Shown: positions 1 to 64,000 of the stretch, piece after piece
How the letters are laid out: the number at the start of each line of letters is the position of its first letter
How positions within the stretch are numbered: position 1 is the stretch's first letter
Assembly: GCA_963766795.1 (NCBI GenBank)
Contig: CAVYBN010000012.1
Span: forward strand, 220 to 64,219
Length of the DNA stretch: 64,000 nucleotides
Direction: 5' to 3'
Origin: Candidatus Parcubacteria bacterium
GTDB lineage: Bacteria; Patescibacteriota; Minisyncoccia; Phycocordibacterales; PALSA-1337
Made by a program: the position numbers and the translations under genes
The notes under the pieces: model-generated
What the model was told of the DNA's origin: nothing
Seen by the model: the letters and a program-made list of their open reading frames with translations, nothing else
Database searches by the model: none

Positions 1-641
1 ATGACTACGATGGCGGTTGTGGTTTTCTTGGTCATGGGTGTGGACTGTTTCCGGGATGCATTAAAGAGTAAAGTTCTAACGGAGTATCGTCGACCTTTGG
101 CTTGACGGCCAGGTCCCACTTTAAAGGTGCCGCCGAGAGCCTTTGTTGTCGCACTGGCTGCGCTTATGAGCTGATTTTCAATATTTTCATCTGTTATGTT
201 AGCCAGCTCAGTATTGACATCGAAGTTGATCTGATCAATCGCCACTTGAGCTTGATGAGCTTCCGTTGCCGCATCTGACGCTTGTAGGCCGGAGGCGAGC
301 AATGAACCTACCACGAACCCACCCCCGCCGCTGCCAACGAGGGCTCCCGCGCCCGTGCCGACAACGAGCGCGGCCGCTGTCGCGCTTTGAATGAGGGCTC
401 GGTCTCCGGGAGCTTCGGTCATGTTGCTTACGACGGCATTGTTTATCTTCGCCATTGCCTCCGCGTAGATCGCCTGATTTTCAACTTGTTTCGCCAAAGT
501 CGGCTGCCCGGAGGCATACAGTTTTTGCGCGGCCGTTTCTGCCGTCTGGGTCATGTTTTTCAGGCATGCGTCCATGGTTTGAGACCCTGATTTTGTCGAG
601 CTTGTATTGCTCCCTGTTCCATTGATGGCGCCTATCCCCAT
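1..641 (-). CDS. hypothetical Gly/Ala-rich membrane-associated protein, partial (3' end runs off the window); last visible gene of the T4SS-like cluster
   Basis: Hand translation of the minus strand. ATG at 641-639 (MGIGAINGTGSNTSS...) lies 3 nt after the TAA of the 645..1688 gene and stays open through position 1. It contains a GAGALVGSGGGGFVVGSLL hydrophobic stretch. It is absent from the ORF track because no stop lies in the window. Confidence 0.45.
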   Translation of the reverse strand, partial: MGIGAINGTGSNTSSTKSGSQTMDACLKNMTQTAETAAQKLYASGQPTLAKQVENQAIYAEAMAKINNAVVSNMTEAPGDRALIQSATAAALVVGTGAGALVGSGGGGFVVGSLLASGLQASDAATEAHQAQVAIDQINFDVNTELANITDENIENQLISAASATTKALGGTFKVGPGRQAKGRRYSVRTLLFNASRKQSTPMTKKTTTAIVV

Positions 642-644
642 ACA

Positions 645-1688
645 TTATTCGACTTGGGCATAAGCCATGCCTTGCGCGGTCTCCGCGGTGATATTCGCTT
701 GCGTCTGATTTATTTCCTGATCCTTTTGCGCTATCTGCGAACACGAACTATTCAATACTTCATCCAGATTGGAATTACCGGTGGCGGCGACGGGCACATT
801 ATCATTGCATAGAGAAGTTATCTCGTCTGGCGTAATGTCGTTGGGGTCCTCGTTTGCGTAACCGCTTTGGACCATGGCGTTAGCTATCTGGTTCTGGAGG
901 TTCGTTATATTTGTTTGGTCGTTACTGATGGTATTTAGCTCGGCGTTCGTATCGTTCCTTATCTGATTGGCTTGATTCATCAATGCATTCGTCTGCTGGG
1001 AGATCTGATCAAGAGATTGCACTTGAGTGGTCAGATCAGTCATAAATGCACTCGTCGTGTTCTTATAATTTATATTCAGCGGCGGCACCAAGGTCGAGGG
1101 GATAGCCACCAGCCGCGGGTCTATGATCTGCAGGAGGAAGTATGAGCACAAGACGATGACGAGCCCGAAGATGGCGTTCTTCAATCTCTTTATACTATCG
1201 CCCTTGCCAGTCCAAGATTCAGTGGTCATGTATTGTAAGCCAGCTAGGGCGATCGCGAAGACCGCGGCGGCCGCGGCCAGGGCGATGACCAGGTTGAAGA
1301 AGTATTGGACATAATTCTGGAAATCCACACTGCTCATAAAGCTTCCTTGGGTGTATGTCTTCCCACCGCTTGTGCACGAAGTCTCTCCTTTGCTGGGAAT
1401 GCAAGGCAAGGGTTCGAGTAAAGTATAAGAAGGCGTGGGATTATTGTTGGCCGGGTTGCCCGTCACCGTTCCGGAGCTCGGATTCGCGGTGGAACCCCCG
1501 GAAATCTGGGCAGCTCCTTGACCGTTGTCCGCTGACACGGCATCAGCGCTACCGCAATCGACTACTTGGTTGTTATTGTCGTAGCAGGTTGTTGCCGCCG
1601 TTATCAAGGCCGGCTTATAAGAAATGATCAATGCGCATAAAAATAGCGGTATGGCTACGATCGCGTATTTTTTGAGTAATGTTCTCAT
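645..1688 (-). CDS. T4SS pilin-like (TrbC/VirB2-type) domain protein with signal peptide, Cys-containing N-region and long N/Q-rich C-terminal tail
   Basis: 347-aa ORF with N-terminal signal/TM MRTLLKKYAIVAIPLFLCALII. The central segment FFNLVIALAAAAAVFAIALAGLQYMTTESWTGKGDSIKRLKNAIFGLVIVLCSYFLLQII matches, from memory, the two-helix T4SS pilin pattern common in CPR genomes. Its start overlaps the upstream stop (TAATG). Confidence 0.6.
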   Translation of the reverse strand: MRTLLKKYAIVAIPLFLCALIISYKPALITAATTCYDNNNQVVDCGSADAVSADNGQGAAQISGGSTANPSSGTVTGNPANNNPTPSYTLLEPLPCIPSKGETSCTSGGKTYTQGSFMSSVDFQNYVQYFFNLVIALAAAAAVFAIALAGLQYMTTESWTGKGDSIKRLKNAIFGLVIVLCSYFLLQIIDPRLVAIPSTLVPPLNINYKNTTSAFMTDLTTQVQSLDQISQQTNALMNQANQIRNDTNAELNTISNDQTNITNLQNQIANAMVQSGYANEDPNDITPDEITSLCNDNVPVAATGNSNLDEVLNSSCSQIAQKDQEINQTQANITAETAQGMAYAQVE

Positions 1689-2765
1689 TAGAATGCGACA
1701 GTCGAAGCTTGGCCGGCAGTAGCGTCGGCGCTGAAGAGCACGGAAAGGGCGGCATTGCCTTGTTGCAATATCTTCTGACTATTCGTAACATCAGTTTCAA
1801 TGTCCGAAGAGCCGGAACTGCCCTCCGGCGCGCGCAGAGTGACGATGTCGTTGCCAGCTAATTCGGGGTGTTCAGTGCCATTCACGAGCCAAGACCATGT
1901 TAGTCCGCCAATGCCGGAAGACGGCAAATTGAAGCCATAAGGAACCGCCAGAACGCCGAGCTCGCGTTGCGCGCCGACATACACCGTGCTTCCCAATGCG
2001 TGATTATACAGAGGCCCATACAAAGGATCGTTGTCATAGAAGGCCATATTGCCGAGCGCGCCAGGAGTCACCGAGGTGATCCCCATTCCCTGCGCCGAGC
2101 CGTCGCGGGCCGAAACGGTCACGGTGATATTGTAAGGCCGCGGCACGATGTTCCCCGGAATGACGATGGACTGTTTGCCGTAGCCCGACTGGTCTTGAAG
2201 CACGGAATCATTCTCTTGCCATTGATAGACGAGAGTTTGCGGGTCATATTCGACGCCGGCCGAGTTGGCGAGATGCGGCACGGCGACGATCTTCACGGAA
2301 TTTTGATAGGCCACGGGGACTTTGCCAGTGAAGAATGGCGGAACATAGCCGTCAGGTTCGAGGATCATGTCTATAGATCCGGAACCGATGGTGATCGAGT
2401 TGTTCATGCTCTGGCCGTCAGGCGTCGTGGCCGTCACATTCACGATCAATCGCTTGCCGAGATCAGGCGCTTGCACGGTCACGGAAGTCGCGCCGATGCC
2501 TTTCGCCAAAGTCTTGCCGCCAGCCGTCCAGGTTATGTTGGCCGAATCGATGTTGATGCTGTAACTTTGCGCGGTGATCGTGACCGTTTGTCCCGGATAC
2601 GGATTATTGTTCGAAGCCGTGAGCTCGAGGCCGCCGATGGCGCCGGAGAGTGATTGGGCAAGGACAGGAGAAGCTAGAAGCTGGAAGCTAGAAGCTAGGA
2701 GGAATACAAAAAGGCAAAAGATTGAAAATTGAAAATTGAAAATTGAAAGATTACGAGAGCTTCAT
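1688..2765 (-). CDS. secreted Ig-like/beta-repeat protein; 5' end frameshifted or lacking a canonical start as assembled
   Basis: The track ORF 1688..2509 begins at an internal TTG. The same frame stays open upstream to 2764 and encodes a signal-peptide-like FCLFVFLLASSFQLLASPVLAQS, but contains no ATG/GTG/TTG. An ATG at 2765-2763 (MKLS) is one base out of frame and stops after 4 codons. A 1-nt indel near 2751-2756 would join them. Confidence 0.55.
2670..2748 (-). repeat. two tandem heptanucleotide arrays (4x GAAGCTR at 2670-2697 and 4x ATTGAAA at 2721-2748, plus-strand reading) inside the putative signal-peptide coding region
   Basis: Counted directly from the sequence. The ATTGAAA array has four perfect units. 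The GAAGCTR array has four units, one of them a variant. Confidence 0.85.
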
Positions 2766-2821
2766 TAGCGCTTATTTTAACAAGAATGGGCGAAAGTTGC
2801 GATATTCGACTGTGTACGGCG

Positions 2822-3316
2822 TCAATTCGCGTTCAAACCGCCTCCCGGCGCGCGCACGCCGTCAACTATAGCTGGTCCAGAGCTGGTATTATAGGAGCCG
2901 TCTTCTATCATGGGCTCGCGTCGGCCGCTCTCATTGAAAGGCGTCTGCGCTTGATTGATCGCGTAGGCGGTATCGGCGGTATTTTGAGCCGCTGGATTTC
3001 CTGTAGCTCTTTTTTCCAAATACACCGTCAGCCAAACCACGGCTACTTCAAGAGTCCAAAGCGGCAAGCCGTCGTCTCCTCCCAGCCCGATCTCTTCCAA
3101 GATGAATCCGCCGCCGTACGCCAATCCGCGGCTGGCGTTCATTTTGACTCCTCTCCACCAGAAATACGCAGGCAGACCGAATCCGACGGCGGCGTCTATG
3201 AATCGATTGATGATTATCCCGACGGCGACTAGGTCAAGAGCGAACTGAACACCGTCGAGCGCAAGAGTTCCAAAGATGAGGATGAACCATTCTCCCGTGC
3301 CGATCTTTGATGACAT
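2822..3316 (-). CDS. hypothetical integral membrane protein (T4SS-like cluster)
   Basis: 164-aa ORF with hydrophobic segments (WFILIFGTLALDGVQFALDLVAVGIIINRFI, LEVAVVWLTVYL). Same strand as the cluster. Confidence 0.5.
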   Translation of the reverse strand: MSSKIGTGEWFILIFGTLALDGVQFALDLVAVGIIINRFIDAAVGFGLPAYFWWRGVKMNASRGLAYGGGFILEEIGLGGDDGLPLWTLEVAVVWLTVYLEKRATGNPAAQNTADTAYAINQAQTPFNESGRREPMIEDGSYNTSSGPAIVDGVRAPGGGLNAN

Positions 3317-3340
3317 GATGAGGAATTATAGCAGGAATTT

Positions 3341-3461
3341 AAGGCAGGAACAGAACATGGGGTGAGGCGGCATTGCGGAGGCGCGAAGGCGCCGAGCACG
3401 AGAAACGCGCCCAGCAGGGCGCGATTTCGGTCGACGAATCCCCATGTTCTGTTCCTGCCCT
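3341..3461. repeat. about 120-bp structured palindromic element: 20-bp perfect closing inverted repeat enclosing two GC-rich hairpins
   Basis: GGCAGGAACAGAACATGGGG (3343-3362) is the exact reverse complement of 3440-3459. Inside are the GGCGC-GAAG-GCGCC and CGCGCCC-AGCA-GGGCGCG hairpins. It lies between the virB4 stop (3479) and the next gene start (3316). Confidence 0.7.
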
Positions 3462-3478
3462 ATCTCATCATTCAATCA

Positions 3479-5293
3479 TCATTTGCCTGCCGCCTCCAAA
3501 TCCTTCTTGGCTTGCGCGATCTGCATGAGCTGGGCCGGATTGGTGGTGATGATCTGGTCCTCGGTATATGAAGCGCGGATCTGGATGGCCACGTGCTTCA
3601 GGCCCACGAAGAAGATGCCTTCGCCGACATCGGATTCGAGGAGCAGGTACTTCTCTTCGTCGGTCAGGTTGAAAGTCTGCTGGATGTGATCTATGACCGT
3701 CGGCGACTGCTTGAGGAGGATCTGCATCGAGGAGTTGGTCAGGATCGGCATGCCATATGGCGATTTCAGGAAATCGTCCACATCCTGCGTGATGGTGGCC
3801 AAGCCGAGGAAGTATTTGCGGCAGCGCTTGGCGATGCCGAACAGGAATGAAGCCGTGTCCTCGCTCTTCATCATCCACCAGGCCTCGTCCACGACCATCA
3901 GGCGCTTTTTCTTGGTCTTCCTTATGGTATTCCAGATGTAGTGCGTGACGATGTACATGGCCACCGGCTTGAGCTCGTCTTCCATGTCGCGGAGCGAGAA
4001 GACCACGAATTTGTTGTTGATGTCCACGTTGGAGGGGCGGTTGATGAAGCCGGCCCAAGTGCCTTTGGTGTATTTGCTCAAGCGCTGGACCAGCGAATCG
4101 GCGCCTTCCATTCCCGCCAGCACCAGCTCGAAATCGGACAAGAGCGGCGGCTCGACCTTGCGGAAATCTGACTCTGGCGTGATGTCCTTCAAGGCGTAAG
4201 TCTCGCTGATGGCGCGGTCGATGATGGCGTCTTCTTCCTGGGAGAGGCCGCCCAACATGATGCGGAATAGTCCGACCAGGTTGATGATGTTCGAGCGCAA
4301 GACGTCGGAGCCGGACTCGTCTTCGGTCGGGACCGGCAGGTCGAAGGGATTGATGTGGTGCTCGGAGTTGAGCGAGATATTGAAATATTTTCCGCCGGTG
4401 GCTTCGGACATGTACTCGTATTCCTTTTCCGGATCGATGACGATGACGTCCGTGTCGAACATCAGCGTGCGCAGGATCTCCAGCTTGGTGCAATAGGATT
4501 TGCCGGCGCCGGCCACCGCGAATGTGACCGAATTGTAATTCTCCAGTGAATAGCGGTCGAACAATACCAGCGAGGAATTGTGGCGGTTGATGCCGTAGAG
4601 GATGCCCTTGTCGGAAGTCAGGTCGAATGATACGAACGGGAAGGCGCTCGAGAGCGGCGATGAATTGAGCTTGGAATTGACTGCCAATTCGTCGTCGGCG
4701 ATAGGGATGGTGCTCTTGAAGCCCTGCTCCTGCTGGAACAGGGCCGGCTTGACATAGACCAGTTTGGACTCAAGGATGGATTTGACTTCGGATTCGAGCT
4801 TGTCGAGCTCGTTGTCGGAATCGGCGAATATGGTGATGTAGACGCCGACGTCGAAGAGGTGCTCCTGCGCCTGCATCAGCTGGTCGCGGAGCTGTTCCAG
4901 GTCCTGATAGGCGGTGTCGAGGCCCGGATCGCGGACCAAGCCCTTCTCTTCCCTGTGGGCGATCTGGCTCTGAACCTCGGCGACCTTCTTCTGGAAATGT
5001 CGCAGGATCTTGGCGGTCTCGACGGGATGGATGAAGATCGAGACGTTGAAGACCTTGTCGAGGTTGATGATCGGCGCGAACCAGCTCTCGTCCAAGAATC
5101 GCGGATATGAGATGACGAAGAGAGTGCGGCCGATCTTCTCGCCGAGGTTGATCTCCTTGGGGCTGACTTTGAGAGCCGACGGCGCGATGACGTCCTTCAA
5201 TTCCAGGACGCCGGCCTGATAGATCTCCTCGGGCAGGATGGAGACGATGGGGCTAGCTTCTTTCTTTCCAAATAATTTTGAGAAGATGGACAT
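3479..5293 (-). CDS. virB4: VirB4/TraE-type type IV secretion ATPase
   Basis: Walker A VAGAGKSY, Walker B-like RLMVVDEAWWMM, and an N-terminal DVIAPSA...GRTLFVISYPRFL pattern typical of Gram-positive VirB4-like ATPases. I prefer the ATG at 5293 (MSIFSK) to the track TTG at 5314. Confidence 0.85.
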   Translation of the reverse strand: MSIFSKLFGKKEASPIVSILPEEIYQAGVLELKDVIAPSALKVSPKEINLGEKIGRTLFVISYPRFLDESWFAPIINLDKVFNVSIFIHPVETAKILRHFQKKVAEVQSQIAHREEKGLVRDPGLDTAYQDLEQLRDQLMQAQEHLFDVGVYITIFADSDNELDKLESEVKSILESKLVYVKPALFQQEQGFKSTIPIADDELAVNSKLNSSPLSSAFPFVSFDLTSDKGILYGINRHNSSLVLFDRYSLENYNSVTFAVAGAGKSYCTKLEILRTLMFDTDVIVIDPEKEYEYMSEATGGKYFNISLNSEHHINPFDLPVPTEDESGSDVLRSNIINLVGLFRIMLGGLSQEEDAIIDRAISETYALKDITPESDFRKVEPPLLSDFELVLAGMEGADSLVQRLSKYTKGTWAGFINRPSNVDINNKFVVFSLRDMEDELKPVAMYIVTHYIWNTIRKTKKKRLMVVDEAWWMMKSEDTASFLFGIAKRCRKYFLGLATITQDVDDFLKSPYGMPILTNSSMQILLKQSPTVIDHIQQTFNLTDEEKYLLLESDVGEGIFFVGLKHVAIQIRASYTEDQIITTNPAQLMQIAQAKKDLEAAGK

Positions 5294-5325
5294 GATAATG
5301 AATTCAAAAGGCAAAATTATCTATC

Positions 5326-5413
5326 TTGTCACCCCCGCGGAAGCGGGGGTCCAGTGTATTACCACTGGCATTGTCGGTGAAACCCTGGATTCCCGCTTTC
5401 GCGGGAATGACAA
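5326..5413 (+). repeat. 88-bp two-hairpin MITE-like element, copy 1 (TTGTCA...TGACAA termini)
   Basis: TTGTCA-CCCCCGC-GGAA-GCGGGGG-TCCAGTGT...CCCTGG-ATTCCCGC-TTTC-GCGGGAAT-GACAA. The two ends are imperfect inverted repeats of each other. It lies in the leader of virB4. Confidence 0.85.
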
Positions 5414-5428
5414 TATTTTGGAATTTGT

Positions 5429-6073
5429 TCATGTTATTTGAATCGGTTTCTCAGTTTCCCCCGGATTAAACAGCTTATAAAACAATTCTACCACCTCCTC
5501 CGTGCCCAGCTCGGCGGTCCTGATGCCGCAGCGCACGAGTCCCTGTTCGACCACGGCCACGCGCTGTTCCAATTGGCTCCGATGCTCCTGGAAGAGCTCG
5601 TCGGGAGTAGCCTTGGCACCGTCAGTCCCCTTCTTCCCGCCGGGCAGAGCAGCGGCCAGGCGGCTCTTCGAGCCGGCAGCGATCGCCGGATCATAGGGTA
5701 TGATCACGAAGAAGCTCTTGGACATGATGTTGGTGGATTCCACGAAAGTCTTGATGAAGTCTATGTATTCACGGACTTGGATCTTCATGAGCTCGATCGT
5801 CTGTTCCTTGTAGCGGTCTTCCAGAAGGGCGATGTAAGGCCGGATGTCGAGCTTCTTGGACTGCATGAATATCTGGATGGAGAAATCTAGCGAGTTCAGG
5901 AAGTTCTGGAATTGCATCAGGATGGCACCCTGCTCGTCTGCCGACTTAAGCGCGAAGTTGAGCGAAGTCGCCAAGACGATGGAGCGCATGCCGCCGCTCT
6001 TCAGTATGACCACGCCGTCGCGGATCTCCTGGATGGGAACGAAGTTCTGGGTTGTTTGCTGTTTAGTAGCCAT
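5429..6073 (-). CDS. hypothetical protein of the T4SS-like cluster; N-terminal region resembles the pre-ATPase domain of Firmicutes VirB4-like proteins, no NTP-binding motif
   Basis: ATG at 6073 (MATKQQTTQNFVPIQEIRDGVVILKSGG...SLNFALKS..EQ). The 40 extra residues in the track ORF (SFPRKRESRV...WIPVFTGMT) are read-through of MITE copy 2. The functional call rests on by-eye pattern only. Confidence 0.55.
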   Translation of the reverse strand: MATKQQTTQNFVPIQEIRDGVVILKSGGMRSIVLATSLNFALKSADEQGAILMQFQNFLNSLDFSIQIFMQSKKLDIRPYIALLEDRYKEQTIELMKIQVREYIDFIKTFVESTNIMSKSFFVIIPYDPAIAAGSKSRLAAALPGGKKGTDGAKATPDELFQEHRSQLEQRVAVVEQGLVRCGIRTAELGTEEVVELFYKLFNPGETEKPIQIT

Positions 6074-6102
6074 TGGATGTAATTCAAAAGGCAAAATTAT
6101 CC

Positions 6103-6190
6103 TTGTCATCCCCGTGAAAACGGGGATCCAGTGTATTACCACTGGCGTTGTCGGTGAAACCCTGGATTCCCGCTTTCGCGGGAATGACAA
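6103..6190 (+). repeat. 88-bp two-hairpin MITE-like element, copy 2
   Basis: Same architecture and length as copy 1. The left hairpin is ATCCCCG-TGAAAA-CGGGGAT, with compensatory changes relative to copy 1. The flanking 20 bp AATTCAAAAGGCAAAATTAT (6081-6100) is also shared with 5301-5320. Confidence 0.85.
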
Positions 6191-6247
6191 CATTTTGACT
6201 TTTAACTTTCAATTTTGACTTTTGCATTTTGACTTTTAACTTTTGAC

Positions 6248-6688
6248 TTATTTTTGGTCCTTATTCGAATAGATACTTTCTTTGATATCGAGGCTCCAGC
6301 TCAAATCTTTCAGCTTGCTGTTCGATATCTTCGGAACCATGATGCCGGCATATCCCTTGGCGTCTTTGACGGCGGCTTCGATCGTGGTAGGACGCGGCTT
6401 CTCCTCTTTCTTCCAGATGAAGAGCTTGCCGCCGGTGTAATATTTGAAGGCGGATTCGAGGATGTCGATGAGCGGCCGGCCGAGAGTTCGTGACGGGTAG
6501 AAAGCTAGAGTGGCGGAAATGGCCATGACAATGATGATGGGCAGGAACGCGAGGGTCAGGCTTTTCAGGAGGACATATAAAAGGAATGACAATCCGGCGC
6601 CGCCGGCCATGTAGATGAATTGCTTCAGGGTCATGGGCCCGAATATCTTGTCCTCGACCTCGATGAACTGGGGGACTTGGAAGCGCAT
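6248..6688 (-). CDS. PrgI/VirB3-like small T4SS membrane protein
   Basis: MRFQVPQFIEVEDKIFGPMTLKQFIYMAGG is followed by two TM helices, which from memory is the PrgI-family signature. It lies upstream of the VirB4-type genes, as in Gram-positive T4SS loci. Confidence 0.65.
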   Translation of the reverse strand: MRFQVPQFIEVEDKIFGPMTLKQFIYMAGGAGLSFLLYVLLKSLTLAFLPIIIVMAISATLAFYPSRTLGRPLIDILESAFKYYTGGKLFIWKKEEKPRPTTIEAAVKDAKGYAGIMVPKISNSKLKDLSWSLDIKESIYSNKDQK

Positions 6689-6704
6689 TGAGATAAGTAT
6701 ATCA

Positions 6705-7623
6705 CTACTGTATTACTTCCCTATACGGATCTCCGGTCGGCAGATTTACCGGCGGCTTTGGCGTTGCGGGTTTTGTCGGCGCTGATTTGGACGTAGTCGG
6801 GATATCCAACGGCGCTTTGACCGTTATCTTCTCGAGCGGAATGGCGGCCGGACCGTTCAAGAGCTGGTCCACCAAAGGCTCGTAATGCTCCGCGTCCGCT
6901 TTGGCCGCGGCTTCCTGCCTATGCGAGGACGGATCCTCGATGCCGTGCAATATGCTCGGCGTGGTCGGCTTCGGTCGCCTCGTCTTCGAGCAGGTTGATC
7001 TTCTTTTTCGGCGCGGCTTCCGGCGCGACCGTCCCCCACTTGCCTATGCCGCTCATGTTTCTAGCCATTGCCGCTCCAGCCGTCTGCGCGTGCGGCTGTT
7101 CCGGCTCGATCTCGAAATTTCCCGCGCGCTCCAAGGACGCATTCACCGACTGTTTGACAGGCGCATCCGCCGGCATATCTCTCAATACTCCGCCAGTCCC
7201 GCCGCCAGCCTTGCCACCACCCGCCCCGCCAAACTTTTGACCGTTCCCAAAATTCCGATTGCTGGCACCGATCTGCGATGGCGGCGCTTCCTCATCGGAT
7301 TTTTCCTCGAGGGCGCGCATGGAAGAGCGGATCTTGTCGAATACTTCCTTGTTGATGTCTTCCGCCACAGCTTTGGCAGTAGCTTCATCCACGCCTGCTT
7401 CCTTAGAGAAATTCTTCACAAATTCTTTTGAAGGCATCAATCCAAGCATGACATAGGCAGTCAAGTCGAACAAGACTCCTTCTTGATCGACTTTCAGTCC
7501 GTGCTTTGCGCTGATAGCCTTGATGATATCAGCTGTTTCAACTGAAGTGAGAGCTTCCTGCATCTCTTCAGGTAGTTGCTTTATTTTCTCCTCTAGGATG
7601 TTGTAGTCGTAATCGATGGTCAT
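6705..7623 (-). CDS. hypothetical protein (helical N-domain, low-complexity middle, C-terminal DPYRE motif); frameshifted as assembled
   Basis: ORFs 6919..7623 and 6705..6950 overlap in different frames. Removing one base near 6925-6945 joins ...EADHAEHI to HGIEDPSSHRQE...GDPYREVIQ. Confidence 0.5.
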
Positions 7624-9569
7624 GTTACGTTTTCTAGGGTGGATAATTGTTCCTCAAATGTCGTGACTGTATTGACCGCAGCTGTTTCTCTTGTGATCAA
7701 ACCCGGAAGCTTGGCGTTAAACTCATCTAGCTTAGCTTGTTGTGCGGCGTTAGGTCCTGCAGCTCCCGTGTTCATGACCCTAGTATTGATTGCTTCAATT
7801 CCGTCGTTGGCTTTCTTGATTTCCTCACGGATCTTCTCGAGGTTTTTGTTCGATGATTCGACCCTCTTCTTTAGATTTTCAGATTGGATCTTTGTCGCTG
7901 CGAGCTTATTCTTTCGTGCGACCTTTGTCCATATCGTATCGGCGCTCCGTGTCCTTATGCTACCCGCATATGTGTCTTTTCGTCCAAGTTTCGTCTCATT
8001 TAGAAGACCTTCAACCTCACCTATCCTTGTGTTTAAAGCCTTTGCCCCGTTTATGTCGCCGCGAGAACGCAGGTACCCTTGTTGTCTGCGCAGATCTCTA
8101 AGTTCAGCTTCATGGAATTGGGCTTGACGCTTGTTGTAACCCAATGACTCCGCAAACTCTGTTTTTGATTTCACCTGTCCTGCCAGCTTGGCGTCATAAC
8201 CAGACGCAAGTCCACGAGTTCCTTTCAACAATGTGCCGCCGATCGCGGTATGCCTTGCGGCAAAATCCTTGAATCCTTCGCTCTGGGCGATCTTACTGGT
8301 AGCGCGTCCGACAGTACCTGTATAAGAAGCTCCGCCGAACCTCTTCCATATTCCCTGCATATTCAATCCCGAAGTGAACTTATTCTTGCTGATCCACCCC
8401 GTCGCCACGCCGCCCATCTCGATGGCAGCCACCAGCGGCAGGTTGAGCAGGAAAATGACGATGAAGGCATTGACGCCCAGAGCCAGATAATCGCTGTACC
8501 ATGTAGCGCTTGAGCTGGTGACCAGATTGCCCAGGTAGCCGGTGTGGAAGAATGAGCTTGTGGTGAGGACATTCAAGGCCAGATACATGAGCAAGAGGTA
8601 GACCGGCATGAAGAGAAGCATGCTCGTGTACATACTCGTCCATTTTTTTGCGTAGGTCTTGATCTCCGAGCTCGGGATGATGGCGGCGACGAACCAGATC
8701 GGCGAGAAGGCCAGGAGGACCAATAGGAGCACGAACCTGAAGATGAAAGCGCCGGCGGCCAGAGTAAAGCTGCAAGCGGCGGTAAATTCGATGATCATGC
8801 CGGTCACGCCCATGAGGATGATCTTGAGCGGAGCGGGGGTGTTGGCATTGCTGGCGGCGGCGGTGTTTCCTGTCGAGCCCGACGGCGACAAGGACGGCTT
8901 GTATATGCTTGTGATGTTCAAGGATTGCATGAATATGTCCGAAAGGCCGCCGTCGCCCATCAATTTGCTCATGGTGCCCTGATCCTGGAAAGATAACGCG
9001 TCGCCGCTCACGCTGTTGGCCGGAGCGATGGCGTTGTAAAGTTGTAGAGAGACGATGTTGGAAGCGTCGATGCCGAGTCCCGCCGCGAAGAAGCTGAAAT
9101 TGACGAGGACGCCGGCCACGACGATGTTCTTGATGAGGGTATTGAACTTCGGGTCTTGGATGCCGATGATCATCTGTATAGCCGCCCAGAGCAGGAAGAA
9201 GATGATGAACATGCTGGAGATGTCCCTGATGGCCGTCCATGTCGTGTAGATCGCCGTAGTGCCGTCCACGAAGGCCTTGATGTTCAGCGTCATGCCCATG
9301 GCGATGTTCAGGAACATGCCGGAGAGCGCTACCAGCCAGCTCATGATCATGAGCCCGATGTTCATGATGTTGGCGATAAGGCTGTTGATGAGGGAGACAA
9401 AATCGGGGAAGCCGAAGAAGCTCGCTATGCCGCTGATCCAATTCCCTCCCGAACCGCCGGCGGTGGCCTGCAATGGGCCATCAGCGTGTGCAACCACGGC
9501 GAAAGTGCCGACGCACAATATCAATGTGATCAGTAGGATCGGAACAAGTTTTTTGTATGAGATCCTCAT
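7620..9569 (-). CDS. polytopic membrane protein, VirB6/TrbL-like candidate, with C-terminal coiled-coil tail
   Basis: 649 aa with a signal-like N-terminus, many hydrophobic helices across roughly aa 40-400, then a charged K/E/R-rich tail. Position and topology fit the T4SS channel subunit. No sequence motif was verified. Confidence 0.5.
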   Translation of the reverse strand: MRISYKKLVPILLITLILCVGTFAVVAHADGPLQATAGGSGGNWISGIASFFGFPDFVSLINSLIANIMNIGLMIMSWLVALSGMFLNIAMGMTLNIKAFVDGTTAIYTTWTAIRDISSMFIIFFLLWAAIQMIIGIQDPKFNTLIKNIVVAGVLVNFSFFAAGLGIDASNIVSLQLYNAIAPANSVSGDALSFQDQGTMSKLMGDGGLSDIFMQSLNITSIYKPSLSPSGSTGNTAAASNANTPAPLKIILMGVTGMIIEFTAACSFTLAAGAFIFRFVLLLVLLAFSPIWFVAAIIPSSEIKTYAKKWTSMYTSMLLFMPVYLLLMYLALNVLTTSSFFHTGYLGNLVTSSSATWYSDYLALGVNAFIVIFLLNLPLVAAIEMGGVATGWISKNKFTSGLNMQGIWKRFGGASYTGTVGRATSKIAQSEGFKDFAARHTAIGGTLLKGTRGLASGYDAKLAGQVKSKTEFAESLGYNKRQAQFHEAELRDLRRQQGYLRSRGDINGAKALNTRIGEVEGLLNETKLGRKDTYAGSIRTRSADTIWTKVARKNKLAATKIQSENLKKRVESSNKNLEKIREEIKKANDGIEAINTRVMNTGAAGPNAAQQAKLDEFNAKLPGLITRETAAVNTVTTFEEQLSTLENVT

Positions 9570-9572
9570 GAT

Positions 9573-11381
9573 TTAATGGGCAGTCGTTCCATAGTTGGTC
9601 GTTCCATTGCAGACGCTTTGATACGGTATCAAAGCCTTAGACAGAGTGTTCACCAAAGTCGTGGCAGTCTGGAAATCGTCGCTGGCCGCTTGCGGGTCGC
9701 TGTCGGCGGATGACGATATAGAATCCAATTCCGTGGAAAATTGGGTATTTAAGTTAACGAGATCCTGTGCCGAAGCAGTCTTATTGACCTGATCCTCGAT
9801 GCTTTGTATCTGTATGAGAGTGCTTGAAGCATCCATGGCGGAAGCTTGGGCGATGGCGACTTGCGGCGTTATGTTCGTGGCTATCGCGCTATCCAGAGCC
9901 GATAATTGGCCTTGCAGATAAGTCGTCTGTCCGGCGTAATTGGTTTGATTGGAGTTATTCTGACCGGAATAGTTATTGGATTGTTGTGAGCTATTGGATT
10001 GTTGCAGATTTGTCGATTGCTGAACATCATTTGCAATGCACGCCCTCACTGCCGCATAGGCGTTCTGCTGTGAAGTCACGAGCGCCAAGGATTGGCTACG
10101 ATACAAGATTGCTTGTTGTACGGAAACTGTATCTTGTACCAATTGGTCAACTGCCTGTTTCTTCAAACTGGTGAAGTTCTGGCTCATTTGCGGATCGTTG
10201 GCCAGCTGATCGATATAAGATTGCGCTCCGCTTGTCCCAGAACCGGGCTGGCTTGACGCCAGAAGGCCGCCTCCGACGATTACCTGTTTTACCAGATAGG
10301 AGAAGAATGCCGATACGACCTCGTTGATGTCGTTGGTCATGTTGAGCTCGTCAGTCGAAGCGCCGAGCTGTTTGCTGAGCGATGACGAGATGACGGAGCC
10401 GGGGGTCTGCATCGTGCAGCTCTGGTAGGTTACATTGCCCTTTGCGTCTACGCTTGCGGTGATGCCGGAACCGGCCCCTGCTGTCATCGCGCCCTCGCTC
10501 ACTTCGGCAGTGACATCCGTGCAGCTGTTCCAAGACAAGAAGCCGCTGCCGAGCTGGATATCGGCCGTGAGCGACGCGTGGCGCATGCCGATCTGCGCGT
10601 TCAAGTCGGCGCTAGACTGCAGATATGCTCCGAAAGGATTGTTCTGCGGCACGGTGGTCATGGTGATGAACGAAGACCAGCCGCCGGCCGAGAAGTTTCC
10701 TTTCATGAAGCTGTTTATATTCTGACCATTAACCGTGACATTGACGCCATTCTGGGCATTTTTGATGATCGTGCCGAGCGTGCAGGTGTATCGCTGGTCT
10801 GATGGTTGGACATGCTCGAGCGCCAATGCTACTTGGATATCGACGCTGAACGGCGAACACAGTTGTGATAACGGGCCGCTTCCCGACAGGAACGCGCCAG
10901 TTATCTGATCGCCGGCGTCAATAAAAAATGCTTGCGGATTCTTCAAGAACGAAGGGTTGCCTTTGAAGCCCGTATTGATCCAATTGACCACGCTGGTGGC
11001 GATGCTGTGGAGGACGATGTGCGCCATCTGCCAAGCGATGCCGCTCCAAGTGCACTGGACGTTCTTGGCAGTAGTGGTGTTCGCGGCAATGGTGGAGGTG
11101 TTCTTCCCGACGGTGGCGTCAGTGACGGGCACGGCCTTGCCTATGCCGATCGATCCAGTGATTGATCCGCTGCCACTGCTACCGAACAGACTTCCTAGGC
11201 CTAACATAGATGTCAGCGCGGATCCGCATCCTGCTAGTGCGCCGCCGACCGCGCCGCCGATGATGCCGCTGGCTTGCGCGTTCGTTTGGATAGGTCCGGA
11301 GAATATGGTTGCGACGAGCATCGCAAAGGCGCTTGCCGTGAGCAATATTTTCTTACCGAGATTTTTTTTGTGAGCGGTCAT
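9573..11381 (-). CDS. large secreted protein of unknown function (T4SS-like cluster)
   Basis: 602-aa ORF with signal peptide MTAHKKNLGKKILLTASAFAMLVATIFSGPIQTNAQA, a Gly-rich stretch and an S/T/Q/N-rich C-terminus. There is a 3-nt gap to the next gene. Confidence 0.5.
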   Translation of the reverse strand: MTAHKKNLGKKILLTASAFAMLVATIFSGPIQTNAQASGIIGGAVGGALAGCGSALTSMLGLGSLFGSSGSGSITGSIGIGKAVPVTDATVGKNTSTIAANTTTAKNVQCTWSGIAWQMAHIVLHSIATSVVNWINTGFKGNPSFLKNPQAFFIDAGDQITGAFLSGSGPLSQLCSPFSVDIQVALALEHVQPSDQRYTCTLGTIIKNAQNGVNVTVNGQNINSFMKGNFSAGGWSSFITMTTVPQNNPFGAYLQSSADLNAQIGMRHASLTADIQLGSGFLSWNSCTDVTAEVSEGAMTAGAGSGITASVDAKGNVTYQSCTMQTPGSVISSSLSKQLGASTDELNMTNDINEVVSAFFSYLVKQVIVGGGLLASSQPGSGTSGAQSYIDQLANDPQMSQNFTSLKKQAVDQLVQDTVSVQQAILYRSQSLALVTSQQNAYAAVRACIANDVQQSTNLQQSNSSQQSNNYSGQNNSNQTNYAGQTTYLQGQLSALDSAIATNITPQVAIAQASAMDASSTLIQIQSIEDQVNKTASAQDLVNLNTQFSTELDSISSSADSDPQAASDDFQTATTLVNTLSKALIPYQSVCNGTTNYGTTAH

Positions 11382-11391
11382 TGTCAGTATG

Positions 11392-12303
11392 TCAATTCAA
11401 CAAGACATTGAAAGCGGTCTCATTGTTGAGGATGAACGATACCCCTTGCTGATCCAGGGCGCTCTGCATGGCCAGAAGAGCGCTTGTCAATTGGTCGATT
11501 CCGCTCACATGCGCGCTGACGCCAGCGATCCCGCGCACGATGTCGGTGTCCGTCGCGCGTAGAGCTTCGGCCGCGAATTCAAGAGAACTGTACGAATTTA
11601 TCAGCCCGATCTCGTATGTGGACATGGATTGCGGCGTCGGTATCGAGAGAAGCCCGGCGATGATGGCTTTGTAATTCGCGATTATGGGATCTATGCGCTT
11701 GAGCACGCTCGGGTCATTGTTGTTCAGGTATTCGCTCATGATCGATGACTCGCTTTCCGTCGCGTTATAGAGCTCGACGGTCTGTTCCACAGCCGAAGCG
11801 AACGCGGAAAGAGACTTACCGTCGGAAGCCGGTACGATCGCGACATCCTTCTCGGTATACGATCTCGGTTGCACGGATCCGACGCTGGAAGTCACGAGGT
11901 CGCTAGCCGTTTGATTGACGACATCGGGATTATTGAGCAAATTAGCTTGTTTCAGCTCCATATAGCGCGTGAATAATTCTTGGCTAAGTTTGTCTGTCAT
12001 GGTCAAAGGCGCGGCTTTTACCGAAGGACTGGCATTTCCGTCAGCGATCTTGTATGTCCCAGGAACAGAAGTGTCAGTGAATTGCTTCCGCCAATCAGTT
12101 CCTGTGCTAGAAGCTGTGTTGGCCGCTGATTGTTCTGTGTCAGTATTTGAAGGTTCCACGACAACGGCATTATTTTCAAGGATAGCTTGTTGTGCCGAGG
12201 CCATGGGGGCATTTTTGTGCGTGTAATATGCGACGCCAAACACTGCTACGGCGCACACCAAGGCAATGACTACCGTTTGCTTGCGCGGGTAGAAAACAGA
12301 CAT
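11392..12303 (-). CDS. membrane-anchored hypothetical protein, first gene of the T4SS-like cluster
   Basis: I prefer the ATG at 12303 (MSVFYPRKQTVVIALVCAVAVFGVAYY, one N-terminal TM). The track start at 12489 would overlap the divergent gene at 12403. Confidence 0.5.
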   Translation of the reverse strand: MSVFYPRKQTVVIALVCAVAVFGVAYYTHKNAPMASAQQAILENNAVVVEPSNTDTEQSAANTASSTGTDWRKQFTDTSVPGTYKIADGNASPSVKAAPLTMTDKLSQELFTRYMELKQANLLNNPDVVNQTASDLVTSSVGSVQPRSYTEKDVAIVPASDGKSLSAFASAVEQTVELYNATESESSIMSEYLNNNDPSVLKRIDPIIANYKAIIAGLLSIPTPQSMSTYEIGLINSYSSLEFAAEALRATDTDIVRGIAGVSAHVSGIDQLTSALLAMQSALDQQGVSFILNNETAFNVLLN

Positions 12304-12402
12304 AGTACAATTATAGCAAAGATAGGGTCTAGCGGCCTTGAAATATGGGGATAGAAGGTAAGGATTCACCTGCGAATCGCAAGGCGTGATAGAATCAGTT
12401 GT

Positions 12403-13578
12403 ATGAAAGGCAAGATAATCTCGAACTCGCTTATTTTTATCGTAATATCTTCGGTATTTTTGGCGTTTGTTCGACAAGCGTCGGCTCAAACGCTCTTTTC
12501 AAAGGATCTCACCATTGGCATGAGCGGCTCCGATGTAAAAGAGCTTCAAATCCTTTTAAATCAAGATCCCGCAACAGCCGTTGCTGTTATCGGTCCAGGC
12601 TCTCCAGGCAATGAAACGAGCTATTTTGGGCAAAAAACGGAGGCCGCGGCCGTTGAATTCCAAGAAAAATATGCCGCGGACATTTTGATGCCTATCGGGA
12701 TGACGCAAGGCACCGGATATGTCGGCGCCAGAACGCGGGCGAAACTTGAAGCGCTTGTAAATGCTGGCAGTCTCTCATCCCAAGGACGATTTGAAAGCAC
12801 TGCCACAGGATCAGCTTTGCCAATCACGTCCACCAACGCACCGATTAAAAACATCCCCGTACCATTAGCGTCAGCCGTACCATCCACGGCTACCGTGTCA
12901 GTAGGCTCGACCTCCTCAATCGCGGTTCAATCAAAAGGCGTTTCTTCTTTGCCTGCTCTTCAATCGTCGCTGTCTCAAGGCGTCATCGCTCAACAAAATG
13001 CTTTTCAAGCGGTGTCGCCAAATGATCTTCTGATATTCGGCCTTTCACATGACAAGATAAAACCCGGCGATTCCCTTTCGGTGACTGGTTTCGGTTTTGA
13101 TCCAGGTACGATTGCGCACATAGGCCAATTTTATTCGATCGGCGTGGCGGCAACATCGAGCGATAGCTTCGCCATCCAAATACCGGCTACGATTTCTTAT
13201 GGATCATATGATTTCTGGGTGAGCAACAGCCGGGGTACTTCTATGGGCAAGTCTCCTTTCAAACTGACCATTGCTGACACGACCGACAGAAGGCCTAATT
13301 TAATATCAGTCTCGCCGACGATCGCCGTTATCAATGACGCGATAGTCGTCACCGCCGACAAGCTGGACTTTTCCGGCAATGCCGTTTATTCGAATCTTGG
13401 TATAATAAGGTCAGTGCCATCGTCCGACGGCAAGTCCATGTCTTTTAAAGTGAGCCAGTTGCCGAACGCGAGCGCATTGTTACAGAGCCAGTCTATAGAC
13501 AGATTCACCGTCACTTTCGGTATCAGGACGGCTACGGGACAAAGCCTGAATTACGGTTATTTTACTTTGACCAAATGA
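12403..13578 (+). CDS. secreted peptidoglycan-binding domain protein with IPT/Ig-like C-terminal region
   Basis: Signal peptide, then GMSGSDVKELQILLNQ...GNETSYFGQKTEAAAVEFQEKY, which fits the PG_binding_1-type pattern. The C-terminal part is beta-rich. Confidence 0.65.
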   Translation: MKGKIISNSLIFIVISSVFLAFVRQASAQTLFSKDLTIGMSGSDVKELQILLNQDPATAVAVIGPGSPGNETSYFGQKTEAAAVEFQEKYAADILMPIGMTQGTGYVGARTRAKLEALVNAGSLSSQGRFESTATGSALPITSTNAPIKNIPVPLASAVPSTATVSVGSTSSIAVQSKGVSSLPALQSSLSQGVIAQQNAFQAVSPNDLLIFGLSHDKIKPGDSLSVTGFGFDPGTIAHIGQFYSIGVAATSSDSFAIQIPATISYGSYDFWVSNSRGTSMGKSPFKLTIADTTDRRPNLISVSPTIAVINDAIVVTADKLDFSGNAVYSNLGIIRSVPSSDGKSMSFKVSQLPNASALLQSQSIDRFTVTFGIRTATGQSLNYGYFTLTK

Positions 13579-14057
13579 AAAACTTCTTATCCATCATAGC
13601 TATAATACTTATGACTTTCATTTCCTTGCCTTTTCGCGCTCTCGCATTCGGCGCGACATTCGACGGCGGCGAGCTTCAAGGCATGGACACCATGTGCACA
13701 TGTTCCGGCGGTGAGACCATCGATATCCAAAGCTATGTCGACAATAGTCAGCATACATATCTGTATGAGCTTGGAGCATCGACGCTGTACGCGAATTACG
13801 ATATCATGTCATCGAACGGTTATTTCTTAGCCACACTTACGCCGATGGCGATGTGTTTGGTATACGAAGGCGAGGATTGCGATCAGGAGGGCCAGACTCC
13901 GGAAGGAATGTTCAATTTGGTCGGCACTTCCTTCAACGACAGTAGGAACAGCCTCATGGCGCTTCTAGAGAAGTTTCCGATGGTTTCTAATATCACCGAG
14001 GCTTTCTCAAAGTCGATTTCTCTGTCTTCTTGGAATCGTTCAGATTCTCAGATTTGA
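13575..14057 (+). CDS. small secreted Cys-containing hypothetical protein
   Basis: 160-aa ORF with an ATGA overlap to the upstream gene and signal peptide MKNFLSIIAIILMTFISLPFRALA. Confidence 0.45.
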   Translation: MKNFLSIIAIILMTFISLPFRALAFGATFDGGELQGMDTMCTCSGGETIDIQSYVDNSQHTYLYELGASTLYANYDIMSSNGYFLATLTPMAMCLVYEGEDCDQEGQTPEGMFNLVGTSFNDSRNSLMALLEKFPMVSNITEAFSKSISLSSWNRSDSQI

Positions 14058-15089
14058 AACGATCTCAAACCACTTCCCCAGTTCAACCTCCTCCGCCCGC
14101 GCTTTTTCATTTAAATTCAAGTCAAACCAGACCTTTTCAAGTCTCTCCTTGGCGGTTATTCCATTGGCGATTCCTTTGGTAATCGCTTCTTTGCCAACGA
14201 CTGCCTCCAGATTCCTGATCAAAAGCTTCCTCTTATGAGCGAATCCGGCTTTGACGATCTCAAAAAACCTAGGTATTTCAACGCCTTTCTCCTTAAATCG
14301 TTTATCGGAAATGTTTTCGATTGAAAGTATGGCCGAATCAACCGTTGGCGGCGGCGTGAATGCTCCGCGCGGAACGCGGGCGATGATCTTCGGCGTGCCA
14401 AAAGCTTTGACGGAAATGGAGAGGATGCTCTCTTTGCCAGACAGAGGTCGGACCTCCGCCCGGATGACCCCGAGGTCCGACCTCTGTGTTCTAGTACCGA
14501 TGATCCGTTCAGCGACTTCTTTTTGTACCAATAGAACCATTCTATTTGGCCGTGGTTCATGCTCAAGAAATGATTCGAGAATGGCGCCGGTGATGTAGTA
14601 AGGGATATTGGAGACGATCGCGTACGAGGAATTGGAGATTGAAAATTGAAAAGCCTTGTCATTCCCGTGAAAACGGGAATCCAGTGTATCACTGCTTTCG
14701 ATTTCAGTAGTCTGACCCTGGATCCCCGCTTGCGCGGGGATGACAACAGGATTCGCGGGGATGACAGGCGGTTTACAATCGTTGGCAATCAATCGGCTGA
14801 TTGAATACGATTCTCGATCGAGAATGTCGCCTTCGACGAGCGTTAATCGGCTAGCGTTCAATTCACTGGCGAATCTTTCTTTTAATAGTTCGATCGCCCG
14901 CGAATCTTTTTCGATCGCTATGACATTCGCGCCAGCTTCAAGCAGAGCTTTCGTCAAAACGCCCGTGCCCGGCCCTATTTCAAGGACATTTTCACCGATT
15001 TGAATGTGCGCGCTCTCGATGATCTGCTTCAAGACCACCGGTGAATTCAGGAAATGCTGTCCGAGGGATTTTTTTGGTTTTAAGTTCAT
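14040..15089 (-). CDS. rsmA: 16S rRNA (adenine1518/1519-N6)-dimethyltransferase RsmA/KsgA carrying two in-frame repeat insertions
   Basis: LGQHFLNSPVVLKQIIE...VLEIGPGTGVLTKALLE...SNIPYYITG. I prefer the ATG at 15089 (MNLKPKK). The protein is longer than usual because of the inserts at 14441-14487 and 14631-14768. Confidence 0.85.
   Translation of the reverse strand: MNLKPKKSLGQHFLNSPVVLKQIIESAHIQIGENVLEIGPGTGVLTKALLEAGANVIAIEKDSRAIELLKERFASELNASRLTLVEGDILDRESYSISRLIANDCKPPVIPANPVVIPAQAGIQGQTTEIESSDTLDSRFHGNDKAFQFSISNSSYAIVSNIPYYITGAILESFLEHEPRPNRMVLLVQKEVAERIIGTRTQRSDLGVIRAEVRPLSGKESILSISVKAFGTPKIIARVPRGAFTPPPTVDSAILSIENISDKRFKEKGVEIPRFFEIVKAGFAHKRKLLIRNLEAVVGKEAITKGIANGITAKERLEKVWFDLNLNEKARAEEVELGKWFEIVSNLRI
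14441..14487. repeat. perfect 16-bp-stem hairpin element (ACAGAGGTCGGACCTC / GAGGTCCGACCTCTGT) inside rsmA
   Basis: Arms at 14441-14456 and 14472-14487 are exact reverse complements. The GAGGTC(C/G)GACCTC core recurs at 28269-28285 (intergenic) and 53496-53510 (inside rsmE). Confidence 0.8.
14656..14768 (+). repeat. MITE-like element copy 3 with a partially duplicated right hairpin, inside the rsmA reading frame
   Basis: TTGTCA-ATTCCCG-TGAAAA-CGGGAAT-CCAGTGT...CCCTGGATCCCCGCTTGCGCGGGGATGACAA plus an extra CAGGATTCGCGGGGATGACAGG. It is translated in frame as PVIPANPVVIPAQAGIQ...LDSRFHGNDK. Confidence 0.85.
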
Positions 15090-15115
15090 AATCGCTTGCG
15101 TTATTGAGGAATCCT

Positions 15116-16208
15116 TTACGCGGTCGGAGCAGTCAGCCATTCCCAAAGAGGGACAAACTGCACTGTCACGCCATCCTTTTTGACTTCGCGCTTCTCATCC
15201 CACGAGAGCACGGTGAGCTTATCCACTTTCAATTCGCCGCCGGCTTCGGATAAGGCTTTTATCTCTCTTCGCTCGACATCCGGAGATATCGGATCGTAGC
15301 AGACCTGAATTAGTTCCGTGACTTCTATTCCTTGCCTCACGACAAAATCAACCTCGCGGTCATTGCGGGTTTTGTAGTAAAATAGCTCTTTATTCGGCTT
15401 AGCTCCGCGTTTGACGAGCTCGGTAAAAACGAGATTTTCCATGAGCTTGCCTTTGTCGGGAGAATGCTGGACTCGCTTTCGCGCTTATGAAGCCGTTATC
15501 GACGGCATAGACTTTTCTCGGCGACTTTATGCGTTGTATCGATTTCGGCGAATATCGCAGCAGAGAAAAGACAAGATATGCCTCCTCCAGATATTTTATG
15601 TACTTCTCTATCGTGCTGGTGCTTTTCAGATTCAAAGCCTCGAGCAGTTTGCGTATCGTATACAAGTTGGCGAAGTTATTGACCATATATGCCGCCAGAT
15701 TCACTATCTGCGTCGAGAATCTGACCTCATGCCTTTTGACCACATCCTTGAAGATGAGCGAATCGAACAAAACCTCTAGATAATCCTTGGGGTCGACATT
15801 ATTGACTGCCACCTCCGGAAATCCGCCGTTCACTAGGTAATTTCCCATCAGATTCAACAGCTCGCCTCGTTGCTCCGGCAATGCCGCATACTCGGGATTT
15901 ATTTGAAACTTTTTTGCTTTGAGAAATTCATTGAAATCAAACGGCAGTATCTCTATGGGCATGTGTCTCCCAGTCAGATGCGTGGCGAGCTCCATTGAGA
16001 GAAGCTGGGCGTTCGATCCGGTGAGCACCAGATTGTAGCCTCCCCTGTGTAATCGGTTGGCGAAAAGCTCCCAGCCGTGGAGATTCTGTATCTCATCAAA
16101 GAGAATGGTCTTTACCGGGCCGTATGCCGCGTGCAATTCTTTCATGAGCTCATTCGTTTCTATGCCGCCAGTGCTCGAAAGGACTTCATCGTCAAAATTG
16201 AAATACAT
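15116..16208 (-). pseudogene. AAA-ATPase (DUF4143-type) remnant: N-terminally truncated and frameshifted
   Basis: ORFs 15399..16208 and 15116..15442 together match the middle and C-terminal architecture of AAA14/DUF4143 ATPases (FDEIQ...GSNAQLL...ENLVFTELVKRG). No Walker A region lies upstream. The frames rejoin if one C is removed from the CCC at 15457-15459 (GGG on the plus strand). Confidence 0.65.
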
Positions 16209-16329
16209 GAACGGCCGATCCGATCTCTTTTAGTTTGTTATTTTGCATAGTAACTTACTCATACTGGTCAGAATATGTCTTTTTTGACCAGTACGACTAG
16301 TATACTGGTCACAATGGGAATAAGTCAAG

Positions 16330-18383
16330 TCAAAAATCTATGAACACCGCCTTCGCCCCGGTCGGTTTTTGCGGCGCGGATTCCTCGATGAGCGACGCGT
16401 CTATGTCATCTATGAATTCTGACATGGTGTTCACGCGCTCTGTTCCGTAGACCGTGCGGATGAGAGCGAATGGCTTAAATGGACTTTCTTGCGCGCGCGG
16501 GTCAGAGCGACGTAGAACAATCGACGCTCCTCCTCTGCCTCGGCCTGGCTCTGCCCTTCCTCGTCCATGTGCTTGAATGGAAAAAGGTCCTGCTCGAGGC
16601 CGGCGATGAAGACATGGTCGAATTCCAGGCCTTTCGAAGCATGGACGGTCATCAATTTTACGGCGTCATGATTTTCTTTAAGTTCGTCCTGGTCGGTTGC
16701 CAGTGCCGCGTTTTCCAGAAATGACTCTATCCCTTCTTCAGGTTTCAAATGATCATATTGCGCGGCCACGGTCACCAATTCGTGAATGTTCAAAAGCCGT
16801 TCCTCATCCTCGCTGTCGCCTTCTCGCAAGACGCGCTCCATTCCAGTCTCTTGAATGACGAATTTCACTGATTCAGAAGGCTTTTTCTCGAGGATTTCCT
16901 TCTTAATGTCGGCCAATAATTGTCGGAAGCTGGCGATCTTAGTCTTCATGCCGTCCGGCAATTCACTTTCAGAACCAGCCAGGACTTTTGCCACGGTCAC
17001 CTTGCCGATTCCCCGTGGTGGGACATTGATTATGCGCGCAATATCGGCGGCGCCAGTACCGGTGAAGTTGGAACGATTAAGATTGGCGTCGGTGGTAGCA
17101 CCCTGGATTCCCGCCTTCGCGGGAATGACAAGCGACCCTTTGTTTGGTTGCGAATCAGTATTTGAATTAAGTGCCGCTCTGATATACGACAAAACATCTT
17201 TGACCTCCTTCCTTTCGAAGAACTTCACGCCGATCAATTGGTACGGGATATTCTTCTTGATGAAAGCCTCCTCCAAAGCGCGCGATTGGAAATTCGCGCG
17301 ATAGAGGACGGCGACCTCCTTGGCCGGAGTGCCGCCGTCGATGAGATCGCGAGAGATGTCGGCAATGGCGCGCGCTTCGTCGTTCTCGTTGTACGAAGGC
17401 AGAAGCGCGATCTTTTCGCCGGTCGGGTTGTCGGTGCACAAGGTCTTCTTCTTGCGCATGGAATTCTTCTCGATGACGTCGTTGGCCGCGGCCAGGATCG
17501 TTTTGGTTGAGCGGTAGTTGGTCTCAAGCGTGATCACTGCCGCCTCCGGATAATCCTTCTCGAAATGCAAGATATTCTCGATGGTGGCGCCGCGCCAACT
17601 GTAGATATTCTGGTCGGCGTCGCCGACCACGCAAATATTACGATCAGTCCCTGCTAAGTGATTGGCTATCTCGTACTGGATCCGATTTGTATCTTGATAT
17701 TCATCGATGTGAATGTATTTCCAAATGGAATTGTAATGTCCGCGGACATCAGCGATCTTTAACAGTTCGGCCGTCTTGACCAACAAGTCGTCGAAATCCA
17801 AAGCGCCGTCTTTCTTAAGGATCGCGTCATATTTCTCCCAGACATCGGCGATCATCTCTTCCATGAAATCCTTGGCGGCGTCTTTGAAGGCCAGTGCTTG
17901 GACCCCATCGCCTTTAGCTCGCGAGATCTTATTCAAGAATACTCCCGGCTCGTATTTCTTTGGATCAATGTTGACTTGAACCATCGCTTCTTTAACGGCT
18001 CGACGCGAATCGGAGCGGTCATAGATGTTGAAATGTCGGTTCAGGCCGAGCAGGCGCGCGTTCTCGCGGATGATATGGACGCCGAGCGCGTGGAAAGTGC
18101 TCACGAACGGCCGCTCACCCATGGAGACCGGCCGATTCAAGGCCTTGTCTTCCGCGAGCAGCTTGATGACCCGCTCGCGCATCTCGCTTGCCGCCTTATT
18201 CGTGAAAGTTACGGCCAGAATCGAATGCGGCGCGACGCCTTTCTGGACCAAGTTAAGGATCCGGTGGGCGATGACGCGCGTCTTGCCGGAGCCGGCTCCG
18301 GCCACGACGAGGACAGGACCGTCGGTCGTCTCCACCGCGCGCTGTTGCTCGGGATTCAGGTTCATGTCATCGAATACTAGCAT
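16330..18383 (-). CDS. pcrA: ATP-dependent DNA helicase PcrA/UvrD family with in-frame repeat insertion; 3' end frameshifted as assembled
   Basis: LNPEQQRAVETTDGPVLVVAGAGSGKT, DEYQDTN and VHASKGLEF motifs. The C-terminal FALIRTVYGTERVNTMSEFIDDI lies in another frame that ends at 16330. The shift is near 16468-16478. Confidence 0.85.
17098..17131 (+). repeat. half copy (right hairpin) of the MITE-like element inside pcrA
   Basis: CCCTGGATTCCCGCCTTCGCGGGAATGACAA is translated in frame as SLVIPAKAGIQG within a longer helicase insert. Confidence 0.8.
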
Positions 18384-18567
18384 TCTTTTGGCCTTCCACA
18401 GGCTATGCACAGATGCGATTGACAGCTTTTGTACGATTGCTAGGCTTAATGCATAGCTAAACCTATGTGTGAATAAATGGCTCGATAGAGCCTTATTTAT
18501 TAGGTTAGAGATTTCAATGTGAGGGTTGGAGAGGCCACGAAAGTCTTGTCAGACGGCCAGTTCCATT

Positions 18568-19719
18568 ATGCAATCAAATCAGTCAGATAAAACTCCATAT
18601 TCAAGGCCTTTTAGACATCTTCTGCCTAAGACGCTCATCGCCTTTTTCTGCATGGCGATCGTCCTAGGGCTTTCCAGCACTGCCCATGCCGGCTTCTTCT
18701 CGTACCTATTTTCCGCTGGAGTCCAAGACGCCCAGGCTTCCAACCAGACTGTTTCGAAAGCCGGTTCGTCAAGCCAATCATCACAGACGATGACGATCTT
18801 GGTAGCCCCTTCATCCAATCCCCAGCTAGCGGACAATCTCGGCGCGTCATCTTTGCCGCCGATCGACGGAGAAGTCCTCTCGCCGGACTTGGCTGCCGCC
18901 GCTCAGGCTTCCGGCGTCGATTCAGCCAGCATAAAGGTCAGTTCATATACGGTCCAGTCGGACGACACGCTTTCCGGCATCGCCCTAATGTTCGACATCT
19001 CCGTGGATACCGTGAAGCAGGCAAACCCGAACATCAAAGGGATCAGTAAAGGCATCATCCAACCGGGTGACGTGCTGACGATCCTCCCAGTCACTGGGAT
19101 CTTATATACCGTCGGATCCGGCGACACTCTTTCCGGCATCGCTAAGAAGCTCAACGTCGATGCCGCCGACATCATCGCATACAATGAAGGGCTTTCGGCC
19201 TCGTCGGTTCTGGTCAAAGGCAGGGTCTTGGTCATCCCGCACGGCAAGATCTCCGTAAGCCAAGCGGCTTCGTATGTTTCGAGCCATAAGTCGAAGGTGC
19301 CCTCATTCGAGCCCTTGCTGGATCCAGTCTGGGAATGGGCGGCTGCGCCAGTAGGATATTACGCTTGTCCGGTTCCGGGAGCCCGTCTTTCCCAAGGATT
19401 GCATGGCCATAACGCCGTCGACTTGGCCATCGCTTACGGCACGCCCATCCGCGCCGCGGCCGCCGGAACGGTCATCGTCGCCAAATCGAACGGCGCTTAC
19501 AACGGCGGCTACGGCAACTTCGTGATGATCTCGCACGGCAATGGTTCGGAGACGCTCTATGCCCACATGTCGCGCACGGCAGTCTCCGTCGGCGGAGAGG
19601 TCTATCAAGGCCAGACGATCGGCTACATCGGCATGACCGGCATGACCACCGGCCCGCACACCCACTTCGAGATCCGCGGCGCGCAGAATCCGTTCGTCGA
19701 TCCGGCGCTGTGCCAGTGA
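18568..19719 (+). CDS. secreted LysM-domain M23 family metallopeptidase (peptidoglycan hydrolase)
   Basis: Two LysM repeats (YTVQSDDTLSGIALMF..., YTVGSGDTLSGIAKKL...) and an M23 core (HNAVDLA...GNFVMISHGNGSETLYAHM...GPHTHFEIR). I prefer the ATG at 18568 to the track TTG at 18526. Confidence 0.85.
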   Translation: MQSNQSDKTPYSRPFRHLLPKTLIAFFCMAIVLGLSSTAHAGFFSYLFSAGVQDAQASNQTVSKAGSSSQSSQTMTILVAPSSNPQLADNLGASSLPPIDGEVLSPDLAAAAQASGVDSASIKVSSYTVQSDDTLSGIALMFDISVDTVKQANPNIKGISKGIIQPGDVLTILPVTGILYTVGSGDTLSGIAKKLNVDAADIIAYNEGLSASSVLVKGRVLVIPHGKISVSQAASYVSSHKSKVPSFEPLLDPVWEWAAAPVGYYACPVPGARLSQGLHGHNAVDLAIAYGTPIRAAAAGTVIVAKSNGAYNGGYGNFVMISHGNGSETLYAHMSRTAVSVGGEVYQGQTIGYIGMTGMTTGPHTHFEIRGAQNPFVDPALCQ

Positions 19720-19860
19720 AGGGTTTAAGCTGTCATTTTAATCAAAGAAGAAAACCGCCTTTCGGCGGCTTTCTCTCCACGTTTCGTTTGGAATCCCCCG
19801 ACATATTCATCGGGGCAGGAATCAGTAATGAAGATAGTATAACAGATTATATTGGTTTCG

Positions 19861-20349
19861 TTAAATTTTTGCTTGAATCTTGATTTGCAATGGGATCGAG
19901 CATATCTCTTCGAAGCCTTTGTCTGTTGACGTCTCTATCACGAATCTGTATTCGCCAGGCGTCGTAAAGCTTATGGCGTTAATCATTGTGATAGCACGGA
20001 GCCTTTTGAACCCCTTCTTGAAGCTTAGAGGCAAGGGGTTTTGATTCACCATCTCTCCTTTTGGATCCGTGAATCTTATGCGCGCGTCAACGCTCATCTC
20101 TCCTTCGTTTATGTCGTCATTCCTTTGCCAAAGAGAAGTAATGGTCAGATTCAGAGGTATGGAGAATTTTTGTGGCGAGCCGTCTTTAGGACTGCGATTT
20201 TCCGCTATTTGGGGTATAGAGGTTATGGTAATCTCCTCGACGACATTAAATATAGACAGAGAATTAGTTTGCTGGTCGACAGATGAAGATGCCGATAACA
20301 CAGACCAAAGATGCTCGATCTTCTTCCCTCTTATGATTGTGTTAGGCAT
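19861..20349 (-). CDS. hypothetical beta-rich protein, third gene of the toxin-antitoxin operon
   Basis: 162-aa ORF whose start overlaps the antitoxin stop by 8 nt. I recognise no motif. Confidence 0.5.
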   Translation of the reverse strand: MPNTIIRGKKIEHLWSVLSASSSVDQQTNSLSIFNVVEEITITSIPQIAENRSPKDGSPQKFSIPLNLTITSLWQRNDDINEGEMSVDARIRFTDPKGEMVNQNPLPLSFKKGFKRLRAITMINAISFTTPGEYRFVIETSTDKGFEEICSIPLQIKIQAKI

Positions 20350-20791
20350 GGGTTTTGATTAGGTTTGAATTATTAGACATTGTGAAATTCTGTAAAATCC
20401 ACGGTTCCCGTATTTTTACATAATCTTGTTGCAGACCGATTCCCTCTAGGCGAAAAAGTTCAAACCTCTCTGTGCTCGCTTCTGTCATAAACCCAAACTT
20501 CGGCGCGATCAGATATGTTCCAAGCGCCTCGGCAATCCTTTCGAGGAAACTTAGGCTCGGCAAAGTCGCGCCGCTCTCGACTCTGGCGATGCTTGGCTGA
20601 CGGGTTCCTACCAAATCAGCAAGGTCTTTCTGACTCAAGTTCCTGTACACTCTTGCTTCTGTGATCAATTGGCTTGTCTCGAATCTAAGATTTTTCTTCT
20701 GATATTCCTTTCTAAAATCCTCGTTCTCTAGCTGTTGTTTTTTGTATTCTTTGAAGTTCATGTTTTTGTGTTTCAATGGCTCCTTTTCCAA
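20342..20791 (-). CDS. XRE-family HTH antitoxin (HigA-like)
   Basis: LSQKDLADLVGTRQPSIARVESGATLPSLSFLERIAEAL is a classic XRE helix-turn-helix. It lies immediately downstream of the toxin. An alternative start is MNFKEYKK at 20761. Confidence 0.7.
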   Translation of the reverse strand: MEKEPLKHKNMNFKEYKKQQLENEDFRKEYQKKNLRFETSQLITEARVYRNLSQKDLADLVGTRQPSIARVESGATLPSLSFLERIAEALGTYLIAPKFGFMTEASTERFELFRLEGIGLQQDYVKIREPWILQNFTMSNNSNLIKTHA

Positions 20792-21132
20792 TGGTCCGCT
20801 CTTTCGATTGCTTGGGCTTTGTATCTTGATATGCCCCGGGTTCCACTGCCTTGGAACATCACCAGTCCGATCAGTTTTTGTTTACAGATCACGCACAACA
20901 TCCTGTAGGGTGGTTGGGAATAGTATTTTAATTCGAGGATCAGCATGTCAGTCCCTTCCACGGGTTCGAGATGTTTCGATTTCCGTAGCTGACTGATTGT
21001 GAGCCTTTCAAAATACTCATTCTTTTTTATGATCCAGCTCCTATCTTTTAAAGGTAGGCCATTCAAATAATCGTCAATCGGACTATTATCTAGGCCATCG
21101 TTCCAGAACTCTATGTCTATTTGATAATCCAT
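20773..21132 (-). CDS. RelE/HigB-superfamily toxin, phage Gp49-like
   Basis: 119 aa. The pattern ...LEPVEGTDMLILELKYYSQPPYRMLCVICKQKLIGLVMF resembles Gp49/HigB-type toxins. The toxin-first gene order is typical of HigBA. Confidence 0.6.
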   Translation of the reverse strand: MDYQIDIEFWNDGLDNSPIDDYLNGLPLKDRSWIIKKNEYFERLTISQLRKSKHLEPVEGTDMLILELKYYSQPPYRMLCVICKQKLIGLVMFQGSGTRGISRYKAQAIERADHWKRSH

Positions 21133-21145
21133 ATTATTAAAGTAT

Positions 21146-21205
21146 TATGGTCGACCATACCCATAACAATATTGTTATACTAACAAATAATTACCTTTGG
21201 TGCAA
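21146..21205 (-). promoter_or_regulatory. candidate TA promoter (TTGCAC-17-TAGTAT) with two perfect palindromic operators
   Basis: Palindromes TATGGTCGACCATA (21146-21159) and ATAACAATATTGTTAT (21163-21178) lie between or overlap the -10 (21177-21182) and the toxin ATG (21132). The -35 is at 21200-21205. Confidence 0.45.
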
Positions 21206-21223
21206 GTGATTGATTGTGTTATC

Positions 21224-22756
21224 TCACTCCCCCTCCATCTTCTGCCGGTAATGCAAAGCTTCCAGGATGTGCGTCTCCTGGATGTTTTCTTGATTACTCA
21301 AATCGGCGATGGTGCGGGCGACCTTGATGATGCGGTGGAAAGCGCGGCCGGAGAGCGAGAGCTTGTGCGCCGCGGCGGTCAGAGTCCGCCGAGCCGCGTC
21401 TGGAAGCGCGATCATCTTCTCGATGTCGCGCGCGTTCATCTCGCTGTTGTATCTTTTAGACAGGCCGTGCGCCTTGAAGCGCGCTGCTTGGATCTCGCGG
21501 GCGGCCGTCACCCGCGCGCGGATGTCGGCCGACGATTCCGATGAAGGGTCCGGCGCCGACAGTTTCTCGTAGTCTACTTTATTCACGTTCATCCAGATGT
21601 CCAAGCGATCCATGATCGGCCCGGAGACGCGCCGGCGGTAGGCGCGCAGGATGCCGGCGGTGCAGGTACAGCCGCCGCCTTTCGGCTTGCCGCAGGGGCA
21701 GGGATTCATGGAAGCGATGAGGATGGTCTGCGCCGGAAATTCGACCGAGCCGCGCGCGCGGGATATGGTGATGGTCTTCTCTTCCAGAGGCTGGCGCAGG
21801 GCCTCAATCACGGAGCGGTCGAACTCCGGGAATTCGTCCAGGAAAAGTACGCCGCGATGAGCCAAGGTGATCTCGCCGGGCCGCGGGAATGCTCCGCCGC
21901 CGACGATGGCCGGATACGAAGCAGTGTGATGCGGCGCGCGGAAAGGCGGCCGCGTGATCAGGCTGTTTCCCAGCGTCCGTGCCGCCGAATGGATGCCGGT
22001 GACCTCGACGGCTTCTTCGCGCGACAAGGGCGGCAGGATCGACAGGAAGCTCTGGGCCAGCATGGTCTTACCGGTGCCAGGCGGTCCGAACAAGAGGATA
22101 TTGTGCGCTCCGGCGGCGGCGATCTCGAGTCCGCGCTTGGCGGTCTCGTTGCCGCGGATAAGCCGCATGTCGGGTACGTCCGATGCTTCGTCGGCGGATC
22201 CAAGCTCTTCTCTCGGCGCTACCGGTTCGATGTTCCCTTTTCCTTCGAGACAATCGATGACTTCACGCAAAGACGAGACGGCGTAGACCCGGATGCCGGA
22301 GGCCAGAGAAGCCTCGATGGCGTTGTCTGCCGGCACGAATGCCCGGTCGAATCCGCGCGCAGCGGCTTGGACCAGGATCGAGAGGACGCCGGCCACTTTG
22401 CGCAGGTTTCCTTCGAGCGATAATTCGCCGAGGAAGAGCGTGCCAGTCGGGTCGAATCCGATGTCTCCGGCCGCGGCGAGATACGCCAGAGCCATGGGCA
22501 GGTCGAAAGCCGGGCCTTCCTTGCGCACGTCGGCCGGAGCCAGGGAGATGACGACTTTCTGGTTCTTCTGCTTGGGAGAGACATAGCCGGAATTCTTGAT
22601 GGCCGCCGAGATGCGGTCTTTGGCTTCTTCCACGGCGCGGTCGCCCAAGCCCACGATGGACACGGCATTCAAGCCGTTGGATATGTCCACTTCTACGGTG
22701 ACGATCTCGGCCAAAAGCCCGGTGATGTGCGCGCTCTCACAGGTGGCGATGTTCAT
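21224..22756 (-). CDS. comM: YifB/ComM family Mg-chelatase-like ATPase
   Basis: 510 aa with N-terminal Lon-like domain, Walker A LFGPPGTGKT, GVLFLDEFPEF, and a C-terminal Mg_chelatase_C-like region. Confidence 0.85.
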   Translation of the reverse strand: MNIATCESAHITGLLAEIVTVEVDISNGLNAVSIVGLGDRAVEEAKDRISAAIKNSGYVSPKQKNQKVVISLAPADVRKEGPAFDLPMALAYLAAAGDIGFDPTGTLFLGELSLEGNLRKVAGVLSILVQAAARGFDRAFVPADNAIEASLASGIRVYAVSSLREVIDCLEGKGNIEPVAPREELGSADEASDVPDMRLIRGNETAKRGLEIAAAGAHNILLFGPPGTGKTMLAQSFLSILPPLSREEAVEVTGIHSAARTLGNSLITRPPFRAPHHTASYPAIVGGGAFPRPGEITLAHRGVLFLDEFPEFDRSVIEALRQPLEEKTITISRARGSVEFPAQTILIASMNPCPCGKPKGGGCTCTAGILRAYRRRVSGPIMDRLDIWMNVNKVDYEKLSAPDPSSESSADIRARVTAAREIQAARFKAHGLSKRYNSEMNARDIEKMIALPDAARRTLTAAAHKLSLSGRAFHRIIKVARTIADLSNQENIQETHILEALHYRQKMEGE

Positions 22757-22892
22757 CCCGCCATTCTACGCCGGGGGACATTAAGAAACCCTTAAGAAAA
22801 GTTAAAATTTTCGTGAAGAAAAGTTAAAATTTTCGTGAAGAAAAATACGATGGCGTAGAGCCATCGTTACGAAATAACTAGCTACGCAGTCT

Positions 22893-23255
22893 TCAATGCC
22901 CGTGCTTTATCGAGATCCTGGCAGAAGGATTGGCTTCGAGGCGCTCGAGCTCGATGGGCTGTCCGCAGGCTTCGCAGATGCCGTAGGTGCCCTTATCGAT
23001 GCGCTCCAGGGCGGCGCTGACTTCGAAAAGCTGGTGTTCGAGCTTGTCGGCGATGCCGCTATTGTCATCCAATTCCTCGAGCTTGTCGGCGACCTCGTTC
23101 TCGTCGGCGGCGTCCACTTGCATGCCGCCGCTGGTGGCTTCCCATCCGGAAGAAGTGCCGGAGCTCTTTTCTGCCACCGTGGGCAGGTCCTCCTCTAATC
23201 GGGCTTTCTCCGCCAGAAGTGCTTTCTTGAATCGTTCGATGTCTCGCTTATTCAT
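22893..23255 (-). CDS. DksA/TraR family C4-type zinc-finger protein
   Basis: Coiled-coil N-terminus followed by GTYGICEACGQPIELERLEANP. Confidence 0.75.
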   Translation of the reverse strand: MNKRDIERFKKALLAEKARLEEDLPTVAEKSSGTSSGWEATSGGMQVDAADENEVADKLEELDDNSGIADKLEHQLFEVSAALERIDKGTYGICEACGQPIELERLEANPSARISIKHGH

Positions 23256-23264
23256 GAGGCAATT

Positions 23265-25145
23265 CTAGCGCATGAAAGCCTGTTGTTCAAGCCTGTTGAT
23301 TATCTCGGAAAGAGCGGCCTCGTTGCCAGCGATCGCCAGCTTCGAGCTGTCGATGAATGAGTACAGGAACGGCACTTGTCCGTCCTGCGAGGTGAATTTA
23401 CGGACATCGGCGTTCTTGACGATGCGGTCCTCGAATTGGCCGCGGATGACGGTCGAAGTCGCTTGCGCGTAGAGATACGGCTCTAGGTCCTGCGGCATGG
23501 TGGCTTCCCATTGGAGCATGCCGGCGAAAGCGTTCTGGAAGAAATCAGTCTCGACGATGACGAACAGGCTCTTGCCTCCCGTGGCGTCGGCATATACGCC
23601 AAGCATCCATTGCGACTGGAGCGTCCGAACGATCATGTCGGGTGCGGGTATGTCCATGGTGGAGAGGATGCCGGCCGGATCGGCGCGGACCAAGGCGCCA
23701 TTCTGCGTTTCAGCCAGGACTATCTCCTTCATCGTGCCGGGCGCTTGAGGCTTGGCCATCTCGGCTCTGACTTTCGAGGCGATGGCGCTGCCGGAGAGGC
23801 CGTCGATCGCGATCACGGTCTGCGATTCGGCTTTGACAATGGATTGCGGCGCTTGCGGAGCCACCGGTTGCGGAGCTGGGGCGGCCAAGGGGCTCTTCTC
23901 ATAGAAATAATATCCGCCGAACGCTCCTGCCGCGATCATGATCAGGCTGAATATGACCAAGAAGAGCTTGCGGCCGGCATGCGAAGGCGGTTCCGTCGTC
24001 TCTCTGATCGCTTCGGCGATGTCGACAGGTTGCATCGTCGGTATCGACGGCGCTTGTTCGGATGGCTGAGCGACAGGCATTTCTTCGCGGGGTTGTTTTT
24101 CATTACCGGTGACGGGAATCTGGTTTTGAGGGATGTCCGCCATTGTGCGGGCCTTTTCCTCCTTGCCGCGCCTTTTATTCTCGGCGATGGTCATGGAAGC
24201 CTGCGAGATATTCCTGTGCGAGAGGACGTCGGCCACGTCGCTCTCATAGGTGCGCAATGGCTTGATGTTCGGGTCGGACGAGATCTTCGGCGGCTTTGGC
24301 GTTGAGTCTGGCGCAAACGGCGCAGAATCGGGCGGCTGCGGTTTCGCAGTTGTTGAAGGATAGGCCGGGAATCTTTGGTCCGCGGGAGCTGTCGACGGTG
24401 CGGCCTGCGAAGCTGTCGGCGCTGGCGCGGCAGAAGAAGACATCGGCCACTTGAGCGCGGTAGCTATCGGCGGAATGGTAGGCGAGGGATCCTTGATCGC
24501 CACCGGCGGGATCGGAGGCGTCGAAGTTGACGGCGCAGGCGTTGGTGTTGGCGCAGGCATAGGCGTCATTGATTGCTGCGGAGATTTTGCCGGAATCGGA
24601 GATGTTGGTGAAGGCTGCCGTTTAATAGGTATTGGAATTGTCGGCACAGCCGTTGGAGCCAATGGTTTTGCCGCCTGACCCGGCATGTCCGCGCGCAATC
24701 TTTCCGGGATTATGTTCGCGACGGCCTCTTGTAGATTCTGGCGGTTCTGCGCGACCGATGCAGTCGTTGTCCGCGCTTGATTCTCGGCCATGATGCCGTA
24801 GGCTTCGCCGATCTTCTTAGGCTGGGGGTTGGCCGGGGCGGTCTTGTGCGTCGCCGGGTCACTTGAAGCCGCCGGTACCGCTTGGGATCGCGTCGACGCC
24901 GCCGGATCAGCTTTCTCTTCCGAGATGTTCAGATCATCGGATATGTCGAATACGCGCGCCTCTTCTTCCTCGGCCTGCGAATCCGCTTCCGGTTCTCTGG
25001 GCTCGACCGGAAGGCCTTGCACGGGCAGGCCATCGTCATCGCCAGCCGGAGCTTGCGGATCCACTGGCGGCGTTATGATCACTCCGTCTTCGTCCATGCT
25101 GTTGTTCTCGTCCATTCCGGTATTATAGCGCAGATATATGGTCAT
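23265..25145 (-). CDS. proline-rich single-pass membrane protein of unknown function
   Basis: 626-aa ORF with a long P/A/S/T-rich N-half, the TM segment LFLVIFSLIMIAAGAFGGYYF, and a globular C-half. Confidence 0.5.
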   Translation of the reverse strand: MTIYLRYNTGMDENNSMDEDGVIITPPVDPQAPAGDDDGLPVQGLPVEPREPEADSQAEEEEARVFDISDDLNISEEKADPAASTRSQAVPAASSDPATHKTAPANPQPKKIGEAYGIMAENQARTTTASVAQNRQNLQEAVANIIPERLRADMPGQAAKPLAPTAVPTIPIPIKRQPSPTSPIPAKSPQQSMTPMPAPTPTPAPSTSTPPIPPVAIKDPSPTIPPIATALKWPMSSSAAPAPTASQAAPSTAPADQRFPAYPSTTAKPQPPDSAPFAPDSTPKPPKISSDPNIKPLRTYESDVADVLSHRNISQASMTIAENKRRGKEEKARTMADIPQNQIPVTGNEKQPREEMPVAQPSEQAPSIPTMQPVDIAEAIRETTEPPSHAGRKLFLVIFSLIMIAAGAFGGYYFYEKSPLAAPAPQPVAPQAPQSIVKAESQTVIAIDGLSGSAIASKVRAEMAKPQAPGTMKEIVLAETQNGALVRADPAGILSTMDIPAPDMIVRTLQSQWMLGVYADATGGKSLFVIVETDFFQNAFAGMLQWEATMPQDLEPYLYAQATSTVIRGQFEDRIVKNADVRKFTSQDGQVPFLYSFIDSSKLAIAGNEAALSEIINRLEQQAFMR

Positions 25146-25185
25146 CCATATAGCTGGAAAAGCGAAAGCGGAGAGATCTGATTAT

Positions 25186-25860
25186 TCAAAAGAAATCTTT
25201 TGCATCCGGATTAGTCTGGTTTCCTTGGTTAGGAGCGTCTCCCCACGGATTCCTATTCCTTTTAATCTCTGCATTATTCGGTTCGCCAAAGGTTCCCACT
25301 GAATGATTGCCAACGCCCTGACGACTATCCGTAGGTTTTTCCATGGATTTTCTAATGGACTCTGCCGCATGCGCTGCCCTCAATTCATCTTTCGTGTAAT
25401 CATCCGGGCTGATTGGCACATATTGTCCATCAATCTTTATCTCAACCGGAACTCCGCCAGACGAAGTGAAGATTATCTCGCTGTCCGCTCTGACTTTTAG
25501 GCCTTTTTTAATCGCCAATTCGATCGCTCGGTAGCGCGTTAATTCTCGGAAATCGTTTCCAAAGACGCCGCTCCCCATAGCTTCGTGATATAAGGCGAGT
25601 TTTTTCTGGTCAAGGATGGTCCTGCTCTCGTTTCTCTCCAGATCTCCGGCCAGATCGCTCTGCTTCTCAAAACGGTCAGGCTTATCAGCTTGAGCGCCGG
25701 GATTTTCCGGATGATCTCCACAGCCAACGGCTCCGATGGCGACGGCGCCTGTAGCCAAAGCGACTTGCGTTGCCGTGCGCAATTTATTCCCCAATGACCT
25801 GCTCTTAGCCGCATCTTCGGCCTTAGGCTCATTGTCTTGTTTAAAGCTTTCGGAGCTCAT
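25186..25860 (-). CDS. hypothetical lipoprotein candidate
   Basis: 224-aa ORF with the lipobox-like ATGAVAIGAVGCG near the N-terminus. Confidence 0.45.
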   Translation of the reverse strand: MSSESFKQDNEPKAEDAAKSRSLGNKLRTATQVALATGAVAIGAVGCGDHPENPGAQADKPDRFEKQSDLAGDLERNESRTILDQKKLALYHEAMGSGVFGNDFRELTRYRAIELAIKKGLKVRADSEIIFTSSGGVPVEIKIDGQYVPISPDDYTKDELRAAHAAESIRKSMEKPTDSRQGVGNHSVGTFGEPNNAEIKRNRNPWGDAPNQGNQTNPDAKDFF

Positions 25861-25894
25861 GAGTCTATTATAGCAAGAAATCTAGAACCCCTCT

Positions 25895-28144
25895 CTACCT
25901 CCTCGGCCCGCCGCCGCCGAAGCGGGGCCTCTCGCCGAACGGGCGAGGCGGCCTCGGTGTCTCCTCTTTCTTGGTGAAGAAATTCGGATTGGCGGCCTTG
26001 ACGGAGAGATTGATGCGGCCTTTCTCGTCGATCTCCTTCACGGAGACCGGAACCTTGTCGCCTTCCTTGACGTAGGTCTCAACGCGCTCGACGCGGAACG
26101 GCGCCATCTCGGAGACATGGACCATGCCTTCGGCGTTCGGTCCGATCTTCACGAAGAAGCCGAAGTCCATGAGCCGCGTGACTTCCCCGTCGAATTTCTC
26201 GCCGGGCATGTATTCGCGGGTCATGCCGTAAATGATCTCCTTGGCCTTGGCGGCGGTCTCGTTCTTGCCGGTGATGAAGATTGAACCGTCGTCTTCGATC
26301 GTTATGTCCTCGACGTGCGTGATGTCGCGGATCTCATTGATGGTCTTGCCGCCGGAACCAATGACGAGGCCGATCTGCTCGGGCTTGATCTTCATGACGA
26401 TGATCTCCGGGGCGTTCGGCGAGATCTTGCCGCGCGGTGCGGCAATCTCCTTCTCGATGACATCCAGGATCTTGAAACGGGCGGCTTTGGCCTTCTCGAA
26501 AGCTTCTGCCAAAATCGGAAGCGGGATGCCGCCGACTTTGATGTCCATCTGCACGGCGGTTATTCCGGCGCGCGTGCCGGCGACCTTGAAGTCCATGTCG
26601 CCGTGGTGGTCTTCGGGGCCTTGAATATCGGTCAGAACTTTGTAATCAAAATCAGAGGGTACAGGGTTCAGGGTACAGGGTACAGTTTCTTGTGACCCTT
26701 TTTTCTCTTTACTATTTACTTTTTTCTCTTTCTTTCTCATCATCAATCCGCTAGCAATGCCAGCAACCGGTGCTTTGATCGGAACTCCCCCATCCATTAA
26801 CGCCAGCGTCGAGCCGCAGACCGATCCCATCGAAGTGGAGCCATTCGAGGCCATGGCTTCGGAGACCAATCTGATTGTGTACGGGAATTTGTCCTTGTCG
26901 GGAATAACCGGAAGCAGCGCCTTTTCCGCCAAAGCGCCGTGACCGATCATGCGGCGGTTGGTGCCGCCGATCTTGCCGGTCTCGCCGGTCGAGAATGGCG
27001 GGAAATTGTAGTGGTGCATGAAGCGCTTGTTCTCTTCGACGCTCAAGCCTTCGATGACGAGCGCGTCGCCGGGCGAGCCCAAGGTCAATGTCGAGAGGAT
27101 GTGCGTGCCGCCGCGATAGAAGACGCCAGAGCCGTGGAGGATCGGCGAGATCCCGCCGGCCTGCGCGGACAGCGGACGGACCTCGTCCATGCCGCGGCCG
27201 TCCGGACGCTTGCCGTTCTCGAGCGCCTCCTCATGGAGCATGTCATTCACGGCTGACTCGAAGACTTCCATGGCCATGTTCGGATCGCCATCGGGCATCT
27301 TTTCCGCGAACAGAGCCGTCCATTCCCTGACGATCTCGCCATATCTCTCCTTTCCGCCTTCGATCTTGCCGATGAAGATGTGCTTCTTCAATTTAGGCGC
27401 GATCTCCTTGTCGAACAATTCCTGCGTGCCCGGCGTCGGTTCTTTGATGACGATCTCGGATTTCTTCTTGCCGATCTCCTTGATGATCTTTTCCTGCCAT
27501 TTCTGTATCTTCTCGATCTCTTCCGATGCTTTGGCCAGCCCTTCATTCAAGGCGTCTTCGCCGACTTCCTTGCTGGCGACTTCGATCATGTTGATCATGC
27601 CGTCCTTGCCGCAAGCCACCAATTCTAGCTTGATGCCGGCGTCAGCCTTGGCTTTGAAATCCGGATTGACCAGCCATTCGTGATTCCTGCACATGCGCAC
27701 GGCCGAGACGGGTCCATTCCAAGGGATATTCGAGACGCCGAGCGCGAGCGATGCCGCGATGACCGCCACGACGTCCGGATCGTCCTCACCTATCGAGAGC
27801 GTCGTTAGCACGATCTGCACCTCGTTCCTCATACGCTGATTGAAAAGCGGACGGATGGTCCTGTCCACGACGCGGCCGCTCAAGATGGCTTCCGTCGAAG
27901 GCCGGCCTTCGCGGCGCATGAATCGCGAGCCCAGGATGCGGCCGGTAGCGTAGAAGCGTTCCTCATAATCCACCGTGAGCGGGAAGAAATCCCCTTCGCG
28001 GAGGTCGCCCATGACCGCCGTGGCCATGACCACGGTGTTGCCGTAGCGCAATAAGACCGCGCCGTTAGCCTGGTCAGCGAGGTCGTTGAATTCCGCGGTC
28101 AAGTTCTTGCCGCCGACCTCGAGCGAGTATTCTTTCTTTGTCAT
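25895..28144 (-). CDS. pnp: polyribonucleotide nucleotidyltransferase (PNPase) with an in-frame repeat-derived loop insertion
   Basis: Two RNase PH domains, GDMDFKVAGT, a KH domain (GSGGKTINEI) and an S1 domain (GEKFDGEVTRLMDFGFFV). The insert KKEKKVNSKEKKGSQETVPCTLNPVPSD precedes YKVLTDIQGPEDHHGDMDF. Confidence 0.9.
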   Translation of the reverse strand: MTKKEYSLEVGGKNLTAEFNDLADQANGAVLLRYGNTVVMATAVMGDLREGDFFPLTVDYEERFYATGRILGSRFMRREGRPSTEAILSGRVVDRTIRPLFNQRMRNEVQIVLTTLSIGEDDPDVVAVIAASLALGVSNIPWNGPVSAVRMCRNHEWLVNPDFKAKADAGIKLELVACGKDGMINMIEVASKEVGEDALNEGLAKASEEIEKIQKWQEKIIKEIGKKKSEIVIKEPTPGTQELFDKEIAPKLKKHIFIGKIEGGKERYGEIVREWTALFAEKMPDGDPNMAMEVFESAVNDMLHEEALENGKRPDGRGMDEVRPLSAQAGGISPILHGSGVFYRGGTHILSTLTLGSPGDALVIEGLSVEENKRFMHHYNFPPFSTGETGKIGGTNRRMIGHGALAEKALLPVIPDKDKFPYTIRLVSEAMASNGSTSMGSVCGSTLALMDGGVPIKAPVAGIASGLMMRKKEKKVNSKEKKGSQETVPCTLNPVPSDFDYKVLTDIQGPEDHHGDMDFKVAGTRAGITAVQMDIKVGGIPLPILAEAFEKAKAARFKILDVIEKEIAAPRGKISPNAPEIIVMKIKPEQIGLVIGSGGKTINEIRDITHVEDITIEDDGSIFITGKNETAAKAKEIIYGMTREYMPGEKFDGEVTRLMDFGFFVKIGPNAEGMVHVSEMAPFRVERVETYVKEGDKVPVSVKEIDEKGRINLSVKAANPNFFTKKEETPRPPRPFGERPRFGGGGPRR
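26656..26685. repeat. CAGGGT-type short tandem repeat inside pnp
   Basis: AGGGTACAGGGTTCAGGGTACAGGGTACAG belongs to the same word family as the pnp leader repeats at 28152-28232. Confidence 0.8.
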
Positions 28145-28151
28145 AATTGTA

Positions 28152-28232
28152 AGGGTTCAGGGTTCAGGGTGCAGGGTTCAGGAAAAGCGTTTGCGATTCC
28201 CTGTACCCTGATTCCTGTACCCTGTCCCCTGG
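28152..28232 (-). promoter_or_regulatory. long imperfect hairpin in the pnp 5' leader built from CAGGGT repeats
   Basis: The left arm AGGGTTCAGGGTTCAGGGTGCAGGGTTCAGG (28152-28182) is largely complementary to the right arm TCCCTGTACCCTGATTCCTGTACCCTGTCCCCTGG (28198-28232). The structure ends 8 nt from the pnp ATG (28144). Confidence 0.5.
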
Positions 28233-28460
28233 TTTGCGCCCCCAGATTTCAGAATTGAATGGATCTCACTGAGGTCGGACCTCAGCAAAACATTCAAACC
28301 TGCCTATCCGCGGGCGAGATTACTTTATTAAAAAAACTCTAGCAGAATCACTGTAGCAAAAAGCGCCGGGGAATGCCACACACAGGTTCGACCTGTGTTA
28401 ATCGGGTCATTTCCACCAAATGACTCGATTAGCTTAGAGCCAGCCTAATTATCCGTAGGA

Positions 28461-30757
28461 TTATTTGCTATATAGCTCCTTCTGAAATCCAAAAAAGGTC
28501 GAGCGGATCATATCGACTTCGCCTAGAACATTCACCGCGTTAGCAATGGCATGATACTTTAGATTCAAGAGGACCGGGAGTTTTTCTTCATCAAGCTCCT
28601 CGACTCCTTTTTCTTCGTACTTTGACAATACAAAATCCAAAAACTCCTTTTGCTTCTCGTCCAATCCTTCGAATATCTTCTTCTTTGCGTGCTCAACTCT
28701 TTGCACTCTGGAGATCGGCGGCGTCAAGAAAGAAACATACGATAATACGTCGAACAGGTCGCTTTGTTCCGCATCGATCATTTTTTGAAGCATCTCCAGT
28801 TCATCTTTGCCGTATCCCATAGCCGATATCTTTTCAAGGAACGCTTTTCGAGTTATCGGATCAGACCATATCTTCCGTAGCTCTTCCTCGCTCTTGAAGA
28901 ATTCCGGCATCGCCCCGAACATATTATCCATGAATTCTTGGATCGAGACCGGTTTGCCGTCAGCGCCCCAGAAAGAAGTGGCGATCATGTGCTGGATCTC
29001 GCGCTCTTTTCCATCGCGCAGCTTTATCTTCAATGTCTGTTTTGTAGGCACTGGCTCTGGCGGAACAGGCGGCTCTCTCTGTTCTTTAGGCTCCTTTGGT
29101 TCTCTCGGTTCTTTCTCTTTTATATCCTCTATCGGTTCGCCGTCCCATTCCGGATCGGAGAAATGATAATACGCGTTTACGAAATCATATATGGTGAAGT
29201 ATTCCTTGCCGTCGAAAAGCCGGGTGCCGCGTCCGATGATCTGCTTGAACTCGATCATTGAATTGACTGGGCGCATCAGCACGATATTGCGTATGTTCCT
29301 GGCATCGACGCCGGTGGAAAGCTTCTGTGATGTGGTCAAAACCGTCGGGATCGACTTTTCATTATCCTGAAACTCCCGCAAGATATTGTTCTCCTCGAGC
29401 GCCGTCATTGGCCGTTACGCGCGCGCAGTAATTCGGGTCTTTGCTTTTCTTATATTGATTGACCAGATCGCGCACTAGGAGCGCGTGAGTCTGGGTCGCG
29501 CAGAAGATTATCGTCTTCTCGTTCTGATCGATGTCATCCAAGACGAATCTGACTCGCTTCGACTTCTCTAGCCACGATCTCGATAGTCCGGTTAAATTCA
29601 GGCTCCCTGTAGATCTTTCCTTGCTCAACCTCACCTTCGATGATCTGGTCGTCCGAAACATACATGTAATCATCGAGAGTAGTCTGTATGCGCTTGATTT
29701 TGAATGGCGTCAAGAATCCGTCGTTGATGCCCTCTTTGAGAGAATAGACATATACCGGCTCGCCAAAATATTTATATGTATCGACATTATCCTTGCGTTT
29801 CGGAGTAGCGGTAAGGCCAAGCTGTACTGCCGGTGAGAAATATTCCAGGATTCCGCGCCAGTTGCTTTCGTCATTGGCACCGCCGCGATGGCATTCATCG
29901 ATGATGATCAAGTCAAAGAAATCCGGCTCGTATTCTCCGAAATATTCCGCGCCGTCCGGTCCGCTCATGAATGTCTGGAAGATGGTGAAGAAGACGCTTC
30001 CACCCATGGGAACGCCTCCTTTCTTTCGAATGTCGAGAGGATTTACGCGCACTTTGGCGTCGCTCGGAAAGATCGAGAAATCATTGCCGAACGCTTGGTC
30101 GGCAAGAATATTCCTATCGGCCAAAAACAGGATCCTCGGTCTGCGCGTGCCATCGCGCTTCAAATTCCAACGAGTTTGAAATAATTTCCAGGAAATCTGC
30201 GCCGCCACGGCCGTCTTGCCGGTTCCGGTAGCCATAGTGAGCAATATTCGCGACTTTTCTTCGGCGATAGCGTCGAGGACTTTGTTAATCGCCAATTCCT
30301 GATAATATCGCTTGCCATGCTCGCCCTCTATTGGAATAGCGGTGAATTTTTCTTTCCATTCGTTTTGATCCGAATATGTCTTATCCCACAATTCATCCGG
30401 TGTCGGGATTTTTGCCACTACCCCTTCTTTACCTGACTTCATGGAAACCTGGTAGATTTCTTTGCCATTCGTAGAGTAAGTGTAATCGATATCTAATTTT
30501 TTCGCGTACGATTTCGCTTGCGCCGCTCCTTCAGTCGCCGACAACTCCGCTTGCTTGGCTTCGATGACGGCGATCTTGCGGTTCTTGTAGACCAGGACAT
30601 AGTCGGCGATCTCCGGCTTGCTTCGCTTCCCGCCGACTTGGATCTTGCCTTCAGTGATGCGTAACTCCCGAAGGATTTTTGAATCCTCGGCCTCTCCCCA
30701 CCCGCTTGCCTTGAGCATCGGGTCTATGTACTCGGCTCGCGTTTCCGCCTCGTTCAT
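28461..30757 (-). pseudogene. hsdR: type I restriction enzyme R subunit (HsdR), split into three ORFs by two frameshifts as assembled
   Basis: N-terminal MNEAETRAEYIDPMLKASGW nuclease domain, helicase motifs MATGTGKT and DECHRG, TATP, TSQKLSTGVDARNI and QIIGRGTR, plus a C-terminal EcoEI_R_C-like tail. The frame changes near 29545-29580 and 29362-29408. Confidence 0.85.
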
Positions 30758-30776
30758 GGCTTAAATATGCCACAGA

Positions 30777-31334
30777 CTAGGCATTTTGGCTAGACTGTTT
30801 GATTTTTAAGGCTAAAGGAGCTTTTTCAATCGTATGTACTAATAGTTTTAACGCCAATTCTACGCGTTCAATATCACAACTTTTGACGCGAGGTTTGCTC
30901 AAATGAAATGTATTTCTTACGTCATTTAATTCCAGAATGTCATCAGCCGTCTTTTGTTGTATCAGTTTTTTGCTTAGGAAGAAAGTTATCAGATCATACA
31001 GGCCTATTTGATGATCTTTTTTCTCAATTTTTTCTCGTGCGGCGATGACTACCGGCAGATTGTCTTTTTCTTTGCAGATATATTTTTCTGACAGCTGTTC
31101 CGCGAACTTGTATTCGAAATATTCTATTTTTTCTCCGCGCTCTTTGTAAAAATAAAGAAGCATCGCTTCTATCGCCGATATGACATATAAGATGATGACT
31201 CTGTAAGTTTCTTCTTTGTATAATTGCTCCTGCCCCGCGCTCTTTGATCGATCGTAAAGGGCATAGATATACTCTATGGAATTTTCTAAAATATTACGGA
31301 GTTTTCCGTCATTGATAAAATCGAGATCAGCCAT
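30777..31334 (-). CDS. all-helical hypothetical protein between hsdS and hsdR; possible degenerate HEPN/DUF4145-like protein
   Basis: 185-aa AT-rich ORF. The C-terminal LELNDVRNTFHLS has an R-N-x-x-H, one residue short of the canonical Rx4-6H. The function is unresolved. Confidence 0.45.
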   Translation of the reverse strand: MADLDFINDGKLRNILENSIEYIYALYDRSKSAGQEQLYKEETYRVIILYVISAIEAMLLYFYKERGEKIEYFEYKFAEQLSEKYICKEKDNLPVVIAAREKIEKKDHQIGLYDLITFFLSKKLIQQKTADDILELNDVRNTFHLSKPRVKSCDIERVELALKLLVHTIEKAPLALKIKQSSQNA

Positions 31335-31339
31335 AAAAT

Positions 31340-31513
31340 TTATCTTGATCTCTGTTGAGTCATCTTGAGAAGCTTTGCCAGAGACGGCAAACCTTCTTTT
31401 TCCAATACGGTATAAAGTTTGGCATCGGATCGATAATTCAAATTTACGCCATATTTCTTTTCTATGGTTCTCACCAATGTATCTCCTCTTTTTTTACGCA
31501 TTAGTTTACTCAT
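31340..31513 (-). CDS. small basic protein (57 aa), candidate regulator of the downstream 185-aa gene
   Basis: Found by hand; it is below the track length cutoff. MSKLMRKKRGDTLVRTIEKKYGVNLNYRSDAKLYTVLEKEGLPSLAKLLKMTQQRSR. Its stop lies 5 nt before the next ATG. Confidence 0.35.
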   Translation of the reverse strand: MSKLMRKKRGDTLVRTIEKKYGVNLNYRSDAKLYTVLEKEGLPSLAKLLKMTQQRSR

Positions 31514-31574
31514 GGCTGAAGTATAGCACGCTTTACAGCTCGCCGCTAAATGCTTTTTTGATTTATGCTAATTG

Positions 31575-31630
31575 TGGCGAATTCGCCATAATTAAAGCTA
31601 CTTAATTTCCAAAGGGGTCGAATTCGACCC
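31575..31630 (-). promoter_or_regulatory. pair of perfect GAATTC-centred palindromes upstream of the 57-aa ORF (candidate operators)
   Basis: TGGCGAATTCGCCA (31575-31588) and GGGTCGAATTCGACCC (31615-31630) share the core CGAATTCG. Confidence 0.35.
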
Positions 31631-31728
31631 ATTTGAGAGTATGGTCATTTACCATAATACCCAGCCAAAAGGCCATCTTTTTAGATTACTATTAATTTAC
31701 TATTAATTTTGCTTAAATTAATAGAAAG

Positions 31729-32909
31729 TTATAACTCCCCAACAAAAGCCCTCTTCAGCACCGACTTTTTCAGCTCCTCCAGATCCGCGATCTTCCGCTC
31801 GTATATATTTTCCAGATTTTTCGTCTCCGCCGCCAGCGCATCCAGTTTTTTGACGATGGTTTTTTGGACAGTAAGTGATTTTGGATAACGAAAAAGAATT
31901 TGTTTTACCGCACCACCGTTAAACTGAGGCTGAGCAGAACCTGCAGATAATTGTCGAACTTGGTCCCAATAGTGCTTAGATTTAGAAAAATACCAGTACA
32001 ACTTGCTCAAAAGGTTTTTTCTAAACTTCATTCTAATCAAATACGAAGCAAATATTGCTTTTTCATTGCTTTCAAAAAAAAGTACATTTCCAGCAGAAGC
32101 ACCCGTTCGTGCCATTAATAAATCTCCGTTGCCCATAAATATTTGCTTGCACCGTTAAAAGTTTTCACATACATCTTATTTTCTTGTGTAAGTAGGCCAT
32201 TTTTATCAGTGTCAGTAATTCTTATGAATCTGTAGTCACCTTTGCTTTTAGCCTTTTCTGTGTATCCATACTCAACTTCACAAACTTCTCCAAGTTTCTT
32301 CTCCTCCCAATTCTTCCCTTGCTTTGCAAAAACACTTTGCAGATATGCTTCAAAAAGCTCTTTAGAATTCTGCAGATTCTTCTCTGCATTTTCCTTGGCT
32401 TTTACGACTTTTTCAAAGACATTATCCAAGATTTTTACAATACGGTGCTGGTCGGGAAGAGGTGGAAGTGGGATTTCGATTTCTCTTAATTTTGTCCCTG
32501 AAAGCTCTTTGAATGTTGTACCACTACCCAGACTGTTTAAAAGTTTAACTGAGTCTTTAAGAAAGTAATACAGATATTTAGTGTCGAGCTGTCTATTCGG
32601 TATCAAACCTCTACATCCCTGATTTGTTGAGATTCGTTTTGTATTTATAGCAAGATGACCAATAGGGGCTCGGGTAGACAAGATGATTGAGTTGGGCGGA
32701 ATGATTTTTGCGGATGATTCTTCTAAACCTGCCTCTGTGATTTTTCGATCTGTTTCTTCAACAAATATTCCTTCAAGTTTTCCCATGTCTTTTGGCGTAA
32801 TCCATAAAATATCTCCATCCCAGTATCTCAAAATACCAGTTTTAGGAGTTCCTCCGTTTACAATCTCACATACATCACCAAGTTTTTTTGTTTGCCAGTT
32901 AGTTATCAT
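31729..32909 (-). pseudogene. hsdS: type I R-M specificity subunit (HsdS), frameshifted as assembled
   Basis: Two target-recognition halves: WQTKKLGDVCEIVNGGTP... and WEEKKLGEVCEVEYGYT...GDLLMARTGASAGN..., with conserved coiled-coil spacers. ORFs 32115..32909 and 31729..32136 rejoin with one extra base near 32118-32130. Confidence 0.8.
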
Positions 32910-33394
32910 GATTTGATTTTGCCATCCTCGTAAAATACTACCTGAGGCTCATTTAAACGATCAAAACCTATAAATACTCCCAATCTGTATTTATAAGGAC
33001 CGTCATGTCTAGTGAATTCAATTAATTTTGCATTATCACACTCGTTAACAGAATTTGATTTATTAGGTTTTATCTCAAATATGACTAGATTACAATCAGT
33101 ATTACGACGATGGATATTAATATCCGGGTAAACATATTCTTGATGCTCGCCTCTGCATTCTCGCGGCAAGATTTTTGTTAAAATCCCATGTTTATTATAT
33201 TCACAATCTACATGCCAACCTGGAAATTGCCGTTGAAGATACTCTGCTAGTTTATGGGCTATAGATCTTTCGTGTACGGATTTTTCTAACAAAAAGGCGT
33301 CATCTTTATACAACAAATCAAGAGCAATGCATATATTCCTTTTAATCTCCGCATCACTGATCTCGCCAAGTTTTTTTGTTTGCCATGCGGTCAT
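32906..33394 (-). CDS. PD-(D/E)xK nuclease-like protein whose first 11 codons duplicate the hsdS start
   Basis: The candidate PD...E-x-K motif is YPDINIHRR...NLVIFEIK. The N-terminus MTAWQTKKLGE parallels hsdS MITNWQTKKLGD. The 20-nt CCAAGTTTTTTTGTTTGCCA is identical at 33366-33385 and 32878-32897. Its stop overlaps the hsdS ATG (ATGA). Confidence 0.5.
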   Translation of the reverse strand: MTAWQTKKLGEISDAEIKRNICIALDLLYKDDAFLLEKSVHERSIAHKLAEYLQRQFPGWHVDCEYNKHGILTKILPRECRGEHQEYVYPDINIHRRNTDCNLVIFEIKPNKSNSVNECDNAKLIEFTRHDGPYKYRLGVFIGFDRLNEPQVVFYEDGKIKS

Positions 33395-33395
33395 A

Positions 33396-33866
33396 TCATT
33401 TCTTTAAATACTGATGCCTTGCGTCATTATATTCTCTGACTACTATATCGTAGAATTTTTTGAAATCTTTATCTTGAATTGCAGAATTAAAATCACCGTT
33501 CATAAGATCTTGAAATCTCTGATTCGTATCGCTACCATATGCCCACTGTAAAAATTTCACGCAAGCTTCATGTAATTGATCGTCTGCTAAATAAATGCTT
33601 TCCTTAATGATGTTCTCAATTTGAGATAATATTCTTGTAGGCAAATCAGAATGTAAGTCTGCATAGTCGCCATCTTCTGATCTGGCCCAGGCATCTGTAG
33701 AAATTTCGTCTAAATGTAAGATAATATACAAAGGAAGTAGGAGATTAGTCAGTCTTTGCTTCAATAAACCTTTTGACGCCTTCTTGTGTGTTTGATATTC
33801 AAAATAAGCGATGTTACCGATTACTCCAAGAACAGCGACTGTAATTATAGATACTAGATTAGACAT
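33396..33866 (-). CDS. N-terminally membrane-anchored helical protein of unknown function
   Basis: 156-aa AT-rich ORF with TM segment LVSIITVAVLGVIGNIAYF. There is a 1-nt gap to the next gene. Confidence 0.45.
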   Translation of the reverse strand: MSNLVSIITVAVLGVIGNIAYFEYQTHKKASKGLLKQRLTNLLLPLYIILHLDEISTDAWARSEDGDYADLHSDLPTRILSQIENIIKESIYLADDQLHEACVKFLQWAYGSDTNQRFQDLMNGDFNSAIQDKDFKKFYDIVVREYNDARHQYLKK

Positions 33867-33892
33867 AAAGTTTTTTGTTTGCTATAGCATAA

Positions 33893-34687
33893 TCAGGTAT
33901 TTTGAGTATATAGATATTGCATATATGAAAACCAATCTCGTGCATGCACTTTCAATCTTTCCAAATCTTTAGGAGTTATGGGATTATTGTGGGCGATAAC
34001 ATTTCTTGTAGGGCCTAGTTCTTCAAGTTTACCGATTAAATTCTTTTGTGCCCCCTTTTTAAACAGTTTGCAAAATTCTTTGTCAAAAACACGAATAATT
34101 GATACTAGCTCCAAATAATCCGTATAGTAGATTTCATGGGCGCCTCTCTTTGAATGGTACCAGTTATCAGAGTCGCTTGCTTTTCTGGAGTCAACTTTAC
34201 GTACCGTTTCTTTTAATGATTTTTTATTCCTAACCTCCAGCCACCAGTTACCGCCGTAAACGCCCAGAAGTATTTTTGTGATGAAAGTGCGTATAGAATT
34301 TTCAAGAACAAACATAATTGAATATCCTTCTGAAGGAATATTTTTGTATACTGAGCCTCCTAAAAATGGATCAGAAAAATCATTTTTAGGAATCTGTACC
34401 GGATGAATGACTTTCCTGCTGGTTTTTGATTCGCCGATAATTTTATCTTTAGATTGACTATTTAATTCTAAACTCAGTTGAGCTTGTTGATTAGGATTAA
34501 GCCCGCGCATAAAAGTGGCCGTGCCGATTTTATACTTATCTGCAGTAATGATCAAAGCAACCTCAGGTGAAATCTTTTTCCTAAAAGCGAAAGCACTGAT
34601 ACTTTTCACAACTAACTTTGAAGATTTGCCTGTTTTGTCAGCAATTTTTTTTACCAATTTCTTGCTGTAGATCAAAGGTCTGCCCAT
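33893..34687 (-). CDS. HEPN-domain protein (Swt1/Abi-like) candidate RNase
   Basis: The C-terminal half shows ENSIRTFI...GGNWW...YTDYLELVSIIRVF...LEELGPTRNVIAHNN. The R-x4-H motif and spacing resemble Swt1-like and Abi HEPN families as I recall them. Confidence 0.6.
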   Translation of the reverse strand: MGRPLIYSKKLVKKIADKTGKSSKLVVKSISAFAFRKKISPEVALIITADKYKIGTATFMRGLNPNQQAQLSLELNSQSKDKIIGESKTSRKVIHPVQIPKNDFSDPFLGGSVYKNIPSEGYSIMFVLENSIRTFITKILLGVYGGNWWLEVRNKKSLKETVRKVDSRKASDSDNWYHSKRGAHEIYYTDYLELVSIIRVFDKEFCKLFKKGAQKNLIGKLEELGPTRNVIAHNNPITPKDLERLKVHARDWFSYMQYLYTQNT

Positions 34688-34698
34688 GTTATTTCTTG

Positions 34699-34860
34699 TT
34701 ACTTCTTCTTTATCTGTTTTGACGGCACCATTCTTGAGATAGTCGCCTTGTCAACGCCCAAAACCAGAGCAATGTCCGTACCTTGCATGCCCTTATTTAT
34801 CAAACTAAGCACCAATAACTTTTTGATGTCTTCAAGTGTTTGAATAGCTTTTTTGTCCAT
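34699..34860 (-). CDS. mini-HTH protein (53 aa), third tandem paralog
   Basis: Found by hand: MDKKAIQTLEDIKKLLVLSLINKGMQGTDIALVLGVDKATISRMVPSKQIKKK. It shares the hydrophobic helix plus HTH layout with the two upstream ORFs. Confidence 0.4.
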   Translation of the reverse strand: MDKKAIQTLEDIKKLLVLSLINKGMQGTDIALVLGVDKATISRMVPSKQIKKK

Positions 34861-34864
34861 AAAG

Positions 34865-35092
34865 TTATTTATCTTTATTTAGCTTATTTTTTTTGATAAG
34901 ACTTTTTGCCACATTTACATAATTAGTCGAAGTATTGAGAATCTCGGCAATTTCAGTAGGAGTTAAACCAAAACGGTCAAGCATTTTTATATTATCAGTA
35001 GCTGTTGCTTTACGGTCCATCGAAAGGAGGTTTAAAGCAATCAGCACTCCCAATTTTTTTGACATAGATTCAAGCAATTTATTTGTATCCAT
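34865..35092 (-). CDS. mini-HTH protein (75 aa), tandem paralog
   Basis: LGVLIALNLLS...IKMLDRFGLTPTEIAEILNTSTNYVNVAKSLIKK aligns by eye with the 72-aa neighbour. Confidence 0.5.
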   Translation of the reverse strand: MDTNKLLESMSKKLGVLIALNLLSMDRKATATDNIKMLDRFGLTPTEIAEILNTSTNYVNVAKSLIKKNKLNKDK

Positions 35093-35094
35093 AA

Positions 35095-35313
35095 TTATTT
35101 TTCCTTACGAATTGCGACTAATTCTTTGCTCACATGACCAGAGGATTTGCCGACAATTTTTGCAATCTCCACGGGTCTAACATTTAGTCCGTCTAATAAT
35201 CTTATTTGGTCCTTAAGTGACAATCCTGCTATATCTTTTGGCACAAGCTTAAGCAATATCGCTATTACGATATCTAGTTTCTGCCCCAATATTTCTTTAC
35301 CCTGTTCGTTCAT
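35095..35313 (-). CDS. mini-HTH protein (72 aa), tandem paralog
   Basis: LDIVIAILLKLV...IRLLDGLNVRPVEIAKIVGKSSGHVSKELVAIRK. It is the first gene after the cassette promoter. Confidence 0.5.
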   Translation of the reverse strand: MNEQGKEILGQKLDIVIAILLKLVPKDIAGLSLKDQIRLLDGLNVRPVEIAKIVGKSSGHVSKELVAIRKEK

Positions 35314-35347
35314 AAAGAATATAAGTAGTTAAATTAGTAATAAATCA

Positions 35348-35375
35348 AGTATATACCTTACAAAATATATGTCAA
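35348..35375 (-). promoter_or_regulatory. candidate sigma70-type promoter of the nested cassette (TTGACA-16-TATACT)
   Basis: Read on the minus strand: -35 at 35375-35370 and -10 at 35353-35348, about 35 nt upstream of the 72-aa ORF ATG. Confidence 0.4.
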
Positions 35376-35473
35376 ATAGTATGCACTAAACTACCCAGAT
35401 ACAGTATAAAGTAATTCCTTTGTCAACAAAGGCTAAAATGTAATATTTAGTTAACTGTCTTTATTAGTAAAAG

Positions 35474-36925
35474 TTAGACAAGATCTTTAATTTTACTCAA
35501 CATCTTTTCGCTCTCCCCATCCAACCTCCTCATCTCCTCCAAAATCTCCTTGGGTTCGCGCAAAACAACTTCCCCGCCTTTGTTCGGATTCTTCACTGAC
35601 AAATCGAAGGTTGTCTGATCCACGTTGGAAACGTCGATGCTCCAAGAATTTTCGGAATCCGCTTTGGTCTTTTGGAGCTTCACGAAATCGGCCAGATCGG
35701 CTTCGCTCAATGGATTGGTCTTGCCGAGGTTGCGCTTGAGATTCAATTGATAGAACCAGACCTTCTTTGTTGGACTGCCCTTTTCAAAAAACAATACGAC
35801 AGTTTTGACGCCAGCGCCGGCAAATACGCCGCCAGGAAGGTCGAGGACGGTATGCAGATTACAATTCTCAAGGAGCAACTTGCGCAAACTGACCGAGGCA
35901 TTGTCGGTATTCGAGAGAAAGGTATTCTTGATGACGATGCCCGCGCGACCGCCGGTTTTGAGGATCTTTATGAAGTGTTGCAAAAAGAGGAACGCCGTTT
36001 CGCCGGTCTTTATGGGGAAATTCTGCTGGATTTCGCGTCCGATACCGGCGCCGAAAGGCGGATTGGCCAGGATGATATCGTAACGGTCCTTTTCCTGGAT
36101 GTCGTTTATGTTCTGCGCCAGCGTGTTCATGTGCCTGATGTTCGGAGCCTCGATGCCGTGCAGGATCATGTTCATGATGCCGATGATGTATGCCAGAGAT
36201 TTAATCTCTTTCCCGTAGAATGTCTTGTTTTGAAGAGTCTCCATCTGGGCCGAAGACAGCTTGGCTTGGTTTTGAGTGAGAAAATTGTACGATTCAACCA
36301 AAAATCCGGCCGAGCCGCAGGCACCGTCATATATAGTCTCACTGATCTTCGGCGCCACTACCTTCACGATGGTCCTGATGAGCGGCCTGGGAGTGTAATA
36401 TTCCCCGCCGTTCCTGCCGGCATTGCCCATGTTCTTGATCTTGGCTTCGTATAGATGCGAAAGCTCGTGCTTCTCTTCGTACAGCCGGAAGTGCATGCCG
36501 TCCACGATGTTCAAGATCTCGCGCAGTTTATATCCGCTGGAGATCTTATTTTTCAGCTCGCTGAATATCTCTCCTATTTTATATTCGATAGTATCCGGCT
36601 CTTCGGCCTTGAATTTCTTAAGATATGGGAACAGTTTCTGATTCACGAAGTCATTCAGGTCGTCGCCGTCGAGAGCTTTATGATGGTCTATCTTACCGTC
36701 GATTGTCTTCGGCGCTGCCCAAGAATTCCACCGGTATTGCTGGTCCAGAATGTAATCATACTTCTTGCCGGCCAAGGCCGCCTCTGTCTTCTTTGTCTCA
36801 TCCAAATCATCGAGATACTTCAAAAACAAAATCCATGAAGTCTGTTCAACGTAGTCCAGCTCTGTAGCCGAGCCAGAGTCGGTGTGGAGTATCTGGTCTA
36901 TGTTTTTGAATGATTGTTCGAACAT
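35474..36925 (-). CDS. hsdM: type I R-M N6-adenine DNA methyltransferase subunit (HsdM)
   Basis: HsdM N-terminal domain (ELDYVEQTSWILFLKYLDD), EYYTPRPL, DGACGSAGFL and ILANPPFG motifs. I prefer the ATG at 36925 (MFEQSFKNID). The track start at 37006 would overlap the NYN gene. Confidence 0.9.
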   Translation of the reverse strand: MFEQSFKNIDQILHTDSGSATELDYVEQTSWILFLKYLDDLDETKKTEAALAGKKYDYILDQQYRWNSWAAPKTIDGKIDHHKALDGDDLNDFVNQKLFPYLKKFKAEEPDTIEYKIGEIFSELKNKISSGYKLREILNIVDGMHFRLYEEKHELSHLYEAKIKNMGNAGRNGGEYYTPRPLIRTIVKVVAPKISETIYDGACGSAGFLVESYNFLTQNQAKLSSAQMETLQNKTFYGKEIKSLAYIIGIMNMILHGIEAPNIRHMNTLAQNINDIQEKDRYDIILANPPFGAGIGREIQQNFPIKTGETAFLFLQHFIKILKTGGRAGIVIKNTFLSNTDNASVSLRKLLLENCNLHTVLDLPGGVFAGAGVKTVVLFFEKGSPTKKVWFYQLNLKRNLGKTNPLSEADLADFVKLQKTKADSENSWSIDVSNVDQTTFDLSVKNPNKGGEVVLREPKEILEEMRRLDGESEKMLSKIKDLV

Positions 36926-36935
36926 AAAAACTATC

Positions 36936-37454
36936 CTACCTCTTCCCCGCCCGCAATAGATATTTATTCGACGCCTCGTCCAAGTCCATGAAATGGTCGG
37001 TGGCATCGATCAGCTTGGCAGAGGTGGATTTGCCGAAGGAGACCACTTCCACCTGGCAACCTTGATTCATCTGCAGGTATTCCACCAACGGCACGAAGTC
37101 GCCGTCGCCGGTTATGAGAATGACCGCGTCGAGCTTCGGCGACAATTTGACCGCGTCGATCGCCAGCCCCACGTCCCAGTCCGCCTTCTTGGCACCCGAG
37201 CTGAAGATCTGCAGATCCTTGATCTTTGTCTCGATGCCCATCTTGACCAAGGCGTCGAAGAAGGCGCTCTCCTCGCCGGATTCCGTCTTGATGACGTACG
37301 CGATCGCGCGCACCAGCTTCCTGCCGTCGAGCGCGTCTTTGACGATTGCGCCGAAATTGACCTTCGAATGATAGAGATTCTTGCCGCTGTGATACAGATT
37401 CTGCGCGTCTATGAAGATGCCCACGCGCTGCTCCTTATGTTTGATGACTGCCAT
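36936..37454 (-). CDS. NYN/LabA-like domain protein (predicted RNase fold)
   Basis: RVGIFIDAQNLYHS...LVRAIAYV...DWDVGLAIDAV...DAVILITGDGDFVPLVEYL fits the NYN (LabA-like) pattern. Its stop lies 10 nt before the hsdM ATG. Confidence 0.75.
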   Translation of the reverse strand: MAVIKHKEQRVGIFIDAQNLYHSGKNLYHSKVNFGAIVKDALDGRKLVRAIAYVIKTESGEESAFFDALVKMGIETKIKDLQIFSSGAKKADWDVGLAIDAVKLSPKLDAVILITGDGDFVPLVEYLQMNQGCQVEVVSFGKSTSAKLIDATDHFMDLDEASNKYLLRAGKR

Positions 37455-37578
37455 GTTATTGAAAATGCACGATTATTATAAAAACGACTGATTATTAAAA
37501 GAACGGATAACTGAAAATTGACCTAATTTCTAATTACCTAATTGACCTAAGGAAATCCCAATTATTAAGCAACCTGTC

Positions 37579-37666
37579 TTGTCACCCCCGCGAAAGCGGG
37601 GGTCCAGTGTATTGCAACAGACATAATTGTTAATACACTGGATTCCCGCCTTCGCGGGAATGACAC
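37579..37666 (+). repeat. 88-bp MITE-like element, copy 5, nested inside a larger word-shuffled palindromic spacer (about 37500-37740)
   Basis: TTGTCACCCCCGCGAAAGCGGGGGTCCAGTGTATT...AATACACTGGATTCCCGCCTTCGCGGGAATGACAC, with a central CCAGTGTATT/AATACACTGG inverted repeat. The flanks carry TTAGAAATTAGGT / ACCTAATTTCTAA words in inverted orientation. Confidence 0.85.
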
Positions 37667-37736
37667 GAGTTCTAAATTAAAGATGTTTGGGATTTTATTA
37701 GAAATTAGGTTAATTAGTTCAATTAGAAATTCCCCA

Positions 37737-38003
37737 TTATTTCTTCAATTCGAGCTTCTTGAGTATCGCCGAGTATCGTCTCGGATAGTTCTTCTTCAAG
37801 TACACCAAATGAGTCTGGCGGTTGGCGACCATGCCGAGAAGGCCGCGGCGCGAATGGTTGTCTTTCTTATGCTTCTTCAAATGGCCCGTCAGCTCCTCGA
37901 TCTGGCGGCTCAAAAGAGCGATCTGGACCTCCGGCGAGCCGGTGTCTTTGTCGTGAACGCCCGTTTCCTTGATTATCTTGCTTTTCTGTCTGGCCGTAAG
38001 CAT
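37737..38003 (-). CDS. rpsO: 30S ribosomal protein S15
   Basis: 88 aa, [52 protein letters not shown]. Confidence 0.9.
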
Positions 38004-38055
38004 GTTTTTAGGATTTGATTATAGTAGCATGAATGGGTGGTGAGTGCAATATCGG

Positions 38056-38110
38056 ATAAAAATTTAGGCCGCCAGGGATATTCAGTATTAGCTGAAGTCC
38101 TTGGCGGCCT
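38056..38110 (-). terminator. candidate intrinsic terminator of an unidentified minus-strand transcript upstream of rpsO
   Basis: A 12-bp stem with one mismatch (AGGCCGCCAAGG / CCCTGGCGGCCT on the minus strand), followed by AAATTTTTAT. Confidence 0.35.
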
Positions 38111-38736
38111 GCGGGCGATTTGGCTTGAATCCCGTTCCCGTTGTTTCCGACTTTAAGGTTTGTGCGAGCCCATTAGCCGTTTGCTTTGGCCACTACAGCC
38201 TCATGCAATCCGAGTCCCCTTTTAGGAGGAATGGGGATGTTTCCAATGGATGTACGACGGTATAGTCTCCTTTCAGCCACAATCGCAATGCTGCGGCAGA
38301 TTTCTTCTGGCGAATTTCGGGCGAGTCCATCATTCATTCATTTTCAATTAAACCCGGCATAACAATTTCTTGGATGCCGATCCCAATGGAAGTGGACTCG
38401 CGGGCCGGTGGCGGCGATCATTAGGTCAAATATTTGCCGCGCAGGCCGGGGCCGGAGGCGCCGACGAAGGGGGAATCTTGGCTCTTATTCTTCTGGCCAG
38501 CGAAGGCCACAATGATATTCGAATTCGGGGGGCTTTTGTTCATAATATATGCCTTTCTATCAAGCCGTTTGTTGTTTTAAGCTTGAGTAGTTGGGATGAC
38601 CTCCAAACCTGCGCACACGCGCGATTTTGGTGGAATCGTGATTCAAAGATCATCCCGAAAACATGCTAGCACGCTCGAATTATTTGTCAAGTACAAGAAA
38701 ATATTGCCTATTGCGAGGCTATGCTACAATAAAACC

Positions 38737-39663
38737 ATGTCGCACAATATCAAGGACTTGAAACAGCAATTCCTCGAATACACCGAGATCGAAAAAGGCC
38801 GATCGATCAAGACTGTCATCAATTATGATCATTATCTCACGCGATTCATAACCTTTTCAAAGGTCAAAAACTGTGAAGATATCACGGCTGACAGTATCCG
38901 TAATTATCGCCTGTGGCTCAACCGGCAATCTACTGGCCATGTGCGCAATGGTCCGGAGACTCTGAAGAAGAAGACACAAAACTATCATCTGATCGCTCTG
39001 CGCGCGTTCCTTAAGTACCTCGCCAAGCGCGGGATCAAATCATTATCGCCGGAGCATGTCGAGCTGGCCAAGGTCGGCGAACGGCATATCGATCTAATTT
39101 CAAGCGATGAATTGAAGCGTCTTTTCGATGCGACCAGAGGCGACGATCTCAAATCACTAAGAGATAGAGCCATTTTAGAGCTTTTATTTTCCACTGGCCT
39201 GCGCGTTTCAGAGCTATGCTCGCTGACGCGAGATACCGATTTCAATGCTGAAAGTTTTTCTATCCGCGGCAAGGGAGAGAAGATCCGCGTCGTCTTCATG
39301 TCCGACGAGGCCAGGAAGGCAGTGAAGAATTATCTGGCTAAGCGCGCGGATGTCGAGGACTCTCTGTTTGTCCGCGTTCCCGGCGTTGAAATGAAAGGTT
39401 GGCAGAAACAGCAGGCATTAACGACAAGATCAGTCGAACGCATCATCAAACATTACGCAATCAAAGCTGGCATATCCAAGAAAGTCACGCCGCACGTCAT
39501 TCGCCATTGTTTTGCCACTGACTTGCTCGGCAACGGCGCCGATTTAAGATCAGTCCAAATGCTTCTCGGCCACGCCAACATTTCCACGACTCAAATCTAT
39601 ACGCACGTCACCGACGCTGAACTCAAAAGAGTTCATAAGCAGTTTCATAATCGGAAAAGATGA
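38737..39663 (+). CDS. tyrosine recombinase, XerC/XerD family
   Basis: N-terminal SAM-like domain (FLEYTEIEKGRSIKTVINYDHYL) and a catalytic region with LLFSTGLRVSEL, HVIRHCFAT, LLGHANISTTQIYTH. I prefer the ATG at 38737. Confidence 0.85.
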   Translation: MSHNIKDLKQQFLEYTEIEKGRSIKTVINYDHYLTRFITFSKVKNCEDITADSIRNYRLWLNRQSTGHVRNGPETLKKKTQNYHLIALRAFLKYLAKRGIKSLSPEHVELAKVGERHIDLISSDELKRLFDATRGDDLKSLRDRAILELLFSTGLRVSELCSLTRDTDFNAESFSIRGKGEKIRVVFMSDEARKAVKNYLAKRADVEDSLFVRVPGVEMKGWQKQQALTTRSVERIIKHYAIKAGISKKVTPHVIRHCFATDLLGNGADLRSVQMLLGHANISTTQIYTHVTDAELKRVHKQFHNRKR

Positions 39664-39669
39664 TTTGAT

Positions 39670-39757
39670 TTGTCACCCCCGCGGAAGCGGGGGTCCAGTG
39701 TGATACCGCAAGTGTTATCTGCAATACCCTGGATTCCCGCTTTCGCGGGAATGACAA
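39670..39757 (+). repeat. 88-bp MITE-like element, copy 6
   Basis: TTGTCACCCCCGCGGAAGCGGGGGTCCAGTGTG...CCCTGGATTCCCGCTTTCGCGGGAATGACAA lies between the recombinase gene and xth. Confidence 0.85.
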
Positions 39758-39823
39758 ATAATTCCCCAGCTCTGCCGAAGCCCCTGTGTTCACTGCCTGT
39801 TATGCTGTTATACTATGTGAATC

Positions 39824-40591
39824 ATGCGAATCATCAGCTGGAACGTCAACGGTTTGCGGGCCAACGTCAAAAAAGGCGGCTTCGATTGGTTCCTGAATGA
39901 ATCCCCCGATATCTACTGCCTGCAAGAAACCAAAGCCGAAGCTGAACAGCTCGATGAAGGTGTCCGTAATCCGCCCGGCTACCATTCTTATTTCGATCAT
40001 TCTAAAGGACGCAAAGGTTACAGCGGCGTTGCCATATATTCAAAAGTTGAACCTGAAAAAGTCGAATACGGCCTAGGAATCGAAAAATATGACCAAGAAG
40101 GGCGCTTTATAGCCTTGTTTTTCAAGGAATTTGTCCTTTTGAATATTTACTTCCCCAATGGCGGTGGCGGACCTGACCGATTGAAATTCAAGCTCGAATA
40201 TTATGATGAATTTTTGTCCTATATCAATCGACTAAGAAAAAAAGGCCATGAGATCATCTTTTGTGGCGATATCAATACGGCTCATACCGAGATAGATCTG
40301 GCCAGACCAAAGGAGAATGTCGAAAATACCGGATTCTTGCCGATTGAAAGGGCTTGGATAGATAAAGTGATCCAAAATGGTTACGTCGATGTTTTCCGAC
40401 ATTTCAATCCAGGTGTCAAGGACGCCTATACCTACTGGGACATGAAAACCTTCGCTCGCGATCGCAATGTCGGATGGCGCATAGACTACTTTTTCGTGTC
40501 CAAAGGATTGCTTCCAAAAGTTGACAAAGCCAAGATCCTTGACCAAATAATGGGTTCTGACCATTGCCCTATCGAGATTGATTTGAGGTAA
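39824..40591 (+). CDS. xth: exodeoxyribonuclease III
   Basis: MRIISWNVNGLRA...CLQETK...SDHCPIEIDL. Confidence 0.9.
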   Translation: MRIISWNVNGLRANVKKGGFDWFLNESPDIYCLQETKAEAEQLDEGVRNPPGYHSYFDHSKGRKGYSGVAIYSKVEPEKVEYGLGIEKYDQEGRFIALFFKEFVLLNIYFPNGGGGPDRLKFKLEYYDEFLSYINRLRKKGHEIIFCGDINTAHTEIDLARPKENVENTGFLPIERAWIDKVIQNGYVDVFRHFNPGVKDAYTYWDMKTFARDRNVGWRIDYFFVSKGLLPKVDKAKILDQIMGSDHCPIEIDLR

Positions 40592-40972
40592 TTTGTAGGC
40601 TTTAAGTTAGGCCTATTAAGTAAAAAAGCTAACTTTATTTTGAAGTTTTTGATTAAAATCGGGCAAAAGTTAACCGCGCTTTGCGATTCCAGAAAGGGAT
40701 TCGCGGCGCGGTTATTCGAAGTTTTGCGAAACGAAATAGCTTGTGTAGTCAAAACCATTCCTCATGTCGATGTAAATCGAATGGGTGACGGTGTGCGTTC
40801 CCCAAAATAAATGGTTGAGAGAAGATGCACCGCCATTTTCCCAAGCAATGGAACGATGCTACTTAAAAATATTTCGCAAACTCCATGAGAATAGGAGCCT
40901 ACCCATAAATTGTTTAAAGAACATTGTCCCGTTCTGCGAAATTGTTTTAACGACGCGAAACTTTTTCTGTGA

Positions 40973-42511
40973 TCATTCTATGTCCTTTAAAGGACACTGT
41001 AAAGGACATACTGTGGACAACTCGGGGACAATTATGAGACAAAGTGTTTTTTCCTTATGGCACCTACTTCTTTTTCCTCTTCTTGTTCCTTGTGCTGTCT
41101 TCCCCTTTTGAGCTAATTCCATCAATTTTGCATCAGGAAAACCTGCCAATTCAAGGGCTCTTTTCTCAAGATATTCCGGTGTGTTCAGCTTCGGATCATT
41201 CAAGACTTCGTCAAAAAGCGCATGCAGAATGTTCCCGATCTTGGGGCTTGCCGGAATCTTGCAAACCTCCATGACTCTACCACCATTAATCTTGAGCATA
41301 CCAACGGAAATCGGGTCTCGGAGTGCTTCCTCGATCATGGCCTTATACTTTCTTAGCCGATAAGGGTTTTCTTTGGGCCTGCCGGTTCCTATACGGTCGC
41401 AGACGCGTAGATTCATGAGATCCCATATGTTTTCACGTCCCACGTTGACTATCATGCGCCTAACCGCCGAAAGCGTGATTGTTTCAGTGTCGGCAAAGAA
41501 CATGTGCCATCTGACCATTTTGACGACTTTCTCGACTATTTCACGTGAAAACTTCATTCTTTCGAGGATTTTTCGTGTTTCACGTGAACCTTTTAGTTCA
41601 TGATTGTAGAAAGTCGGCTGTTTTGTTTCTTGTGAAACACCTTTAGTTTCTGGCTTGGAAATATCGTGAAATAGGGCAGAAAGCCTTATTTCTAGGCTCC
41701 AACCCTTGTCAGCGGCGCCTTGAAGGCTTCGCAAGAGATGTTCCCAGACATCATAAGCGTGAGCTTGAGGCTGTTTAACGCCTATTCCGCGCTCTAATTC
41801 AGGGACTATGTGCTTCAGGATTCCAGACTCGTGCAGAAGCAAAATCCCTTTCATTGGCTTGGGGGACATGATGATCTTGGTGAATTCGTCGCGGATTCTT
41901 TCACGTGAAACATCCTTTATCAGGGAATTATGGCTCTGTATGGCCACAAAGGTATTTCTGTCGATTTTGAAGTCCAATTCAACCGCCAAGCGGATGGCGC
42001 GCATCATCCTCAAGGCATCTTCCGTGAAACGGTCAACAGGATCGCCGACAGTCTTGATAAGTTTGTCCTTTATGTCAGAAAAGCCGCCATATAAGTCAAT
42101 TATGTCTTTTATAGCTTCGTCTATAAGACTAGCCGCGATAGCATTGACCGTGAAGTCGCGTCTCTTCAAGTCATCTTCGATCTTGTCGCTGAACTTGACT
42201 AGGTCTGGATGGCGCCGATCGGAATAGGTCGATTCCAGACGATACGGAGTGACCTCGACATTCCTGACGGTTTCATCAGTCGTGGCCTCGTTGATCACCG
42301 CGACCGTGCCGTAGATGTTCTCGTAGACGGTTTTGATGAATAGCGGCTGGATCTTTTCAGGCGTGGCATTGGTGGTGATGTCCCAGTCTTTTGGCTGCCG
42401 GCCGAGCAGGAGATCGCGCACGCAGCCGCCGACCAGATAGGCCTGAAAACCGGCCTTTTCCAGGGTTTGGATGACGCTGATAACTTCATTAGGAATCACT
42501 TTTTTATTCAT
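40973..42511 (-). CDS. cca: CCA-adding tRNA nucleotidyltransferase with HD domain
   Basis: AYLVGGCVRDLLLGRQPKDWDITT...RRDFTVNA plus the HD region LFHDISKPET. The last roughly 30 residues look non-native, so the 3' end is uncertain. Confidence 0.8.
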   Translation of the reverse strand: MNKKVIPNEVISVIQTLEKAGFQAYLVGGCVRDLLLGRQPKDWDITTNATPEKIQPLFIKTVYENIYGTVAVINEATTDETVRNVEVTPYRLESTYSDRRHPDLVKFSDKIEDDLKRRDFTVNAIAASLIDEAIKDIIDLYGGFSDIKDKLIKTVGDPVDRFTEDALRMMRAIRLAVELDFKIDRNTFVAIQSHNSLIKDVSRERIRDEFTKIIMSPKPMKGILLLHESGILKHIVPELERGIGVKQPQAHAYDVWEHLLRSLQGAADKGWSLEIRLSALFHDISKPETKGVSQETKQPTFYNHELKGSRETRKILERMKFSREIVEKVVKMVRWHMFFADTETITLSAVRRMIVNVGRENIWDLMNLRVCDRIGTGRPKENPYRLRKYKAMIEEALRDPISVGMLKINGGRVMEVCKIPASPKIGNILHALFDEVLNDPKLNTPEYLEKRALELAGFPDAKLMELAQKGKTAQGTRRGKRSRCHKEKTLCLIIVPELSTVCPLQCPLKDIE

Positions 42512-42571
42512 GTTAATTACAGATTATTTCGTTTGACTTTTTATTCAAACCATGTATTATAGTTATATAAC

Positions 42572-43339
42572 TTGAAAACAAGATTAGAAGATAAATTAAA
42601 AGCTATAGAACTAAGAAAGAAAGGTCTTAGCTATAGAGAGATACAACGACAAATCCCTGTTAGCAAGGGGCTTCTTTCCAGATGGCTAGAGTATATCAAA
42701 CTTTCTCCCAAAGAGGAGGAATTTCTTAAATCCAGAATGACAGAACTAAAAGATGAGGGTCGCATAAGATCGATGTTTTCTAATCGTGCCAGAAGGATTG
42801 AGAGGGAAAAGATAGCGGAGGCTGACGCAGAATCCGTGTTTGATAAGCACATAGATGATCCGGTATTTCTAATTGGTGTCGCGCTATATTGGGCGGAAGG
42901 CGGGAGAAGATCCGGATGTTTCCAATTTGTCAATTCGGATCCTGACATGATCGCGTTCATGTATAAATGGGTACAAAGATTCGTGAACGCCTCACCTGAA
43001 GAAATACAATGCCGGCTTTATATCCACAGTGTGCCTGGCTATGAAGGTTGTGAGCTTGCGTGGTCAAAAAAGCTCTCAATAGAGCCTTCTTCTCTTCAAA
43101 AAACTATATATAAAAAGACCAGGCATGTCATTAAAAAGAATCCGGATTACCAAGGTTGCCTCCGCTTGAATATCAACAGCGTATATATACTTAGACTCAT
43201 GAAAGCTTGGCAAAAGCTTTTAATAAAGTATTATGGTGATGCACATGCGCCCGTAGCTCAAAGGATAGAGCACTTGGCTTCGAACCAAGGGGTTGGGGGT
43301 TCGAGTCCCTCCGGGCGCACAAATGACATTGAAAATTGA
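42572..43339 (+). CDS. HTH plus LAGLIDADG-like (single-motif) endonuclease-like protein; ORF reads into tRNA-Arg
   Basis: N-terminal HTH LSYREIQRQIPVSKGLLSRWL and a central LIGVALYWAEGGRRSGCFQFVNSDPDMIAFM resembling LAGLIDADG_3-type motifs. The last roughly 30 codons (..APVAQRIEHLASNQGVGGSSPSGRT..) translate the tRNA gene at 43247. Confidence 0.45.
   Translation: MKTRLEDKLKAIELRKKGLSYREIQRQIPVSKGLLSRWLEYIKLSPKEEEFLKSRMTELKDEGRIRSMFSNRARRIEREKIAEADAESVFDKHIDDPVFLIGVALYWAEGGRRSGCFQFVNSDPDMIAFMYKWVQRFVNASPEEIQCRLYIHSVPGYEGCELAWSKKLSIEPSSLQKTIYKKTRHVIKKNPDYQGCLRLNINSVYILRLMKAWQKLLIKYYGDAHAPVAQRIEHLASNQGVGGSSPSGRTNDIEN
43247..43319 (+). tRNA. tRNA-Arg (anticodon TCG)
   Basis: Folded by hand: acceptor GCGCCCG/CGGGCGC, D arm GCTC..GAGC, anticodon stem CTTGG/CCAAG with loop CTTCGAA, T arm GGGGG-TTCGAGT-CCCTC. 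No encoded CCA. Confidence 0.85.
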
Positions 43340-43429
43340 GGATTGAAAATTGAAAATTTGAACCTGATACGCTATACTCGTAGCACTTTTCAATTTTGAA
43401 TCTTCGATGTTCAATCTTGAATTGATCAT

Positions 43430-43503
43430 GCGGGTATCGTTTAGTGGTAGGACGCGTCCTTGCCAAGGACGAGGTGGGAGTTCGATTCTCCCTACCCGCA
43501 CCA
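43430..43503 (+). tRNA. tRNA-Gly (anticodon GCC), CCA encoded
   Basis: Acceptor GCGGGTA/TACCCGC, anticodon stem CGTCC/GGACG with loop TTGCCAA, T arm GGGAG-TTCGATT-CTCCC, 3' ACCA. Confidence 0.9.
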
Positions 43504-43707
43504 GTTAGCAGAGCTTCGTTTACCAGCATTAATACATAAAAGCCATAAAAACATTGTCTTTTTAGCAGTATTTTTTGATTTCCTTAATAAACGGCTTGAA
43601 ATATGGAGTGGGTGTTGATAACTGTGGATAAGGTTGTGAATCAGGGTGATAAAAGACAGAAATAATGGCTTATCAGCGTCTTTAATAGTCTTTAATACGA
43701 TAACGAT

Positions 43708-44169
43708 ATGTTCTCAAGATGTACAGTTTCACATTTAAATAGGCCGTTTTTTAAGCACAAAAGGGCCAAGGGCAATGCAGGCGAGAGCATTGCCTGTGTA
43801 TATCTTGAAAGACAAGGATTTATGGTCATTGTCCGTAATTATCAGAAGAAATGGGGAGAGATCGATATCATCGCTCAAAAAGAAGGGATCCTTCACTTCT
43901 TTGAAGTCAAAAGCGTGATCGTAAAGAGCCTCGATTCTTTGACCGGCGCTAATCATTGGGCTGATTCAAATCATCCTGCAAACCACCACGAACCAGAAGA
44001 GAATGTGCATGCTTATAAGAGGCTTCACATCAGACGGATGATCGAAACGTTCTTGGCTGAAACAAAGAGGGGATTCGACACAGAATTCCACTTCCATGTC
44101 CTCTGTGTCTACATGAATGCGAATACGCGTCGAGCCAGAGTAAAATGGATAAAAGATGTCATCTTGTGA
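43708..44169 (+). CDS. yraN: YraN family (UPF0102) endonuclease-like protein
   Basis: KGNAGESIACVYLERQGFMVIVRNYQKKWGEIDIIAQKEGILHFFEVKS. Confidence 0.75.
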   Translation: MFSRCTVSHLNRPFFKHKRAKGNAGESIACVYLERQGFMVIVRNYQKKWGEIDIIAQKEGILHFFEVKSVIVKSLDSLTGANHWADSNHPANHHEPEENVHAYKRLHIRRMIETFLAETKRGFDTEFHFHVLCVYMNANTRRARVKWIKDVIL

Positions 44170-44196
44170 TAGTATGAGCGGGCGCGAATAGGGAAC

Positions 44197-44269
44197 CGGA
44201 GCGTGGTGTAACGGCTAACATACCTGTTTTGGGTACAGGTGACTCCGGGTTCGAATCCCGGCGCTCCGA
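44197..44269 (+). tRNA. tRNA-Pro (anticodon TGG)
   Basis: Acceptor CGGAGCG/CGCTCCG, anticodon stem CCTGT/ACAGG with loop TTTGGGT, T arm CCGGG-TTCGAAT-CCCGG. Confidence 0.9.
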
Positions 44270-44277
44270 CAAGATTC

Positions 44278-44348
44278 GCGGGACTAGTTTAATGGTAGAA
44301 CAGAAGATTTCCAATCTTCTGGTGGGAGTTCGATTCTCCCGTCCCGCA
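44278..44348 (+). tRNA. tRNA-Gly (anticodon TCC)
   Basis: Acceptor GCGGGAC/GTCCCGC, anticodon stem GAAGA/TCTTC with loop TTTCCAA, T arm GGGAG-TTCGATT-CTCCC. Confidence 0.9.
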
Positions 44349-44490
44349 CAAACAAAAACCGCCTTTCGATTGAACTCAGGGCGGCTTTTGCGTTTCGGAC
44401 AGAAATAACAGGCTATTCTGGCGAGCGATGATGCGTGTCTGCTTGCAGACACGACATCCGAGTCGAAGCCAGAACAAAGGCCGTAGGCCT

Positions 44491-44763
44491 TTATTTCACC
44501 GCATCCTTGAGGGCCTTCGCGGCGCGGAACTTCGGGACCTTCATGGCCGGGACCTTGATGGCCTCGCCAGTGCGCGGGTTGCGGGCTTCGCGAGCGGCAC
44601 GTTGCTTGACCGAGAAGATGCCGAGGCCGGCGATAGAGACTTCCTCGCCCTTCTTGAGCGCGTCGACGATGCTGTTAATCACTGTTTCGACCGCTTGTTC
44701 GGCTTGAACCTTGGTTCCGCCGAGGACACCATGAACTGCATCTGCGATTGCTGCTTTGTTCAT
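44491..44763 (-). CDS. hup: HU family DNA-binding protein
   Basis: MNKAAIADAV...VSIAGLGIFSVKQRAAREARNPRTGEAIKVPAMKVPKFRAAKALKDAV. ATG at 44763. Confidence 0.9.
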   Translation of the reverse strand: MNKAAIADAVHGVLGGTKVQAEQAVETVINSIVDALKKGEEVSIAGLGIFSVKQRAAREARNPRTGEAIKVPAMKVPKFRAAKALKDAVK

Positions 44764-44828
44764 TTTTGCATTATTAATGCTATTAATGTCTCGGCGCCGA
44801 CGCGACGAGGTAACGAACATACCAAGAT

Positions 44829-44887
44829 ATTATATAGTAAGCCATATTTTAAGCAATGCCACGCCAACAAGGCTGTGGATTGGCTTA
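44829..44887 (-). promoter_or_regulatory. hup promoter (TTGCTT-16-TATAAT) plus conserved upstream block shared with the SWIB gene
   Basis: -10 at 44834-44829 and -35 at 44856-44851 on the minus strand. The block AAGCCATATTTTAAGCAATGCCACGCCAACAAGGCTGTGGATTG is about 85-90 percent identical by eye to 45206-45252. Confidence 0.5.
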
Positions 44888-44908
44888 TTCAGGCTTTTAG
44901 TGTCGCAA

Positions 44909-45160
44909 TTATGAGAGGTGCTTCGATACTGCCCCGCCCATTTTCATCATATTCATGGGCGCGCTGCCCAAGACCTTTCCGAGCTTCTCGTCAGGATTGA
45001 TCACGCGCTTATCCTTGGCGTCTTGAAGGTTGTTGGCCTTTATGTAGACCCAAAGCTTGCTCACTACCTCTGAACGGGGCATAGGGCCATTGCCTACCAC
45101 GGCCGCCAGATCGGCGCTCACGGTCATAGGCTTCATGAATGCGGAATTTTTCTTTTCCAT
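44909..45160 (-). CDS. SWIB/MDM2 domain protein
   Basis: 83 aa. MKPMTVSADLAAVVGNGPMPRSEVVSKLWVYIKANNLQD...INPDEKLGKVLG is the typical SWIB pattern. Confidence 0.8.
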   Translation of the reverse strand: MEKKNSAFMKPMTVSADLAAVVGNGPMPRSEVVSKLWVYIKANNLQDAKDKRVINPDEKLGKVLGSAPMNMMKMGGAVSKHLS

Positions 45161-45196
45161 GTTTTTGTTATTACTTTTATTAATAGTACGGCATTA

Positions 45197-45252
45197 ATTG
45201 TACTTTAAGCCGTATTTTATGCAATGCCGGGTCAACATGGCTGTGGATTGCG
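45197..45252 (-). promoter_or_regulatory. SWIB gene promoter (TTGCAT-16-TACAAT) plus the same conserved upstream block
   Basis: -10 at 45202-45197 and -35 at 45224-45219, the same geometry as the hup promoter. Confidence 0.5.
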
Positions 45253-45397
45253 ACATTTTTGCAGGGGAGTTGCAATGTTTAATTATATATGCTTCTATTT
45301 CCTTAGAAATCCTTGGTTGTATGACCAAGTCGTCCTAAAAGTGGATCAGGGAGTCAGGTGTATGCTCCTATTTATACACCAAGTTCATTGAGAAAGT

Positions 45398-45748
45398 TTG
45401 TTTATGCATGTAAGAGACAGAACAAAAAGACCACTTAGCATAATGAGTGGACCCGGCGAATTAGACTTGATAATCTCCTTGTTTCGTCAGCAGAAGGTCA
45501 AGATGACGCTTCTGCAACGGCCAGGGTTAGACAACGACATTGGTCTGTCAACGCGCAGTTTTACACCTGCTACTGTCAGCATCAGCGCGGTCAGCATTCT
45601 TAACCCGGAAGAAGGGTTGTTTCGCTTTCAAGGCTATGCTGATTTGTGTGTTGATAACAAATGGTTCGGTAGACACACAGGTTACCATCTTGTGGCTGAA
45701 TTTAACGTGAAAAGCCGCACTGGTTCGGCTATGATTTGGCACGAGTAA
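45398..45748 (+). CDS. hypothetical protein (weak call)
   Basis: This 116-aa ORF is the only sizeable one in a gap of about 640 bp. It has no recognisable motif and coding is uncertain. Confidence 0.25.
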   Translation: MFMHVRDRTKRPLSIMSGPGELDLIISLFRQQKVKMTLLQRPGLDNDIGLSTRSFTPATVSISAVSILNPEEGLFRFQGYADLCVDNKWFGRHTGYHLVAEFNVKSRTGSAMIWHE

Positions 45749-45805
45749 ACCAATTTCCAGGCGCTCTCGCAAGAGGGCGCCCTTACTCATATTTGTAGAT
45801 TCGTA

Positions 45806-46477
45806 TTATTTTACATCGCGCGCGGAAAGACGCTTGGCTTCGCTTATGAAGAACGATTGCCAATCTTTCTCGTCGATCTTCTTGATCATGGTCGGGTAGT
45901 CTTTCAACCCTCCGCATTTGACGAATTGGGCCGCCAATTGAAGGGGATCGATGTAGTGGTCGAATTTTATCTGGGCTTTCTCGACTAGTTCATCCATTGT
46001 CCAGTCTTTCTTTTCTTTCAAGATGCAATACAGATCGATGAAATCGCGCGAGCGCGGCTTTTGATATATGGTGAACGCTTTGTTCACGGCTATGTCGAGA
46101 AGACTGTCGACGGATAAAGCGCCGAATTTTTGTTTCAAATCTATCCTAGTAAAAGGGAAATACGTGAATTCCGTCTTGATGGAATCATTTTCCAGTTCAA
46201 GAAAGAACAGGTTCCGATTGAAGCTTTGTTCGTAAGAAACCTTCTTTATGCCGGCGGTCTTCTGAAGCTTTTTGAACAATGCAGAGATCGCTTGCGGGTC
46301 GAATTCATTTTCGGAAAAGAAATCCAGATCTTCCGACAGACGATGACGCAAATAAAATTCTGCCAGGGCGGTGCCGCCCGTCAGATAGAAACTATCGGTT
46401 ACGAGCTTTTCTTTGGCAAGGATGGAGAGCAGACCTTTTTGATTCCTTGAAAGGATTGACGGCATCGTTTTAAGCAA
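45806..46477 (-). CDS. nucleotidyltransferase, AbiEii/AbiGii (DUF1814) toxin family
   Basis: FYLTGGTALAEFYLRHRLSEDLDFF is the signature N-terminal NTase motif of this family. Confidence 0.75.
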   Translation of the reverse strand: MLKTMPSILSRNQKGLLSILAKEKLVTDSFYLTGGTALAEFYLRHRLSEDLDFFSENEFDPQAISALFKKLQKTAGIKKVSYEQSFNRNLFFLELENDSIKTEFTYFPFTRIDLKQKFGALSVDSLLDIAVNKAFTIYQKPRSRDFIDLYCILKEKKDWTMDELVEKAQIKFDHYIDPLQLAAQFVKCGGLKDYPTMIKKIDEKDWQSFFISEAKRLSARDVK

Positions 46478-46673
46478 ACAGAGCGAGAGCCAAGGCCTTG
46501 CGTTTCCACGGATCGATATTCAGGCGGTTCCAAAACTTGAGCAATTCCGCCTTGTTCATGATCTTCTCGCCAATACCCCAATTGATGCGCTGTTCAAGCC
46601 TCCAGATAGCGTGCGCCTCTGGATTCTTGGCGAGCTCTGCCTCATTGACTGACCAATGCTTATTCATGGCCAT
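46470..46673 (-). CDS. small (67 aa) protein translationally coupled to the NTase; candidate non-canonical antitoxin
   Basis: I prefer the ATG at 46673 (MAMNKHWSVNEAELAKNPEAHAIWRLEQRINWGIGEKI...). The stop overlaps the NTase start by 8 nt. The upstream 80 codons of the track ORF look non-coding. Confidence 0.4.
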   Translation of the reverse strand: MAMNKHWSVNEAELAKNPEAHAIWRLEQRINWGIGEKIMNKAELLKFWNRLNIDPWKRKALALALFA

Positions 46674-46758
46674 ATTATAGCATACTTGAAACATTTTTCT
46701 GCCTTGCAAAATAGATTCGATTATGCTACGATTGTCTGTACAGTTATGTACAGAGATT

Positions 46759-47346
46759 ATGAACACAAAAAATGATATAAAACCGCATAAAACGCCTTCA
46801 CACCTACATCGCGTGGCGTCTTTGATACAGACTGGCGATGTGGTATTTCGCGATACCGATTTGGCCGTGATCTGGGGGATCACCAACAAGAATACTCTAT
46901 ACACGATGCTCAAAAGGTATTCCCAGAGCGGGATCCTTAATCGGATAAAACCCGGGATATATTCTATCGTCGATCCGAAAACCGTATCCCCGGAGATTCT
47001 TGGAGCAAAGGTTATCCATTCACATTGCTATGTCAGCACCGAGACGGTCTTGCGCGACGAGGGGATCATCATGCAGAATATCCAGCATACGACTTTCGTT
47101 AGCGGCAAGTCGAAAAGATTCACTGTTGCCGGCCATTCTTTTATTTCAAGGCAAATGAAAGACATTTTCCTGTATAATGATGCCGGCATATACGAGAAAG
47201 ACGGCGTCTTGCGCGCCACTGTTGAGAGGGCAGTCGCCGATCTGCTTTATTTCGATCCTTTCTATTATTTCGACAATGACCGGGCTATAGATTGGAAGAA
47301 AGTCCGGAAGATGCAGAAAGACATAGGATACCCGCAAAAATCATGA
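46759..47346 (+). CDS. AbiEi-type antitoxin (wHTH N-domain plus C-terminal domain)
   Basis: FRDTDLAVIWGITNKNTLYTMLKRYSQSGILNRIKPGIYS...CYVSTETVLRDEGII. Its stop overlaps the ATG of the next gene (ATGA). Confidence 0.7.
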   Translation: MNTKNDIKPHKTPSHLHRVASLIQTGDVVFRDTDLAVIWGITNKNTLYTMLKRYSQSGILNRIKPGIYSIVDPKTVSPEILGAKVIHSHCYVSTETVLRDEGIIMQNIQHTTFVSGKSKRFTVAGHSFISRQMKDIFLYNDAGIYEKDGVLRATVERAVADLLYFDPFYYFDNDRAIDWKKVRKMQKDIGYPQKS

Positions 47347-48095
47347 TGATCACGCCTAAAAAAGGAGACAGTCTGCACCTCGCTCTGCTACACCAGATCT
47401 TGTCGGCCATGTTCGACGACGCCGTGATAGCCAAGAATTTCCGCTTCAAAGGCGGGACCTGCGCCGCCATGCTCGGATACCTGGATCGCTTTTCTACGGA
47501 TCTGGATTTCGATTATGTCGGCGACCCGGATGAGATAGACGGCATCCGTCCGTTATTGGAGAAAATATTCCTTAAGCTTGGTTTGAAGATCGACGACAAT
47601 AGCAAGAAAGCCATCCAGTATTTCCTTAAATATGAGAATGCTCCCGATAAAAGAAATACCATAAAGATAGATTCGCATTTCCCGACTCTGAAATCCAACA
47701 AGTACGAGCCGAAAAGATTCATGGAGATAGACCGGACCATCATCTGCCAGACAAAAGAGACCATGTTCGCTAACAAACTAGCGGCTCTTTTGGACAGGTA
47801 CGAGAAGCGCAAGATCGTGGCAGGAAGAGATGTGTATGACATCTGCTACTTTTTCTCGAAGGGATTCGATTTCGACGACGCGGTTCTGGAAGAGCACACC
47901 GGCATGAAGCCTGCCGAATATCTGAAGCTGACCGTCAAATTCGTGGAAGACAGAGTCACTTCCACGATCATAGACCAGGATCTGAATTATTTGTTGACCA
48001 CGGAGAGATTTCAAGCCATAAGGAAGACGCTCAAACAAGATACGCTGTTATTCTTGAGATTGGCGTATTCTCAGATCACCTCGCGAACTCTATAG
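47343..48095 (+). CDS. nucleotidyltransferase AbiEii/AbiGii toxin family
   Basis: NFRFKGGTCAAMLGYLDRFSTDLDFDY. ATG at 47343 (MMITPKK). Confidence 0.8.
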   Translation: MMITPKKGDSLHLALLHQILSAMFDDAVIAKNFRFKGGTCAAMLGYLDRFSTDLDFDYVGDPDEIDGIRPLLEKIFLKLGLKIDDNSKKAIQYFLKYENAPDKRNTIKIDSHFPTLKSNKYEPKRFMEIDRTIICQTKETMFANKLAALLDRYEKRKIVAGRDVYDICYFFSKGFDFDDAVLEEHTGMKPAEYLKLTVKFVEDRVTSTIIDQDLNYLLTTERFQAIRKTLKQDTLLFLRLAYSQITSRTL

Positions 48096-49606
48096 TCCTG
48101 GTCTCCCTGATGACCGTCACCTTGATCTCACCCGGGTACTTCAGGTCTTTCTCGATCTTCTCGGCGATGTTGCGCGCCAGATTCTTGGCTTCGATGTCGT
48201 TCACCGCCTCGGGCTTGACGAAGATGCGGATCTCGCGGCCGGCTTGCAAGGCATAGGACTTCTCGATGCCCGGGAATGAATTGGCGGTGGCCTCGAGGTC
48301 GCCCAAGCGCTTGAGGTAATTCTCGACGTTGTCTCGGCGTGCGCCGGGGCGTGCGCCGGAAATGGAGTCTGCCGTCTGGACGATGCGCGACTCGACGGTC
48401 TCGTACGGATATTCCTCATGGTGGGCCTGCATGGCTTTGATGACCTCTTCGGGAGCGCCGAATTTCTGCAGGATGCGGCGGCCGATCTCGACGTGCGTGC
48501 CGGCGACTTCATGGTCGAGGGCCTTGCCGATGTCGTGAAGGAGCGCACCGGCTTTGGCGACTTGGACATTGGCACCGAGCTCTTCGGCGATCATGCCGGC
48601 GATGTGAGCCATCTCTATGGAGTGCTGGAGCACGTTCTGGCCATAGCTGGTGCGGAAATGCAATCGGCCGAGGATGAGCGATATGCGCGGATCGAGCCCA
48701 AGCACGCCGCATTCATAGGCGGCTTGCTCGCCCTTTTCCTTGATGGTCTTGTTGACGTCCTGGCGGGCTTTCTCGACGACTTGCTCGATCCTGGCGGGCT
48801 GGACGCGGCCGTCCTTTATGAGCTCGCGGAGGGCGATGCCGGCCACATGGCGGCGGACCGGGTCGAACGAGGATATTGTGATGGCGCCAGGCGTATCGTC
48901 GACGAGGACTTCCACGCCGGTGGCGCGTTCGAAGGCCTTGATATTGCGGCCTTCCTTGCCGATGATCTTGCCTTTGACGTCGTCGCTGGGGATCTCGACG
49001 GTGGATGACATGAAGTCCGAGGCCACGGATGAAGCCAGGCGCTGGATGGAGACGGCCAAGATGTCCTTGGCTTTGTCCTCGAGCATCTCCTCGCCCTGAT
49101 GTCTCGAGCTTCTTCATGCGGATCATGAAATCCTGCTCGTTCTGCTTCTCCAGCTGGGCGATGATCTCTTTCTTGGCGTCTTCGGCGGACAGGTTGGCGA
49201 CTTTCTCGAGCGCTTTCAGGCGGTCATCCTCGAGCTTGTCGGCCTTGTCCCTGATGGCGCGGATCTCGTTGGCGCGCTGTTTTATGAGCTCGACTTCCTT
49301 GTCTATGTCGCCTTGGCGCTTGTCGAGAATGGATTCCTTATGGATCAGGCGGTCTTCGGTCTGACTGGCTTTATGCTCTTTTTCCTTGATCTCGGCATTG
49401 GCCGCGGTCAAAAGGTCGCCGGTCTTCTTCTCGGCGTCGGCTGTGATCTTTTTGGCCTCTTCTTTCGCCGAGAGGAGCATCTCTTTGACCTCGAGCTCCA
49501 TCGAGCCTTTCTTGCCGAGGGTGATTAGGTATCGGAGGTAATATCCGATGGCGACTCCCGCCACTCCGGCGATGGAGAGGAAGAGCGCGACTAGTTTTAA
49601 TGACAT
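48076..49606 (-). CDS. rny: ribonuclease Y, frameshifted as assembled
   Basis: N-terminal TM plus coiled coil (48713..49606 ORF), then KH (GKIIGKEGRNIKAFE) and HD (LLHDIGKA) domains (48076..49086 ORF). Removing one G from the GGG (plus-strand CCC at 49094-49096) restores ...KKLETSGEEMLEDKAK... Confidence 0.85.
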
Positions 49607-49874
49607 ATGCGGTGCGTACCCGCCTTTCGAGGACTAGGGATGAATAATATGAAACTCTGCCAGGCCTATTCTGCCGTTGGATGCGATGCCGTTTGAATAA
49701 TGTGGAAGCGTCATAATGTTAGCCGTATTCCGGAAAAGCAAGATCAAAATTAAAGTGGTAACACGGGTATCATACAATAAAGGAGGGTTTGAGCGCAAGT
49801 TTTGGTTGAAAAGTTTACAGTTTACAGTGAAAAGTGATTAGTTGGAGTTAAAAGTGAATAGTTCCAGCAAGAAA

Positions 49875-50699
49875 TCATTGGCCAGCTATGTTTTGCGGAG
49901 GATTCTCGATCTTTTGGTCTGATTTCAATTCTTTGTCGAGCCTTTTAGCCTCATTCCAAGCCAATTCGTAGATCTTCTTCATGGCATCAGCGATTTCGGC
50001 GCTTTCGATGATGATGCCGAGCTTTTCCCGCCATGAAGCGATCATCACTTTGTCGTCATAGATGTTGATCTCTGGCGAGAAATTAAAAACATCAGCCGGA
50101 ATCAAAGCCGTCTCGCGTTTTTCTTCCTCATTATGTTTTACAAGCTCTGACGCCGCATCGGTGCGGGGAAAAATCGCTCGAATATGAATATCTCTCTTTG
50201 CGCGACGCTTGTAATAATTAGGAAAATAATTAGGTAAAGTATTATGGACATCTTCCACGGAAGCATACGCAAGAATTGTTTCCGAGCTCGTAAGCGTGTC
50301 TTCATAGACATGTTGCAATCCTTCTTTTCCTTCGTAGAAGCGGATCTTTGGTCGATTTTTATACGCATGAAGCAATGTAAGATCCGGAATGATCTCCTCT
50401 GACTTTTTTATGTATCCTGTTATCTTTTCAACTTCTTTTTTCAGATAAGCGGCAATCGCCTCCGGCGGCTCCGCGGCATATTCCGATTTCGGTTCTTTTC
50501 CGGAAATTGTGACCAGTCCTTTGTTTGCAAGGGAACTCAAAATATCATAGCCAGTCGTCCGGTTAATCCCCGCCTTTCCGCTGATTTGCGTGACCGTGCC
50601 TCTTCCAAGCTCCAAAAGCGCGATGTAGACAGTCGCTTCTTTTTCACTGAAGCCAAATGACTGTAGATTTAGCTTGATCTGGGCATTTGTGTCTTTCAT
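49875..50699 (-). CDS. TrmB family transcriptional regulator
   Basis: FGFSEKEATVYIALLELGRGTVTQISGKAGINRTTGYDILSSLANKGLV, plus a TrmB-type C-terminal domain. Confidence 0.7.
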   Translation of the reverse strand: MKDTNAQIKLNLQSFGFSEKEATVYIALLELGRGTVTQISGKAGINRTTGYDILSSLANKGLVTISGKEPKSEYAAEPPEAIAAYLKKEVEKITGYIKKSEEIIPDLTLLHAYKNRPKIRFYEGKEGLQHVYEDTLTSSETILAYASVEDVHNTLPNYFPNYYKRRAKRDIHIRAIFPRTDAASELVKHNEEEKRETALIPADVFNFSPEINIYDDKVMIASWREKLGIIIESAEIADAMKKIYELAWNEAKRLDKELKSDQKIENPPQNIAGQ

Positions 50700-50815
50700 G
50701 GTGTGAGTATAGACCCAAACTAATTATGTGTCAACATCTTTCCACAAAAATATGTTGATATACCTAAATATTATGCTAAATATAACTATTTAAGCAATTT
50801 TATTGACGCTTACTA

Positions 50816-50844
50816 TTGACAATAGCTATCCAATCTGTTATACT
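50816..50844 (+). promoter_or_regulatory. candidate promoter TTGACA-17-TATACT
   Basis: Exact -35 at 50816-50821 and -10 at 50839-50844, divergent from the TrmB-like gene. Confidence 0.4.
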
Positions 50845-51270
50845 TATGGCAGAAAGAACATCAAAAAACAAACAACAAAAAAAGGAAGAAATATGAACAT
50901 TGATACATTGGCATTTTGGGGGATGGTCACTTTGCAACATGTGTGAGGAGTCTGGTTAGTGATCTGTAGCGATGCGATTTTTGGAAGATGATGAAACGGC
51001 GATTTGCAGGCACAATGCTTCCGTCGCTGTGTTATTCCTTCATACTCCTTGTCTTGTTGTCTATGATGGACCGACCGGAGAAGAATGGCTTCCAGTCTTG
51101 ATATTCGGTGGATATATCTTCCGTGGGTGTTGTGGGTTTGCAGATCCTTTTAGAGGTTTCATAAGGAATGCAAGAAAGAAGAATATCGGCGGAGCCGGGG
51201 GTGGAAGTAGATCTGCCAAGAAGTTATACATTATCTTTCAAAATGTTTATGGTCTGGAGCGCCATTGAAA

Positions 51271-51477
51271 ATGTTCCTCTGTATCGAAATTGAAGGATTT
51301 ATGAAGACACCGACTTGTTATGTGGTAGTCGCAACCATCTCCGCAGGAATGGTAGCCCTAAGTCTTTTCCTGAATAAGGAAAAACGGAAAATGTATCCCG
51401 GTGGGCGTTTCTTGTTCCTAGCCATGTTCCTTTTGGGCATGTGGGAGATTTTCACACGGCTTCTCACACGGCAGTAG
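51271..51477 (+). CDS. small two-TM membrane protein (weak call)
   Basis: ...MKTPTCYVVVATISAGMVALSLFLNKEKRKMYPGGRFLFLAMFLLGMWEIF. Possible starts are at 51271 or 51301. It lies between the promoter at 50816 and the terminator at 51517. Confidence 0.3.
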   Translation: MFLCIEIEGFMKTPTCYVVVATISAGMVALSLFLNKEKRKMYPGGRFLFLAMFLLGMWEIFTRLLTRQ

Positions 51478-51516
51478 GTCTGCCAAACGCTTTGGAGATA
51501 CAGCGTCAAACTCCAG

Positions 51517-51544
51517 CCCCGCACGAGCGATCGCGCGGGGTTTT
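51517..51544 (+). terminator. intrinsic terminator
   Basis: CCCCGCACG-AGCGAT-CGCGCGGGG, followed by TTTT. Confidence 0.55.
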
Positions 51545-51779
51545 AATATGTATTGTCGCTCCTATACCCAATCTCTTTTATCACCGGCAAGCCATTTATG
51601 TCCAAGCTGAAGATTATCCTGACCCGGCCTTTGCGGATCCTGAAATAGTTGTCATAGCCCTTTAATTTCTTTATATCGAAGCCCGCCAAGTCGTTGTGGC
51701 GTATGCGTTCGAGATCTTCCAAGAGGGAAATTCGTTCTTTCGGCCGGCATTTTTTGATGAATTTATCGACTTTATTCAT
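51543..51779 (-). CDS. RelE/ParE-family toxin
   Basis: LKGYDNYFRIRKGRVRIIFSLDINGLPVIKEIGYRSDNTY matches the RelE/StbE C-terminal pattern. A 4-nt overlap links it to the upstream antitoxin. Confidence 0.6.
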   Translation of the reverse strand: MNKVDKFIKKCRPKERISLLEDLERIRHNDLAGFDIKKLKGYDNYFRIRKGRVRIIFSLDINGLPVIKEIGYRSDNTY

Positions 51780-52033
51780 TTTGTCGCGGCTTTTAGCTTC
51801 TCAATGAATATGTCTATGGGCACGCCACCTTCAGGTAGAGACCTGAAGTCGGCCACCGTCTCCCAAGTCCCCTCATCGCCCCATTTGTCGACTGGTTCCA
51901 ATTTGAATACTGGATCAGATTTCCTCATGACTACAAAAGAGTGCCCTTTTTCGATCATCTTGATGTATTTCTCTATATTCAGACGCAATTCTTTGAGGCC
52001 AATGATATTTGGTTGTGTTGTTTTGGTTATCAT
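51776..52033 (-). CDS. Phd/YefM-like antitoxin
   Basis: IIGLKELRLNIEKYIKMIEKGHSFVVMRKSDPVFKLEPV. Confidence 0.6.
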   Translation of the reverse strand: MITKTTQPNIIGLKELRLNIEKYIKMIEKGHSFVVMRKSDPVFKLEPVDKWGDEGTWETVADFRSLPEGGVPIDIFIEKLKAATK

Positions 52034-52135
52034 GCGGTAAGTTTATCTTAAGTTAAACTTGATTGTCAAGCTGGATTAATTTGATTTTGTATGTTATATT
52101 CATTGTATACAATTAAATTAATTCACGAACCCACC

Positions 52136-52717
52136 ATGCTCATCCCCACCGTCATCGAAAAATCCAGCTTCGGCGAGCGCGCGTACGACATATACTCGCG
52201 CCTTCTCAAGGACAACATCATATTCTTGGGCGGCCAGATCGACGACCACATCGCCAACCTGGTGATCGCTCAGCTTCTTTTCTTGCAATCCGAGGATTCG
52301 AAGAAAGAGATCAACATGTACATCAATTCGCCCGGAGGCTCGGTCAGCGCGACCTTGGCCATCGTGGACACGATGCAGCACATCAAGAACGACGTCTCGA
52401 CGGTCTGCGTCGGCATCGCCGCTTCCGGGGCTGCTCTGGTCCTGTCTGCCGGAACGAAAGGGAAGCGCTTCGCTCTGCCGAACGCCGAAGTCATGATCCA
52501 TCAGCCGCTCGGCGGCGCCGAGGGTCAGGCTTCCGACATCGAGATCAGCGCCAAGCACATCCTGAAGACGCGCGCGATCCTGAACAAGATGCTGGCCAAG
52601 AATACCGGGCAATCTCTTTCGAAGATCGAGAAGGACGTCGACCGCGATTTCTTCATGGATGCCGAGGAGGCCAAGAAATACGGGATAGTTGACCAGGTGA
52701 TGGCTACTAAGAAATAG
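52136..52717 (+). CDS. clpP: ATP-dependent Clp protease proteolytic subunit
   Basis: [24 protein letters not shown]...[10 protein letters not shown]...[14 protein letters not shown]...[11 protein letters not shown] at 52136. Confidence 0.9.
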
Positions 52718-52720
52718 AGG

Positions 52721-52880
52721 TAAATTTCTAAGTTCTAATTGACCTAATTTCTAATAAATCCCAAATCCCAAAAATCAAATTCCAGAAAAGCTTCAAAAGT
52801 CAAATTTCAAAAATGGCAATATTTGAGATTTGGTGCTTGGAACTTGTTTAGAAATTAGGACTTAGGTCAATTAGAAATTA
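52721..52880. repeat. word-shuffled palindromic intergenic spacer (TTAGAAATTAGG / TTGACCTAA words) with AAATCCCAAATCCC core
   Basis: The left arm (52721-52754) and right arm (52848-52880) are imperfect inverted repeats. The same word family flanks the MITE at 37500-37740. Confidence 0.7.
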
Positions 52881-52885
52881 TCTCT

Positions 52886-53674
52886 ATGCGCCTCCACCGC
52901 TTCCACATTGACGAGCTTGTCGGCGACCGAACCGAGTTGACTATTCATTCGCCTGAGCTTGTGAATCAGCTTCGTCATGTCTTGCGATTGAAAGTCGGCG
53001 AAGAAGCGATTCTATTCGATGGATCAGGCTCCGATTATAAGGTAGTAATAAACCGATTCATTGGAACCGACCAGGCCGTCTTTGATGTACGCGAATCAAT
53101 GCGAAGCCGATTTATGCCCACAAGAAAGACTTATTTGTTTGCGGCGGTTATTAAAAAGGACAACTTTGAATTCATCGTGGAGAAGGCGACCGAGCTTGGA
53201 GTGACGGATATCATTCCAATCATTGCTGATCACAGCGAGAAGAAGGCCTTGAATCGGGAGCGACTGATTAAGATCAGCATTGAAGCAAGCGAGCAGTCGG
53301 GCAGAGGAGATGTGCCGAAGATTTATCCGATCATTTCTTTGAAGGAAGCGATCGAAGCGATCAAGCGTGGATTTGGAAGCGTTGAGAAAACTGGTGAGAA
53401 AATCCTAAATCCTAAATCCGAAATCCGAGACAAATCCGAAGCACGAAATTCAAATGTCAAAATAATTGCTTTCCATACCGAGGGTGAGTATTTATCGAGG
53501 TCCGACCTCAATGAATCCGACCCGATCGCCATCTTCATCGGACCGGAAGGCGGCTGGTCGCCGGAAGAAATCGATATGTTTCACAAGAATGAAATTACAG
53601 TTCGTTGTCTAGGACCTCAAGTCCTTAGGGCTGAAACAGCTGTCATTGCCGCCCTTTCCAAGGTGCTCCTCTAG
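52886..53674 (+). CDS. rsmE: 16S rRNA (uracil1498-N3)-methyltransferase RsmE with in-frame repeat insertion
   Basis: MRLHRFHI..., PUA-like N-domain, SPOUT C-domain (IFIGPEGGWSPEE...LGPQVLRAETA). The insert is EKILNPKSEIRDKSEARNSNVK...LSRSDLNESD. Confidence 0.8.
   Translation: MRLHRFHIDELVGDRTELTIHSPELVNQLRHVLRLKVGEEAILFDGSGSDYKVVINRFIGTDQAVFDVRESMRSRFMPTRKTYLFAAVIKKDNFEFIVEKATELGVTDIIPIIADHSEKKALNRERLIKISIEASEQSGRGDVPKIYPIISLKEAIEAIKRGFGSVEKTGEKILNPKSEIRDKSEARNSNVKIIAFHTEGEYLSRSDLNESDPIAIFIGPEGGWSPEEIDMFHKNEITVRCLGPQVLRAETAVIAALSKVLL
53399..53510. repeat. AAATCC-type repeat plus GAGGTCCGACCTC hairpin core inside rsmE
   Basis: AAATCCTAAATCCTAAATCCGAAATCCGAGACAAATCCGAAGCACGAAATTCAAATGTCAAAAT parallels the intergenic AAATCCCAAATCCCAAAAATCAAATTCC...AGTCAAATTTCAAAAAT at 52758-52815. 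Confidence 0.7.
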
Positions 53675-53688
53675 ACAAGGTGCTATTT

Positions 53689-54739
53689 TCAGTTAGCAGA
53701 TTCCAAAAACTGGAATACCTTCTCATTCGTGAGCACGGTCTCTGCATAGATGGCGGCGCTCTCGCGGTCGGCGTCTTTGTAGTGCTCGAGAATGTGGGAG
53801 ACTTCGGCCTCGACTTCTTCTTTTGACGGCTCGATCTTCTCGGCCTTGGCGATCTCATTCAGGACCAATTGGAGCTTGGCCTTCTTCTCGGCAAGCGGCC
53901 GCCACTCCTTGCGGACATCATCGATGGATTTCTTGGCATGCTTCAGATAATCGTCGAGCTTTACGCCCATGCGTTCGATGTCGGCGCTGAACTGCGCTTC
54001 GGTGCGATGTAGCTCGCTCTCGACCATGATGTCAGGCAATTCGACGCCGGTTTTCTCGGCGATGGCATCGGCGATGCGGATGCGGGTCTTCTCCTTGGCC
54101 TCATCTTTTTTATTCTCAGCGATCATGACGGAGAGCTTGGATTTGAAATCAGCGACATCTTTGAAATCGCCGAGCTTCTTGACTAACTCGTCGGTCAGCT
54201 CCGGCATAGCGGCTTCGACGGCTTTGGCGTGCTCTTCGGCGCTCATCTTCGAATGGTCATGTCCTTCATGCGAGGCGTGCGTCTTTCGAATGCGCAGAAT
54301 AGCTTCTTCGATTTCTTTATCGGTGGTTTTTTCTTCACCGGGCTTATTCTTACCGACTTCAATCGTCGCGAGCTTGCGGTAATCCGGTAGCTTCACTTCT
54401 GGGACGACGGCGGTCACGGCTTTGAATTCGAGCGGGATTGCCTTTGGCGAGCTTTGTCACGTGGATCTCCGGCTTGCCGATGGCGTCGATCTTGTTGTCT
54501 ATCAATATGTCCACATAAGCCTTCGGCAAAGCCAATTCGGCCATCTCTTCGAGGATGGCCATCTCGCCGACTTTGGATATCAGGATATTCTCGGGGATAT
54601 TGCCTTTGCGGAAGCCGTCGATCGAGATCGACTGATTGATGCTCTTCAATGCTTGGGCGCGGAACTTCTCCCAAACCTCGGCCGGAATCGAACCGCTGAT
54701 CTCCACGCGGGACTTGTCGAGCTTTTTGATTTCGGTCAT
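53689..54739 (-). CDS. tig: trigger factor (short form), frameshifted as assembled
   Basis: The N-domain MTEIKKLDKSRVEISGSIPAEVWEKF...GFRKGNIPENIL continues after removal of one C from the CCC (plus-strand GGG at 54434-54436), giving ...AKGNPLEFKAVTAVVPEVKLPDY... Confidence 0.85.
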
Positions 54740-54846
54740 GGAAAAGAGTCTATAGAAAAAGCCGCAAGTTAGCAAGTTAAAGACTACAAGTGATGATGTG
54801 ATTACTTGTTAACTTGTAACTTGCAACTTCAGTTAACTTGAAACTG

Positions 54847-55263
54847 TTAGAAATTCTGATTGTCCAGACCGTTGGTGGAGCTGTTGAGGTCGTTCTGGAG
54901 CGACTGGATATCGGTCGAGGTGCCGGTCGTCGGCTGGACCGCCGCCGAAGCCTGTGAATCGTTGTTCACGATCGCAGCTCCGTCGAGATTTCCCGCTGAG
55001 ACGGCGTTGTCGTCGGGAATAGCCGGCTGATTGATGCGCGACGCGAAGAGATACAGAGCGGCGATTATGAGGATGAGCACGATCACCAGCGTGGCGATGA
55101 TAGGGCCGACCTTCTTCTCGCCATTCTGGCCGGGGCCTTTCATTGAAGGGATCACGATCGGCGTAGGCGGAACCGCTGGCGGCATCGTCGGAGGCATTGT
55201 CACCGGCATCGTCGGCGGCATTATCGGCTGATCATTCGCGATGGGCTGGTTCTGCGGTTCCAT
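54847..55263 (-). CDS. proline-rich single-pass membrane protein
   Basis: ATG at 55263 (MEPQNQPIANDQPIMPPTMP...). TM segment GPIIATLVIVLILIIAALYLF. Confidence 0.45.
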   Translation of the reverse strand: MEPQNQPIANDQPIMPPTMPVTMPPTMPPAVPPTPIVIPSMKGPGQNGEKKVGPIIATLVIVLILIIAALYLFASRINQPAIPDDNAVSAGNLDGAAIVNNDSQASAAVQPTTGTSTDIQSLQNDLNSSTNGLDNQNF

Positions 55264-55322
55264 GTGGTTATTTGTTATGTTTTTTATTAAAACGATAGCG
55301 CTCATTGATTGGAAGGTTGGCT

Positions 55323-56177
55323 TTAGTGCGAAGATGGCAGGACTGCTTCGGTCGAACTGCCTATCGGAGGCACTCCCAGGGCCTGAATGATCGCGCTCAC
55401 AACCTGATCAAGCGCCATGCGAGCTGCATTGATTGATTGTATAGCGGCGGATCCTAATTGTCGGGCCTGTCTGAGATCAATGGTGGTCGAAGCGGTGATG
55501 GTCGTGGAGCCTGTCGACGGCACGTATGCTGCCAAGGCCTGCACGGCTTGCATAGCAGTCGAGATGTCCTTGTCTGCCGTCGCGAGAAGGGTAGTCGCTT
55601 TGCTCATGTCTATGCCTTTGGCCGTCTCGGTCTGGATCAATGAGGCGATGCGAGCCCGGATCTGCTGAAGGTTAGTCAAAGATTGATTCGATTGCTGTAC
55701 TAGATTGTCCTGCAGAAAAGCAAAGGCGTCGGCGCGAAGGCTCTGCTCGCGCTCGTGGTTAGCCGTCATCTGTTGGATCAATGTCGAAGAAGCGAACATC
55801 GTCGAAGTGGCGAATCTTTTCATGAGCGCAGGCATCATGACTGGACTGCGTGCCGATGGTGGCATTATGCCGGGACCGCGGCCTTGTGCATTCGGAGGAA
55901 GGACGCCGGTCTGGCCTGCTCGGAATGGCGGTGTGCCGCTCGCGTATGACGGCGAGCTCGAGCCGTAATGTTCTTGCGGTATGAGGGTATTGCGGTAATC
56001 GCGGTTATTCTGGAGATTCTGCATGCCGGCCTGATATTCGGACTGCAAATGGCCAGTGATGGTGTTCGGCTTAGGTTGTGGCGCTGGCGCGCTTTGATTG
56101 TCCTGCGCATAGATCAAAGCCGGCACTGCTAATGTTACTAGCAGAGCTGAACTTAAAAGGAAAGAATGTTTTTTCAT
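55323..56177 (-). CDS. secreted helical protein of unknown function
   Basis: ATG at 56177 (MKKHSFLLSSALLVTLAVPALIYA signal peptide). Confidence 0.45.
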   Translation of the reverse strand: MKKHSFLLSSALLVTLAVPALIYAQDNQSAPAPQPKPNTITGHLQSEYQAGMQNLQNNRDYRNTLIPQEHYGSSSPSYASGTPPFRAGQTGVLPPNAQGRGPGIMPPSARSPVMMPALMKRFATSTMFASSTLIQQMTANHEREQSLRADAFAFLQDNLVQQSNQSLTNLQQIRARIASLIQTETAKGIDMSKATTLLATADKDISTAMQAVQALAAYVPSTGSTTITASTTIDLRQARQLGSAAIQSINAARMALDQVVSAIIQALGVPPIGSSTEAVLPSSH

Positions 56178-56370
56178 GATGGGATTCAGTATAGCAACAA
56201 GCGAGGACATGAACAAACCCATTTGTTCAATGTCCGAGCGCCGTTGATATATAGTCCTCTATATAGCATAAAGTCTTTTGACGCGAAGAAAAACTGTTGA
56301 TTAAAATAATTAAAATAAAAAGCCCCAGCCTCGAGAGCGAGGCGTGGGGTGAAAGAATGTGTCCGACAAA

Positions 56371-56910
56371 TCAACTGCAGTTGAATGACTCGCCACAGTT
56401 GGGGCATCTGAAGCAGGCGCCGGCTCGTACGCCCACATGCCCGCATCTCGGACAGGTAGGTTCCTTTTCAAAGTAAGGAGGCGATTTGCCATCACTGAGC
56501 GGCGTTTGAGGAGGGCTCGATGCTTCCGGTTTTGATGTGAAGAGATCTGGCGGCAGCAATATTTCCAAGTGGTACTGTCTTGCCAACTTCTCATCGAGTG
56601 TCCAGCCTTGTTTATGAAGCATTTCCGAGTATCCTTGCCGAAGATTATACTCTTCCATATAGCCGGAAACTTCAATAGTGGTATCTTCGTCACCATTGTA
56701 ACCATAACCTTTGATGGTGAACGAGGTACCATCGATCAGAAACGGACGTATGCCGACAATAGAATGTAACAGTCTGTGCGTCATTTCCACTTCGGATGTC
56801 ATAGAATAGATTGCTTCTGTGCCGTCGCGACAACAAACACGTGGCGGATAAAGCTGGGCATGCATTTTGATTTTCATGGGTAACCTTTCTGCCATCCAAA
56901 TTACTCCCAA
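56371..56910 (-). CDS. hypothetical protein with C-terminal zinc ribbon
   Basis: C-terminal CPRCGHVG...CFRCPNCGE. The start is uncertain. Confidence 0.45.
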   Translation of the reverse strand: MGVIWMAERLPMKIKMHAQLYPPRVCCRDGTEAIYSMTSEVEMTHRLLHSIVGIRPFLIDGTSFTIKGYGYNGDEDTTIEVSGYMEEYNLRQGYSEMLHKQGWTLDEKLARQYHLEILLPPDLFTSKPEASSPPQTPLSDGKSPPYFEKEPTCPRCGHVGVRAGACFRCPNCGESFNCS

Positions 56911-57022
56911 TCAATGATTTGTCAAACCAAAAAGAACCGGCTCTTCGCTGGCTCTTTTTCGACTTGTAACTTTTCACTTGCAACTTGCTTCGCCCTCCGA
57001 AGCCCTGCGAAGGAGGGTGACT

Positions 57023-59023
57023 TTAGAACAAATGCCACGCCATAACGAAGGTGACAATGAGGAGCGCCACGATGTTCAGGATCTTGATCATCGGATTGAT
57101 GGCAGGCCCCGCGGTGTCCTTGTAAGGATCGCCGACAGTGTCGCCGGTGACGGCCGCCTTGTGGGCGTCGGAGCCTTTGCCGCCGTGAGCGCCTTGCTCG
57201 ATGAATTTCTTGGCATTATCCCAAGCACCGCCGCCGGATGTCATTGATATCGCGACGAATAGGCCAGTTACGATCGAACCGACAAGCAAACCGCCAAGGG
57301 CGACAGGTCCGAGAACAAAGCCGACAATTATTGGCGCTAGCACTGGAATCAATGCTGGCACGATCATCTCCTTGATGGCTGCTGAAGTGACGATGTCTAC
57401 ACAGCGCGCGTAGTCAGGCTTGGCCGTGCCTTGCATGATGCCTTTGATCTCGCGGAATTGGCGACGGACTTCATCAACGACCTTGCCGGCGGCTTTGCCG
57501 ACGGCTTCCATGGACAGAGCCGCGAAGTAATAGGGAAGCAGGCCGCCGATGAACAGGCCGACGATGACGCGCGGATCGCTCAAATTGAAGGCGAGGCCGT
57601 GCGTGGCTTGCGTGTACGAAGCGAACAAGACGAGTGCGGCCAAGCCGGCCGAGCCGATGGCATAGCCCTTTGGTGACAGCCTTGGTGGTATTGCCGACGG
57701 CGTCGAGAGGATCGGTGACGTCACGGACTTCCTTGGGCAGTTCTGCCATCTCGGCGATGCCGCCGGCGTTATCGGTGATCGGACCGTAAGCGTCGATGGC
57801 CACGATGATCCCAGCCATCGAGAGCATGGACATGGCTGCCACAGCGATGCCGTAGAGGCCGCCGAGCGCATAAGCCAGAAGGATGCCGACGACGATCGTG
57901 ATCAAGGGCCATGCCGTGGACTTCATCGAGATCGCAAGGCCTTGAATGATATTCGTGCCATGGCCAGAGAGCGAAGCATTGGCGATCGACTGTACCGGCT
58001 TGTATTTCGTCGAGGTGAAATATTCGGTGATGACGACGAGCGCGGCTGTCACGAGCAATCCGATCAGAGTCGCCAAATAAATGTGACCAGCTCCATACAT
58101 TGGAATTGTTCCCATTATAGAGCGAGTGACTGGATAGAATGCGATAGCCGCCAAGATTCCGGCAACAGCCAGTCCTTTATACATAGCACCCATGATATTC
58201 TTTGAATTTCCCATCTTCACGAACCAAGTCCCGATGATCGAAGCGATGATTGCGATACCTCCAAGAGCAAGCGGGTAAATCAACGCGCCGTTGAAGCCCG
58301 GGAAGAGCGCGGTGCCGAGCATCATGGCGGCGATGGTCGTGACAGCATAGGTTTCAAATAGATCGGCAGCCATTCCCGCGCAATCGCCGACGTTATCTCC
58401 GACATTATCAGCGATGACACCGGGATTTCGCGGATCATCTTCGGGGATTCCAGCTTCGACTTTTCCGACGAGATCAGTACCGACGTCAGCGGCTTTGGTG
58501 AATATGCCGCCGCCAAGACGAGCGAAGACGGAAATGAGCGAAGCGCCAAAGGCCAGACCGATTAACGAGCTCACGTCTTTTGTGATTGAGTAGAAGACGG
58601 TGACGCCAAGCAGATGCCAAGACCGACAACGAGAAGCCCGGTCACAGAGCCGCCTTTGAATGCGAGCGAAAGTGCCGGTGCCAATCCTTGTCGAGCCGCT
58701 TCAGCCGTGCGGACATTCGTGCGCACCGAGACATTCATGCCGATGAAGCCGGCCAAAGCCGAGAGAATCGCGCCCAAGATGAAGCCAAGCGCGATCGTGA
58801 TCCCGAGGAATATCCAGAGGATGATAAATAGAATGACAGCAATTATCGCGATCGTTCGGTACTGGCGATTCAGATAAGCCTTAGCGCCGGCCTGTATGGC
58901 GGCCGCGATCTCCTTCATGCGGTCGTTGCCGGCAGGCTTCTTCATGATAGAGGAGGCCAGCCATGCGCCGTAAGCGATGGCGATCACGGAACAGACGAGA
59001 GCGAACCAGATATAGTGGGACAT
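57023..59023 (-). CDS. hppA: membrane-bound pyrophosphate-energised ion pump (H+/Na+-PPase), two frameshifts as assembled
   Basis: Three consecutive ORFs carry [49 protein letters not shown]|YAIGSAG and [17 protein letters not shown]. One junction is repaired by removing one G from the GGG (plus-strand CCC at 57666-57668). The other needs one base added near 58608-58616. Confidence 0.85.
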
Positions 59024-59271
59024 TTCAAGTTAAAAGTTTACAGTGCAAAGTGCAAAATTTTAGGGCACTTGCGGTTATTAATGACTATTATTGAAGCAAT
59101 AAGCGAGAATATAGCAGGTTTTCTCAGGGAATTGGCAGGGTTGACAGAAAATTATTGGTATGCTATCCTAGTTTTGAACATGGGCAGTCTGGAGGCAATT
59201 ATGCCGATAGAAACCCCCATGAAAGAAAGGTTCCATTGAAAACAAATGACAAAACGGCGGCAGGCACCGAT

Positions 59272-59967
59272 ATGCCTGATTTCAAGAAGATTCATCCGGA
59301 TTCGTTGAGGTGCGAGTTCACCACACCGATCATCTTCGGATTCTTCGAGTTCCTACGAACACTGATGCTCTGGTTTGAAACCCAGGGCAAAAGACTATTG
59401 GAACAATCAGACCCTCTCACTTTCGAACAGTGGGAAGAGCTGTATACTAACAGTTGGCTCATGTACACTCGCCTCGGTCGGGCAGGAGGAGCTGTGACGA
59501 AACTCCATTTAGAAGTCTTGCGAAAAGGCATCGCTTCGCTTGATCACTGGGTACGGACGGTATACGTTCATGATGATGAGTCTGATTTTGGAAAGGAATG
59601 CAATTATGTCCTTGGCCAATGGTCAGCTCAAATTCATAACGACATCCGCGTCGGTGGGGCATTCGGAATTGGTTCTCACTTCTGTACAAAGGATGAAAGT
59701 TGGAAGTTGGTGGAGAGCCTGGTACCTATAGCGCAAGCACTCAAATCTGACGCCTGGCTCAAAGAGATTGCGATGGAGCGCTATGCTGGCGACGACAGGC
59801 TGTCAGTTGAGCTTTTCATCAAAGCTCACAGAATTGGTAACGCCTCGGACGCGTTCGAAAAATCTCCGCCCCTTCGGCAAATCGGCCGAAGGGGATTTTC
59901 ATTTTCAAGATCATTACGAAACAAAATATCGGCGCGCGACAGATTGCAAAACTTTTTAAAGTGGTAA
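59272..59967 (+). CDS. hypothetical protein
   Basis: The track ORF is 59155..59967. I prefer the ATG at 59272 (MPDFKKIHPD). No motif recognised. Confidence 0.4.
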   Translation: MPDFKKIHPDSLRCEFTTPIIFGFFEFLRTLMLWFETQGKRLLEQSDPLTFEQWEELYTNSWLMYTRLGRAGGAVTKLHLEVLRKGIASLDHWVRTVYVHDDESDFGKECNYVLGQWSAQIHNDIRVGGAFGIGSHFCTKDESWKLVESLVPIAQALKSDAWLKEIAMERYAGDDRLSVELFIKAHRIGNASDAFEKSPPLRQIGRRGFSFSRSLRNKISARDRLQNFLKW

Positions 59968-60018
59968 AATGTCGGTGCGACTGCCATCGCACACCGCCTT
60001 GATCGCCTCTCGATTCAA

Positions 60019-60321
60019 ATGAGAACAAATACTACATACGCAACTAGAAGCCAGCTCTTGGACTATGTGACCAAGGGCGAATTCAACGAATTTAAAGGAG
60101 AGATGTATGATTTCCGTGATCGTGCGGAAGATCATTTTGCAAGCATCGAAGGACATTTTACCGATGTGGAAAAACGGTTAAATTCTATTGACCGCCGCTT
60201 TGATGAACTAAAAGATGAGTTTCGGATTCAGACCGGCATCCTCGTAGAGCAAATGCAAGATGAACGCAAAATCACGCTTGAACATGTCAACGGTTTGGTC
60301 CAGAATTGGCAAAAACGATAA
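60019..60321 (+). CDS. coiled-coil hypothetical protein
   Basis: 100-aa ORF with a heptad-like charged sequence. Confidence 0.4.
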   Translation: MRTNTTYATRSQLLDYVTKGEFNEFKGEMYDFRDRAEDHFASIEGHFTDVEKRLNSIDRRFDELKDEFRIQTGILVEQMQDERKITLEHVNGLVQNWQKR

Positions 60322-60374
60322 TTGGTTCAGCGTGTAGCCCTAAAATGGTCAACCTGATAAGATAGGGTATACAC

Positions 60375-60596
60375 ATGGTCAACCTCCAGAAACATTACCA
60401 GCAATCGATCGGCGCGAAGATACGGCGCGAGCGCGAGAAGCTGGGCATATCGCAGGAAGAATTCGGCGCGTTGGCCGGCGTTCACCGGACATACGTGGGC
60501 ATGGTGGAGCGCGGGGAGAAGAACATAACTATCCACAACCTGATCCGATTTGCTGACGCGCTCAAGCTGCAAGTCAGGGATCTCATAGATTTTTAA
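60375..60596 (+). CDS. XRE-family HTH regulator resembling R-M controller (C) proteins
   Basis: IRREREKLGISQEEFGALAGVHRTYVGMVERGEKNITIHNLIRFADAL. It is followed by the hairpin AAGCCT-ATTG-AGGCTT plus TTT at about 60621-60642. Confidence 0.7.
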   Translation: MVNLQKHYQQSIGAKIRREREKLGISQEEFGALAGVHRTYVGMVERGEKNITIHNLIRFADALKLQVRDLIDF

Positions 60597-60746
60597 ACCA
60601 GTATATCGGCCGTATCCCAAAGCCTATTGAGGCTTTTTAGTTATACCGACAAGCGAGGAGCGCGTAAAAGCTTGCTTTTACAGCGTCCGAGCGCCGTCGA
60701 GGAAACGAGCGAAGCGAGTTATCCCCATAATTGGCGCTAACTATAG

Positions 60747-60775
60747 TTGACAATTGTTTCGTGCTCGTCTATGAT
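60747..60775 (+). promoter_or_regulatory. candidate promoter TTGACA-17-TATGAT flanked by GCGCTAAC-type boxes
   Basis: -35 at 60747-60752 and -10 at 60770-60775. The boxes are TTGGCGCTAAC (60731-60741), TAGCGCTAAC (60785-60794) and TTGGCGCTAC (60800-60809). Confidence 0.45.
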
Positions 60776-61224
60776 ACTCATAGATAGCGCTAACTGTGAT
60801 TGGCGCTACCAAAAAAGCACATTGAGAAAAGCGGCTCCTTATGAACACTGACACCATTTACGATCCTAGGCCGAAGACCTCGACTGTCCAAAAATCCCGC
60901 CCTGAAAAAGGAAACGGCGATGACCGGATAGACGATTTCGACGCCAGGATCCCGAATTGAATACCTCTTTGAGGGAGGACCGATCTGCCAGGAGCAGAGG
61001 CCCGTTACGACAATGTCTATTGTACATGAGGTACCTTATGAACAAGTTCCAAGACAGGATAATCTGCAAGGGGGACGAAGAGGGTTGCCCGTCATATGAA
61101 GGAGATTCGAGTTCTCCCGGTGGCGGTGATGGAAGCACCGGCGAAGGCGTGTAATACGCCTGTAACCGATTGTAGGGGTAGTCGTTCATTCGATTGCCCC
61201 TATATTTTATAAAACATTCTTATT

Positions 61225-62451
61225 ATGAAAACATCCAACCTTTCCAACGGCCTCACTGTCATTTTGTGTGATAGGCCAGGCTGTCGCAGTGTCGCCATGA
61301 GCTTCCGTGTGCGGGCGGGCAGCATATATGAGCATGCGCATGAAACGGGTGTAGCTCATTTTCTAGAACATGTCGCAATGGACGGATCAAGGAGATATCC
61401 CAATGAACGCAAATTATCGGATGTGATAGACCTCCATGGCGGAATAAAGAACGCGGTTACGAACAAGGACACGATCGAATATTACGTAAAAGTCCTCAAG
61501 GGGGATGAATCTTTCGCGCTTGAATATCTGTCCCAGATCGTCTGCGAATCTCTTATCAGCAAAGAAAGCATCACGAAGCAGAAGGGGATAATAGAACAAG
61601 AGATCTCGCGTTTTAAATCTGATCCGGAGAGGCTCTCTCAAAGGGCTGTATACTCCGTGGTCTTTCCAGGAACACGTTTAGGTTCATTCAATACCGGCGA
61701 TGTCGATGATATAAGATCATTACGATGGGAAACTGTCGTGGCGTATGCCCAAGTCACCCATTGCGGAAATAATTCCGTGCTCGTCGTCTGCGGTGATCTC
61801 AAGAGTTCCAACATCGAGAGTTTGATACAGACATATTTCGGAGCATTGCCTCCCGGCCAGACCATGTCCGTTCCTGATATAAAGGCAACGCCTCTCGCGA
61901 ATCCTGTTACGATGCACTTGAATGGCGCAAAACAGACAGTGATATCCGCAGGTTTTCAAGCATTTCCCACTGGGGATATCCGCCGCTATGCGGTCGATGT
62001 CTTGAGATATATCCTCTGCGCTCCTACTTCTGGACGATTGAGCTATGAGATCAGAGAACGCCAATCAATGGCATATTCTATCGCTGGCAATAGCTATCAC
62101 GGCCGTGCCGCGGGTGCACTCATGATACACGCCGGCGTTTCACCGGAACGGGTCGATGACTGTATCGCCACGATGACCAATGAATTCGCAAAACTGTCCC
62201 AAACAGTGCCAGATTCTATTGAATTGGATAGGTCATACGCTTCGATAAAAGCGAGAAAGGCATTTCTATTGGAGGATACTCTTGGCGAAGCCTCTTACCA
62301 TTCATATCAATGGTGCACGACTGATACGACTAAGACCGTAGAGGCAGAATTGGACGCATACAAGGCTGTGTGTGCTGATAATGAATGCATACGAAATACC
62401 GCATCTTCATTGTTTAAAGACCCGCCAGCCATACTCCTTGTCGGACCATAA
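61225..62451 (+). CDS. M16 (pitrilysin/insulinase) family zinc peptidase, active-site form
   Basis: HFLEH inverted zincin motif near the N-terminus (GVAHFLEHVAMDGS). 408 aa with the two-domain M16 layout. Confidence 0.8.
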   Translation: MKTSNLSNGLTVILCDRPGCRSVAMSFRVRAGSIYEHAHETGVAHFLEHVAMDGSRRYPNERKLSDVIDLHGGIKNAVTNKDTIEYYVKVLKGDESFALEYLSQIVCESLISKESITKQKGIIEQEISRFKSDPERLSQRAVYSVVFPGTRLGSFNTGDVDDIRSLRWETVVAYAQVTHCGNNSVLVVCGDLKSSNIESLIQTYFGALPPGQTMSVPDIKATPLANPVTMHLNGAKQTVISAGFQAFPTGDIRRYAVDVLRYILCAPTSGRLSYEIRERQSMAYSIAGNSYHGRAAGALMIHAGVSPERVDDCIATMTNEFAKLSQTVPDSIELDRSYASIKARKAFLLEDTLGEASYHSYQWCTTDTTKTVEAELDAYKAVCADNECIRNTASSLFKDPPAILLVGP

Positions 62452-62489
62452 TCTCTCTTATTACTGCGAACGATTCTTCTTTTTATCTA

Positions 62490-63838
<1,349 letters not shown>

Positions 63839-64000
63839 GATATTTGATTATTATTCTGCTGTTATTAAGTTGTAAGCCGCGATGCGAATACGCGAATCAT
63901 GCGAATGACGCGAATATAAGCCCTTTTGACAAACGATTCGCCCAAGAGCGAACTGATCACTCGAAGAATATAGCTAAATAGGGGCATTTTGGCAAGGGTT

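What the first reader, a model, noticed from the sequence alone, without database searches (positions are those of the whole stretch)
1..12303. Gram-positive/CPR-style type IV secretion-like cluster with no relaxase or coupling protein in view
Twelve co-directional minus-strand genes with gaps or overlaps of a few nucleotides. They encode a VirB4-type ATPase, a PrgI/VirB3-like protein, a polytopic VirB6-like protein and a pilin-like protein. The rest are at least seven secreted or membrane-anchored proteins with no recognisable motif. A divergent peptidoglycan-binding protein (12403..13578) sits next to the cluster. No VirD4-type ATPase, relaxase, integrase or oriT-like nick region appears within the 12 kb, and the cluster runs off the left edge. 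A minimal apparatus like this in a reduced genome may serve DNA uptake or host/partner contact rather than conjugation. Most of its components would be undescribed.
Basis: partly seen in the sequence, partly recalled or inferred. Interest (0 to 1): 0.55.

Follow-up and report, generated by a model that had tools for sequence, protein, structure and literature searches.

The report
Known Patescibacteria type IV secretion locus
This is the chromosomal, origin-adjacent type IV secretion-like machine already described in ultrasmall Patescibacteria (CPR) bacteria; it is real and not a conjugative element, but what it transports is unknown, and this copy adds only minor detail.

Summary
The cluster is real. 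Window 1-12303 (minus strand) encodes a VirB4 ATPase of the CD1110 type and a separate TrsD-like VirB4 N-domain protein. It also encodes PrgI/VirB3, a polytopic VirB6-like protein and a long protein with a VirB2-type pilin domain. Five or six secreted or membrane proteins remain unassigned, and a peptidoglycan-binding protein is encoded divergently.

The whole block UvrD-KsgA-[cluster]-YidC-RnpA-DnaA-DnaN is collinear in about 80 related Paceibacteria species. What lies beyond position 1 is therefore almost certainly the replication origin region, not a relaxase, coupling protein or integration boundary. No such gene was found among the 58 ORFs searched, which include every ORF of at least 400 aa, in the 64 kb.

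Those papers report the missing relaxase, the dnaA proximity and the DNA-import or host-contact hypothesis.

Support for VirB4, PrgI and the pilin is solid. Support for VirB6 is weak: it is the best PDB fold match, but at E 0.09.

New minor points:
- a TrbJ/DUF4141-like N-terminal motif in the family of the 602-aa protein, which makes it a VirB5 candidate
- MITE-like insertions inside the operon
- three gene disruptions, of which at least the two frameshifts are probably sequencing errors

The parts
1..35 (-). Possible start (MTKKTTTAIVV...) of the next cluster gene. This is the 394-438-aa secreted or anchored family that precedes yidC in relatives. The gene runs off the window.
   Evidence: Translation. 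The family sits at this position in 60 of 84 loci. The assignment is tentative because the reading frame is continuous with the upstream ORF.
3..641 (-). Downstream portion of the pilin-domain gene, separated from it by an in-frame TAA at 645-647. It corresponds to the C-terminal extension of the 554-aa orthologue.
   Evidence: BLASTP E 2.6e-12 to the C-termini of orthologues in L006 and L008. A global alignment to the 554-aa protein of L086 is collinear across the stop.
645..1688 (-). Extended VirB2-like pilin-domain protein. It has a signal peptide, a conserved YTLLEPLP motif, a two-helix hydrophobic hairpin (residues ~130-190, T4SS_pilin) and a Q/N-rich coiled-coil tail.
   Evidence: PF18895 E 2.2e-4. 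NCBIfam Mbov_0395 pilin-like 1.1e-3. 40 of 41 orthologues hit PF18895 and 2 hit TrbC/VirB2. TM segments.
1688..2765 (-). Secreted beta-rich, probably Ig-like repeat protein; the family is about 340 aa. In the window the ATG at 2765-2763 is one base out of frame with the body and is followed by TAA. A (TTTCAAT)x4 repeat lies at 2748-2721 in the signal-peptide region.
   Evidence: 63% identity to the L001 348-aa protein. Present in 79 of 84 loci. Frame analysis. Only weak Ig-fold PDB hits, E 0.01-0.2.
2822..3316 (-). Small protein with two hydrophobic segments (MSSKIGTGEW...; C-terminal DGVRAPGGGL), function unknown.
   Evidence: TM prediction. 37% identity to the L086 166-aa protein. Only a chance-level TraL hit, E 0.06. 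No relation to the pilin family.
3479..5293 (-). VirB4-type ATPase (ATPase part, 604 aa).
   Evidence: More than 8000 homologues were found, and the top 120 are at least 89% identical, all from Patescibacteria where named.
5389..5411 (-). Hairpin arm of a MITE-like palindromic element inserted between the TrsD-like gene and virB4. These two genes overlap in relatives.
   Evidence: Pattern search: 8 matches against 0 expected. The overlap in relatives is shown.
5429..6073 (-). TrsD/TraC-like protein, which is the VirB4 N-terminal domain encoded as a separate gene.
   Evidence: NCBIfam VirB4_plasma 1.3e-11, TrsD 2.9e-6, and conju_CD1110 profile positions 1-110. Orthologues carry PF26593 TraC-like.
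6105..6188 (.). Complete ~85-bp MITE-like palindromic element between prgI and the TrsD-like gene.
   Evidence: Sequence. Both arms were found.
6248..6688 (-). PrgI/VirB3-like membrane protein.
   Evidence: PF12666 E 2.1e-10, above the gathering score. Present in 84 of 84 loci directly upstream of the TrsD-like gene.
6705..7623 (-). Protein with no TM segment or signal peptide, so probably cytoplasmic or peripheral; the family is about 220-290 aa. It has a conserved N-terminal helical domain and a C-terminal EPLVDxLL...DPYRE motif. In the window a frameshift near 6950 splits it into 6919-7623 and 6705-6950.
   Evidence: blastx shows the N-terminal part in frame 1 and the C-terminal part in frame 2, E 1.9e-11. 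The intact 292-aa orthologue is in L086.
7620..9569 (-). Polytopic 'extended VirB6-like' membrane protein with a C-terminal coiled-coil domain.
   Evidence: AF2 model with pLDDT 76. The best PDB fold match is TrwI/VirB6 of R388: 8rtd_L with prob 1.00, E 0.093 and TM 0.50, and 7o3v_G. TrbL Pfam is hit below threshold in 4 of 41 homologues. Profile-profile comparison with TrbL is negative.
9573..11381 (-). Secreted 602-aa protein with a conserved Cys-containing domain (residues ~115-371) and a variable Q/N/S-rich tail. It is a candidate VirB5/TrbJ-like component.
   Evidence: Family alignments. 7 of 42 homologues hit DUF4141, best 2.2e-7 and 30.6 bits against a cutoff of 30. TrbJ N-terminal hits reach 1.4e-5. 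The motif is visible. The AF2 model is weak (pLDDT 68) and has no fold match. hhalign against TrbJ is not significant.
11392..12303 (-). Bitopic protein (N-terminal TM anchor plus ~275-aa external domain), first gene of the operon, function unknown.
   Evidence: TM prediction. Orthologues found in 41 of 84 loci. No Pfam, NCBIfam or PDB match.
12403..13578 (+). Divergently transcribed secreted protein with an N-terminal PG_binding_1 domain.
   Evidence: PF01471 E 1.7e-4, 22.1 bits against a cutoff of 23. Orthologues sit at the same divergent position in L001, L005, L008 and L087.

Best explanation
**What it is.** The region is the vertically inherited, chromosomal 'Patescibacteria-type' type IV secretion system in its Paceibacteria arrangement. 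It lies between ksgA/uvrD and yidC-rnpA-rpmH-dnaA, next to the replication origin.

**Shown here.**
- A cytoplasmic motor: a VirB4 ATPase plus its N-domain encoded separately, as in TrsD.
- A PrgI/VirB3-like membrane partner.
- A VirB2-type pilin domain carried by a long protein (about 554 aa in relatives).
- A set of fast-evolving secreted or anchored proteins.
- No relaxase and no coupling protein.

**Inferred mechanism.**
- VirB4, docked on PrgI and on a polytopic VirB6-like platform, powers extraction and assembly of the pilin-domain protein into a surface filament or conduit through the monoderm wall.
- The secreted proteins (Ig-like repeat protein, 602-aa VirB5/TrbJ-like candidate, bitopic 303-aa protein, PG-binding protein) act as scaffold, tip or wall-anchoring parts.
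- The machine makes contact with the host cell and moves macromolecules across that contact. It does not perform conjugation.

**Direction and substrate are unknown.** I rate import of host-derived material (nucleic acids or other macromolecules) or host attachment at about 0.4-0.5. I rate export of effectors at about 0.3.
For: **Component identities:**

**Synteny with housekeeping flanks.** About 80 species share the order. Where enough flank was recovered, 57 loci carry yidC and 53 carry dnaA.

**Conservation pattern.** VirB4 is the slowest-evolving gene in the neighbourhood. Median identity is 80%, against DnaA 59%, UvrD 56% and DnaN 47%. The surface parts are 27-35% identical. This fits a core motor with diversifying host-facing parts.

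**No conjugation genes.** No T4CP, relaxase or integrase appears in the cluster or among the 58 window ORFs searched.

**Literature.**
- The homologous locus of S. epibionticum (SEML1_0006-0019) is essential for epibiotic growth and lacks coupling protein and relaxase, while comEC is dispensable (PMC10633639; PMC12857230).
- A phylum-wide survey reports the same repertoire and the dnaA/ksgA/rnpA/rpmH neighbourhood in Paceibacteria (PMC12102498).
- Tubular structures between a cultivated member of the phylum and its host are interpreted as possible T4SS pili (bioRxiv 10.64898/2026.06.21.733656).
Against: - The VirB6 assignment is weak. There is no Pfam hit for the window protein, only subthreshold TrbL hits in 4 of 41 homologues, a Foldseek E of 0.09 and a negative hhalign.
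- The pilin-domain protein is far longer than any characterised VirB2. It might be a membrane adaptor rather than a polymerising pilin.
- No VirB1-type hydrolase and no VirB8-like protein was identified.
- Three cluster genes are disrupted in this window. If those disruptions are real, this particular copy could be impaired.
- Nothing here shows the transported substrate or its direction.
- A distant T4CP elsewhere in the genome cannot be excluded. Such genes are reported far from virB4 in many Patescibacteria.
Confidence: 0.85

Rival explanations
1. An integrative conjugative element, or a remnant of one, whose relaxase, coupling protein and integrase lie just beyond position 1.
For: The VirB4 belongs to the CD1110 family, the conjugative family of Firmicutes elements. 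The cluster runs off the window edge.
Against: In the two closest relatives and about 50 other species, the downstream neighbours are a 394-438-aa cluster gene followed by yidC, rnpA, rpmH, dnaA and dnaN. The upstream neighbours are ksgA and uvrD. Gene order is conserved throughout. GC content does not differ from the flanks. VirB4 is more conserved than DnaA. The source contig has only ~3.3 kb beyond the window.
Confidence: 0.03
2. An effector-export T4SS. The machine injects or secretes proteins into or onto the host bacterium without a coupling protein, as in the T4CP-less Ptl or Brucella VirB systems. It would not import anything.
For: T4CP-less protein translocators exist (PMC12102498; PMC12857230). 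Wang et al. suggest protein export as one option. The closest relatives carry a Fic-domain gene inside the cluster, between the 292-aa gene and prgI, and Fic proteins are classic T4SS effectors (from established knowledge).
Against: The Fic gene is absent from the window and from most of the other loci. No effector candidates or secretion signals were identified. Fic could equally be a toxin-antitoxin-type insertion. Direction of transport cannot be tested by sequence.
Confidence: 0.3
3. A decaying, non-functional copy. In this genome the cluster is being pseudogenised, with a premature stop in the pilin-domain gene, a frameshift in the 234/292-aa gene and a lost start in the Ig-like gene.
For: The three disruptions relative to intact orthologues. 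MITE-like insertions separate genes that overlap in relatives.
Against: Essential housekeeping genes in the same window are split in the same way. These are NusA, RNase Y, trigger factor and H+-PPase; HsdR is split too. That points to indel errors in the assembly. VirB4, the TrsD-like protein, PrgI, the 649-aa, 602-aa and 303-aa genes are intact, and VirB4 is 90-97% identical to relatives. An ATG follows the TAA by one codon.
Confidence: 0.1
4. A competence or type IV pilus-type DNA-uptake pseudopilus rather than a T4SS.
For: ComM is encoded 9 kb away at 21224-22756. DNA uptake is one proposed role.
Against: No PilB/PilT/PilC, prepilin peptidase, ComEC or ComEA families occur in the cluster. 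The ATPase, PrgI and pilin domain are all T4SS families. In S. epibionticum comEC is dispensable while the T4SS is essential.
Confidence: 0.02

Closest known systems
Patescibacteria-clade T4SS (S. epibionticum SEML1_0006-0019, Wang et al. 2023; phylum-wide survey by Quinonero-Coronel et al. 2025)
   Same: It has VirB4, a TrsD-like protein, PrgI/VirB3, a VirB6-like protein and a VirB2-type pilin domain. It has no relaxase or coupling protein nearby. It is chromosomal and sits next to dnaA/dnaN/rnpA/rpmH/ksgA, as reported for Paceibacteria (shown here).
   Different: This locus has a single long pilin-domain protein (554 aa in the nearest relative) rather than the array of small divergent pilins described for Saccharimonadia. 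No peptidase or lysozyme genes follow virB4. The accessory set is specific to Paceibacteria: 303-aa, 602-aa, 234/292-aa, 164-aa, Ig-like ~340-aa and ~400-aa proteins.
MPF_FATA conjugative T4SSs of monoderms (CTn2/CD1110, pGO1 TrsC-TrsE, pCF10 PrgH-PrgL)
   Same: The VirB4 passes the NCBIfam CD1110-family cutoff. The VirB4 N-domain is a separate TrsD-like protein, as in pGO1. A PrgI-family protein is present.
   Different: It has no T4CP (PcfC/TrsK), no relaxase, no VirB1-type SLT/CHAP hydrolase, no recognisable VirB8-like protein and no PrgB-type adhesin. It carries a VirB2-type pilin domain, which Gram-positive systems lack. It is a core chromosomal locus, not a plasmid or ICE.
Mycoplasma ICE T4SS (Mbov_0395 pilin-like, Mbov_0397 VirB4)
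   Same: Second-best NCBIfam matches for VirB4 (258 bits), its N-domain (1.3e-11) and the pilin-like domain (1.1e-3).
   Different: All scores are far below the curated cutoffs (590 and 40 bits). There is no ICE context.
Archaeal Ced/Ted DNA-import systems (CedB VirB4-like ATPase with CedA pili)
   Same: It is a conceptual analogue: a VirB4-family ATPase plus a pilus, no relaxase, used for import (discussed in PMC12102498).
   Different: Only a 29-bit hit to CedB against a cutoff of 700. It is not a member.
P-type Trb system (TrbJ/VirB5 - TrbL/VirB6 gene pair) and Bacteroidetes CTn TraI(DUF4141)-TraJ
   Same: A secreted protein is encoded immediately upstream of the VirB6-like gene. Homologues of the 602-aa protein carry the post-signal-peptide motif V-x-D-P-x-N-L-x-Q-N, which matches DUF4141 (2.2e-7) and the TrbJ N-terminus (1.4e-5).
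   Different: The similarity covers only about 35-40 residues. The window's own copy is degenerate (AVPVTDATVGKN) and gives no HMM hit. Profile-profile comparison and fold search are negative.

Membership tests
Patescibacteria-clade T4SS | VirB4 ATPase related to the MPF_FATA class | tested here: met
   NCBIfam conju_CD1110 scores 372 bits against a cutoff of 325. Pfam P-loop_TraG 7e-26. Among the top 120 of more than 8000 homologues, all with source names are from Patescibacteria.
Patescibacteria-clade T4SS | TrsD-like protein (VirB4 N-domain) encoded next to virB4 | tested here: met
   Window 5429-6073 hits VirB4_plasma at 1.3e-11, TrsD at 2.9e-6 (below the curated cutoff) and CD1110 profile positions 1-110. 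Orthologues carry PF26593.
Patescibacteria-clade T4SS | PrgI/VirB3-like membrane protein near virB4 | tested here: met
   PF12666 scores 41.5 bits against a cutoff of 27.
Patescibacteria-clade T4SS | VirB2-like pilin (PF18895/PF04956) near virB4 | tested here: met
   The window protein is below threshold at 21.6 bits against 26.6. However, 40 of 41 positional orthologues hit PF18895 and 2 hit TrbC. The domain sits inside an unusually long protein.
Patescibacteria-clade T4SS | VirB6-like polytopic membrane protein | tested here: inconclusive
   The topology fits. The best PDB fold match is TrwI/VirB6, with prob 1.0, E 0.093 and TM 0.50. TrbL Pfam is hit only below threshold in 4 of 41 homologues. 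The PDB profile search and hhalign against TrbL are negative.
Patescibacteria-clade T4SS | No relaxase or coupling protein associated with the cluster | tested here: met
   No such Pfam or NCBIfam family was hit among the 58 window ORFs searched, which include every ORF of at least 400 aa. In relatives' loci the space is fully accounted for by cluster and housekeeping genes. The rest of the genome was not examined.
Patescibacteria-clade T4SS | Chromosomal position next to dnaA/dnaN/rnpA/rpmH/ksgA (Paceibacteria arrangement) | tested here: met
   ksgA and uvrD are seen directly in the window. The yidC-rnpA-rpmH-dnaA-dnaN side is inferred from conserved synteny in relatives. It cannot be read in the window itself.
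Patescibacteria-clade T4SS | Required for host-dependent growth | not testable with these tools
   Shown only for S. epibionticum by Tn-seq (PMC10633639).
Conjugative T4SS / ICE | Relaxase (MOB family) and oriT | tested here: not met
   No relaxase family hit anywhere in the window. oriT itself cannot be tested by sequence alone.
Conjugative T4SS / ICE | VirD4/TcpA-type coupling protein | tested here: not met
   No hit in the window. The only other large unassigned ORF (23265-25145, 626 aa) has no P-loop or T4CP family hit.
Conjugative T4SS / ICE | Integrase and insertion boundaries; variable presence among relatives | tested here: not met
   The flanks are housekeeping genes in conserved order across about 80 species. 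The nearest recombinase is 26 kb away.
VirB5/TrbJ family (for the 602-aa protein) | Sequence or fold homology over the helical VirB5/TrbJ body | tested here: inconclusive
   Only the N-terminal motif matches in some homologues: DUF4141 at 2.2e-7 and TrbJ at 1.4e-5. The window protein gives no hit. hhalign probability is 16% or less. The AF2 model has pLDDT 68 and no fold match.
VirB8-like / VirB1-like components of monoderm T4SSs | NTF2-like VirB8 fold; SLT/CHAP hydrolase domain | tested here: inconclusive
   No sequence-level hit for any cluster protein. Only a PG_binding_1 domain was found, without a hydrolase domain.

The most novel reading that the evidence does not exclude
The Paceibacteria version of this machine may be a complete pilus-building module in a monoderm. 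It would comprise VirB2-domain, VirB3, split VirB4 and VirB6-like parts, plus a previously unrecognised VirB5/TrbJ-like protein (the 602-aa family). The 602-aa gene sits directly upstream of the VirB6-like gene, as in virB5-virB6 and trbJ-trbL. Its filament would serve as a conduit for taking up host nucleic acids or other macromolecules rather than for conjugation.
Probability: 0.25. Interest if true: 0.6.

Novelty: already known. Interest (0 to 1): 0.3.

Why it matters
Patescibacteria are a large fraction of bacterial diversity. They live attached to other microbes and cannot make their own nucleotides, amino acids or lipids.

This T4SS is one of the few conserved envelope machines that could explain how they obtain what they need. 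In the one genetically tractable species it is essential. Its substrate and direction of transport are still an open question.

This window does not open that question for the first time. It confirms, for one more Paceibacteria genome, the published architecture and origin-proximal position. It adds three small leads:
- The ATPase evolves more slowly than DnaA, while the surface parts diverge fast.
- The 602-aa family carries a TrbJ/DUF4141-like motif.
- Close relatives have a Fic gene inside the cluster.

Tried and rejected
- **Exact-sequence look-ups to extend the contig leftward.** Look-ups of the window's 347-aa protein and of P0001 found no record. I used close relatives instead.
- **Profile searches of accessory families against PDB sequences.** Five families were searched (VirB6-like, pilin, 303-aa, 602-aa, Ig-like). 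They returned only coiled-coil or Ig noise.
- **Model of the 602-aa conserved domain.** AF2 gave pLDDT 68 and no fold match.
- **hhalign against reference alignments.** I compared my family alignments with TrbL, TrbJ and TrbC references built from R751 and six other plasmids. No result was significant. I therefore do not claim homology of the 649-aa protein to TrbL, or of the 602-aa protein to TrbJ, on sequence grounds.
- **The 164-aa protein as a second pilin or VirB3.** Rejected.
- **Promoter and terminator scan.** Counts were at or below chance, so no operon boundaries are claimed from it.
- **tRNA and Rfam scans.** Nothing was found in or near the cluster.
- **Strict regex for the TrbJ-like motif.** It found no match among the 41 nearest orthologues. 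Only degenerate versions are visible by eye, so the motif claim rests on more distant family members.

Full report
**Observation.** Window 1-12303 carries a run of co-directional minus-strand ORFs.

Profile searches identify four components.
- **VirB4 ATPase, 3479-5293.** It hits Pfam P-loop_TraG at 7e-26, with AAA_10 and DUF87 hits as well. NCBIfam 'VirB4-like conjugal transfer ATPase, CD1110 family' scores 372 bits against a curated cutoff of 325.
- **VirB4 N-terminal domain as a separate protein, 5429-6073.** It hits VirB4_plasma at 1.3e-11 and TrsD/TraD at 2.9e-6. It covers CD1110 profile positions 1-110, while the ATPase ORF covers positions 178-733.
- **PrgI-family protein, 6248-6688.** It scores 41.5 bits against a cutoff of 27.
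- **T4SS_pilin domain, 645-1688.** The hit is below threshold at E 2.2e-4 and lies over a two-helix hydrophobic hairpin at residues 130-188.

The divergent gene at 12403-13578 has a borderline PG_binding_1 domain.

The remaining cluster proteins have no Pfam or NCBIfam match. Those at 11392-12303, 9573-11381 and 1688-2765 carry an N-terminal anchor or signal peptide, and 2822-3316 has two TM segments. The protein at 6919-7623 has neither.

**Organism and context.**
- The VirB4 has more than 8000 database homologues. The best 120 are 89-100% identical, and every source name among them is a Patescibacteria, Paceibacterota or Parcubacteria MAG.
- The right flank of the cluster is housekeeping: KsgA, UvrD/PcrA, an M23/LysM peptidase, ComM and PNPase. 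Further along lie a type I R-M island, a XerC/D-like recombinase, the CCA-adding enzyme, four tRNAs, ClpP, trigger factor, H+-PPase and NusA.
- No VirD4-type, relaxase or conjugative-integrase family was hit anywhere in the 64 kb.

**What lies beyond position 1.**
- The exact source contig could not be retrieved. It is only 67,334 nt long, so at most 3.3 kb is missing.
- A relative with 90% VirB4 identity lies on 400-657-kb contigs. Its order is UvrD-KsgA-<PG-binding-280-518-645-223-PrgI-TraC-like-VirB4-215-348-355-438-<YidC-<RnpA-<L34-DnaA-DnaN.
- The two closest relatives (97% identity) show the same order.
- I fetched 80 loci from distinct species genomes with 77-93% VirB4 identity and mapped every window protein onto them. 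The order is collinear in all loci that have enough flank. PrgI, the TrsD-like protein and VirB4 are present in 84 of 84 loci. The Ig-like protein is in 79, the VirB6-like in 65, YidC in 57 and DnaA in 53.
- The cluster is therefore a core chromosomal locus next to the replication origin, not an ICE.

*Pilin.* 40 of 41 positional orthologues hit PF18895 (best 1e-8) and two hit TrbC/VirB2. The domain call therefore holds. The protein is unusual, though. The nearest orthologue is 554 aa, with a long coiled-coil extension after the pilin hairpin.

*VirB6.*
- The family has no Pfam hit above threshold. TrbL is hit at E of about 1e-3 in 4 of 41 members, over nearly the whole TrbL profile in P0157.
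- The profile finds nothing in PDB sequences.
- hhalign against a seven-member TrbL alignment is negative.
- An AlphaFold2 model has mean pLDDT 76.
- Its best match among 350,542 PDB chains is TrwI/VirB6 in the R388 T4SS: 8rtd_L with prob 1.00, E 0.093 and TM 0.50 normalised to the target. 7o3v_G also matches. Every other match is generic helical-membrane-protein noise.
- With the topology and gene position, 'VirB6-like' is plausible but only weakly supported.

**The accessory proteins.** Profile searches of the 303-aa, 602-aa and Ig-like families against PDB sequences gave nothing convincing. The Ig-like family gave only weak Ig-fold hits.

The 602-aa family produced one lead.
- 7 of 42 homologues hit Pfam DUF4141. 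The best is 2.2e-7 at 30.6 bits against a cutoff of 30.
- The same proteins hit the N-terminus of TrbJ, the P-type VirB5, at 1.4e-5.
- The matched stretch is the motif right after the signal peptide: AQLVVVDPTNLVQN in P0273 and AQWAVIDPVNLVQN in P0253. R751 TrbJ has AGIPVIDGTNLSQN at the same place.
- DUF4141 genes lie beside traJ and traG in Bacteroides conjugative transposons (PMC10434189).
- The 602-aa gene lies immediately upstream of the VirB6-like gene, as virB5 does with virB6 and trbJ with trbL.

The evidence against this lead is substantial. The similarity covers only about 35-40 residues. The window's own copy is degenerate and gives no HMM hit. Profile-profile comparisons are not significant. 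The domain model is poor, with pLDDT 68, and has no fold match. I record it as a candidate only.

**Evolutionary pattern.** I used one relative as reference across 32 loci that contain all markers.

| Gene | Median identity |
|---|---|
| VirB4 | 80% |
| TrsD-like | 64% |
| DnaA | 59% |
| PrgI | 56% |
| UvrD | 56% |
| KsgA | 49% |
| DnaN | 47% |
| YidC | 43% |
| Membrane and secreted components | 27-35% |

A motor more conserved than the replication initiator, combined with fast-diverging exposed parts, fits a vertically inherited machine whose surface faces a changing partner.

**State of this copy.** Three cluster genes differ from intact orthologues.
- An in-frame TAA at 645-647 splits the pilin-domain gene. 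Conserved residues flank it on both sides, and an ATG follows one codon later.
- A frameshift near 6950 separates the conserved C-terminus (ORF 6705-6950) from the body of the 234/292-aa gene.
- The Ig-like gene has no in-frame start. The ATG at 2765 is one base out of frame, and a (TTTCAAT)x4 repeat follows it.

NusA, RNase Y, trigger factor, H+-PPase and HsdR are split in the same window. Assembly indel errors are therefore the likeliest cause of the frameshifts. The TAA is a substitution and is less easily explained that way.

Two ~85-bp palindromic MITE-like elements have inserted between prgI, the TrsD-like gene and virB4, which abut or overlap in relatives. Further copies lie in frame inside ksgA and uvrD.

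**Comparison with what is known.**
- Wang et al. 2023 (PMC10633639) described an essential T4SS in Southlakia epibionticum (SEML1_0006-0019). It has Gram-positive-like composition, pilins, and no recognisable coupling protein or relaxase.
- Quinonero-Coronel et al. 2025 (PMC12102498) surveyed the phylum. They found a monophyletic VirB4 clade related to MPF_FATA and widespread TrsD, PrgI/VirB3, VirB6 and VirB2-like proteins. Relaxases were almost absent. In Paceibacteria the genes lie near dnaA, dnaN, rnpA, ksgA and rpmH. They proposed import of DNA or other macromolecules.
- A 2025 review repeats this (PMC12857230).
- A 2026 preprint reports tubular structures at a host contact that may be T4SS pili.

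The present locus is a typical member of this described kind. The survey paper does not report a VirB5-like component in the Patescibacteria clade, so the TrbJ/DUF4141 motif is a small possible addition.

**Verdict.** The system is already known, so interest is modest. The mechanism beyond component identity remains inference: whether a filament forms, in which direction transport runs and what the substrate is.

Noticed in passing
window 5389-5411, 6105-6188, 14658-14744, 17107-17129, 37642-37664, 39733-39755: A family of ~85-bp palindromic MITE-like elements with terminal hairpins GTCATTCCCGCGAAAGCGGGAAT and GTCATCCCCGTGAAAACGGGGAT. The pattern search found 8 arms against 0 expected by chance. 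Two copies sit between T4SS genes that overlap in relatives. Others lie in frame inside ksgA and uvrD, adding peptide segments such as VIPAQAGIQ and SRFHGNDK.
   Followed up: partly
window 62490-63838 (nusA), 48076-49606 (RNase Y), 53689-54775 (trigger factor), 57023-59023 (H+-PPase, three pieces), 28461-30757 (hsdR), 15116-16208 (AAA_14/DUF4143 ATPase): Many genes, including essential housekeeping genes, are split into overlapping ORFs by frameshifts. This suggests indel errors in the assembly. It is the main reason not to read the frameshifts in the T4SS cluster as real pseudogenisation.
   Followed up: partly
window 2721-2765: A heptanucleotide tandem repeat (TTTCAAT)x4 lies in the signal-peptide coding region of the Ig-like cluster gene. 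It follows an ATG-AAG-CTC-TCG-TAA mini-ORF that is one base out of frame with the gene body. This could be an error, or a slipped-strand (phase-variable) start region.
   Followed up: partly
L086:2360-3292 and L087:7945-8877 (closest relatives); absent from window 6689-6918: The two closest relatives (97% VirB4 identity) carry a 310-aa Fic-domain gene inside the cluster, between the 292-aa gene and prgI. The window and most other loci lack it. It may be an effector or a toxin-type accessory insertion.
   Followed up: no
window ~28400-37500: A low-GC island (GC 0.35-0.43 against ~0.52 elsewhere) holds a type I restriction-modification system (split hsdR, two hsdS, hsdM), a Swt1-like HEPN protein and a NYN-domain protein. 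It looks like a horizontally acquired defence island. A XerC/D-like recombinase lies at 38596-39663, followed by a cluster of four tRNAs at 43247-44349.
   Followed up: no
window 45806-48095: Two AbiEii nucleotidyltransferase toxin genes (45806-46477, 47292-48095), one with an AbiEi-like antitoxin (46723-47346).
   Followed up: no
window 21224-25860: ComM (Mg-chelatase-like competence helicase, 21224-22756) and a DksA/TraR zinc-finger protein (22893-23255) lie next to two sizeable ORFs with no family match at all (23265-25145, 626 aa; 25186-25860, 224 aa).
   Followed up: no
L001 and 32 related loci: VirB4 is the most conserved protein in the origin-proximal 22 kb. Its median identity is 80%, against 59% for DnaA and 47% for DnaN. 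The secreted cluster proteins are only 27-35% identical.
   Followed up: yes
orthologues of window 645-1688 in the fetched loci (alignment A2): A few orthologues of the pilin-domain protein carry extra cell-wall hydrolase domains: 3D domain 3e-6, CHAP 2.4e-3 and Peptidase_M15_4 2.6e-3, one member each. This hints that a VirB1-like wall-cutting function may sometimes be fused to the pilin-domain protein.
   Followed up: no
window 3406-3423 (minus strand): A seven-pair all-GC hairpin followed by a T-rich tail lies between the virB4 stop and the next gene. The overall count of terminator-like sites in the region is not above chance.
   Followed up: no

What the first reader, a model, noticed from the sequence alone, without database searches (positions are those of the whole stretch)
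5326..39757. 88-bp two-hairpin MITE-like element family, all copies in one orientation, with compensatory stem changes
Full copies of exactly 88 bp lie at 5326, 6103, 37579 and 39670. An extended copy is at 14656-14768 and a half copy at 17098-17131. The architecture is TTGTCA, hairpin 1, TCCAGTGT, a variable core, CCCTGG, hairpin 2 (ATTCCCGC-TTTC-GCGGGAAT) and TGACAA. The two ends are imperfect inverted repeats of each other. Hairpin 1 differs between copies by paired substitutions that keep the stem: CCCCCGC/GCGGGGG versus ATCCCCG/CGGGGAT versus ATTCCCG/CGGGAAT. That indicates selection on structure. All six copies have the same orientation on the plus strand, whether the surrounding genes are plus or minus. 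Their translations (VIPAKAGIQ, LDSRFRGND, SFPRKRESR, WIPAFAGMT) look like strings I recall from spurious hypothetical proteins in several phyla, which I cannot verify here.
Basis: partly seen in the sequence, partly recalled or inferred. Interest (0 to 1): 0.6.

Follow-up and report, generated by a model that had tools for sequence, protein, structure and literature searches.

The report
Paired Ssn-type hairpin repeats in a Patescibacterium
The 88-bp repeats are real, but they are inverted pairs of an already described 28-nt DNA hairpin (the Neisseria NTS/dRS3 or "Ssn-related motif", target of small GIY-YIG single-strand DNA nucleases), found here in a candidate-phyla-radiation bacterium, where two copies sit in frame inside the essential genes ksgA and uvrD.

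Summary
Together they hold 11 hairpin units plus one half-unit fragment in 64 kb.

Each element is two inverted copies of a 28-nt unit, TGTCA-[7-nt stem]-[4-nt loop]-[stem]-TCCAG, around a 24-27-nt spacer.

- The unit matches the published Neisseria NTS at 27 of 28 positions.
- All 11 units fit the published Ssn-related-motif pattern. This hairpin is bound and cut as single-stranded DNA by small GIY-YIG nucleases (Chenal et al. 2025).

Stem covariation is real and strong, and it supports two local hairpins rather than one long foldback.

The MITE label fits only partly:
- Inverted ends are present.
- 131 composites show no target-site duplications.
- Spacers are unrelated even where both ends are identical.
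- The window holds no transposase, RAYT or GIY-YIG gene.

The same-orientation claim is true but not significant (p about 0.06-0.13).

New points:
- The host is a Patescibacterium.
- Copies lie in frame in loops of KsgA and UvrD, and syntenic relatives differ in whether they carry them.
- SecA, UvrA, UvrB and IleS carry the same kind of insertion elsewhere.

Verdict: new member of a known kind, of moderate interest.

The parts
5326..5413 (+). Composite copy 1: unit 5327-5354 (+, stem CCCCCGC, loop GGAA), 24-nt core, unit 5385-5412 (-, stem TTCCCGC, loop GAAA). It lies between a TrsD-like gene and a VirB4-like ATPase gene, both on the minus strand.
   Evidence: neighbouring genes
6103..6190 (+). 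Composite copy 2: unit 6104-6131 (+, stem TCCCCGT, loop GAAA), a core one base different from copy 1, unit 6162-6189 (-). It lies between a PrgI-like gene and the TrsD-like gene. It has a sub-threshold match to Rfam WsnRNA46.
5301..5321 (+). 21-nt flank AATTCAAAAGGCAAAATTATC, shared with 6081-6101. It lies 2-5 nt left of copies 1 and 2 and just upstream of the start codons of two consecutive minus-strand genes. It shows that copies 1 and 2 belong to one longer duplication.
   Evidence: sequence
14656..14746 (+). Composite copy 5: unit 14657-14684 (+, TTCCCGT), 27-nt core, unit 14718-14745 (-, TCCCCGC). The minus strand reads it in frame within ksgA/rsmA as VIPAQAGIQGQTTEIESSDTLDSRFHGND.
14747..14768 (-). 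Partial duplication of the 5' half of a unit (TGTCATCCCCGCGAATCC on the minus strand) next to copy 5. It also lies in frame in ksgA (VIPANP).
17100..17131 (-). Solo unit (17103-17130, stem TTCCCGC, loop GAAG) in frame inside uvrD (VIPAKAGIQ). It is part of a roughly 35-residue insertion that one syntenic relative lacks.
37579..37666 (+). Composite copy 3: unit 37580-37607 (+, CCCCCGC, GAAA), 24-nt core, unit 37638-37665 (-, TTCCCGC, GAAG). It lies between rpsO (37737-38003, -) and a NYN-domain gene (36936-37454, -).
39670..39757 (+). Composite copy 4: units 39671-39698 (+) and 39729-39756 (-), both identical to those of copy 1, with an unrelated core. It starts 7 nt after the stop of a XerD-like recombinase gene and lies upstream of an exonuclease III-like gene, both on the plus strand.
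14040..15089 (-). Host gene ksgA/rsmA (349 aa, identical to database protein P0001). The element lies in a hypervariable loop between the GDILD strand and the NIPYYIT motif.
16431..18410 (-). Host gene uvrD/pcrA-type helicase carrying the solo unit. Its C-terminus is cut short compared with relatives.

Best explanation
Each 88-bp element is a pair of inverted Ssn-related motifs (SRM). The SRM is the 28-nt hairpin first seen as Neisseria dRS3 and later named NTS, with the form HGTCA, 8-bp stem, 4-nt loop, then TCCAG. Here the two motifs are separated by a spacer of conserved length and variable sequence.

Shown by others (PMC11893778): when DNA is single-stranded the motif folds into a hairpin. 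That hairpin is the specific binding site of small single-domain GIY-YIG nucleases (Ssn), which cut a few nucleotides 5' of the GTCA, on that strand only. They cut neither double-stranded DNA nor RNA.

Shown here:
- The window's units fit this motif.
- The hairpin is the constrained feature.
- The pair has the same ends and the same inverted arrangement as the 'SRM - ssn gene - SRM' cassettes found in other bacteria.
- A 155-nt intermediate still carries the first 25 codons of such a gene.

Inferred:
- The 88-bp elements are miniature, non-coding relatives of those cassettes, comparable to the smallest Neisseria intergenic mosaic elements.
- They are spread or homogenised by nuclease cutting at the hairpin, followed by repair or recombination that uses other copies as template. 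This is not cut-and-paste transposition, which would explain the absence of target-site duplications and identical ends around unrelated spacers.
- An Ssn-type gene lies elsewhere in this genome, or did so in the recent past.

The unit is free of stop codons in 5 of 6 frames. Copies that land in surface loops of proteins are therefore tolerated, as in KsgA and UvrD here, in the manner of Rickettsia palindromic elements.
For: Identity of the unit:
- TGTCATTCCCGCGAAAGCGGGAATCCAG differs from NTS (CGTCATTCCCGCGMAVGCGGGAATCYRG) only at base 1. This is a direct comparison with the pattern quoted.
- All 11 units match the published SRM pattern. The window gives 13 matches against 0.32 in shuffles.
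- The GTC before the palindrome and the C after it are the bases reported as critical for cutting and binding. Both are invariant in 138 units.

The hairpin is the constrained feature:
- 98.5% of cells pair, and 4 of 8 pairs show compensatory changes. One pair takes UA, CG, GC and AU.
- On 89 composites the two-local-hairpin model gives 99.6% pairing. The long-foldback model leaves 35-37 of 89 sequences unpaired at the variable positions.

Link to GIY-YIG genes:
- Among loci fetched only for carrying the motif, 8 encode ~95-aa PF01541 proteins.
- In 3 of them (L045, L015, L142) the gene lies between inverted units. In 5 of the 8, units or composites adjoin the gene; L225, L170 and L073 have none within 600 nt.
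- L087 holds a 155-nt pair around a truncated GIY-YIG start.

Mobility or turnover:
- The uvrD insertion is present in the window and in L125/L126 but absent in L124.
- The ksgA composite is present in the window and L124 but absent in L125/L126.

Tolerance in proteins:
- The KsgA insert (residues 105-153) has pLDDT below 50 in an otherwise confident fold.
- SecA, UvrA, UvrB and IleS carry in-frame composites in other contigs. So does the annotated ileS of the isolate Sphingopyxis indica MC4.

Module behaviour:
- Copies 1 and 4 share 64 of 64 end bases but only 50% of the core.
- Copies 1 and 2 differ at 6 positions, 5 of them in one hairpin (p=4e-4).
Against: - No GIY-YIG gene lies in the 64-kb window. 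A profile search of all ORFs of 40 aa or more found none, and Pfam scans of about 60 ORFs found none.
- The rest of the genome could not be reached.
- All Ssn-type genes seen here are in loci of 56-69% G+C. None of the 120 best database homologues is named as a Patescibacterium. An Ssn partner in this lineage is therefore unproven.
- No one has shown that Ssn nucleases move or copy these motifs. The published function is restriction of transforming single-stranded DNA in Neisseria.
- The published enzyme lost activity when the palindrome sequence was changed with the structure preserved. It is therefore unclear whether the CCCCCGC and TCCCCGT variants would be recognised by one enzyme.
- The conserved 88-bp length with unrelated cores is not explained by any step of this model.
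Confidence: 0.6

Rival explanations
1. Orphan relics. The hairpin pairs entered this lineage by horizontal transfer, or are very old. They now persist with no dedicated enzyme and are kept palindromic by ordinary hairpin-templated repair and gene conversion between copies. They have no role beyond being tolerated.
For: - No cognate gene lies in the window.
- No Patescibacterial Ssn was seen among the top homologues.
- Cores have diverged to near-random similarity.
- The uvrD copy has lost its second hairpin.
- Patescibacterial genomes are small and streamlined (general knowledge).
Against: - The ends are 100% identical between copies whose cores are unrelated. A stem variant that is rare elsewhere (CCCCCGC, 11 of 484 perfect units) occurs three times here. 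That calls for active homogenisation or recent spread.
- Close relatives differ in presence and absence at two genes.
- The paper reports that 81% of genomes with more than 200 motifs have an Ssn homologue.
Confidence: 0.2
2. Structured RNA. The elements act after transcription, as small RNAs, as stabilisers of the upstream message inside operons, or as terminators. On this reading the stem covariation reflects RNA structure.
For: - All four intergenic copies lie between co-directional genes and would be transcribed.
- Copy 2 gives a sub-threshold match to Rfam WsnRNA46, an expressed Wolbachia small RNA built on the same kind of inverted pair (37.9 bits, E=1e-6).
- The Northern probe for Francisella small RNA FtrB contains the motif.
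- The folds are very stable (z = -5.7 to -10.8).
Against: - No Rfam family reaches its threshold.
- The scan of 5200-6300 (copies 1 and 2) found no terminator-like or promoter-like site; copies 3-5 were not scanned.
- Copies are read in both directions relative to transcription and also occur inside coding sequence.
- A palindrome gives the same hairpin on either strand, so covariation cannot separate DNA from RNA.
- Deleting ftrB gave no phenotype.
- The only tested binding partner refuses RNA.
Confidence: 0.1
3. One reading: a miniature inverted-repeat transposable element, or REP/BIME-type repeat, moved in trans by a transposase such as IS200/IS605 TnpA or a REP-associated tyrosine transposase.
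For: - The element has inverted ends, small size and many copies, with hairpins at the ends.
- IS200/IS605 relatives also act on single-stranded hairpins and leave no target duplication (established knowledge; also discussed).
Against: - No Y1-transposase or other transposase domain appears in about 60 window ORFs.
- 131 composites show no target-site duplication.
- Cores are unrelated between copies.
- The unit starts with GTCA, not the GTAG typical of RAYT-associated REPs.
- Where a gene adjoins units in the fetched loci, it is always GIY-YIG.
Confidence: 0.05
4. Recombination sites. The hairpins are targets of a site-specific recombinase. The candidates are the XerD-like enzyme encoded 7 nt upstream of copy 4, or IS110-type enzymes that insert into such repeats, as the Neisseria filamentous prophage does at dRS3.
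For: - The XerD-like gene 38596-39663 ends next to copy 4.
- dRS3 is reported as the target of a phage recombinase.
- IS1111 inserts into hairpin repeats in Coxiella.
Against: - Only one of six copies adjoins the recombinase.
- The recombinase scores as a Xer-type enzyme, not an integron integrase (TIGR02249: 127 bits against a cut-off of 265).
- The element ends do not fit attC core sites (GTTRRRY), by inspection.
- No IS110 gene and no prophage lie in the window.
- This reading explains neither the in-frame copies nor the covariation pattern.
Confidence: 0.05

Closest known systems
NTS / Ssn-related motif (SRM), target of the GIY-YIG single-strand DNA nuclease family Ssn (Chenal et al., Nat Commun 2025, PMC11893778)
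   Same: - The 28-nt unit is the same, matching NTS at 27 of 28 positions, and all 11 units fit the SRM pattern.
- The 8-bp stem and 4-nt loop are the same.
- The GTC before the stem and the C after it are invariant.
- It is present in many copies and is found across phyla.
   Different: - The host is a Patescibacterium. The paper's survey used RefSeq reference genomes and names no such host in its main text.
- No ssn gene lies in the window.
- The paper's main text has no occurrence of 'RPE', 'in-frame', 'intragenic' or 'MITE', so it appears not to describe the regular two-unit 88-bp arrangement or in-frame insertions in genes.
Neisseria dRS3 repeats and Neisseria intergenic mosaic elements (NIMEs)
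   Same: - dRS3 (ATTCCC-N8-GGGAAT) is contained in 6 of the 11 units.
- From my own knowledge (not read in a paper here): NIMEs are short segments bounded by inverted dRS3 copies, which is the same architecture.
   Different: - From my own knowledge: NIME inner segments are 50-150 bp and are themselves repeated. Here the spacer is 24-27 nt and unique to each copy.
- Five units carry compensated stem variants that fall outside the strict dRS3 definition.
- From my own knowledge: NIMEs are intergenic.
Rickettsia palindromic elements (RPE), selfish DNA inside protein-coding genes
   Same: - They are palindromic repeats of about 100 bp, inserted in frame into loops of essential proteins.
- Presence differs between relatives.
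- No transposase is known.
- Rickettsia is listed among genomes with more than 300 SRMs.
   Different: - Sequence relatedness to the RPE consensus sequences was not tested here.
- The idea that RPEs contain SRM-type hairpins (peptides such as VIPRLDRGIQ) rests on my memory only.
Rfam RF02625 WsnRNA46 (Wolbachia small RNA 46) and RF02748 FtrB (Francisella small RNA B)
   Same: - The WsnRNA46 consensus is an inverted pair of GTCAT...ATCCAG units. Copy 2 aligns to the whole model on both strands.
- The FtrB probe contains GTCATTCCCGCGTAGGCGGGAATC.
   Different: - Scores are far below the gathering thresholds (37.9 against 65.3; about 22 against 66).
- The Wolbachia stems are longer.
- Rfam draws one long foldback. 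Covariation here favours two local hairpins.
REP/BIME repeats with RAYT transposases, and Coxiella QMITE2
   Same: - They are short G+C-rich hairpins, often in inverted pairs, and lie between genes of operons.
- They lack target duplications (REP).
- They can be landing sites for IS110-family elements.
   Different: - The conserved bases differ (GTAG in those families).
- The associated gene differs (Y1 transposase against GIY-YIG).
- Full-size QMITE2 has 7-11-nt direct repeats, and none are seen here.

Membership tests
Ssn-related motif (SRM) / NTS | Sequence fits NTS (CGTCATTCCCGCGMAVGCGGGAATCYRG, one mismatch allowed) or the degenerate SRM pattern HGTCWYN(0-2)YYVSBRHN(0-5)WNVSBRGN(0-2)RNCYNB | tested here: met
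   All 11 units match the SRM pattern. By direct comparison with the pattern quoted, the six TTCCCGC/TTCCCGT-stem units differ from NTS at 1-3 positions.
Ssn-related motif (SRM) / NTS | Forms a hairpin, with an oriented non-palindromic flank (GTC upstream, C downstream) | tested here: met
   DNA folds. Covariation. G2, T3, C4, A5, T24, C25 and C26 are invariant in 138 units.
Ssn-related motif (SRM) / NTS | Present in many copies, well above chance | tested here: met
   13 pattern matches in 64 kb against 0.32 in shuffles. That is about 170 units per Mb if the window is typical.
Ssn-related motif (SRM) / NTS | The genome encodes a single-domain GIY-YIG (cd10448) Ssn homologue, often flanked by the motif | tested here: inconclusive
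   None in the window. The association was seen in other organisms' loci.
Ssn-related motif (SRM) / NTS | Bound and cut by Ssn as single-stranded DNA, on one strand only | not testable with these tools
   This needs purified enzyme and oligonucleotides.
MITE (miniature inverted-repeat transposable element) | Terminal inverted repeats, small size, no coding capacity, many copies | tested here: met
MITE (miniature inverted-repeat transposable element) | Target-site duplications flanking the element | tested here: not met
   In 131 composites, direct repeats of 2-8 nt at the borders occur at or below chance for all offsets. The inverted repeat simply extends to YY|GTCA...TGAC|RR.
MITE (miniature inverted-repeat transposable element) | Copies share internal sequence through descent from one master | tested here: not met
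   Cores are 41-58% identical except for the copy 1 / copy 2 pair (96%). Ends are 78-100% identical.
MITE (miniature inverted-repeat transposable element) | An autonomous element with the same ends | tested here: inconclusive
   SRM(+) - GIY-YIG gene - SRM(-) cassettes and a 155-nt truncated intermediate exist in other loci. There are none in the window, and GIY-YIG nucleases are not known transposases.
REP/BIME with RAYT | REP hairpin with a conserved GTAG-type 5' tetranucleotide, and a Y1 transposase (RAYT) gene flanked by REPs | tested here: not met
   Units begin with GTCA. No Y1_Tnp domain appears in about 60 window ORFs. The whole genome was not tested.
Neisseria dRS3 / NIME | ATTCCC-N8-GGGAAT palindromes in inverted pairs bounding a repeated 50-150-bp segment | tested here: inconclusive
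   6 of 11 units contain the exact dRS3 pattern, and they do form inverted pairs. The inner segment is only 24-27 nt and is not repeated.
Rickettsia palindromic elements | In-frame insertion into protein-coding genes without destroying them | tested here: met
   KsgA and UvrD reading frames run through the copies. The inserts lie in variable loops. The KsgA fold is confident outside the insert.
Rickettsia palindromic elements | Sequence similarity to the RPE-1 to RPE-8 consensus sequences | not tested
Rfam RF02625 WsnRNA46 | Score at or above the gathering threshold of 65.3 bits | tested here: not met
   37.9 and 35.4 bits on the two strands of copy 2. The other copies scored below E=1.
Integron attC site | R''/R' core sites (RYYYAAC ... 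GTTRRRY), arrays next to an integron integrase | tested here: not met
   The ends are TTGTCA...TGACAA. The adjacent recombinase scores 127 bits on TIGR02249 against a cut-off of 265 and fits Xer-type models better.

The most novel reading that the evidence does not exclude
Inverted pairs of Ssn-type hairpins may be the non-autonomous form of a pan-bacterial mobile element. That element would have hairpin ends, leave no target duplication and be driven by a small GIY-YIG single-strand nuclease. Such an element would routinely colonise loops of essential proteins (KsgA, UvrD, SecA, UvrA, UvrB, IleS) in phyla as far apart as Patescibacteria and Pseudomonadota. The 'selfish DNA in protein-coding genes' seen in Rickettsia would then be one case of a general process, with an identifiable enzyme. 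A bolder version is also open: the Patescibacterial copies may be maintained without any Ssn gene, by an unknown route that keeps ends identical and spacing fixed while spacers drift.
Probability: 0.25. Interest if true: 0.7.

Novelty: new member of a known kind. Interest (0 to 1): 0.4.

Why it matters
The hairpin itself was described and given an enzyme partner in 2025, so the repeat is not a new kind of element. Three aspects are worth keeping.

First, it extends this motif to the candidate phyla radiation. These are tiny genomes, where a density of roughly 170 units per Mb would be a notable load and where natural DNA uptake is thought to be central to the lifestyle. The published role of Ssn and NTS is control of transforming single-stranded DNA.

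Second, the same hairpin pairs sit in frame in essential genes in very different bacteria. That ties the old Rickettsia 'selfish DNA in genes' puzzle to a motif with a known nuclease, which makes the puzzle testable.

Third, there is a practical gain for annotation. The peptides VIPAKAGIQ, LDSRFRGND, SFPRKRESR and WIPAFAGMT mark this element. They explain many spurious small 'hypothetical proteins' and odd insertions in otherwise conserved proteins. At least two Rfam small-RNA families (WsnRNA46, FtrB) appear to be built on the same repeat.

Tried and rejected
- Finding the source genome. Exact look-ups of four window proteins, including the identical KsgA P0001, returned nothing.
- The single genome-collection scan. 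I spent it on the lineage-specific left unit. It found only three unrelated MAGs: Parerythrobacter, Halieaceae and Gemmatimonadales. A genome-wide census, the orientation relative to replication and the search for an ssn gene in this organism could therefore not be done.
- GC skew. The window shows no clear switch, so orientation relative to replication is undecidable.
- Looking for a Patescibacterial Ssn. A profile search returned only Pseudomonadota, Acidobacteriota, Desulfobacterota and Actinomycetota names among the top 120. One hit on a 1.2-Mb contig proved proteobacterium-like.
- The peptide search. Only 28 candidates were gathered and 16 weak hits returned, with no taxon names.
- Supplementary tables of the Ssn paper are not held.
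- A literature search for the peptide strings found nothing.
- Readings rejected:
  - intrinsic terminator or promoter (copies 1 and 2 only)
  - integron attC site (and inspection)
  - one long foldback as the conserved structure
  - ORF 37683-38018 as a candidate partner gene, because the real gene there is rpsO on the other strand
  - VirB4 split by copy 1, because the small upstream protein matches the separate TrsD family

Full report
**1. The observation**

The sequence at the reported coordinates is as described.
- Four elements of exactly 88 bp lie at 5326, 6103, 37579 and 39670.
- A longer copy lies at 14656-14768.
- A lone right-hand hairpin lies at 17098-17131.

Searches allowing three mismatches recover 7 right-type and 3 left-type ends, against none in 100 shuffles. 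A stem-loop scan shows what repeats: a unit TTGTCA / 7-nt stem / 4-nt loop / 7-nt stem / TCCAG(T/G)GT. It is present 11 times. Five times it forms an inverted pair around a 24-27-nt core, and once it stands alone. A profile built from the 11 units finds these, one half-unit fragment at 14752-14766, and nothing else in the window. No copy lies beyond 39.8 kb.

**2. What the unit is**

A full-text search for the stem sequence led to Chenal et al. 2025 (PMC11893778).
- They define the 28-nt Neisseria Transformation Sequence, CGTCATTCCCGCGMAVGCGGGAATCYRG. It contains the older dRS3 repeat.
- They also define a degenerate 'Ssn-related motif' (SRM).
- They show that SsnA, a 94-aa single-domain GIY-YIG protein, binds the motif only as single-stranded DNA. 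It cuts a few nucleotides upstream, on one strand, and does not act on double-stranded DNA or RNA.

The commonest unit in the window, TGTCATTCCCGCGAAAGCGGGAATCCAG, differs from NTS at the first base only. All 11 units match the SRM pattern, which gives 13 matches in the window against 0.32 in shuffles. The GTC before the palindrome and the C after it are the bases reported as critical for cutting and binding. Both are invariant in 138 distinct units collected here.

**3. How widespread it is**

- Named records include Azospirillum replicons with full 84-nt pairs, Neisseria gonorrhoeae, Sphingopyxis, Aeromonas, Photobacterium and a Microcystis phage.
- Parerythrobacter, Halieaceae and Gemmatimonadales MAGs also carry it.

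The window itself comes from a Patescibacterium.
- Its KsgA is identical to a database protein on a 67-kb contig.
- The named homologues are Candidatus Taylorbacteria, Pacebacteria and 'Patescibacteria group'.
- The gene content fits, with PrgI, a VirB4-like ATPase and a T4SS pilin.

**4. Structure and covariation**

I took candidates anchored only on the flanks (GTCA ... TCCA), without requiring complementarity. Of 581 candidates, 484 have perfect 7-bp stems, 28 have one mismatch and 69 have three or more. The distribution is cleanly bimodal.

On 138 distinct units:
- 98.5% of cells pair, against 88.7% in shuffles.
- 96 cells change on both sides, against 17.3 in shuffles (0 of 500).
- 4 of 8 pairs show compensatory change, and one pair takes UA, CG, GC and AU.

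Because the two units of an element are inverted copies, the whole element can also fold as one long hairpin of similar energy. Counting pairs on 89 composites separates the two models.
- The two-local-hairpin model gives 99.6% pairing.
- In the long foldback, the variable stem positions fail to pair in 35-37 of 89 sequences.
- All five composites in the window have different left and right stems.

Two cautions apply.
- A palindrome cannot tell DNA from RNA, and the known partner works on DNA.
- Copies 1 and 2 are otherwise almost identical over about 110 nt, yet 5 of their 6 differences fall in the left hairpin: two compensated pairs plus a loop base (p=4e-4). That looks like replacement of a whole hairpin module rather than stepwise compensation.

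Loop bases and the outermost flank base are also correlated between the left and right units of a pair. This suggests that the two arms often descend from one unit type.

**5. Is it a MITE?**

- Inverted ends, small size and copy number fit.
- Target-site duplications do not. In 131 composites, direct repeats of 2-8 nt at the borders occur at or below chance.
- Internal homology fails too. Copies 1 and 4 share all 64 end bases but only 50% of the 24-nt core. All other core comparisons give 41-58%.
- About 60 window ORFs hold no transposase, Y1 transposase or GIY-YIG domain. A GIY-YIG profile finds nothing among all ORFs of 40 aa or more.

In loci fetched only because they carry the motif, 8 encode ~95-aa PF01541 proteins. 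In three of them (L045, L015, L142) the gene lies between an upstream plus-strand unit and a downstream minus-strand unit, the same arrangement as in the 88-bp element. In five of the eight, units or composites adjoin the gene, and three have none within 600 nt. In L087, a 155-nt pair encloses only the first 25 codons of such a gene. This series makes it plausible that the short pairs are miniature relatives of 'motif - ssn - motif' cassettes. It is an inference, and no one has shown that Ssn proteins move DNA.

**6. Copies inside genes**

The copy at 14656-14768 lies in frame in ksgA/rsmA, giving ...VIPANPVVIPAQAGIQGQTTEIESSDTLDSRFHGNDK... The solo unit lies in frame in uvrD, giving ...SLVIPAKAGIQGATT....

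Syntenic contigs from relatives differ at both sites.
- L124 has a shorter composite at the same ksgA site but no insertion in uvrD.
- L125 and L126 have the uvrD insertion but none in ksgA.

In a 16-sequence alignment the insert falls in a hypervariable loop. An AlphaFold model has pLDDT above 90 over the methyltransferase core and below 50 over residues 105-153.

The same kind of in-frame pair occurs in SecA, UvrA, UvrB and IleS (twice) on metagenome contigs. It also occurs in the annotated ileS of the isolate Sphingopyxis indica MC4. By direct translation, the unit has no stop codon in five of six frames. This behaviour matches what is known for Rickettsia palindromic elements. A search of the main text of the Ssn paper finds no occurrence of 'RPE', 'in-frame', 'intragenic' or 'MITE'.

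**7. Orientation**

- Orientation is defined only by small asymmetries: TCCAGTGT against TCCAGGGT, and the stem variants.
- Copies 1 and 2 are one duplication.
- Five of the six copies lie in minus-strand transcription units.
- The binomial p is 0.06-0.13.
- GC skew gives no replication landmark.
- Among in-gene composites elsewhere, both orientations occur.

The claim is not refuted, but this window does not support it.

**8. Other readings**

- No Rfam family reaches its threshold.
- With permissive settings, copy 2 aligns end to end with WsnRNA46, a Wolbachia small RNA whose consensus is an inverted pair of longer GTCAT...ATCCAG units (37.9 bits against 65.3).
- The probe for Francisella FtrB contains the motif.
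- Such repeats are therefore transcribed in some bacteria and have been catalogued as small RNAs. That does not show an RNA function.
- The scan of 5200-6300, which covers copies 1 and 2, found no terminator-like or promoter-like sites. Copies 3-5 were not scanned.
- The XerD-like recombinase next to copy 4 is not an integron integrase, and the ends are not attC-like.

**9. Verdict**

It should be re-filed, though. These are inverted pairs of the known Ssn-related hairpin, not a new MITE with a Y1 transposase.

What is new is the host phylum, the regular 88-bp pairing with unrelated spacers, and the in-frame copies in ksgA and uvrD that vary between close relatives.

What remains open:
- whether this genome encodes an Ssn nuclease;
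- how the ends stay identical while the spacers drift at a fixed length.

Noticed in passing
window 5301-5321 and 6081-6101: An identical 21-nt stretch (AATTCAAAAGGCAAAATTATC) lies just left of copies 1 and 2. On the minus strand it sits 8-11 nt upstream of the start codons of two consecutive T4SS-like genes. It may be a duplicated 5' leader or ribosome-binding region carried along with the element.
   Followed up: partly
window 6193-6249: A tandem array of about 8 copies of the heptamer TTTTGAC lies immediately right of copy 2, between the PrgI-like and TrsD-like genes.
   Followed up: no
window 14747-14768; L125 about 2945-2965; L102 9648-9768; L111 2195-2305: Truncated copies of the 5' half of a unit (GTCATYCCCGC...) sit directly next to complete units, sometimes several in a row. 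They could be footprints of cutting and repair at the hairpin, or of slippage.
   Followed up: partly
window 15116-16430: Relatives have uvrD directly followed by ksgA. Here a frameshifted AAA_14/DUF4143 ATPase gene lies between them, and UvrD ends early...HSLSSARSTEQSA* against ...HALIRTVYGTERVNTMSEFIDD... in relatives.
   Followed up: partly
window 28461-37006: A type I restriction-modification island has G+C as low as 36.5%. HsdR is split into two ORFs. There are two HsdS fragments, a Swt1-like HEPN protein and HsdM.
   Followed up: no
window 38020-38590: About 550 bp between rpsO and the XerD-like gene hold no convincing ORF and no Rfam match even at E=1. This could be an unrecognised RNA gene or a decayed gene.
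   Followed up: partly
window 57023-59023 and 62490-63838: The H+-pyrophosphatase gene matches only positions 146-443 of its Pfam model, and overlapping ORFs lie around it. NusA also appears split. Together with HsdR and the AAA_14 gene, this contig has several broken genes, from either decay or assembly frameshifts.
   Followed up: no
window 45806-48095: Two AbiEii-type toxin genes lie in opposite orientation close together. A cluster of four tRNA genes lies at 43247-44349.
   Followed up: no
L087 124-278: A 155-nt inverted pair of units encloses a truncated GIY-YIG start (MKTYYVYIMASKVNDTLYIGEGFIR*). It is an apparent intermediate between a full 'motif - ssn - motif' cassette and the short non-coding pairs.
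   Followed up: partly
L225 4796-7906 and L248 1445-4516: IleS of a metagenome contig and of Sphingopyxis indica MC4 carry a composite at the same position (…RHPIYN.LRH.RESG.PE.ASA.P.LDSRFRGND.DWERAL…). L225 has a second one near the C-terminus. This is either an old shared insertion or a hot spot.
   Followed up: partly
Rfam RF02625 and RF02748, against window 6084-6207 and 5308-5432: Two curated small-RNA families (Wolbachia WsnRNA46, Francisella FtrB) seem to be built on copies of this repeat rather than on unique genes.
   Followed up: partly
L247 3025-4706: In a proteobacterium-like 1.2-Mb contig that carries an Ssn-type gene, a Mur ligase C-terminal domain is called as two separate genes with an 87-aa ORF between them. 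I did not check it for an inserted element.
   Followed up: no

Follow-up and report, generated by a model that had tools for sequence, protein, structure and literature searches.

Results

The window, by which we mean the whole 64,000-nt stretch of DNA analysed here, carries an rsmA/ksgA gene on the minus strand (14040..15089) encoding 349 aa, with a likely ATG start at 15089 in an open reading frame that reaches a TTG at 15146. Translation of this frame (14040..15146, minus strand) runs without a stop across two repeat regions and yields exactly the peptides quoted in an earlier sequence-only reading, which had claimed that two different palindromic repeats lie in frame within an otherwise canonical KsgA. 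The host was correctly named: the protein matched Pfam RrnaAD at 9e-46 and scored 196 bits with TIGR00755, above the curated equivalog cutoff of 171, and its top 39 Foldseek matches were all KsgA/Dim1 (target-normalised TM-scores 0.71-0.86), with the Rossmann-fold N-domain and helical C-domain of KsgA. The SAM motif (LEIGPGTG), the acidic motifs and the N(L/I)PY motif are all present (residues 36, 59, 87 and 161). In the AF2 model the core has a pLDDT >90, and the inserted segments (113-153 and 207-215) fall below 50. The dN/dS of ksgA against its orthologs was 0.11-0.17 with the frame intact, and the 30 largest window ORFs include no second rsmA. Judged by its sequence, the gene is a working, canonical rsmA/ksgA under purifying selection with a predicted enzyme activity, and the dN/dS values lend indirect support to the predicted dimethylation of A1518/A1519 of 16S rRNA.

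This KsgA reads through three inserts, namely a 47-nt hairpin, a 91-nt MITE with a 13-nt duplicated end and a 7-nt microsatellite. Relative to the B. subtilis enzyme there are approximately 50 extra residues (106-155) ahead of NLPY and 15 between the ERI and GKES segments, the insert peptides including RSDLGVIRAEVRPL and VIPAQAGIQ. The MITE and microsatellite occupy the variable connector upstream of the NIPYY motif, in agreement with the earlier placement of the MITE between the SAM-binding region and NIPYYITG. An intein or intron would be far larger than these elements, the reading frame is unbroken and no RNA family matched, so that both of these, as well as translational bypass, were considered and rejected. 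An Rfam scan of the whole window returned four tRNAs only; the elements thus correspond to no known RNA family.

The hairpin element (14441..14487, unstranded; 47 nt) encodes ..TQRSDLGVIRAEVRPLS.. within loop12 of KsgA, a loop that grows with it from about 7 residues to 23. Its 16-nt arms (14441-14456 and 14472-14487) are 100% complementary around a 15-nt loop, confirming the perfect 16-bp stem that had been described, and their core 13-mers are GAGGTCGGACCTC (14444-14456) and GAGGTCCGACCTC (14472-14484). Built as an inverted pair of the 13-nt palindrome GAGGTCSGACCTC, the element differs from a classic MITE. As RNA it would fold at -37.4 kcal/mol (z = -5.45). The earlier reading put this insert downstream of NIPYYITG in the C-terminal half; it does not lie in the C-terminal domain, as loop12 belongs to the N-terminal domain. 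In B. subtilis KsgA loop12 contacts h45/h27, and the hairpin peptide sits between the equivalents of R161 and K169, both of which contact h45. Mapping onto orthologs and structure, which had been suggested as a check for surface loops, placed the inserts in loops, that of the hairpin being not an inert surface loop but one in contact with rRNA; given these contacts, the hairpin insert may be non-neutral for the enzyme.

The MITE in ksgA (14656..14746, minus strand) is a 91-nt dRS3/NIME-like element running from TTGTCA to TGACAA and encoding VVIPAQAGIQGQTTEIESSDTLDSRFHGNDK. Its 41-nt arms are 76% complementary and each end is itself a hairpin, ATTCCCGTGAAAACGGGAAT (14661-14680) and ATCCCCGCTTGCGCGGGGAT (14722-14741). 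The duplicated right hairpin reported previously is a truncated copy of the MITE end (14747..14768, minus strand; encoding PVIPAN); it is a 13-nt direct repeat of the terminal arm, with CGCGGGGATGACA at 14754-14766 copying 14733-14745, and not a second complete hairpin. A similar end duplication occurs in the MITE copy of the L002 helicase. The word GAAAATTGAAAA noted beside the MITE is present, but is really a 7-nt tandem, AATTGAA x3.3 (14630..14652, unstranded), in marginal excess (6 matches against 1.1 expected). It encodes ..FQFSISN.. and adjoins the MITE, and orthologs carry other simple repeats in the same KsgA connector loop.

The MITE end motif matched eight times in the window against 0 expected, and the 64 kb contain five full MITE copies and one half copy. 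The full copies are 88-91 nt long with arms of 37-41 nt that are 76-84% complementary, which agrees with MITEs generally in size, terminal inverted repeats and copy number. Outside ksgA they lie at 5326..5413, 6103..6190, 37579..37666 and 39670..39757, all on the minus strand. The first, third and fourth of these are intergenic, the fourth lying 9 nt downstream of a tyrosine recombinase gene. The copy at 6103..6190 falls at the 5' end of an ORF (5429..6193) whose start is probably a spurious N-terminal extension, so that this copy too would be in a leader or intergenic region. The half MITE (17050..17132, minus strand), comprising one dRS3-like end plus core and encoding SLVIPAKAGIQGATTDANLNRSNFTGTG, is in frame within a UvrD/PcrA-type helicase gene (16431..18410); it is common to L002 and L003, and L001 has a clean empty site. 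Four of the six MITE frames are open, and either orientation gives an identical peptide. Searched against 5.8 billion proteins, a profile built on the MITE-frame peptide found almost only ORFs of 30-90 aa without Pfam domains, and since nearly all matches were of this short, domain-free kind the search is unusable as a census of in-frame copies.

MITEs in general are flanked by target-site duplications, but the five full copies showed none and have no shared or duplicated flank; none was seen at 96 hairpin contexts either, and neither element showed a sharp insertion boundary. The 30 largest window ORFs included no transposase, RAYT or IS110-type gene, the sole candidate being the tyrosine recombinase, which lies between two MITE copies. 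Since these ORFs offered no transposase, we infer the mobility of the elements from their distribution only.

Comparison with orthologs indicates that the elements are insertions. Both are absent from 16 of 19 aligned KsgA orthologs (P0004 and 15 more distant ones). The MITE is also absent from P0003 KsgA and from L002 and L004. The L001 KsgA has a shorter MITE copy at the same right junction; as this junction is all that the window and L001 copies share, they represent either one ancestral insertion or two events. The hairpin site is empty in 54 of 120 UvrA relatives. Because empty sites are seen in the KsgA orthologs, the L001 helicase and the UvrA relatives, the elements are insertions and not ancestral sequence.

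Beyond KsgA, the inverted 13-mer pair was found as a hairpin on >120 metagenome contigs, in 96 contexts and with varied loops. Family members measure 34-51 nt with loops of 8-25 nt, and only the 13-nt arms are conserved. Hairpins lay in open frames of at least 200 codons in 65% of cases, compared with 71% for random positions; nine of ten tested hosts were housekeeping genes, the hosts including UvrA, PNPase, LeuRS, RecJ, TsaD and a Cu-ATPase. The hairpin also forms intergenic clusters (L208). An identical loop can recur in different genes, and the loop of the L001 KsgA hairpin differs at only 1 of 15 positions from that in TsaD of L143, from the same sample. All six frames of the 13-mer are free of stop codons. 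It was in strong excess (33 extra copies against 0.013 expected in 886 kb, a density of about one per 16-27 kb), and the fetched loci, which were ascertained for pairs, held 121 G..C pairs and 20 single 13-mers. The window itself has two single 13-mers, GAGGTCCGACCTC at 53497..53509 (plus strand), in frame (..SRSDLNE..) in an RsmE-like gene (52886..53674), and an intergenic GAGGTCGGACCTC at 28271..28283 (unstranded). Viral contigs scanned for three configurations of the 13-mer pair gave no matches, so a phage origin of the hairpin is unsupported.

The stem is better conserved than its surroundings. In three KsgA orthologs (n=3 for all KsgA conservation statistics), separated by a dS of 0.8-1.2, the hairpin arms were invariant at 32/32 positions, compared with an overall 69% for coding columns and 43% for third positions. 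Four UvrA relatives chosen by protein similarity alone carried exact 13-mers with varying loops. In two variant copies among the UvrA relatives 100% of cells paired, 4 of 13 pairs having changed on both sides without wobble, and arm changes in these relatives were solely paired Watson-Crick substitutions. Of the variant pairs encountered as bystanders, 11/29 were perfectly complementary against 0 partners in shuffled DNA; the other 18/29 had 1-2 arm mismatches, so maintenance is not absolute. Since the arms are invariant at a dS of about 1 and change by compensatory Watson-Crick substitution, the stems appear to be kept at the nucleic-acid and not the protein level.

Discussion

We propose that the inserts in KsgA are probably selfish palindromic repeats of two unrelated families, non-coding in origin, that are tolerated in permissive loops of the enzyme and translated with it, and whose stems are maintained at the nucleic-acid level. 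Under this proposal, a MITE of ~90 nt with dRS3-type hairpin ends (ATTCCC-N8-GGGAAT) would have inserted between motif III (GDIL) and motif IV (NIPYY), in the hypervariable connector, and would later have been modified by an end duplication and a neighbouring microsatellite. The hairpin, 41-47 nt with two inverted copies of GAGGTCSGACCTC, would have inserted in loop12. Read-through is possible because every frame of the 13-mer, and four of the six frames of the MITE, can be read without a stop. As the gene is essential, purifying selection would then leave only frame-preserving insertions in permissive loops, and the stem would stay intact since the element family most likely relies on both stem and half-sites, be it for copying or for arm-to-arm correction of an extruded hairpin.

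We regard as evenly poised the more specific claim that the hairpin (GAGGTCSGACCTC, a loop of 8-25 nt and the complement) represents a new, ultra-small REP-like family of Paceibacterota/Parcubacteria, which enters the coding sequences of essential genes nearly as readily as it does the DNA between genes, keeps its four GAGGTC half-sites under concerted, strictly Watson-Crick compensatory evolution, and here remodels loop12 of KsgA. If true, this would imply a dedicated machinery for copying or correction that recognises the hairpin or its half-sites, or else a cellular function, in CPR bacteria.

Since the window comes from a metagenome-assembled contig, in which repeats can be wrongly joined, the inserts might have been assembly chimeras, or ksgA might have been decaying. 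This is effectively refuted, for the hairpin occupies the identical site in three independent assemblies (NCBI/ENA MAG, JGI and Logan), the frame is intact at a dN/dS of 0.11-0.17 with every motif present, and the protein exceeds the equivalog cutoff. With purifying selection, no second rsmA among the 30 ORFs and three assemblies in agreement, both the pseudogene and the chimera, which the sequence-only reading had itself raised as objections, are ruled out. A very improbable alternative is that the insert peptides have been exapted and now function in KsgA, for example as an enlarged, Arg-rich loop12 suited to an unusual CPR 16S rRNA or to 30S assembly. The position of the hairpin peptide between the equivalents of R161 and K169, its retention in three orthologs and the small beta-hairpin suggested by AF2 (residues 199-201 and 213-215) would fit, but model confidence is <50 in both inserts and the hairpin is missing from 16 other aligned orthologs, including the next-closest, P0004 (63% identity). 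Furthermore, the conservation is nucleotide-level, extending to synonymous sites rather than being specific to amino acids, and other frames of the same DNA give unrelated peptides in other genes.

The conserved stem could also mean that the hairpin is a host-beneficial cis element regulating its carrier genes, acting as mRNA structure (RNase III cleavage or stability, or a pause for co-translational folding) or as DNA structure. We consider this unlikely. The stem is certainly very stable (-37.4 kcal/mol, z -5.45), its arms are invariant at a dS of ~1 with compensatory changes that preserve pairing, and the hosts are biased to nucleic-acid housekeeping genes; yet the hairpin also occurs in intergenic clusters and unrelated genes at a nearly random coding to non-coding frequency, its loops are unconstrained, and about half of the close UvrA relatives do without it. 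The covariation is all Watson-Crick with no G-U, and the arms tend to remain self-palindromic, which suits recognition at the level of DNA or by a protein better than RNA folding. Another account would make the 13-mer itself the unit, a protein-recognition word that is uptake-signal-like or the site of a dimeric DNA-binding protein or recombinase, kept exact through molecular drive and not transposition, with inverted pairs as the preferred arrangement. An exact 13-mer across diverged hosts with unrelated flanks and loops, the single 13-mers in the window and the symmetry of the four half-sites in variants are consistent with such a word, as is a possible analogy with the inverted pairs of Neisseria DUS and with dRS3 as a proposed recombinase target (PMC1797815 and general background). 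We nevertheless think this quite unlikely given the low density of the 13-mer (about one per 16-27 kb), the predominance of pairs (121 against 20, at loci ascertained for pairs) and the recurrence of whole units, loop included, in different genes, from which it follows that the unit as such is copied.

The proposal of selfish, translated repeats would carry the phenomenon of selfish DNA in protein genes beyond Rickettsia-type intracellular bacteria and into the Candidate Phyla Radiation, where genomes are small and passengers in essential genes are unexpected. Hairpin stems whose conservation exceeds that of their host genes' catalytic motifs offer a tractable handle on the machinery that copies or protects them, and the insertions are a natural experiment on the tolerance of proteins for longer loops, in this case the rRNA-contact loop of KsgA. 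On the practical side, the repeats give rise to spurious 'hypothetical proteins' by the hundred and make the marker genes of CPR phylogenomics more variable in length.

Comparison with known repeat systems

The hairpin family resembles REP/REPIN/BIME elements in being palindromes of ~35-50 nt that are highly repeated, arranged as inverted doublets, clustered (L208) and variable in stem between lineages. REPs, however, are extragenic by definition, whereas 65% of the hairpins lie in ORFs (71% for random positions), and the hairpin lacks a GTAG-type conserved head, each arm being itself palindromic. REPs are mobilised by RAYT, an IS200/IS605-like Y1 transposase, which did not occur among the 30 window ORFs scanned.

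The element that had been called simply a MITE is more precisely dRS3/NIME-like and pan-bacterial. The dRS3 consensus is the 20-bp ATTCCCN8GGGAAT, that is, a ATTCCCNNNNNNNNGGGAAT inverted repeat (PMC1797815). The MITE end ATTCCCGCGAAAGCGGGAAT fits this 20-bp consensus, the layout of hairpin, short core and hairpin is alike (PMC1797815), and one end of every full MITE copy is the dRS3 inverted repeat ATTCCCGYGAARRCGGGAAT. The exact 27-nt MITE end was found at >119 genome loci in many phyla, mostly extragenic and including Neisseria lactamica and N. dentiae. The occurrence of one and the same 27-mer across many phyla means that the Neisseria dRS3-type hairpin is not genus-specific, which bears on the role proposed for dRS3 as a recombinase target. 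NIMEs are intergenic arrays specific to Neisseria in which dRS3 repeats flank RS cores (PMC1797815). The MITE described here differs in being solitary rather than arrayed, with a CCCCC/TCCCC variant as its second end, a CPR host and two copies translated within genes.

Known uptake sequences such as DUS and USS occur roughly once per kb on both strands, within genes and, as inverted pairs, in terminators; the 13-mer is over-represented but is found about once per 16-27 kb and mostly paired. Coxiella QMITE1, intragenic ERIC, BOX and the Anabaena MITEs share with our elements a small size, non-autonomy, open frames and translational fusions (PMC10969869, PMC5896051). They belong to other sequence families and hosts, and none is reported to have stems that are invariant across orthologs at saturated synonymous divergence. 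Mitochondrial hairpin and GC-cluster elements, which can occur within coding regions, are organellar, unrelated in sequence and of other stem composition. Like the present hairpins, the mitochondrial mobile hairpins, such as the repetitive hairpin-forming elements of sponges, are very small repeats that spread in compact genomes, and PMC2800124 describes the sponge elements for intergenic regions.

Searches for the 13-mer, the peptide signatures and MITEs or palindromes in Patescibacteria, Parcubacteria and CPR returned nothing relevant in the searchable literature, which bears out the earlier impression that such inserts had not been described for this lineage. The hairpin family thus appears undescribed; in-frame palindromic repeats as such are already known, in the Rickettsia palindromic elements (RPEs). 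The parallel drawn with RPEs is apt as an analogy. RPEs are palindromic, non-autonomous repeats lying in frame in unrelated housekeeping genes, where they add fold-compatible peptides, with further copies between genes (Ogata et al. 2000, as summarised in PMC10969869). Palindromic repeats likewise lie in frame here, in KsgA and the helicase within the window and, for the hairpin family, in nine housekeeping hosts. RPEs are ~100-150 bp long and form sequence families of Rickettsia with a conserved peptide. The elements reported here are set apart by size and architecture, being 34-51 nt or ~90 nt long and found in Patescibacteria, the hairpin conserving only its 13-nt arms and the MITE being dRS3-like.

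Results

The rsmA/ksgA reading frame occupies 14040..15146 on the minus strand, with a probable ATG start at 15089 giving a product of 349 aa; KsgA orthologs usually have 262-290 aa. On translation the frame was open through both regions flagged in the sequence-only reading, with no stop and with peptides identical to those it quoted. The protein matches Pfam RrnaAD (9e-46), scores 196 bits against TIGR00755, the RsmA equivalog (cutoff 171), and retains the SAM-binding, acidic and NIPYY (motif IV) motifs; its nearest relatives carry the names Taylorbacteria, Pacebacteria or Patescibacteria. The core of the AlphaFold model has pLDDT >90, with top structural matches that are all KsgA/Dim1. Against three orthologs dN/dS was 0.11-0.17, and no further rsmA turned up when the window's 30 largest ORFs were scanned. 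A pseudogene is refuted.

The perfect stem reported at 14441-14487 was borne out, since the 16-nt arms are 100% complementary around a loop of 15 nt; folded as RNA, this hairpin element gives -37.4 kcal/mol (z = -5.45). The MITE lies at 14656-14746 (91 nt, TTGTCA...TGACAA), and its inverted arms of 41 nt are 76% complementary, with a small hairpin at either end. What had been taken for a duplicated right hairpin is merely the terminal arm repeated directly over 13 nt (14754-14766, a copy of 14733-14745), and the GAAAATTGAAAA word proved to be a 7-nt tandem, AATTGAA x3.3, at 14630-14652. Neither the MITE nor the hairpin repeat in the window is due to chance, the MITE end having 8 matches where 0 were expected and the hairpin word 8 where 0.09 were expected. 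The AATTGAA/TTGAAAA heptamer array of the KsgA loop is also found at 2724-2749 and 43328-43415, in one case as an inverted pair between two tRNA genes (43247-43319 and 43430-43500). An inverted repeat unrelated to either family lies at 3340-3462, with 23-nt arms that are 96% complementary and 77 nt apart.

Alignment to B. subtilis KsgA (6ifs) shows about 50 residues (106-155) added to the window protein between motif III and the NIPYY strand, and a further 15 between 'AERI' and 'GKES'. In a cryo-EM study of B. subtilis KsgA, R161 and K169 of loop12 are reported to touch h45 and h27, and the loop to be a specificity determinant (bioRxiv 10.1101/2021.09.15.460497). Since these two residues align with R195 and K219, both invariant, in the window protein, the hairpin peptide falls within loop12, which by this alignment it lengthens from about 7 to 23 residues. 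Residues 113-153 and 207-215 of the model have pLDDT <50, and both inserts are predicted as low-confidence excursions.

Filled and empty sites were found among the orthologs. P0002 (locus L001, 73% identity) has both the hairpin and a MITE, the latter shorter and with the same right-hand junction as in the window gene, P0003 (L002/L003, 67%) has the hairpin without the MITE, and P0004 (L004, 63%) and 15 more distant aligned orthologs have neither. The KsgA connector is hypervariable, with other simple repeats in L002 and L004. The adjoining UvrD-type helicase (16431..18410) carries half a MITE in frame (..SLVIPAKAGIQ..), read in the same frame as the KsgA MITE; it is common to L002/L003, and L001 presents a clean empty site in proteins about 90% identical. 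The L002 helicase has a duplicated truncated MITE end, as does KsgA. Since the hairpin is found in three independent assemblies (NCBI/ENA, JGI and Logan), assembly chimeras are excluded and an artefact is refuted. Between helicase and ksgA, in the region 15116-16430, sits a DUF4143/AAA_14 ATPase gene split into two overlapping ORFs (15116..15442 and 15399..16208). L001 and L002, which are syntenic here, lack it. The window helicase also stops about 45 residues short of its orthologs (16431-16500), suggesting that its 3' end was cut off by an insertion.

In the three hairpin-bearing KsgA orthologs dS is 0.8-1.2, near saturation, and invariance extends to just 69% of coding columns and 43% of third positions. 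The arms nevertheless show no change at any of their 32 nucleotides, against 3 variable positions in the 15 of the loop (P ~7e-6 at the gene-wide rate), and the two longest invariant runs of the gene fall in the hairpin. As a replicate, 120 UvrA relatives (81-88% identity; Paceibacterota/Nomurabacteria) were chosen by protein similarity and are therefore free of DNA ascertainment. The UvrA site was empty in 54 and held an intact peptide in 8, with variant peptides at the same site in several. In the four intact-peptide relatives whose DNA was read, the 13-mers were exact and the loops variable, and in the variants AAGGTCGGACCTT/AAGGTCCGACCTT and AAGGGCAGACCTT/AAGGTCTGCCCTT the arms were still perfectly complementary. 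Across the UvrA alignment 100% of cells were paired and 4 of 13 pairs were altered on both sides, always from one Watson-Crick pair to another; in shifted registers pairing dropped to 20-53%. Bystander variant hairpins on the fetched loci were perfectly complementary in 11 of 29 cases, as opposed to 0/66 variant sites with a partner in shuffled DNA, and several had arms that were each still self-palindromic. The other 18/29 had one or two arm mismatches, so stem decay occurs too.

The hairpin unit, GAGGTCGGACCTC and GAGGTCCGACCTC separated by 8-25 nt, was present in at least 120 contigs of the metagenome scan, with 96 distinct contexts among the matches listed; there the flanks were unrelated and the loops varied in length and sequence. 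One loop can recur across genes: AAGAATCTGAACCCA was seen in at least four contexts, AAGGGAGCCC in UvrA, Cu-ATPase and others, and the KsgA loop of L001 differs from the TsaD loop of the same sample at 1/15 positions. Such identical or near-identical loops in different genes imply that whole hairpin units are copied. The 13-mer is stop-free in every frame, encoding RSDL, EVGP/EVRP or GRTS/GPTS. Among the matches listed, 65% of copies lay in frames open for 200 codons or more, compared with 71% of random positions, and unit lengths divisible by three were enriched in genic hairpins (30/62). Nine of ten spanning ORFs tested were housekeeping genes (AddA/UvrD, UvrA twice, Cu-ATPase, PNPase, LeuRS, CCA-adding enzyme, RecJ and TsaD). 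One AddA/UvrD-type helicase-nuclease (L198:1235-5296, minus strand) has both an intein (Intein_splicing) and an in-frame hairpin element. The family also occurs in intergenic clusters, as at locus L208, where two clusters (2650-2830 and 6730-7000) consist of 3-4 variants with a shared spacer motif (..GCAACGTTTC..) between them and look like REP/BIME or NIME arrays.

The window holds five full MITE copies and one half copy, three being intergenic, one in a gene leader and two genic. Stops are absent from four of six frames in most copies, and because the ends are mutually inverted copies either orientation encodes the same two peptide types, of which every genic copy uses 'VIPAxAGIQ...LDSRFxGND'. 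The end ATTCCCGCGAAAGCGGGAAT conforms to ATTCCCN8GGGAAT, the dRS3 consensus of neisserial intergenic mosaic elements (PMC1797815). The exact 27-nt end was found at a minimum of 119 loci in the genome scan and, among the matches listed, in many phyla, including cultured Neisseria, Sphingomonas, Massilia and Ramlibacter, MAGs of Saccharibacteria and Paceibacteria, and one Nanoarchaeota MAG. Since 43/147 of the matches listed lay where the sequence is open for 200 codons or more, compared with 78% of random positions, the MITE is chiefly extragenic and in-frame copies are exceptions. Translation of the MITE explains hundreds of the short 'hypothetical proteins' deposited in public databases, and the end hairpins of orthologous copies show paired changes such as CCCCGC/GCGGGG versus CCCAGC/GCTGGG. 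The 27-mer also lies in a 1752-nt open frame of a Nanoarchaeota MAG (L044:1508-1534), and a single open frame of 3411 nt in a genome with 36% GC contains it twice (L113:1642-1769); these may be further in-frame cases beyond Patescibacteria.

At 37579-39757 two same-orientation MITE copies flank an ORF of 111 aa together with a tyrosine recombinase (38596..39663), and 9 nt separate the stop codon of the recombinase from the start of the downstream copy. The arrangement may represent a composite unit, or point to the enzyme acting on dRS3-like ends. At 5326-6190 two copies flank an unannotated ORF (~5429-6100) with no Pfam match, whose neighbour is a TraG-like P-loop ATPase (3479..5314), and an ATG at 6193, within the MITE, probably adds a spurious N-terminal extension. 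A type I restriction-modification locus (28461-37006) has an apparently split hsdR (28461..29408, EcoEI_R_C; 29534..30757, ResIII), hsdS (32115..32909), a HEPN protein (33893..34687) and hsdM (35474..37006). Together with this locus and the TraG-like ATPase, two neighbouring AbiEii-type toxin genes (45806..46477 and 47292..48095) suggest a window rich in defence and mobile functions.

Discussion

These observations fit palindromic repeats that are selfish and non-autonomous and that working genes tolerate in permissive loops. Read-through would then arise incidentally, from the lack of stops in the repeats and from selection against insertions that break the frame. The small-hairpin stem is kept at the nucleic-acid level. 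Strictly Watson-Crick covariation and the four-half-site symmetry speak, in this small sample, for recognition at the DNA level or arm-to-arm correction rather than for RNA folding; no mobilising or correcting enzyme for the hairpin was identified among the window's 30 largest ORFs.

It is unlikely that the hairpin is instead a cis element that benefits the host, and slightly less likely still that the 13-mer is an uptake-signal-like or protein-binding word. The 13-mer does occur singly, at 28271-28283 in the intergenic stretch between PNPase and the hsdR fragment, and at 53497-53509 in frame (..SRSDLNE..) in an RsmE-like 16S rRNA methyltransferase gene (52886..53674); the pair was not found in scans of viral contigs. 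Exaptation of the loop12 extension, which lies in a specificity-determining loop yet is modelled with low confidence, seems very improbable.

In-frame MITE fusions are well documented as the Rickettsia palindromic elements, QMITE1, intragenic ERIC and BOX, and the Anabaena MITEs (PMC10969869), so in-frame repeat insertion itself is already known. In the searchable literature, which leaves most subscription journals outside it, we found no relevant description and no mention of the 13-mer. In-frame palindromic repeats in Patescibacteria appear to be new, as does the assignment of the MITE to the dRS3/NIME type, with an identical pan-bacterial end. The chief novelty appears to be the family of 13-mer inverted-pair hairpins, whose placement relative to coding sequence is near-random and whose stems show compensatory evolution.
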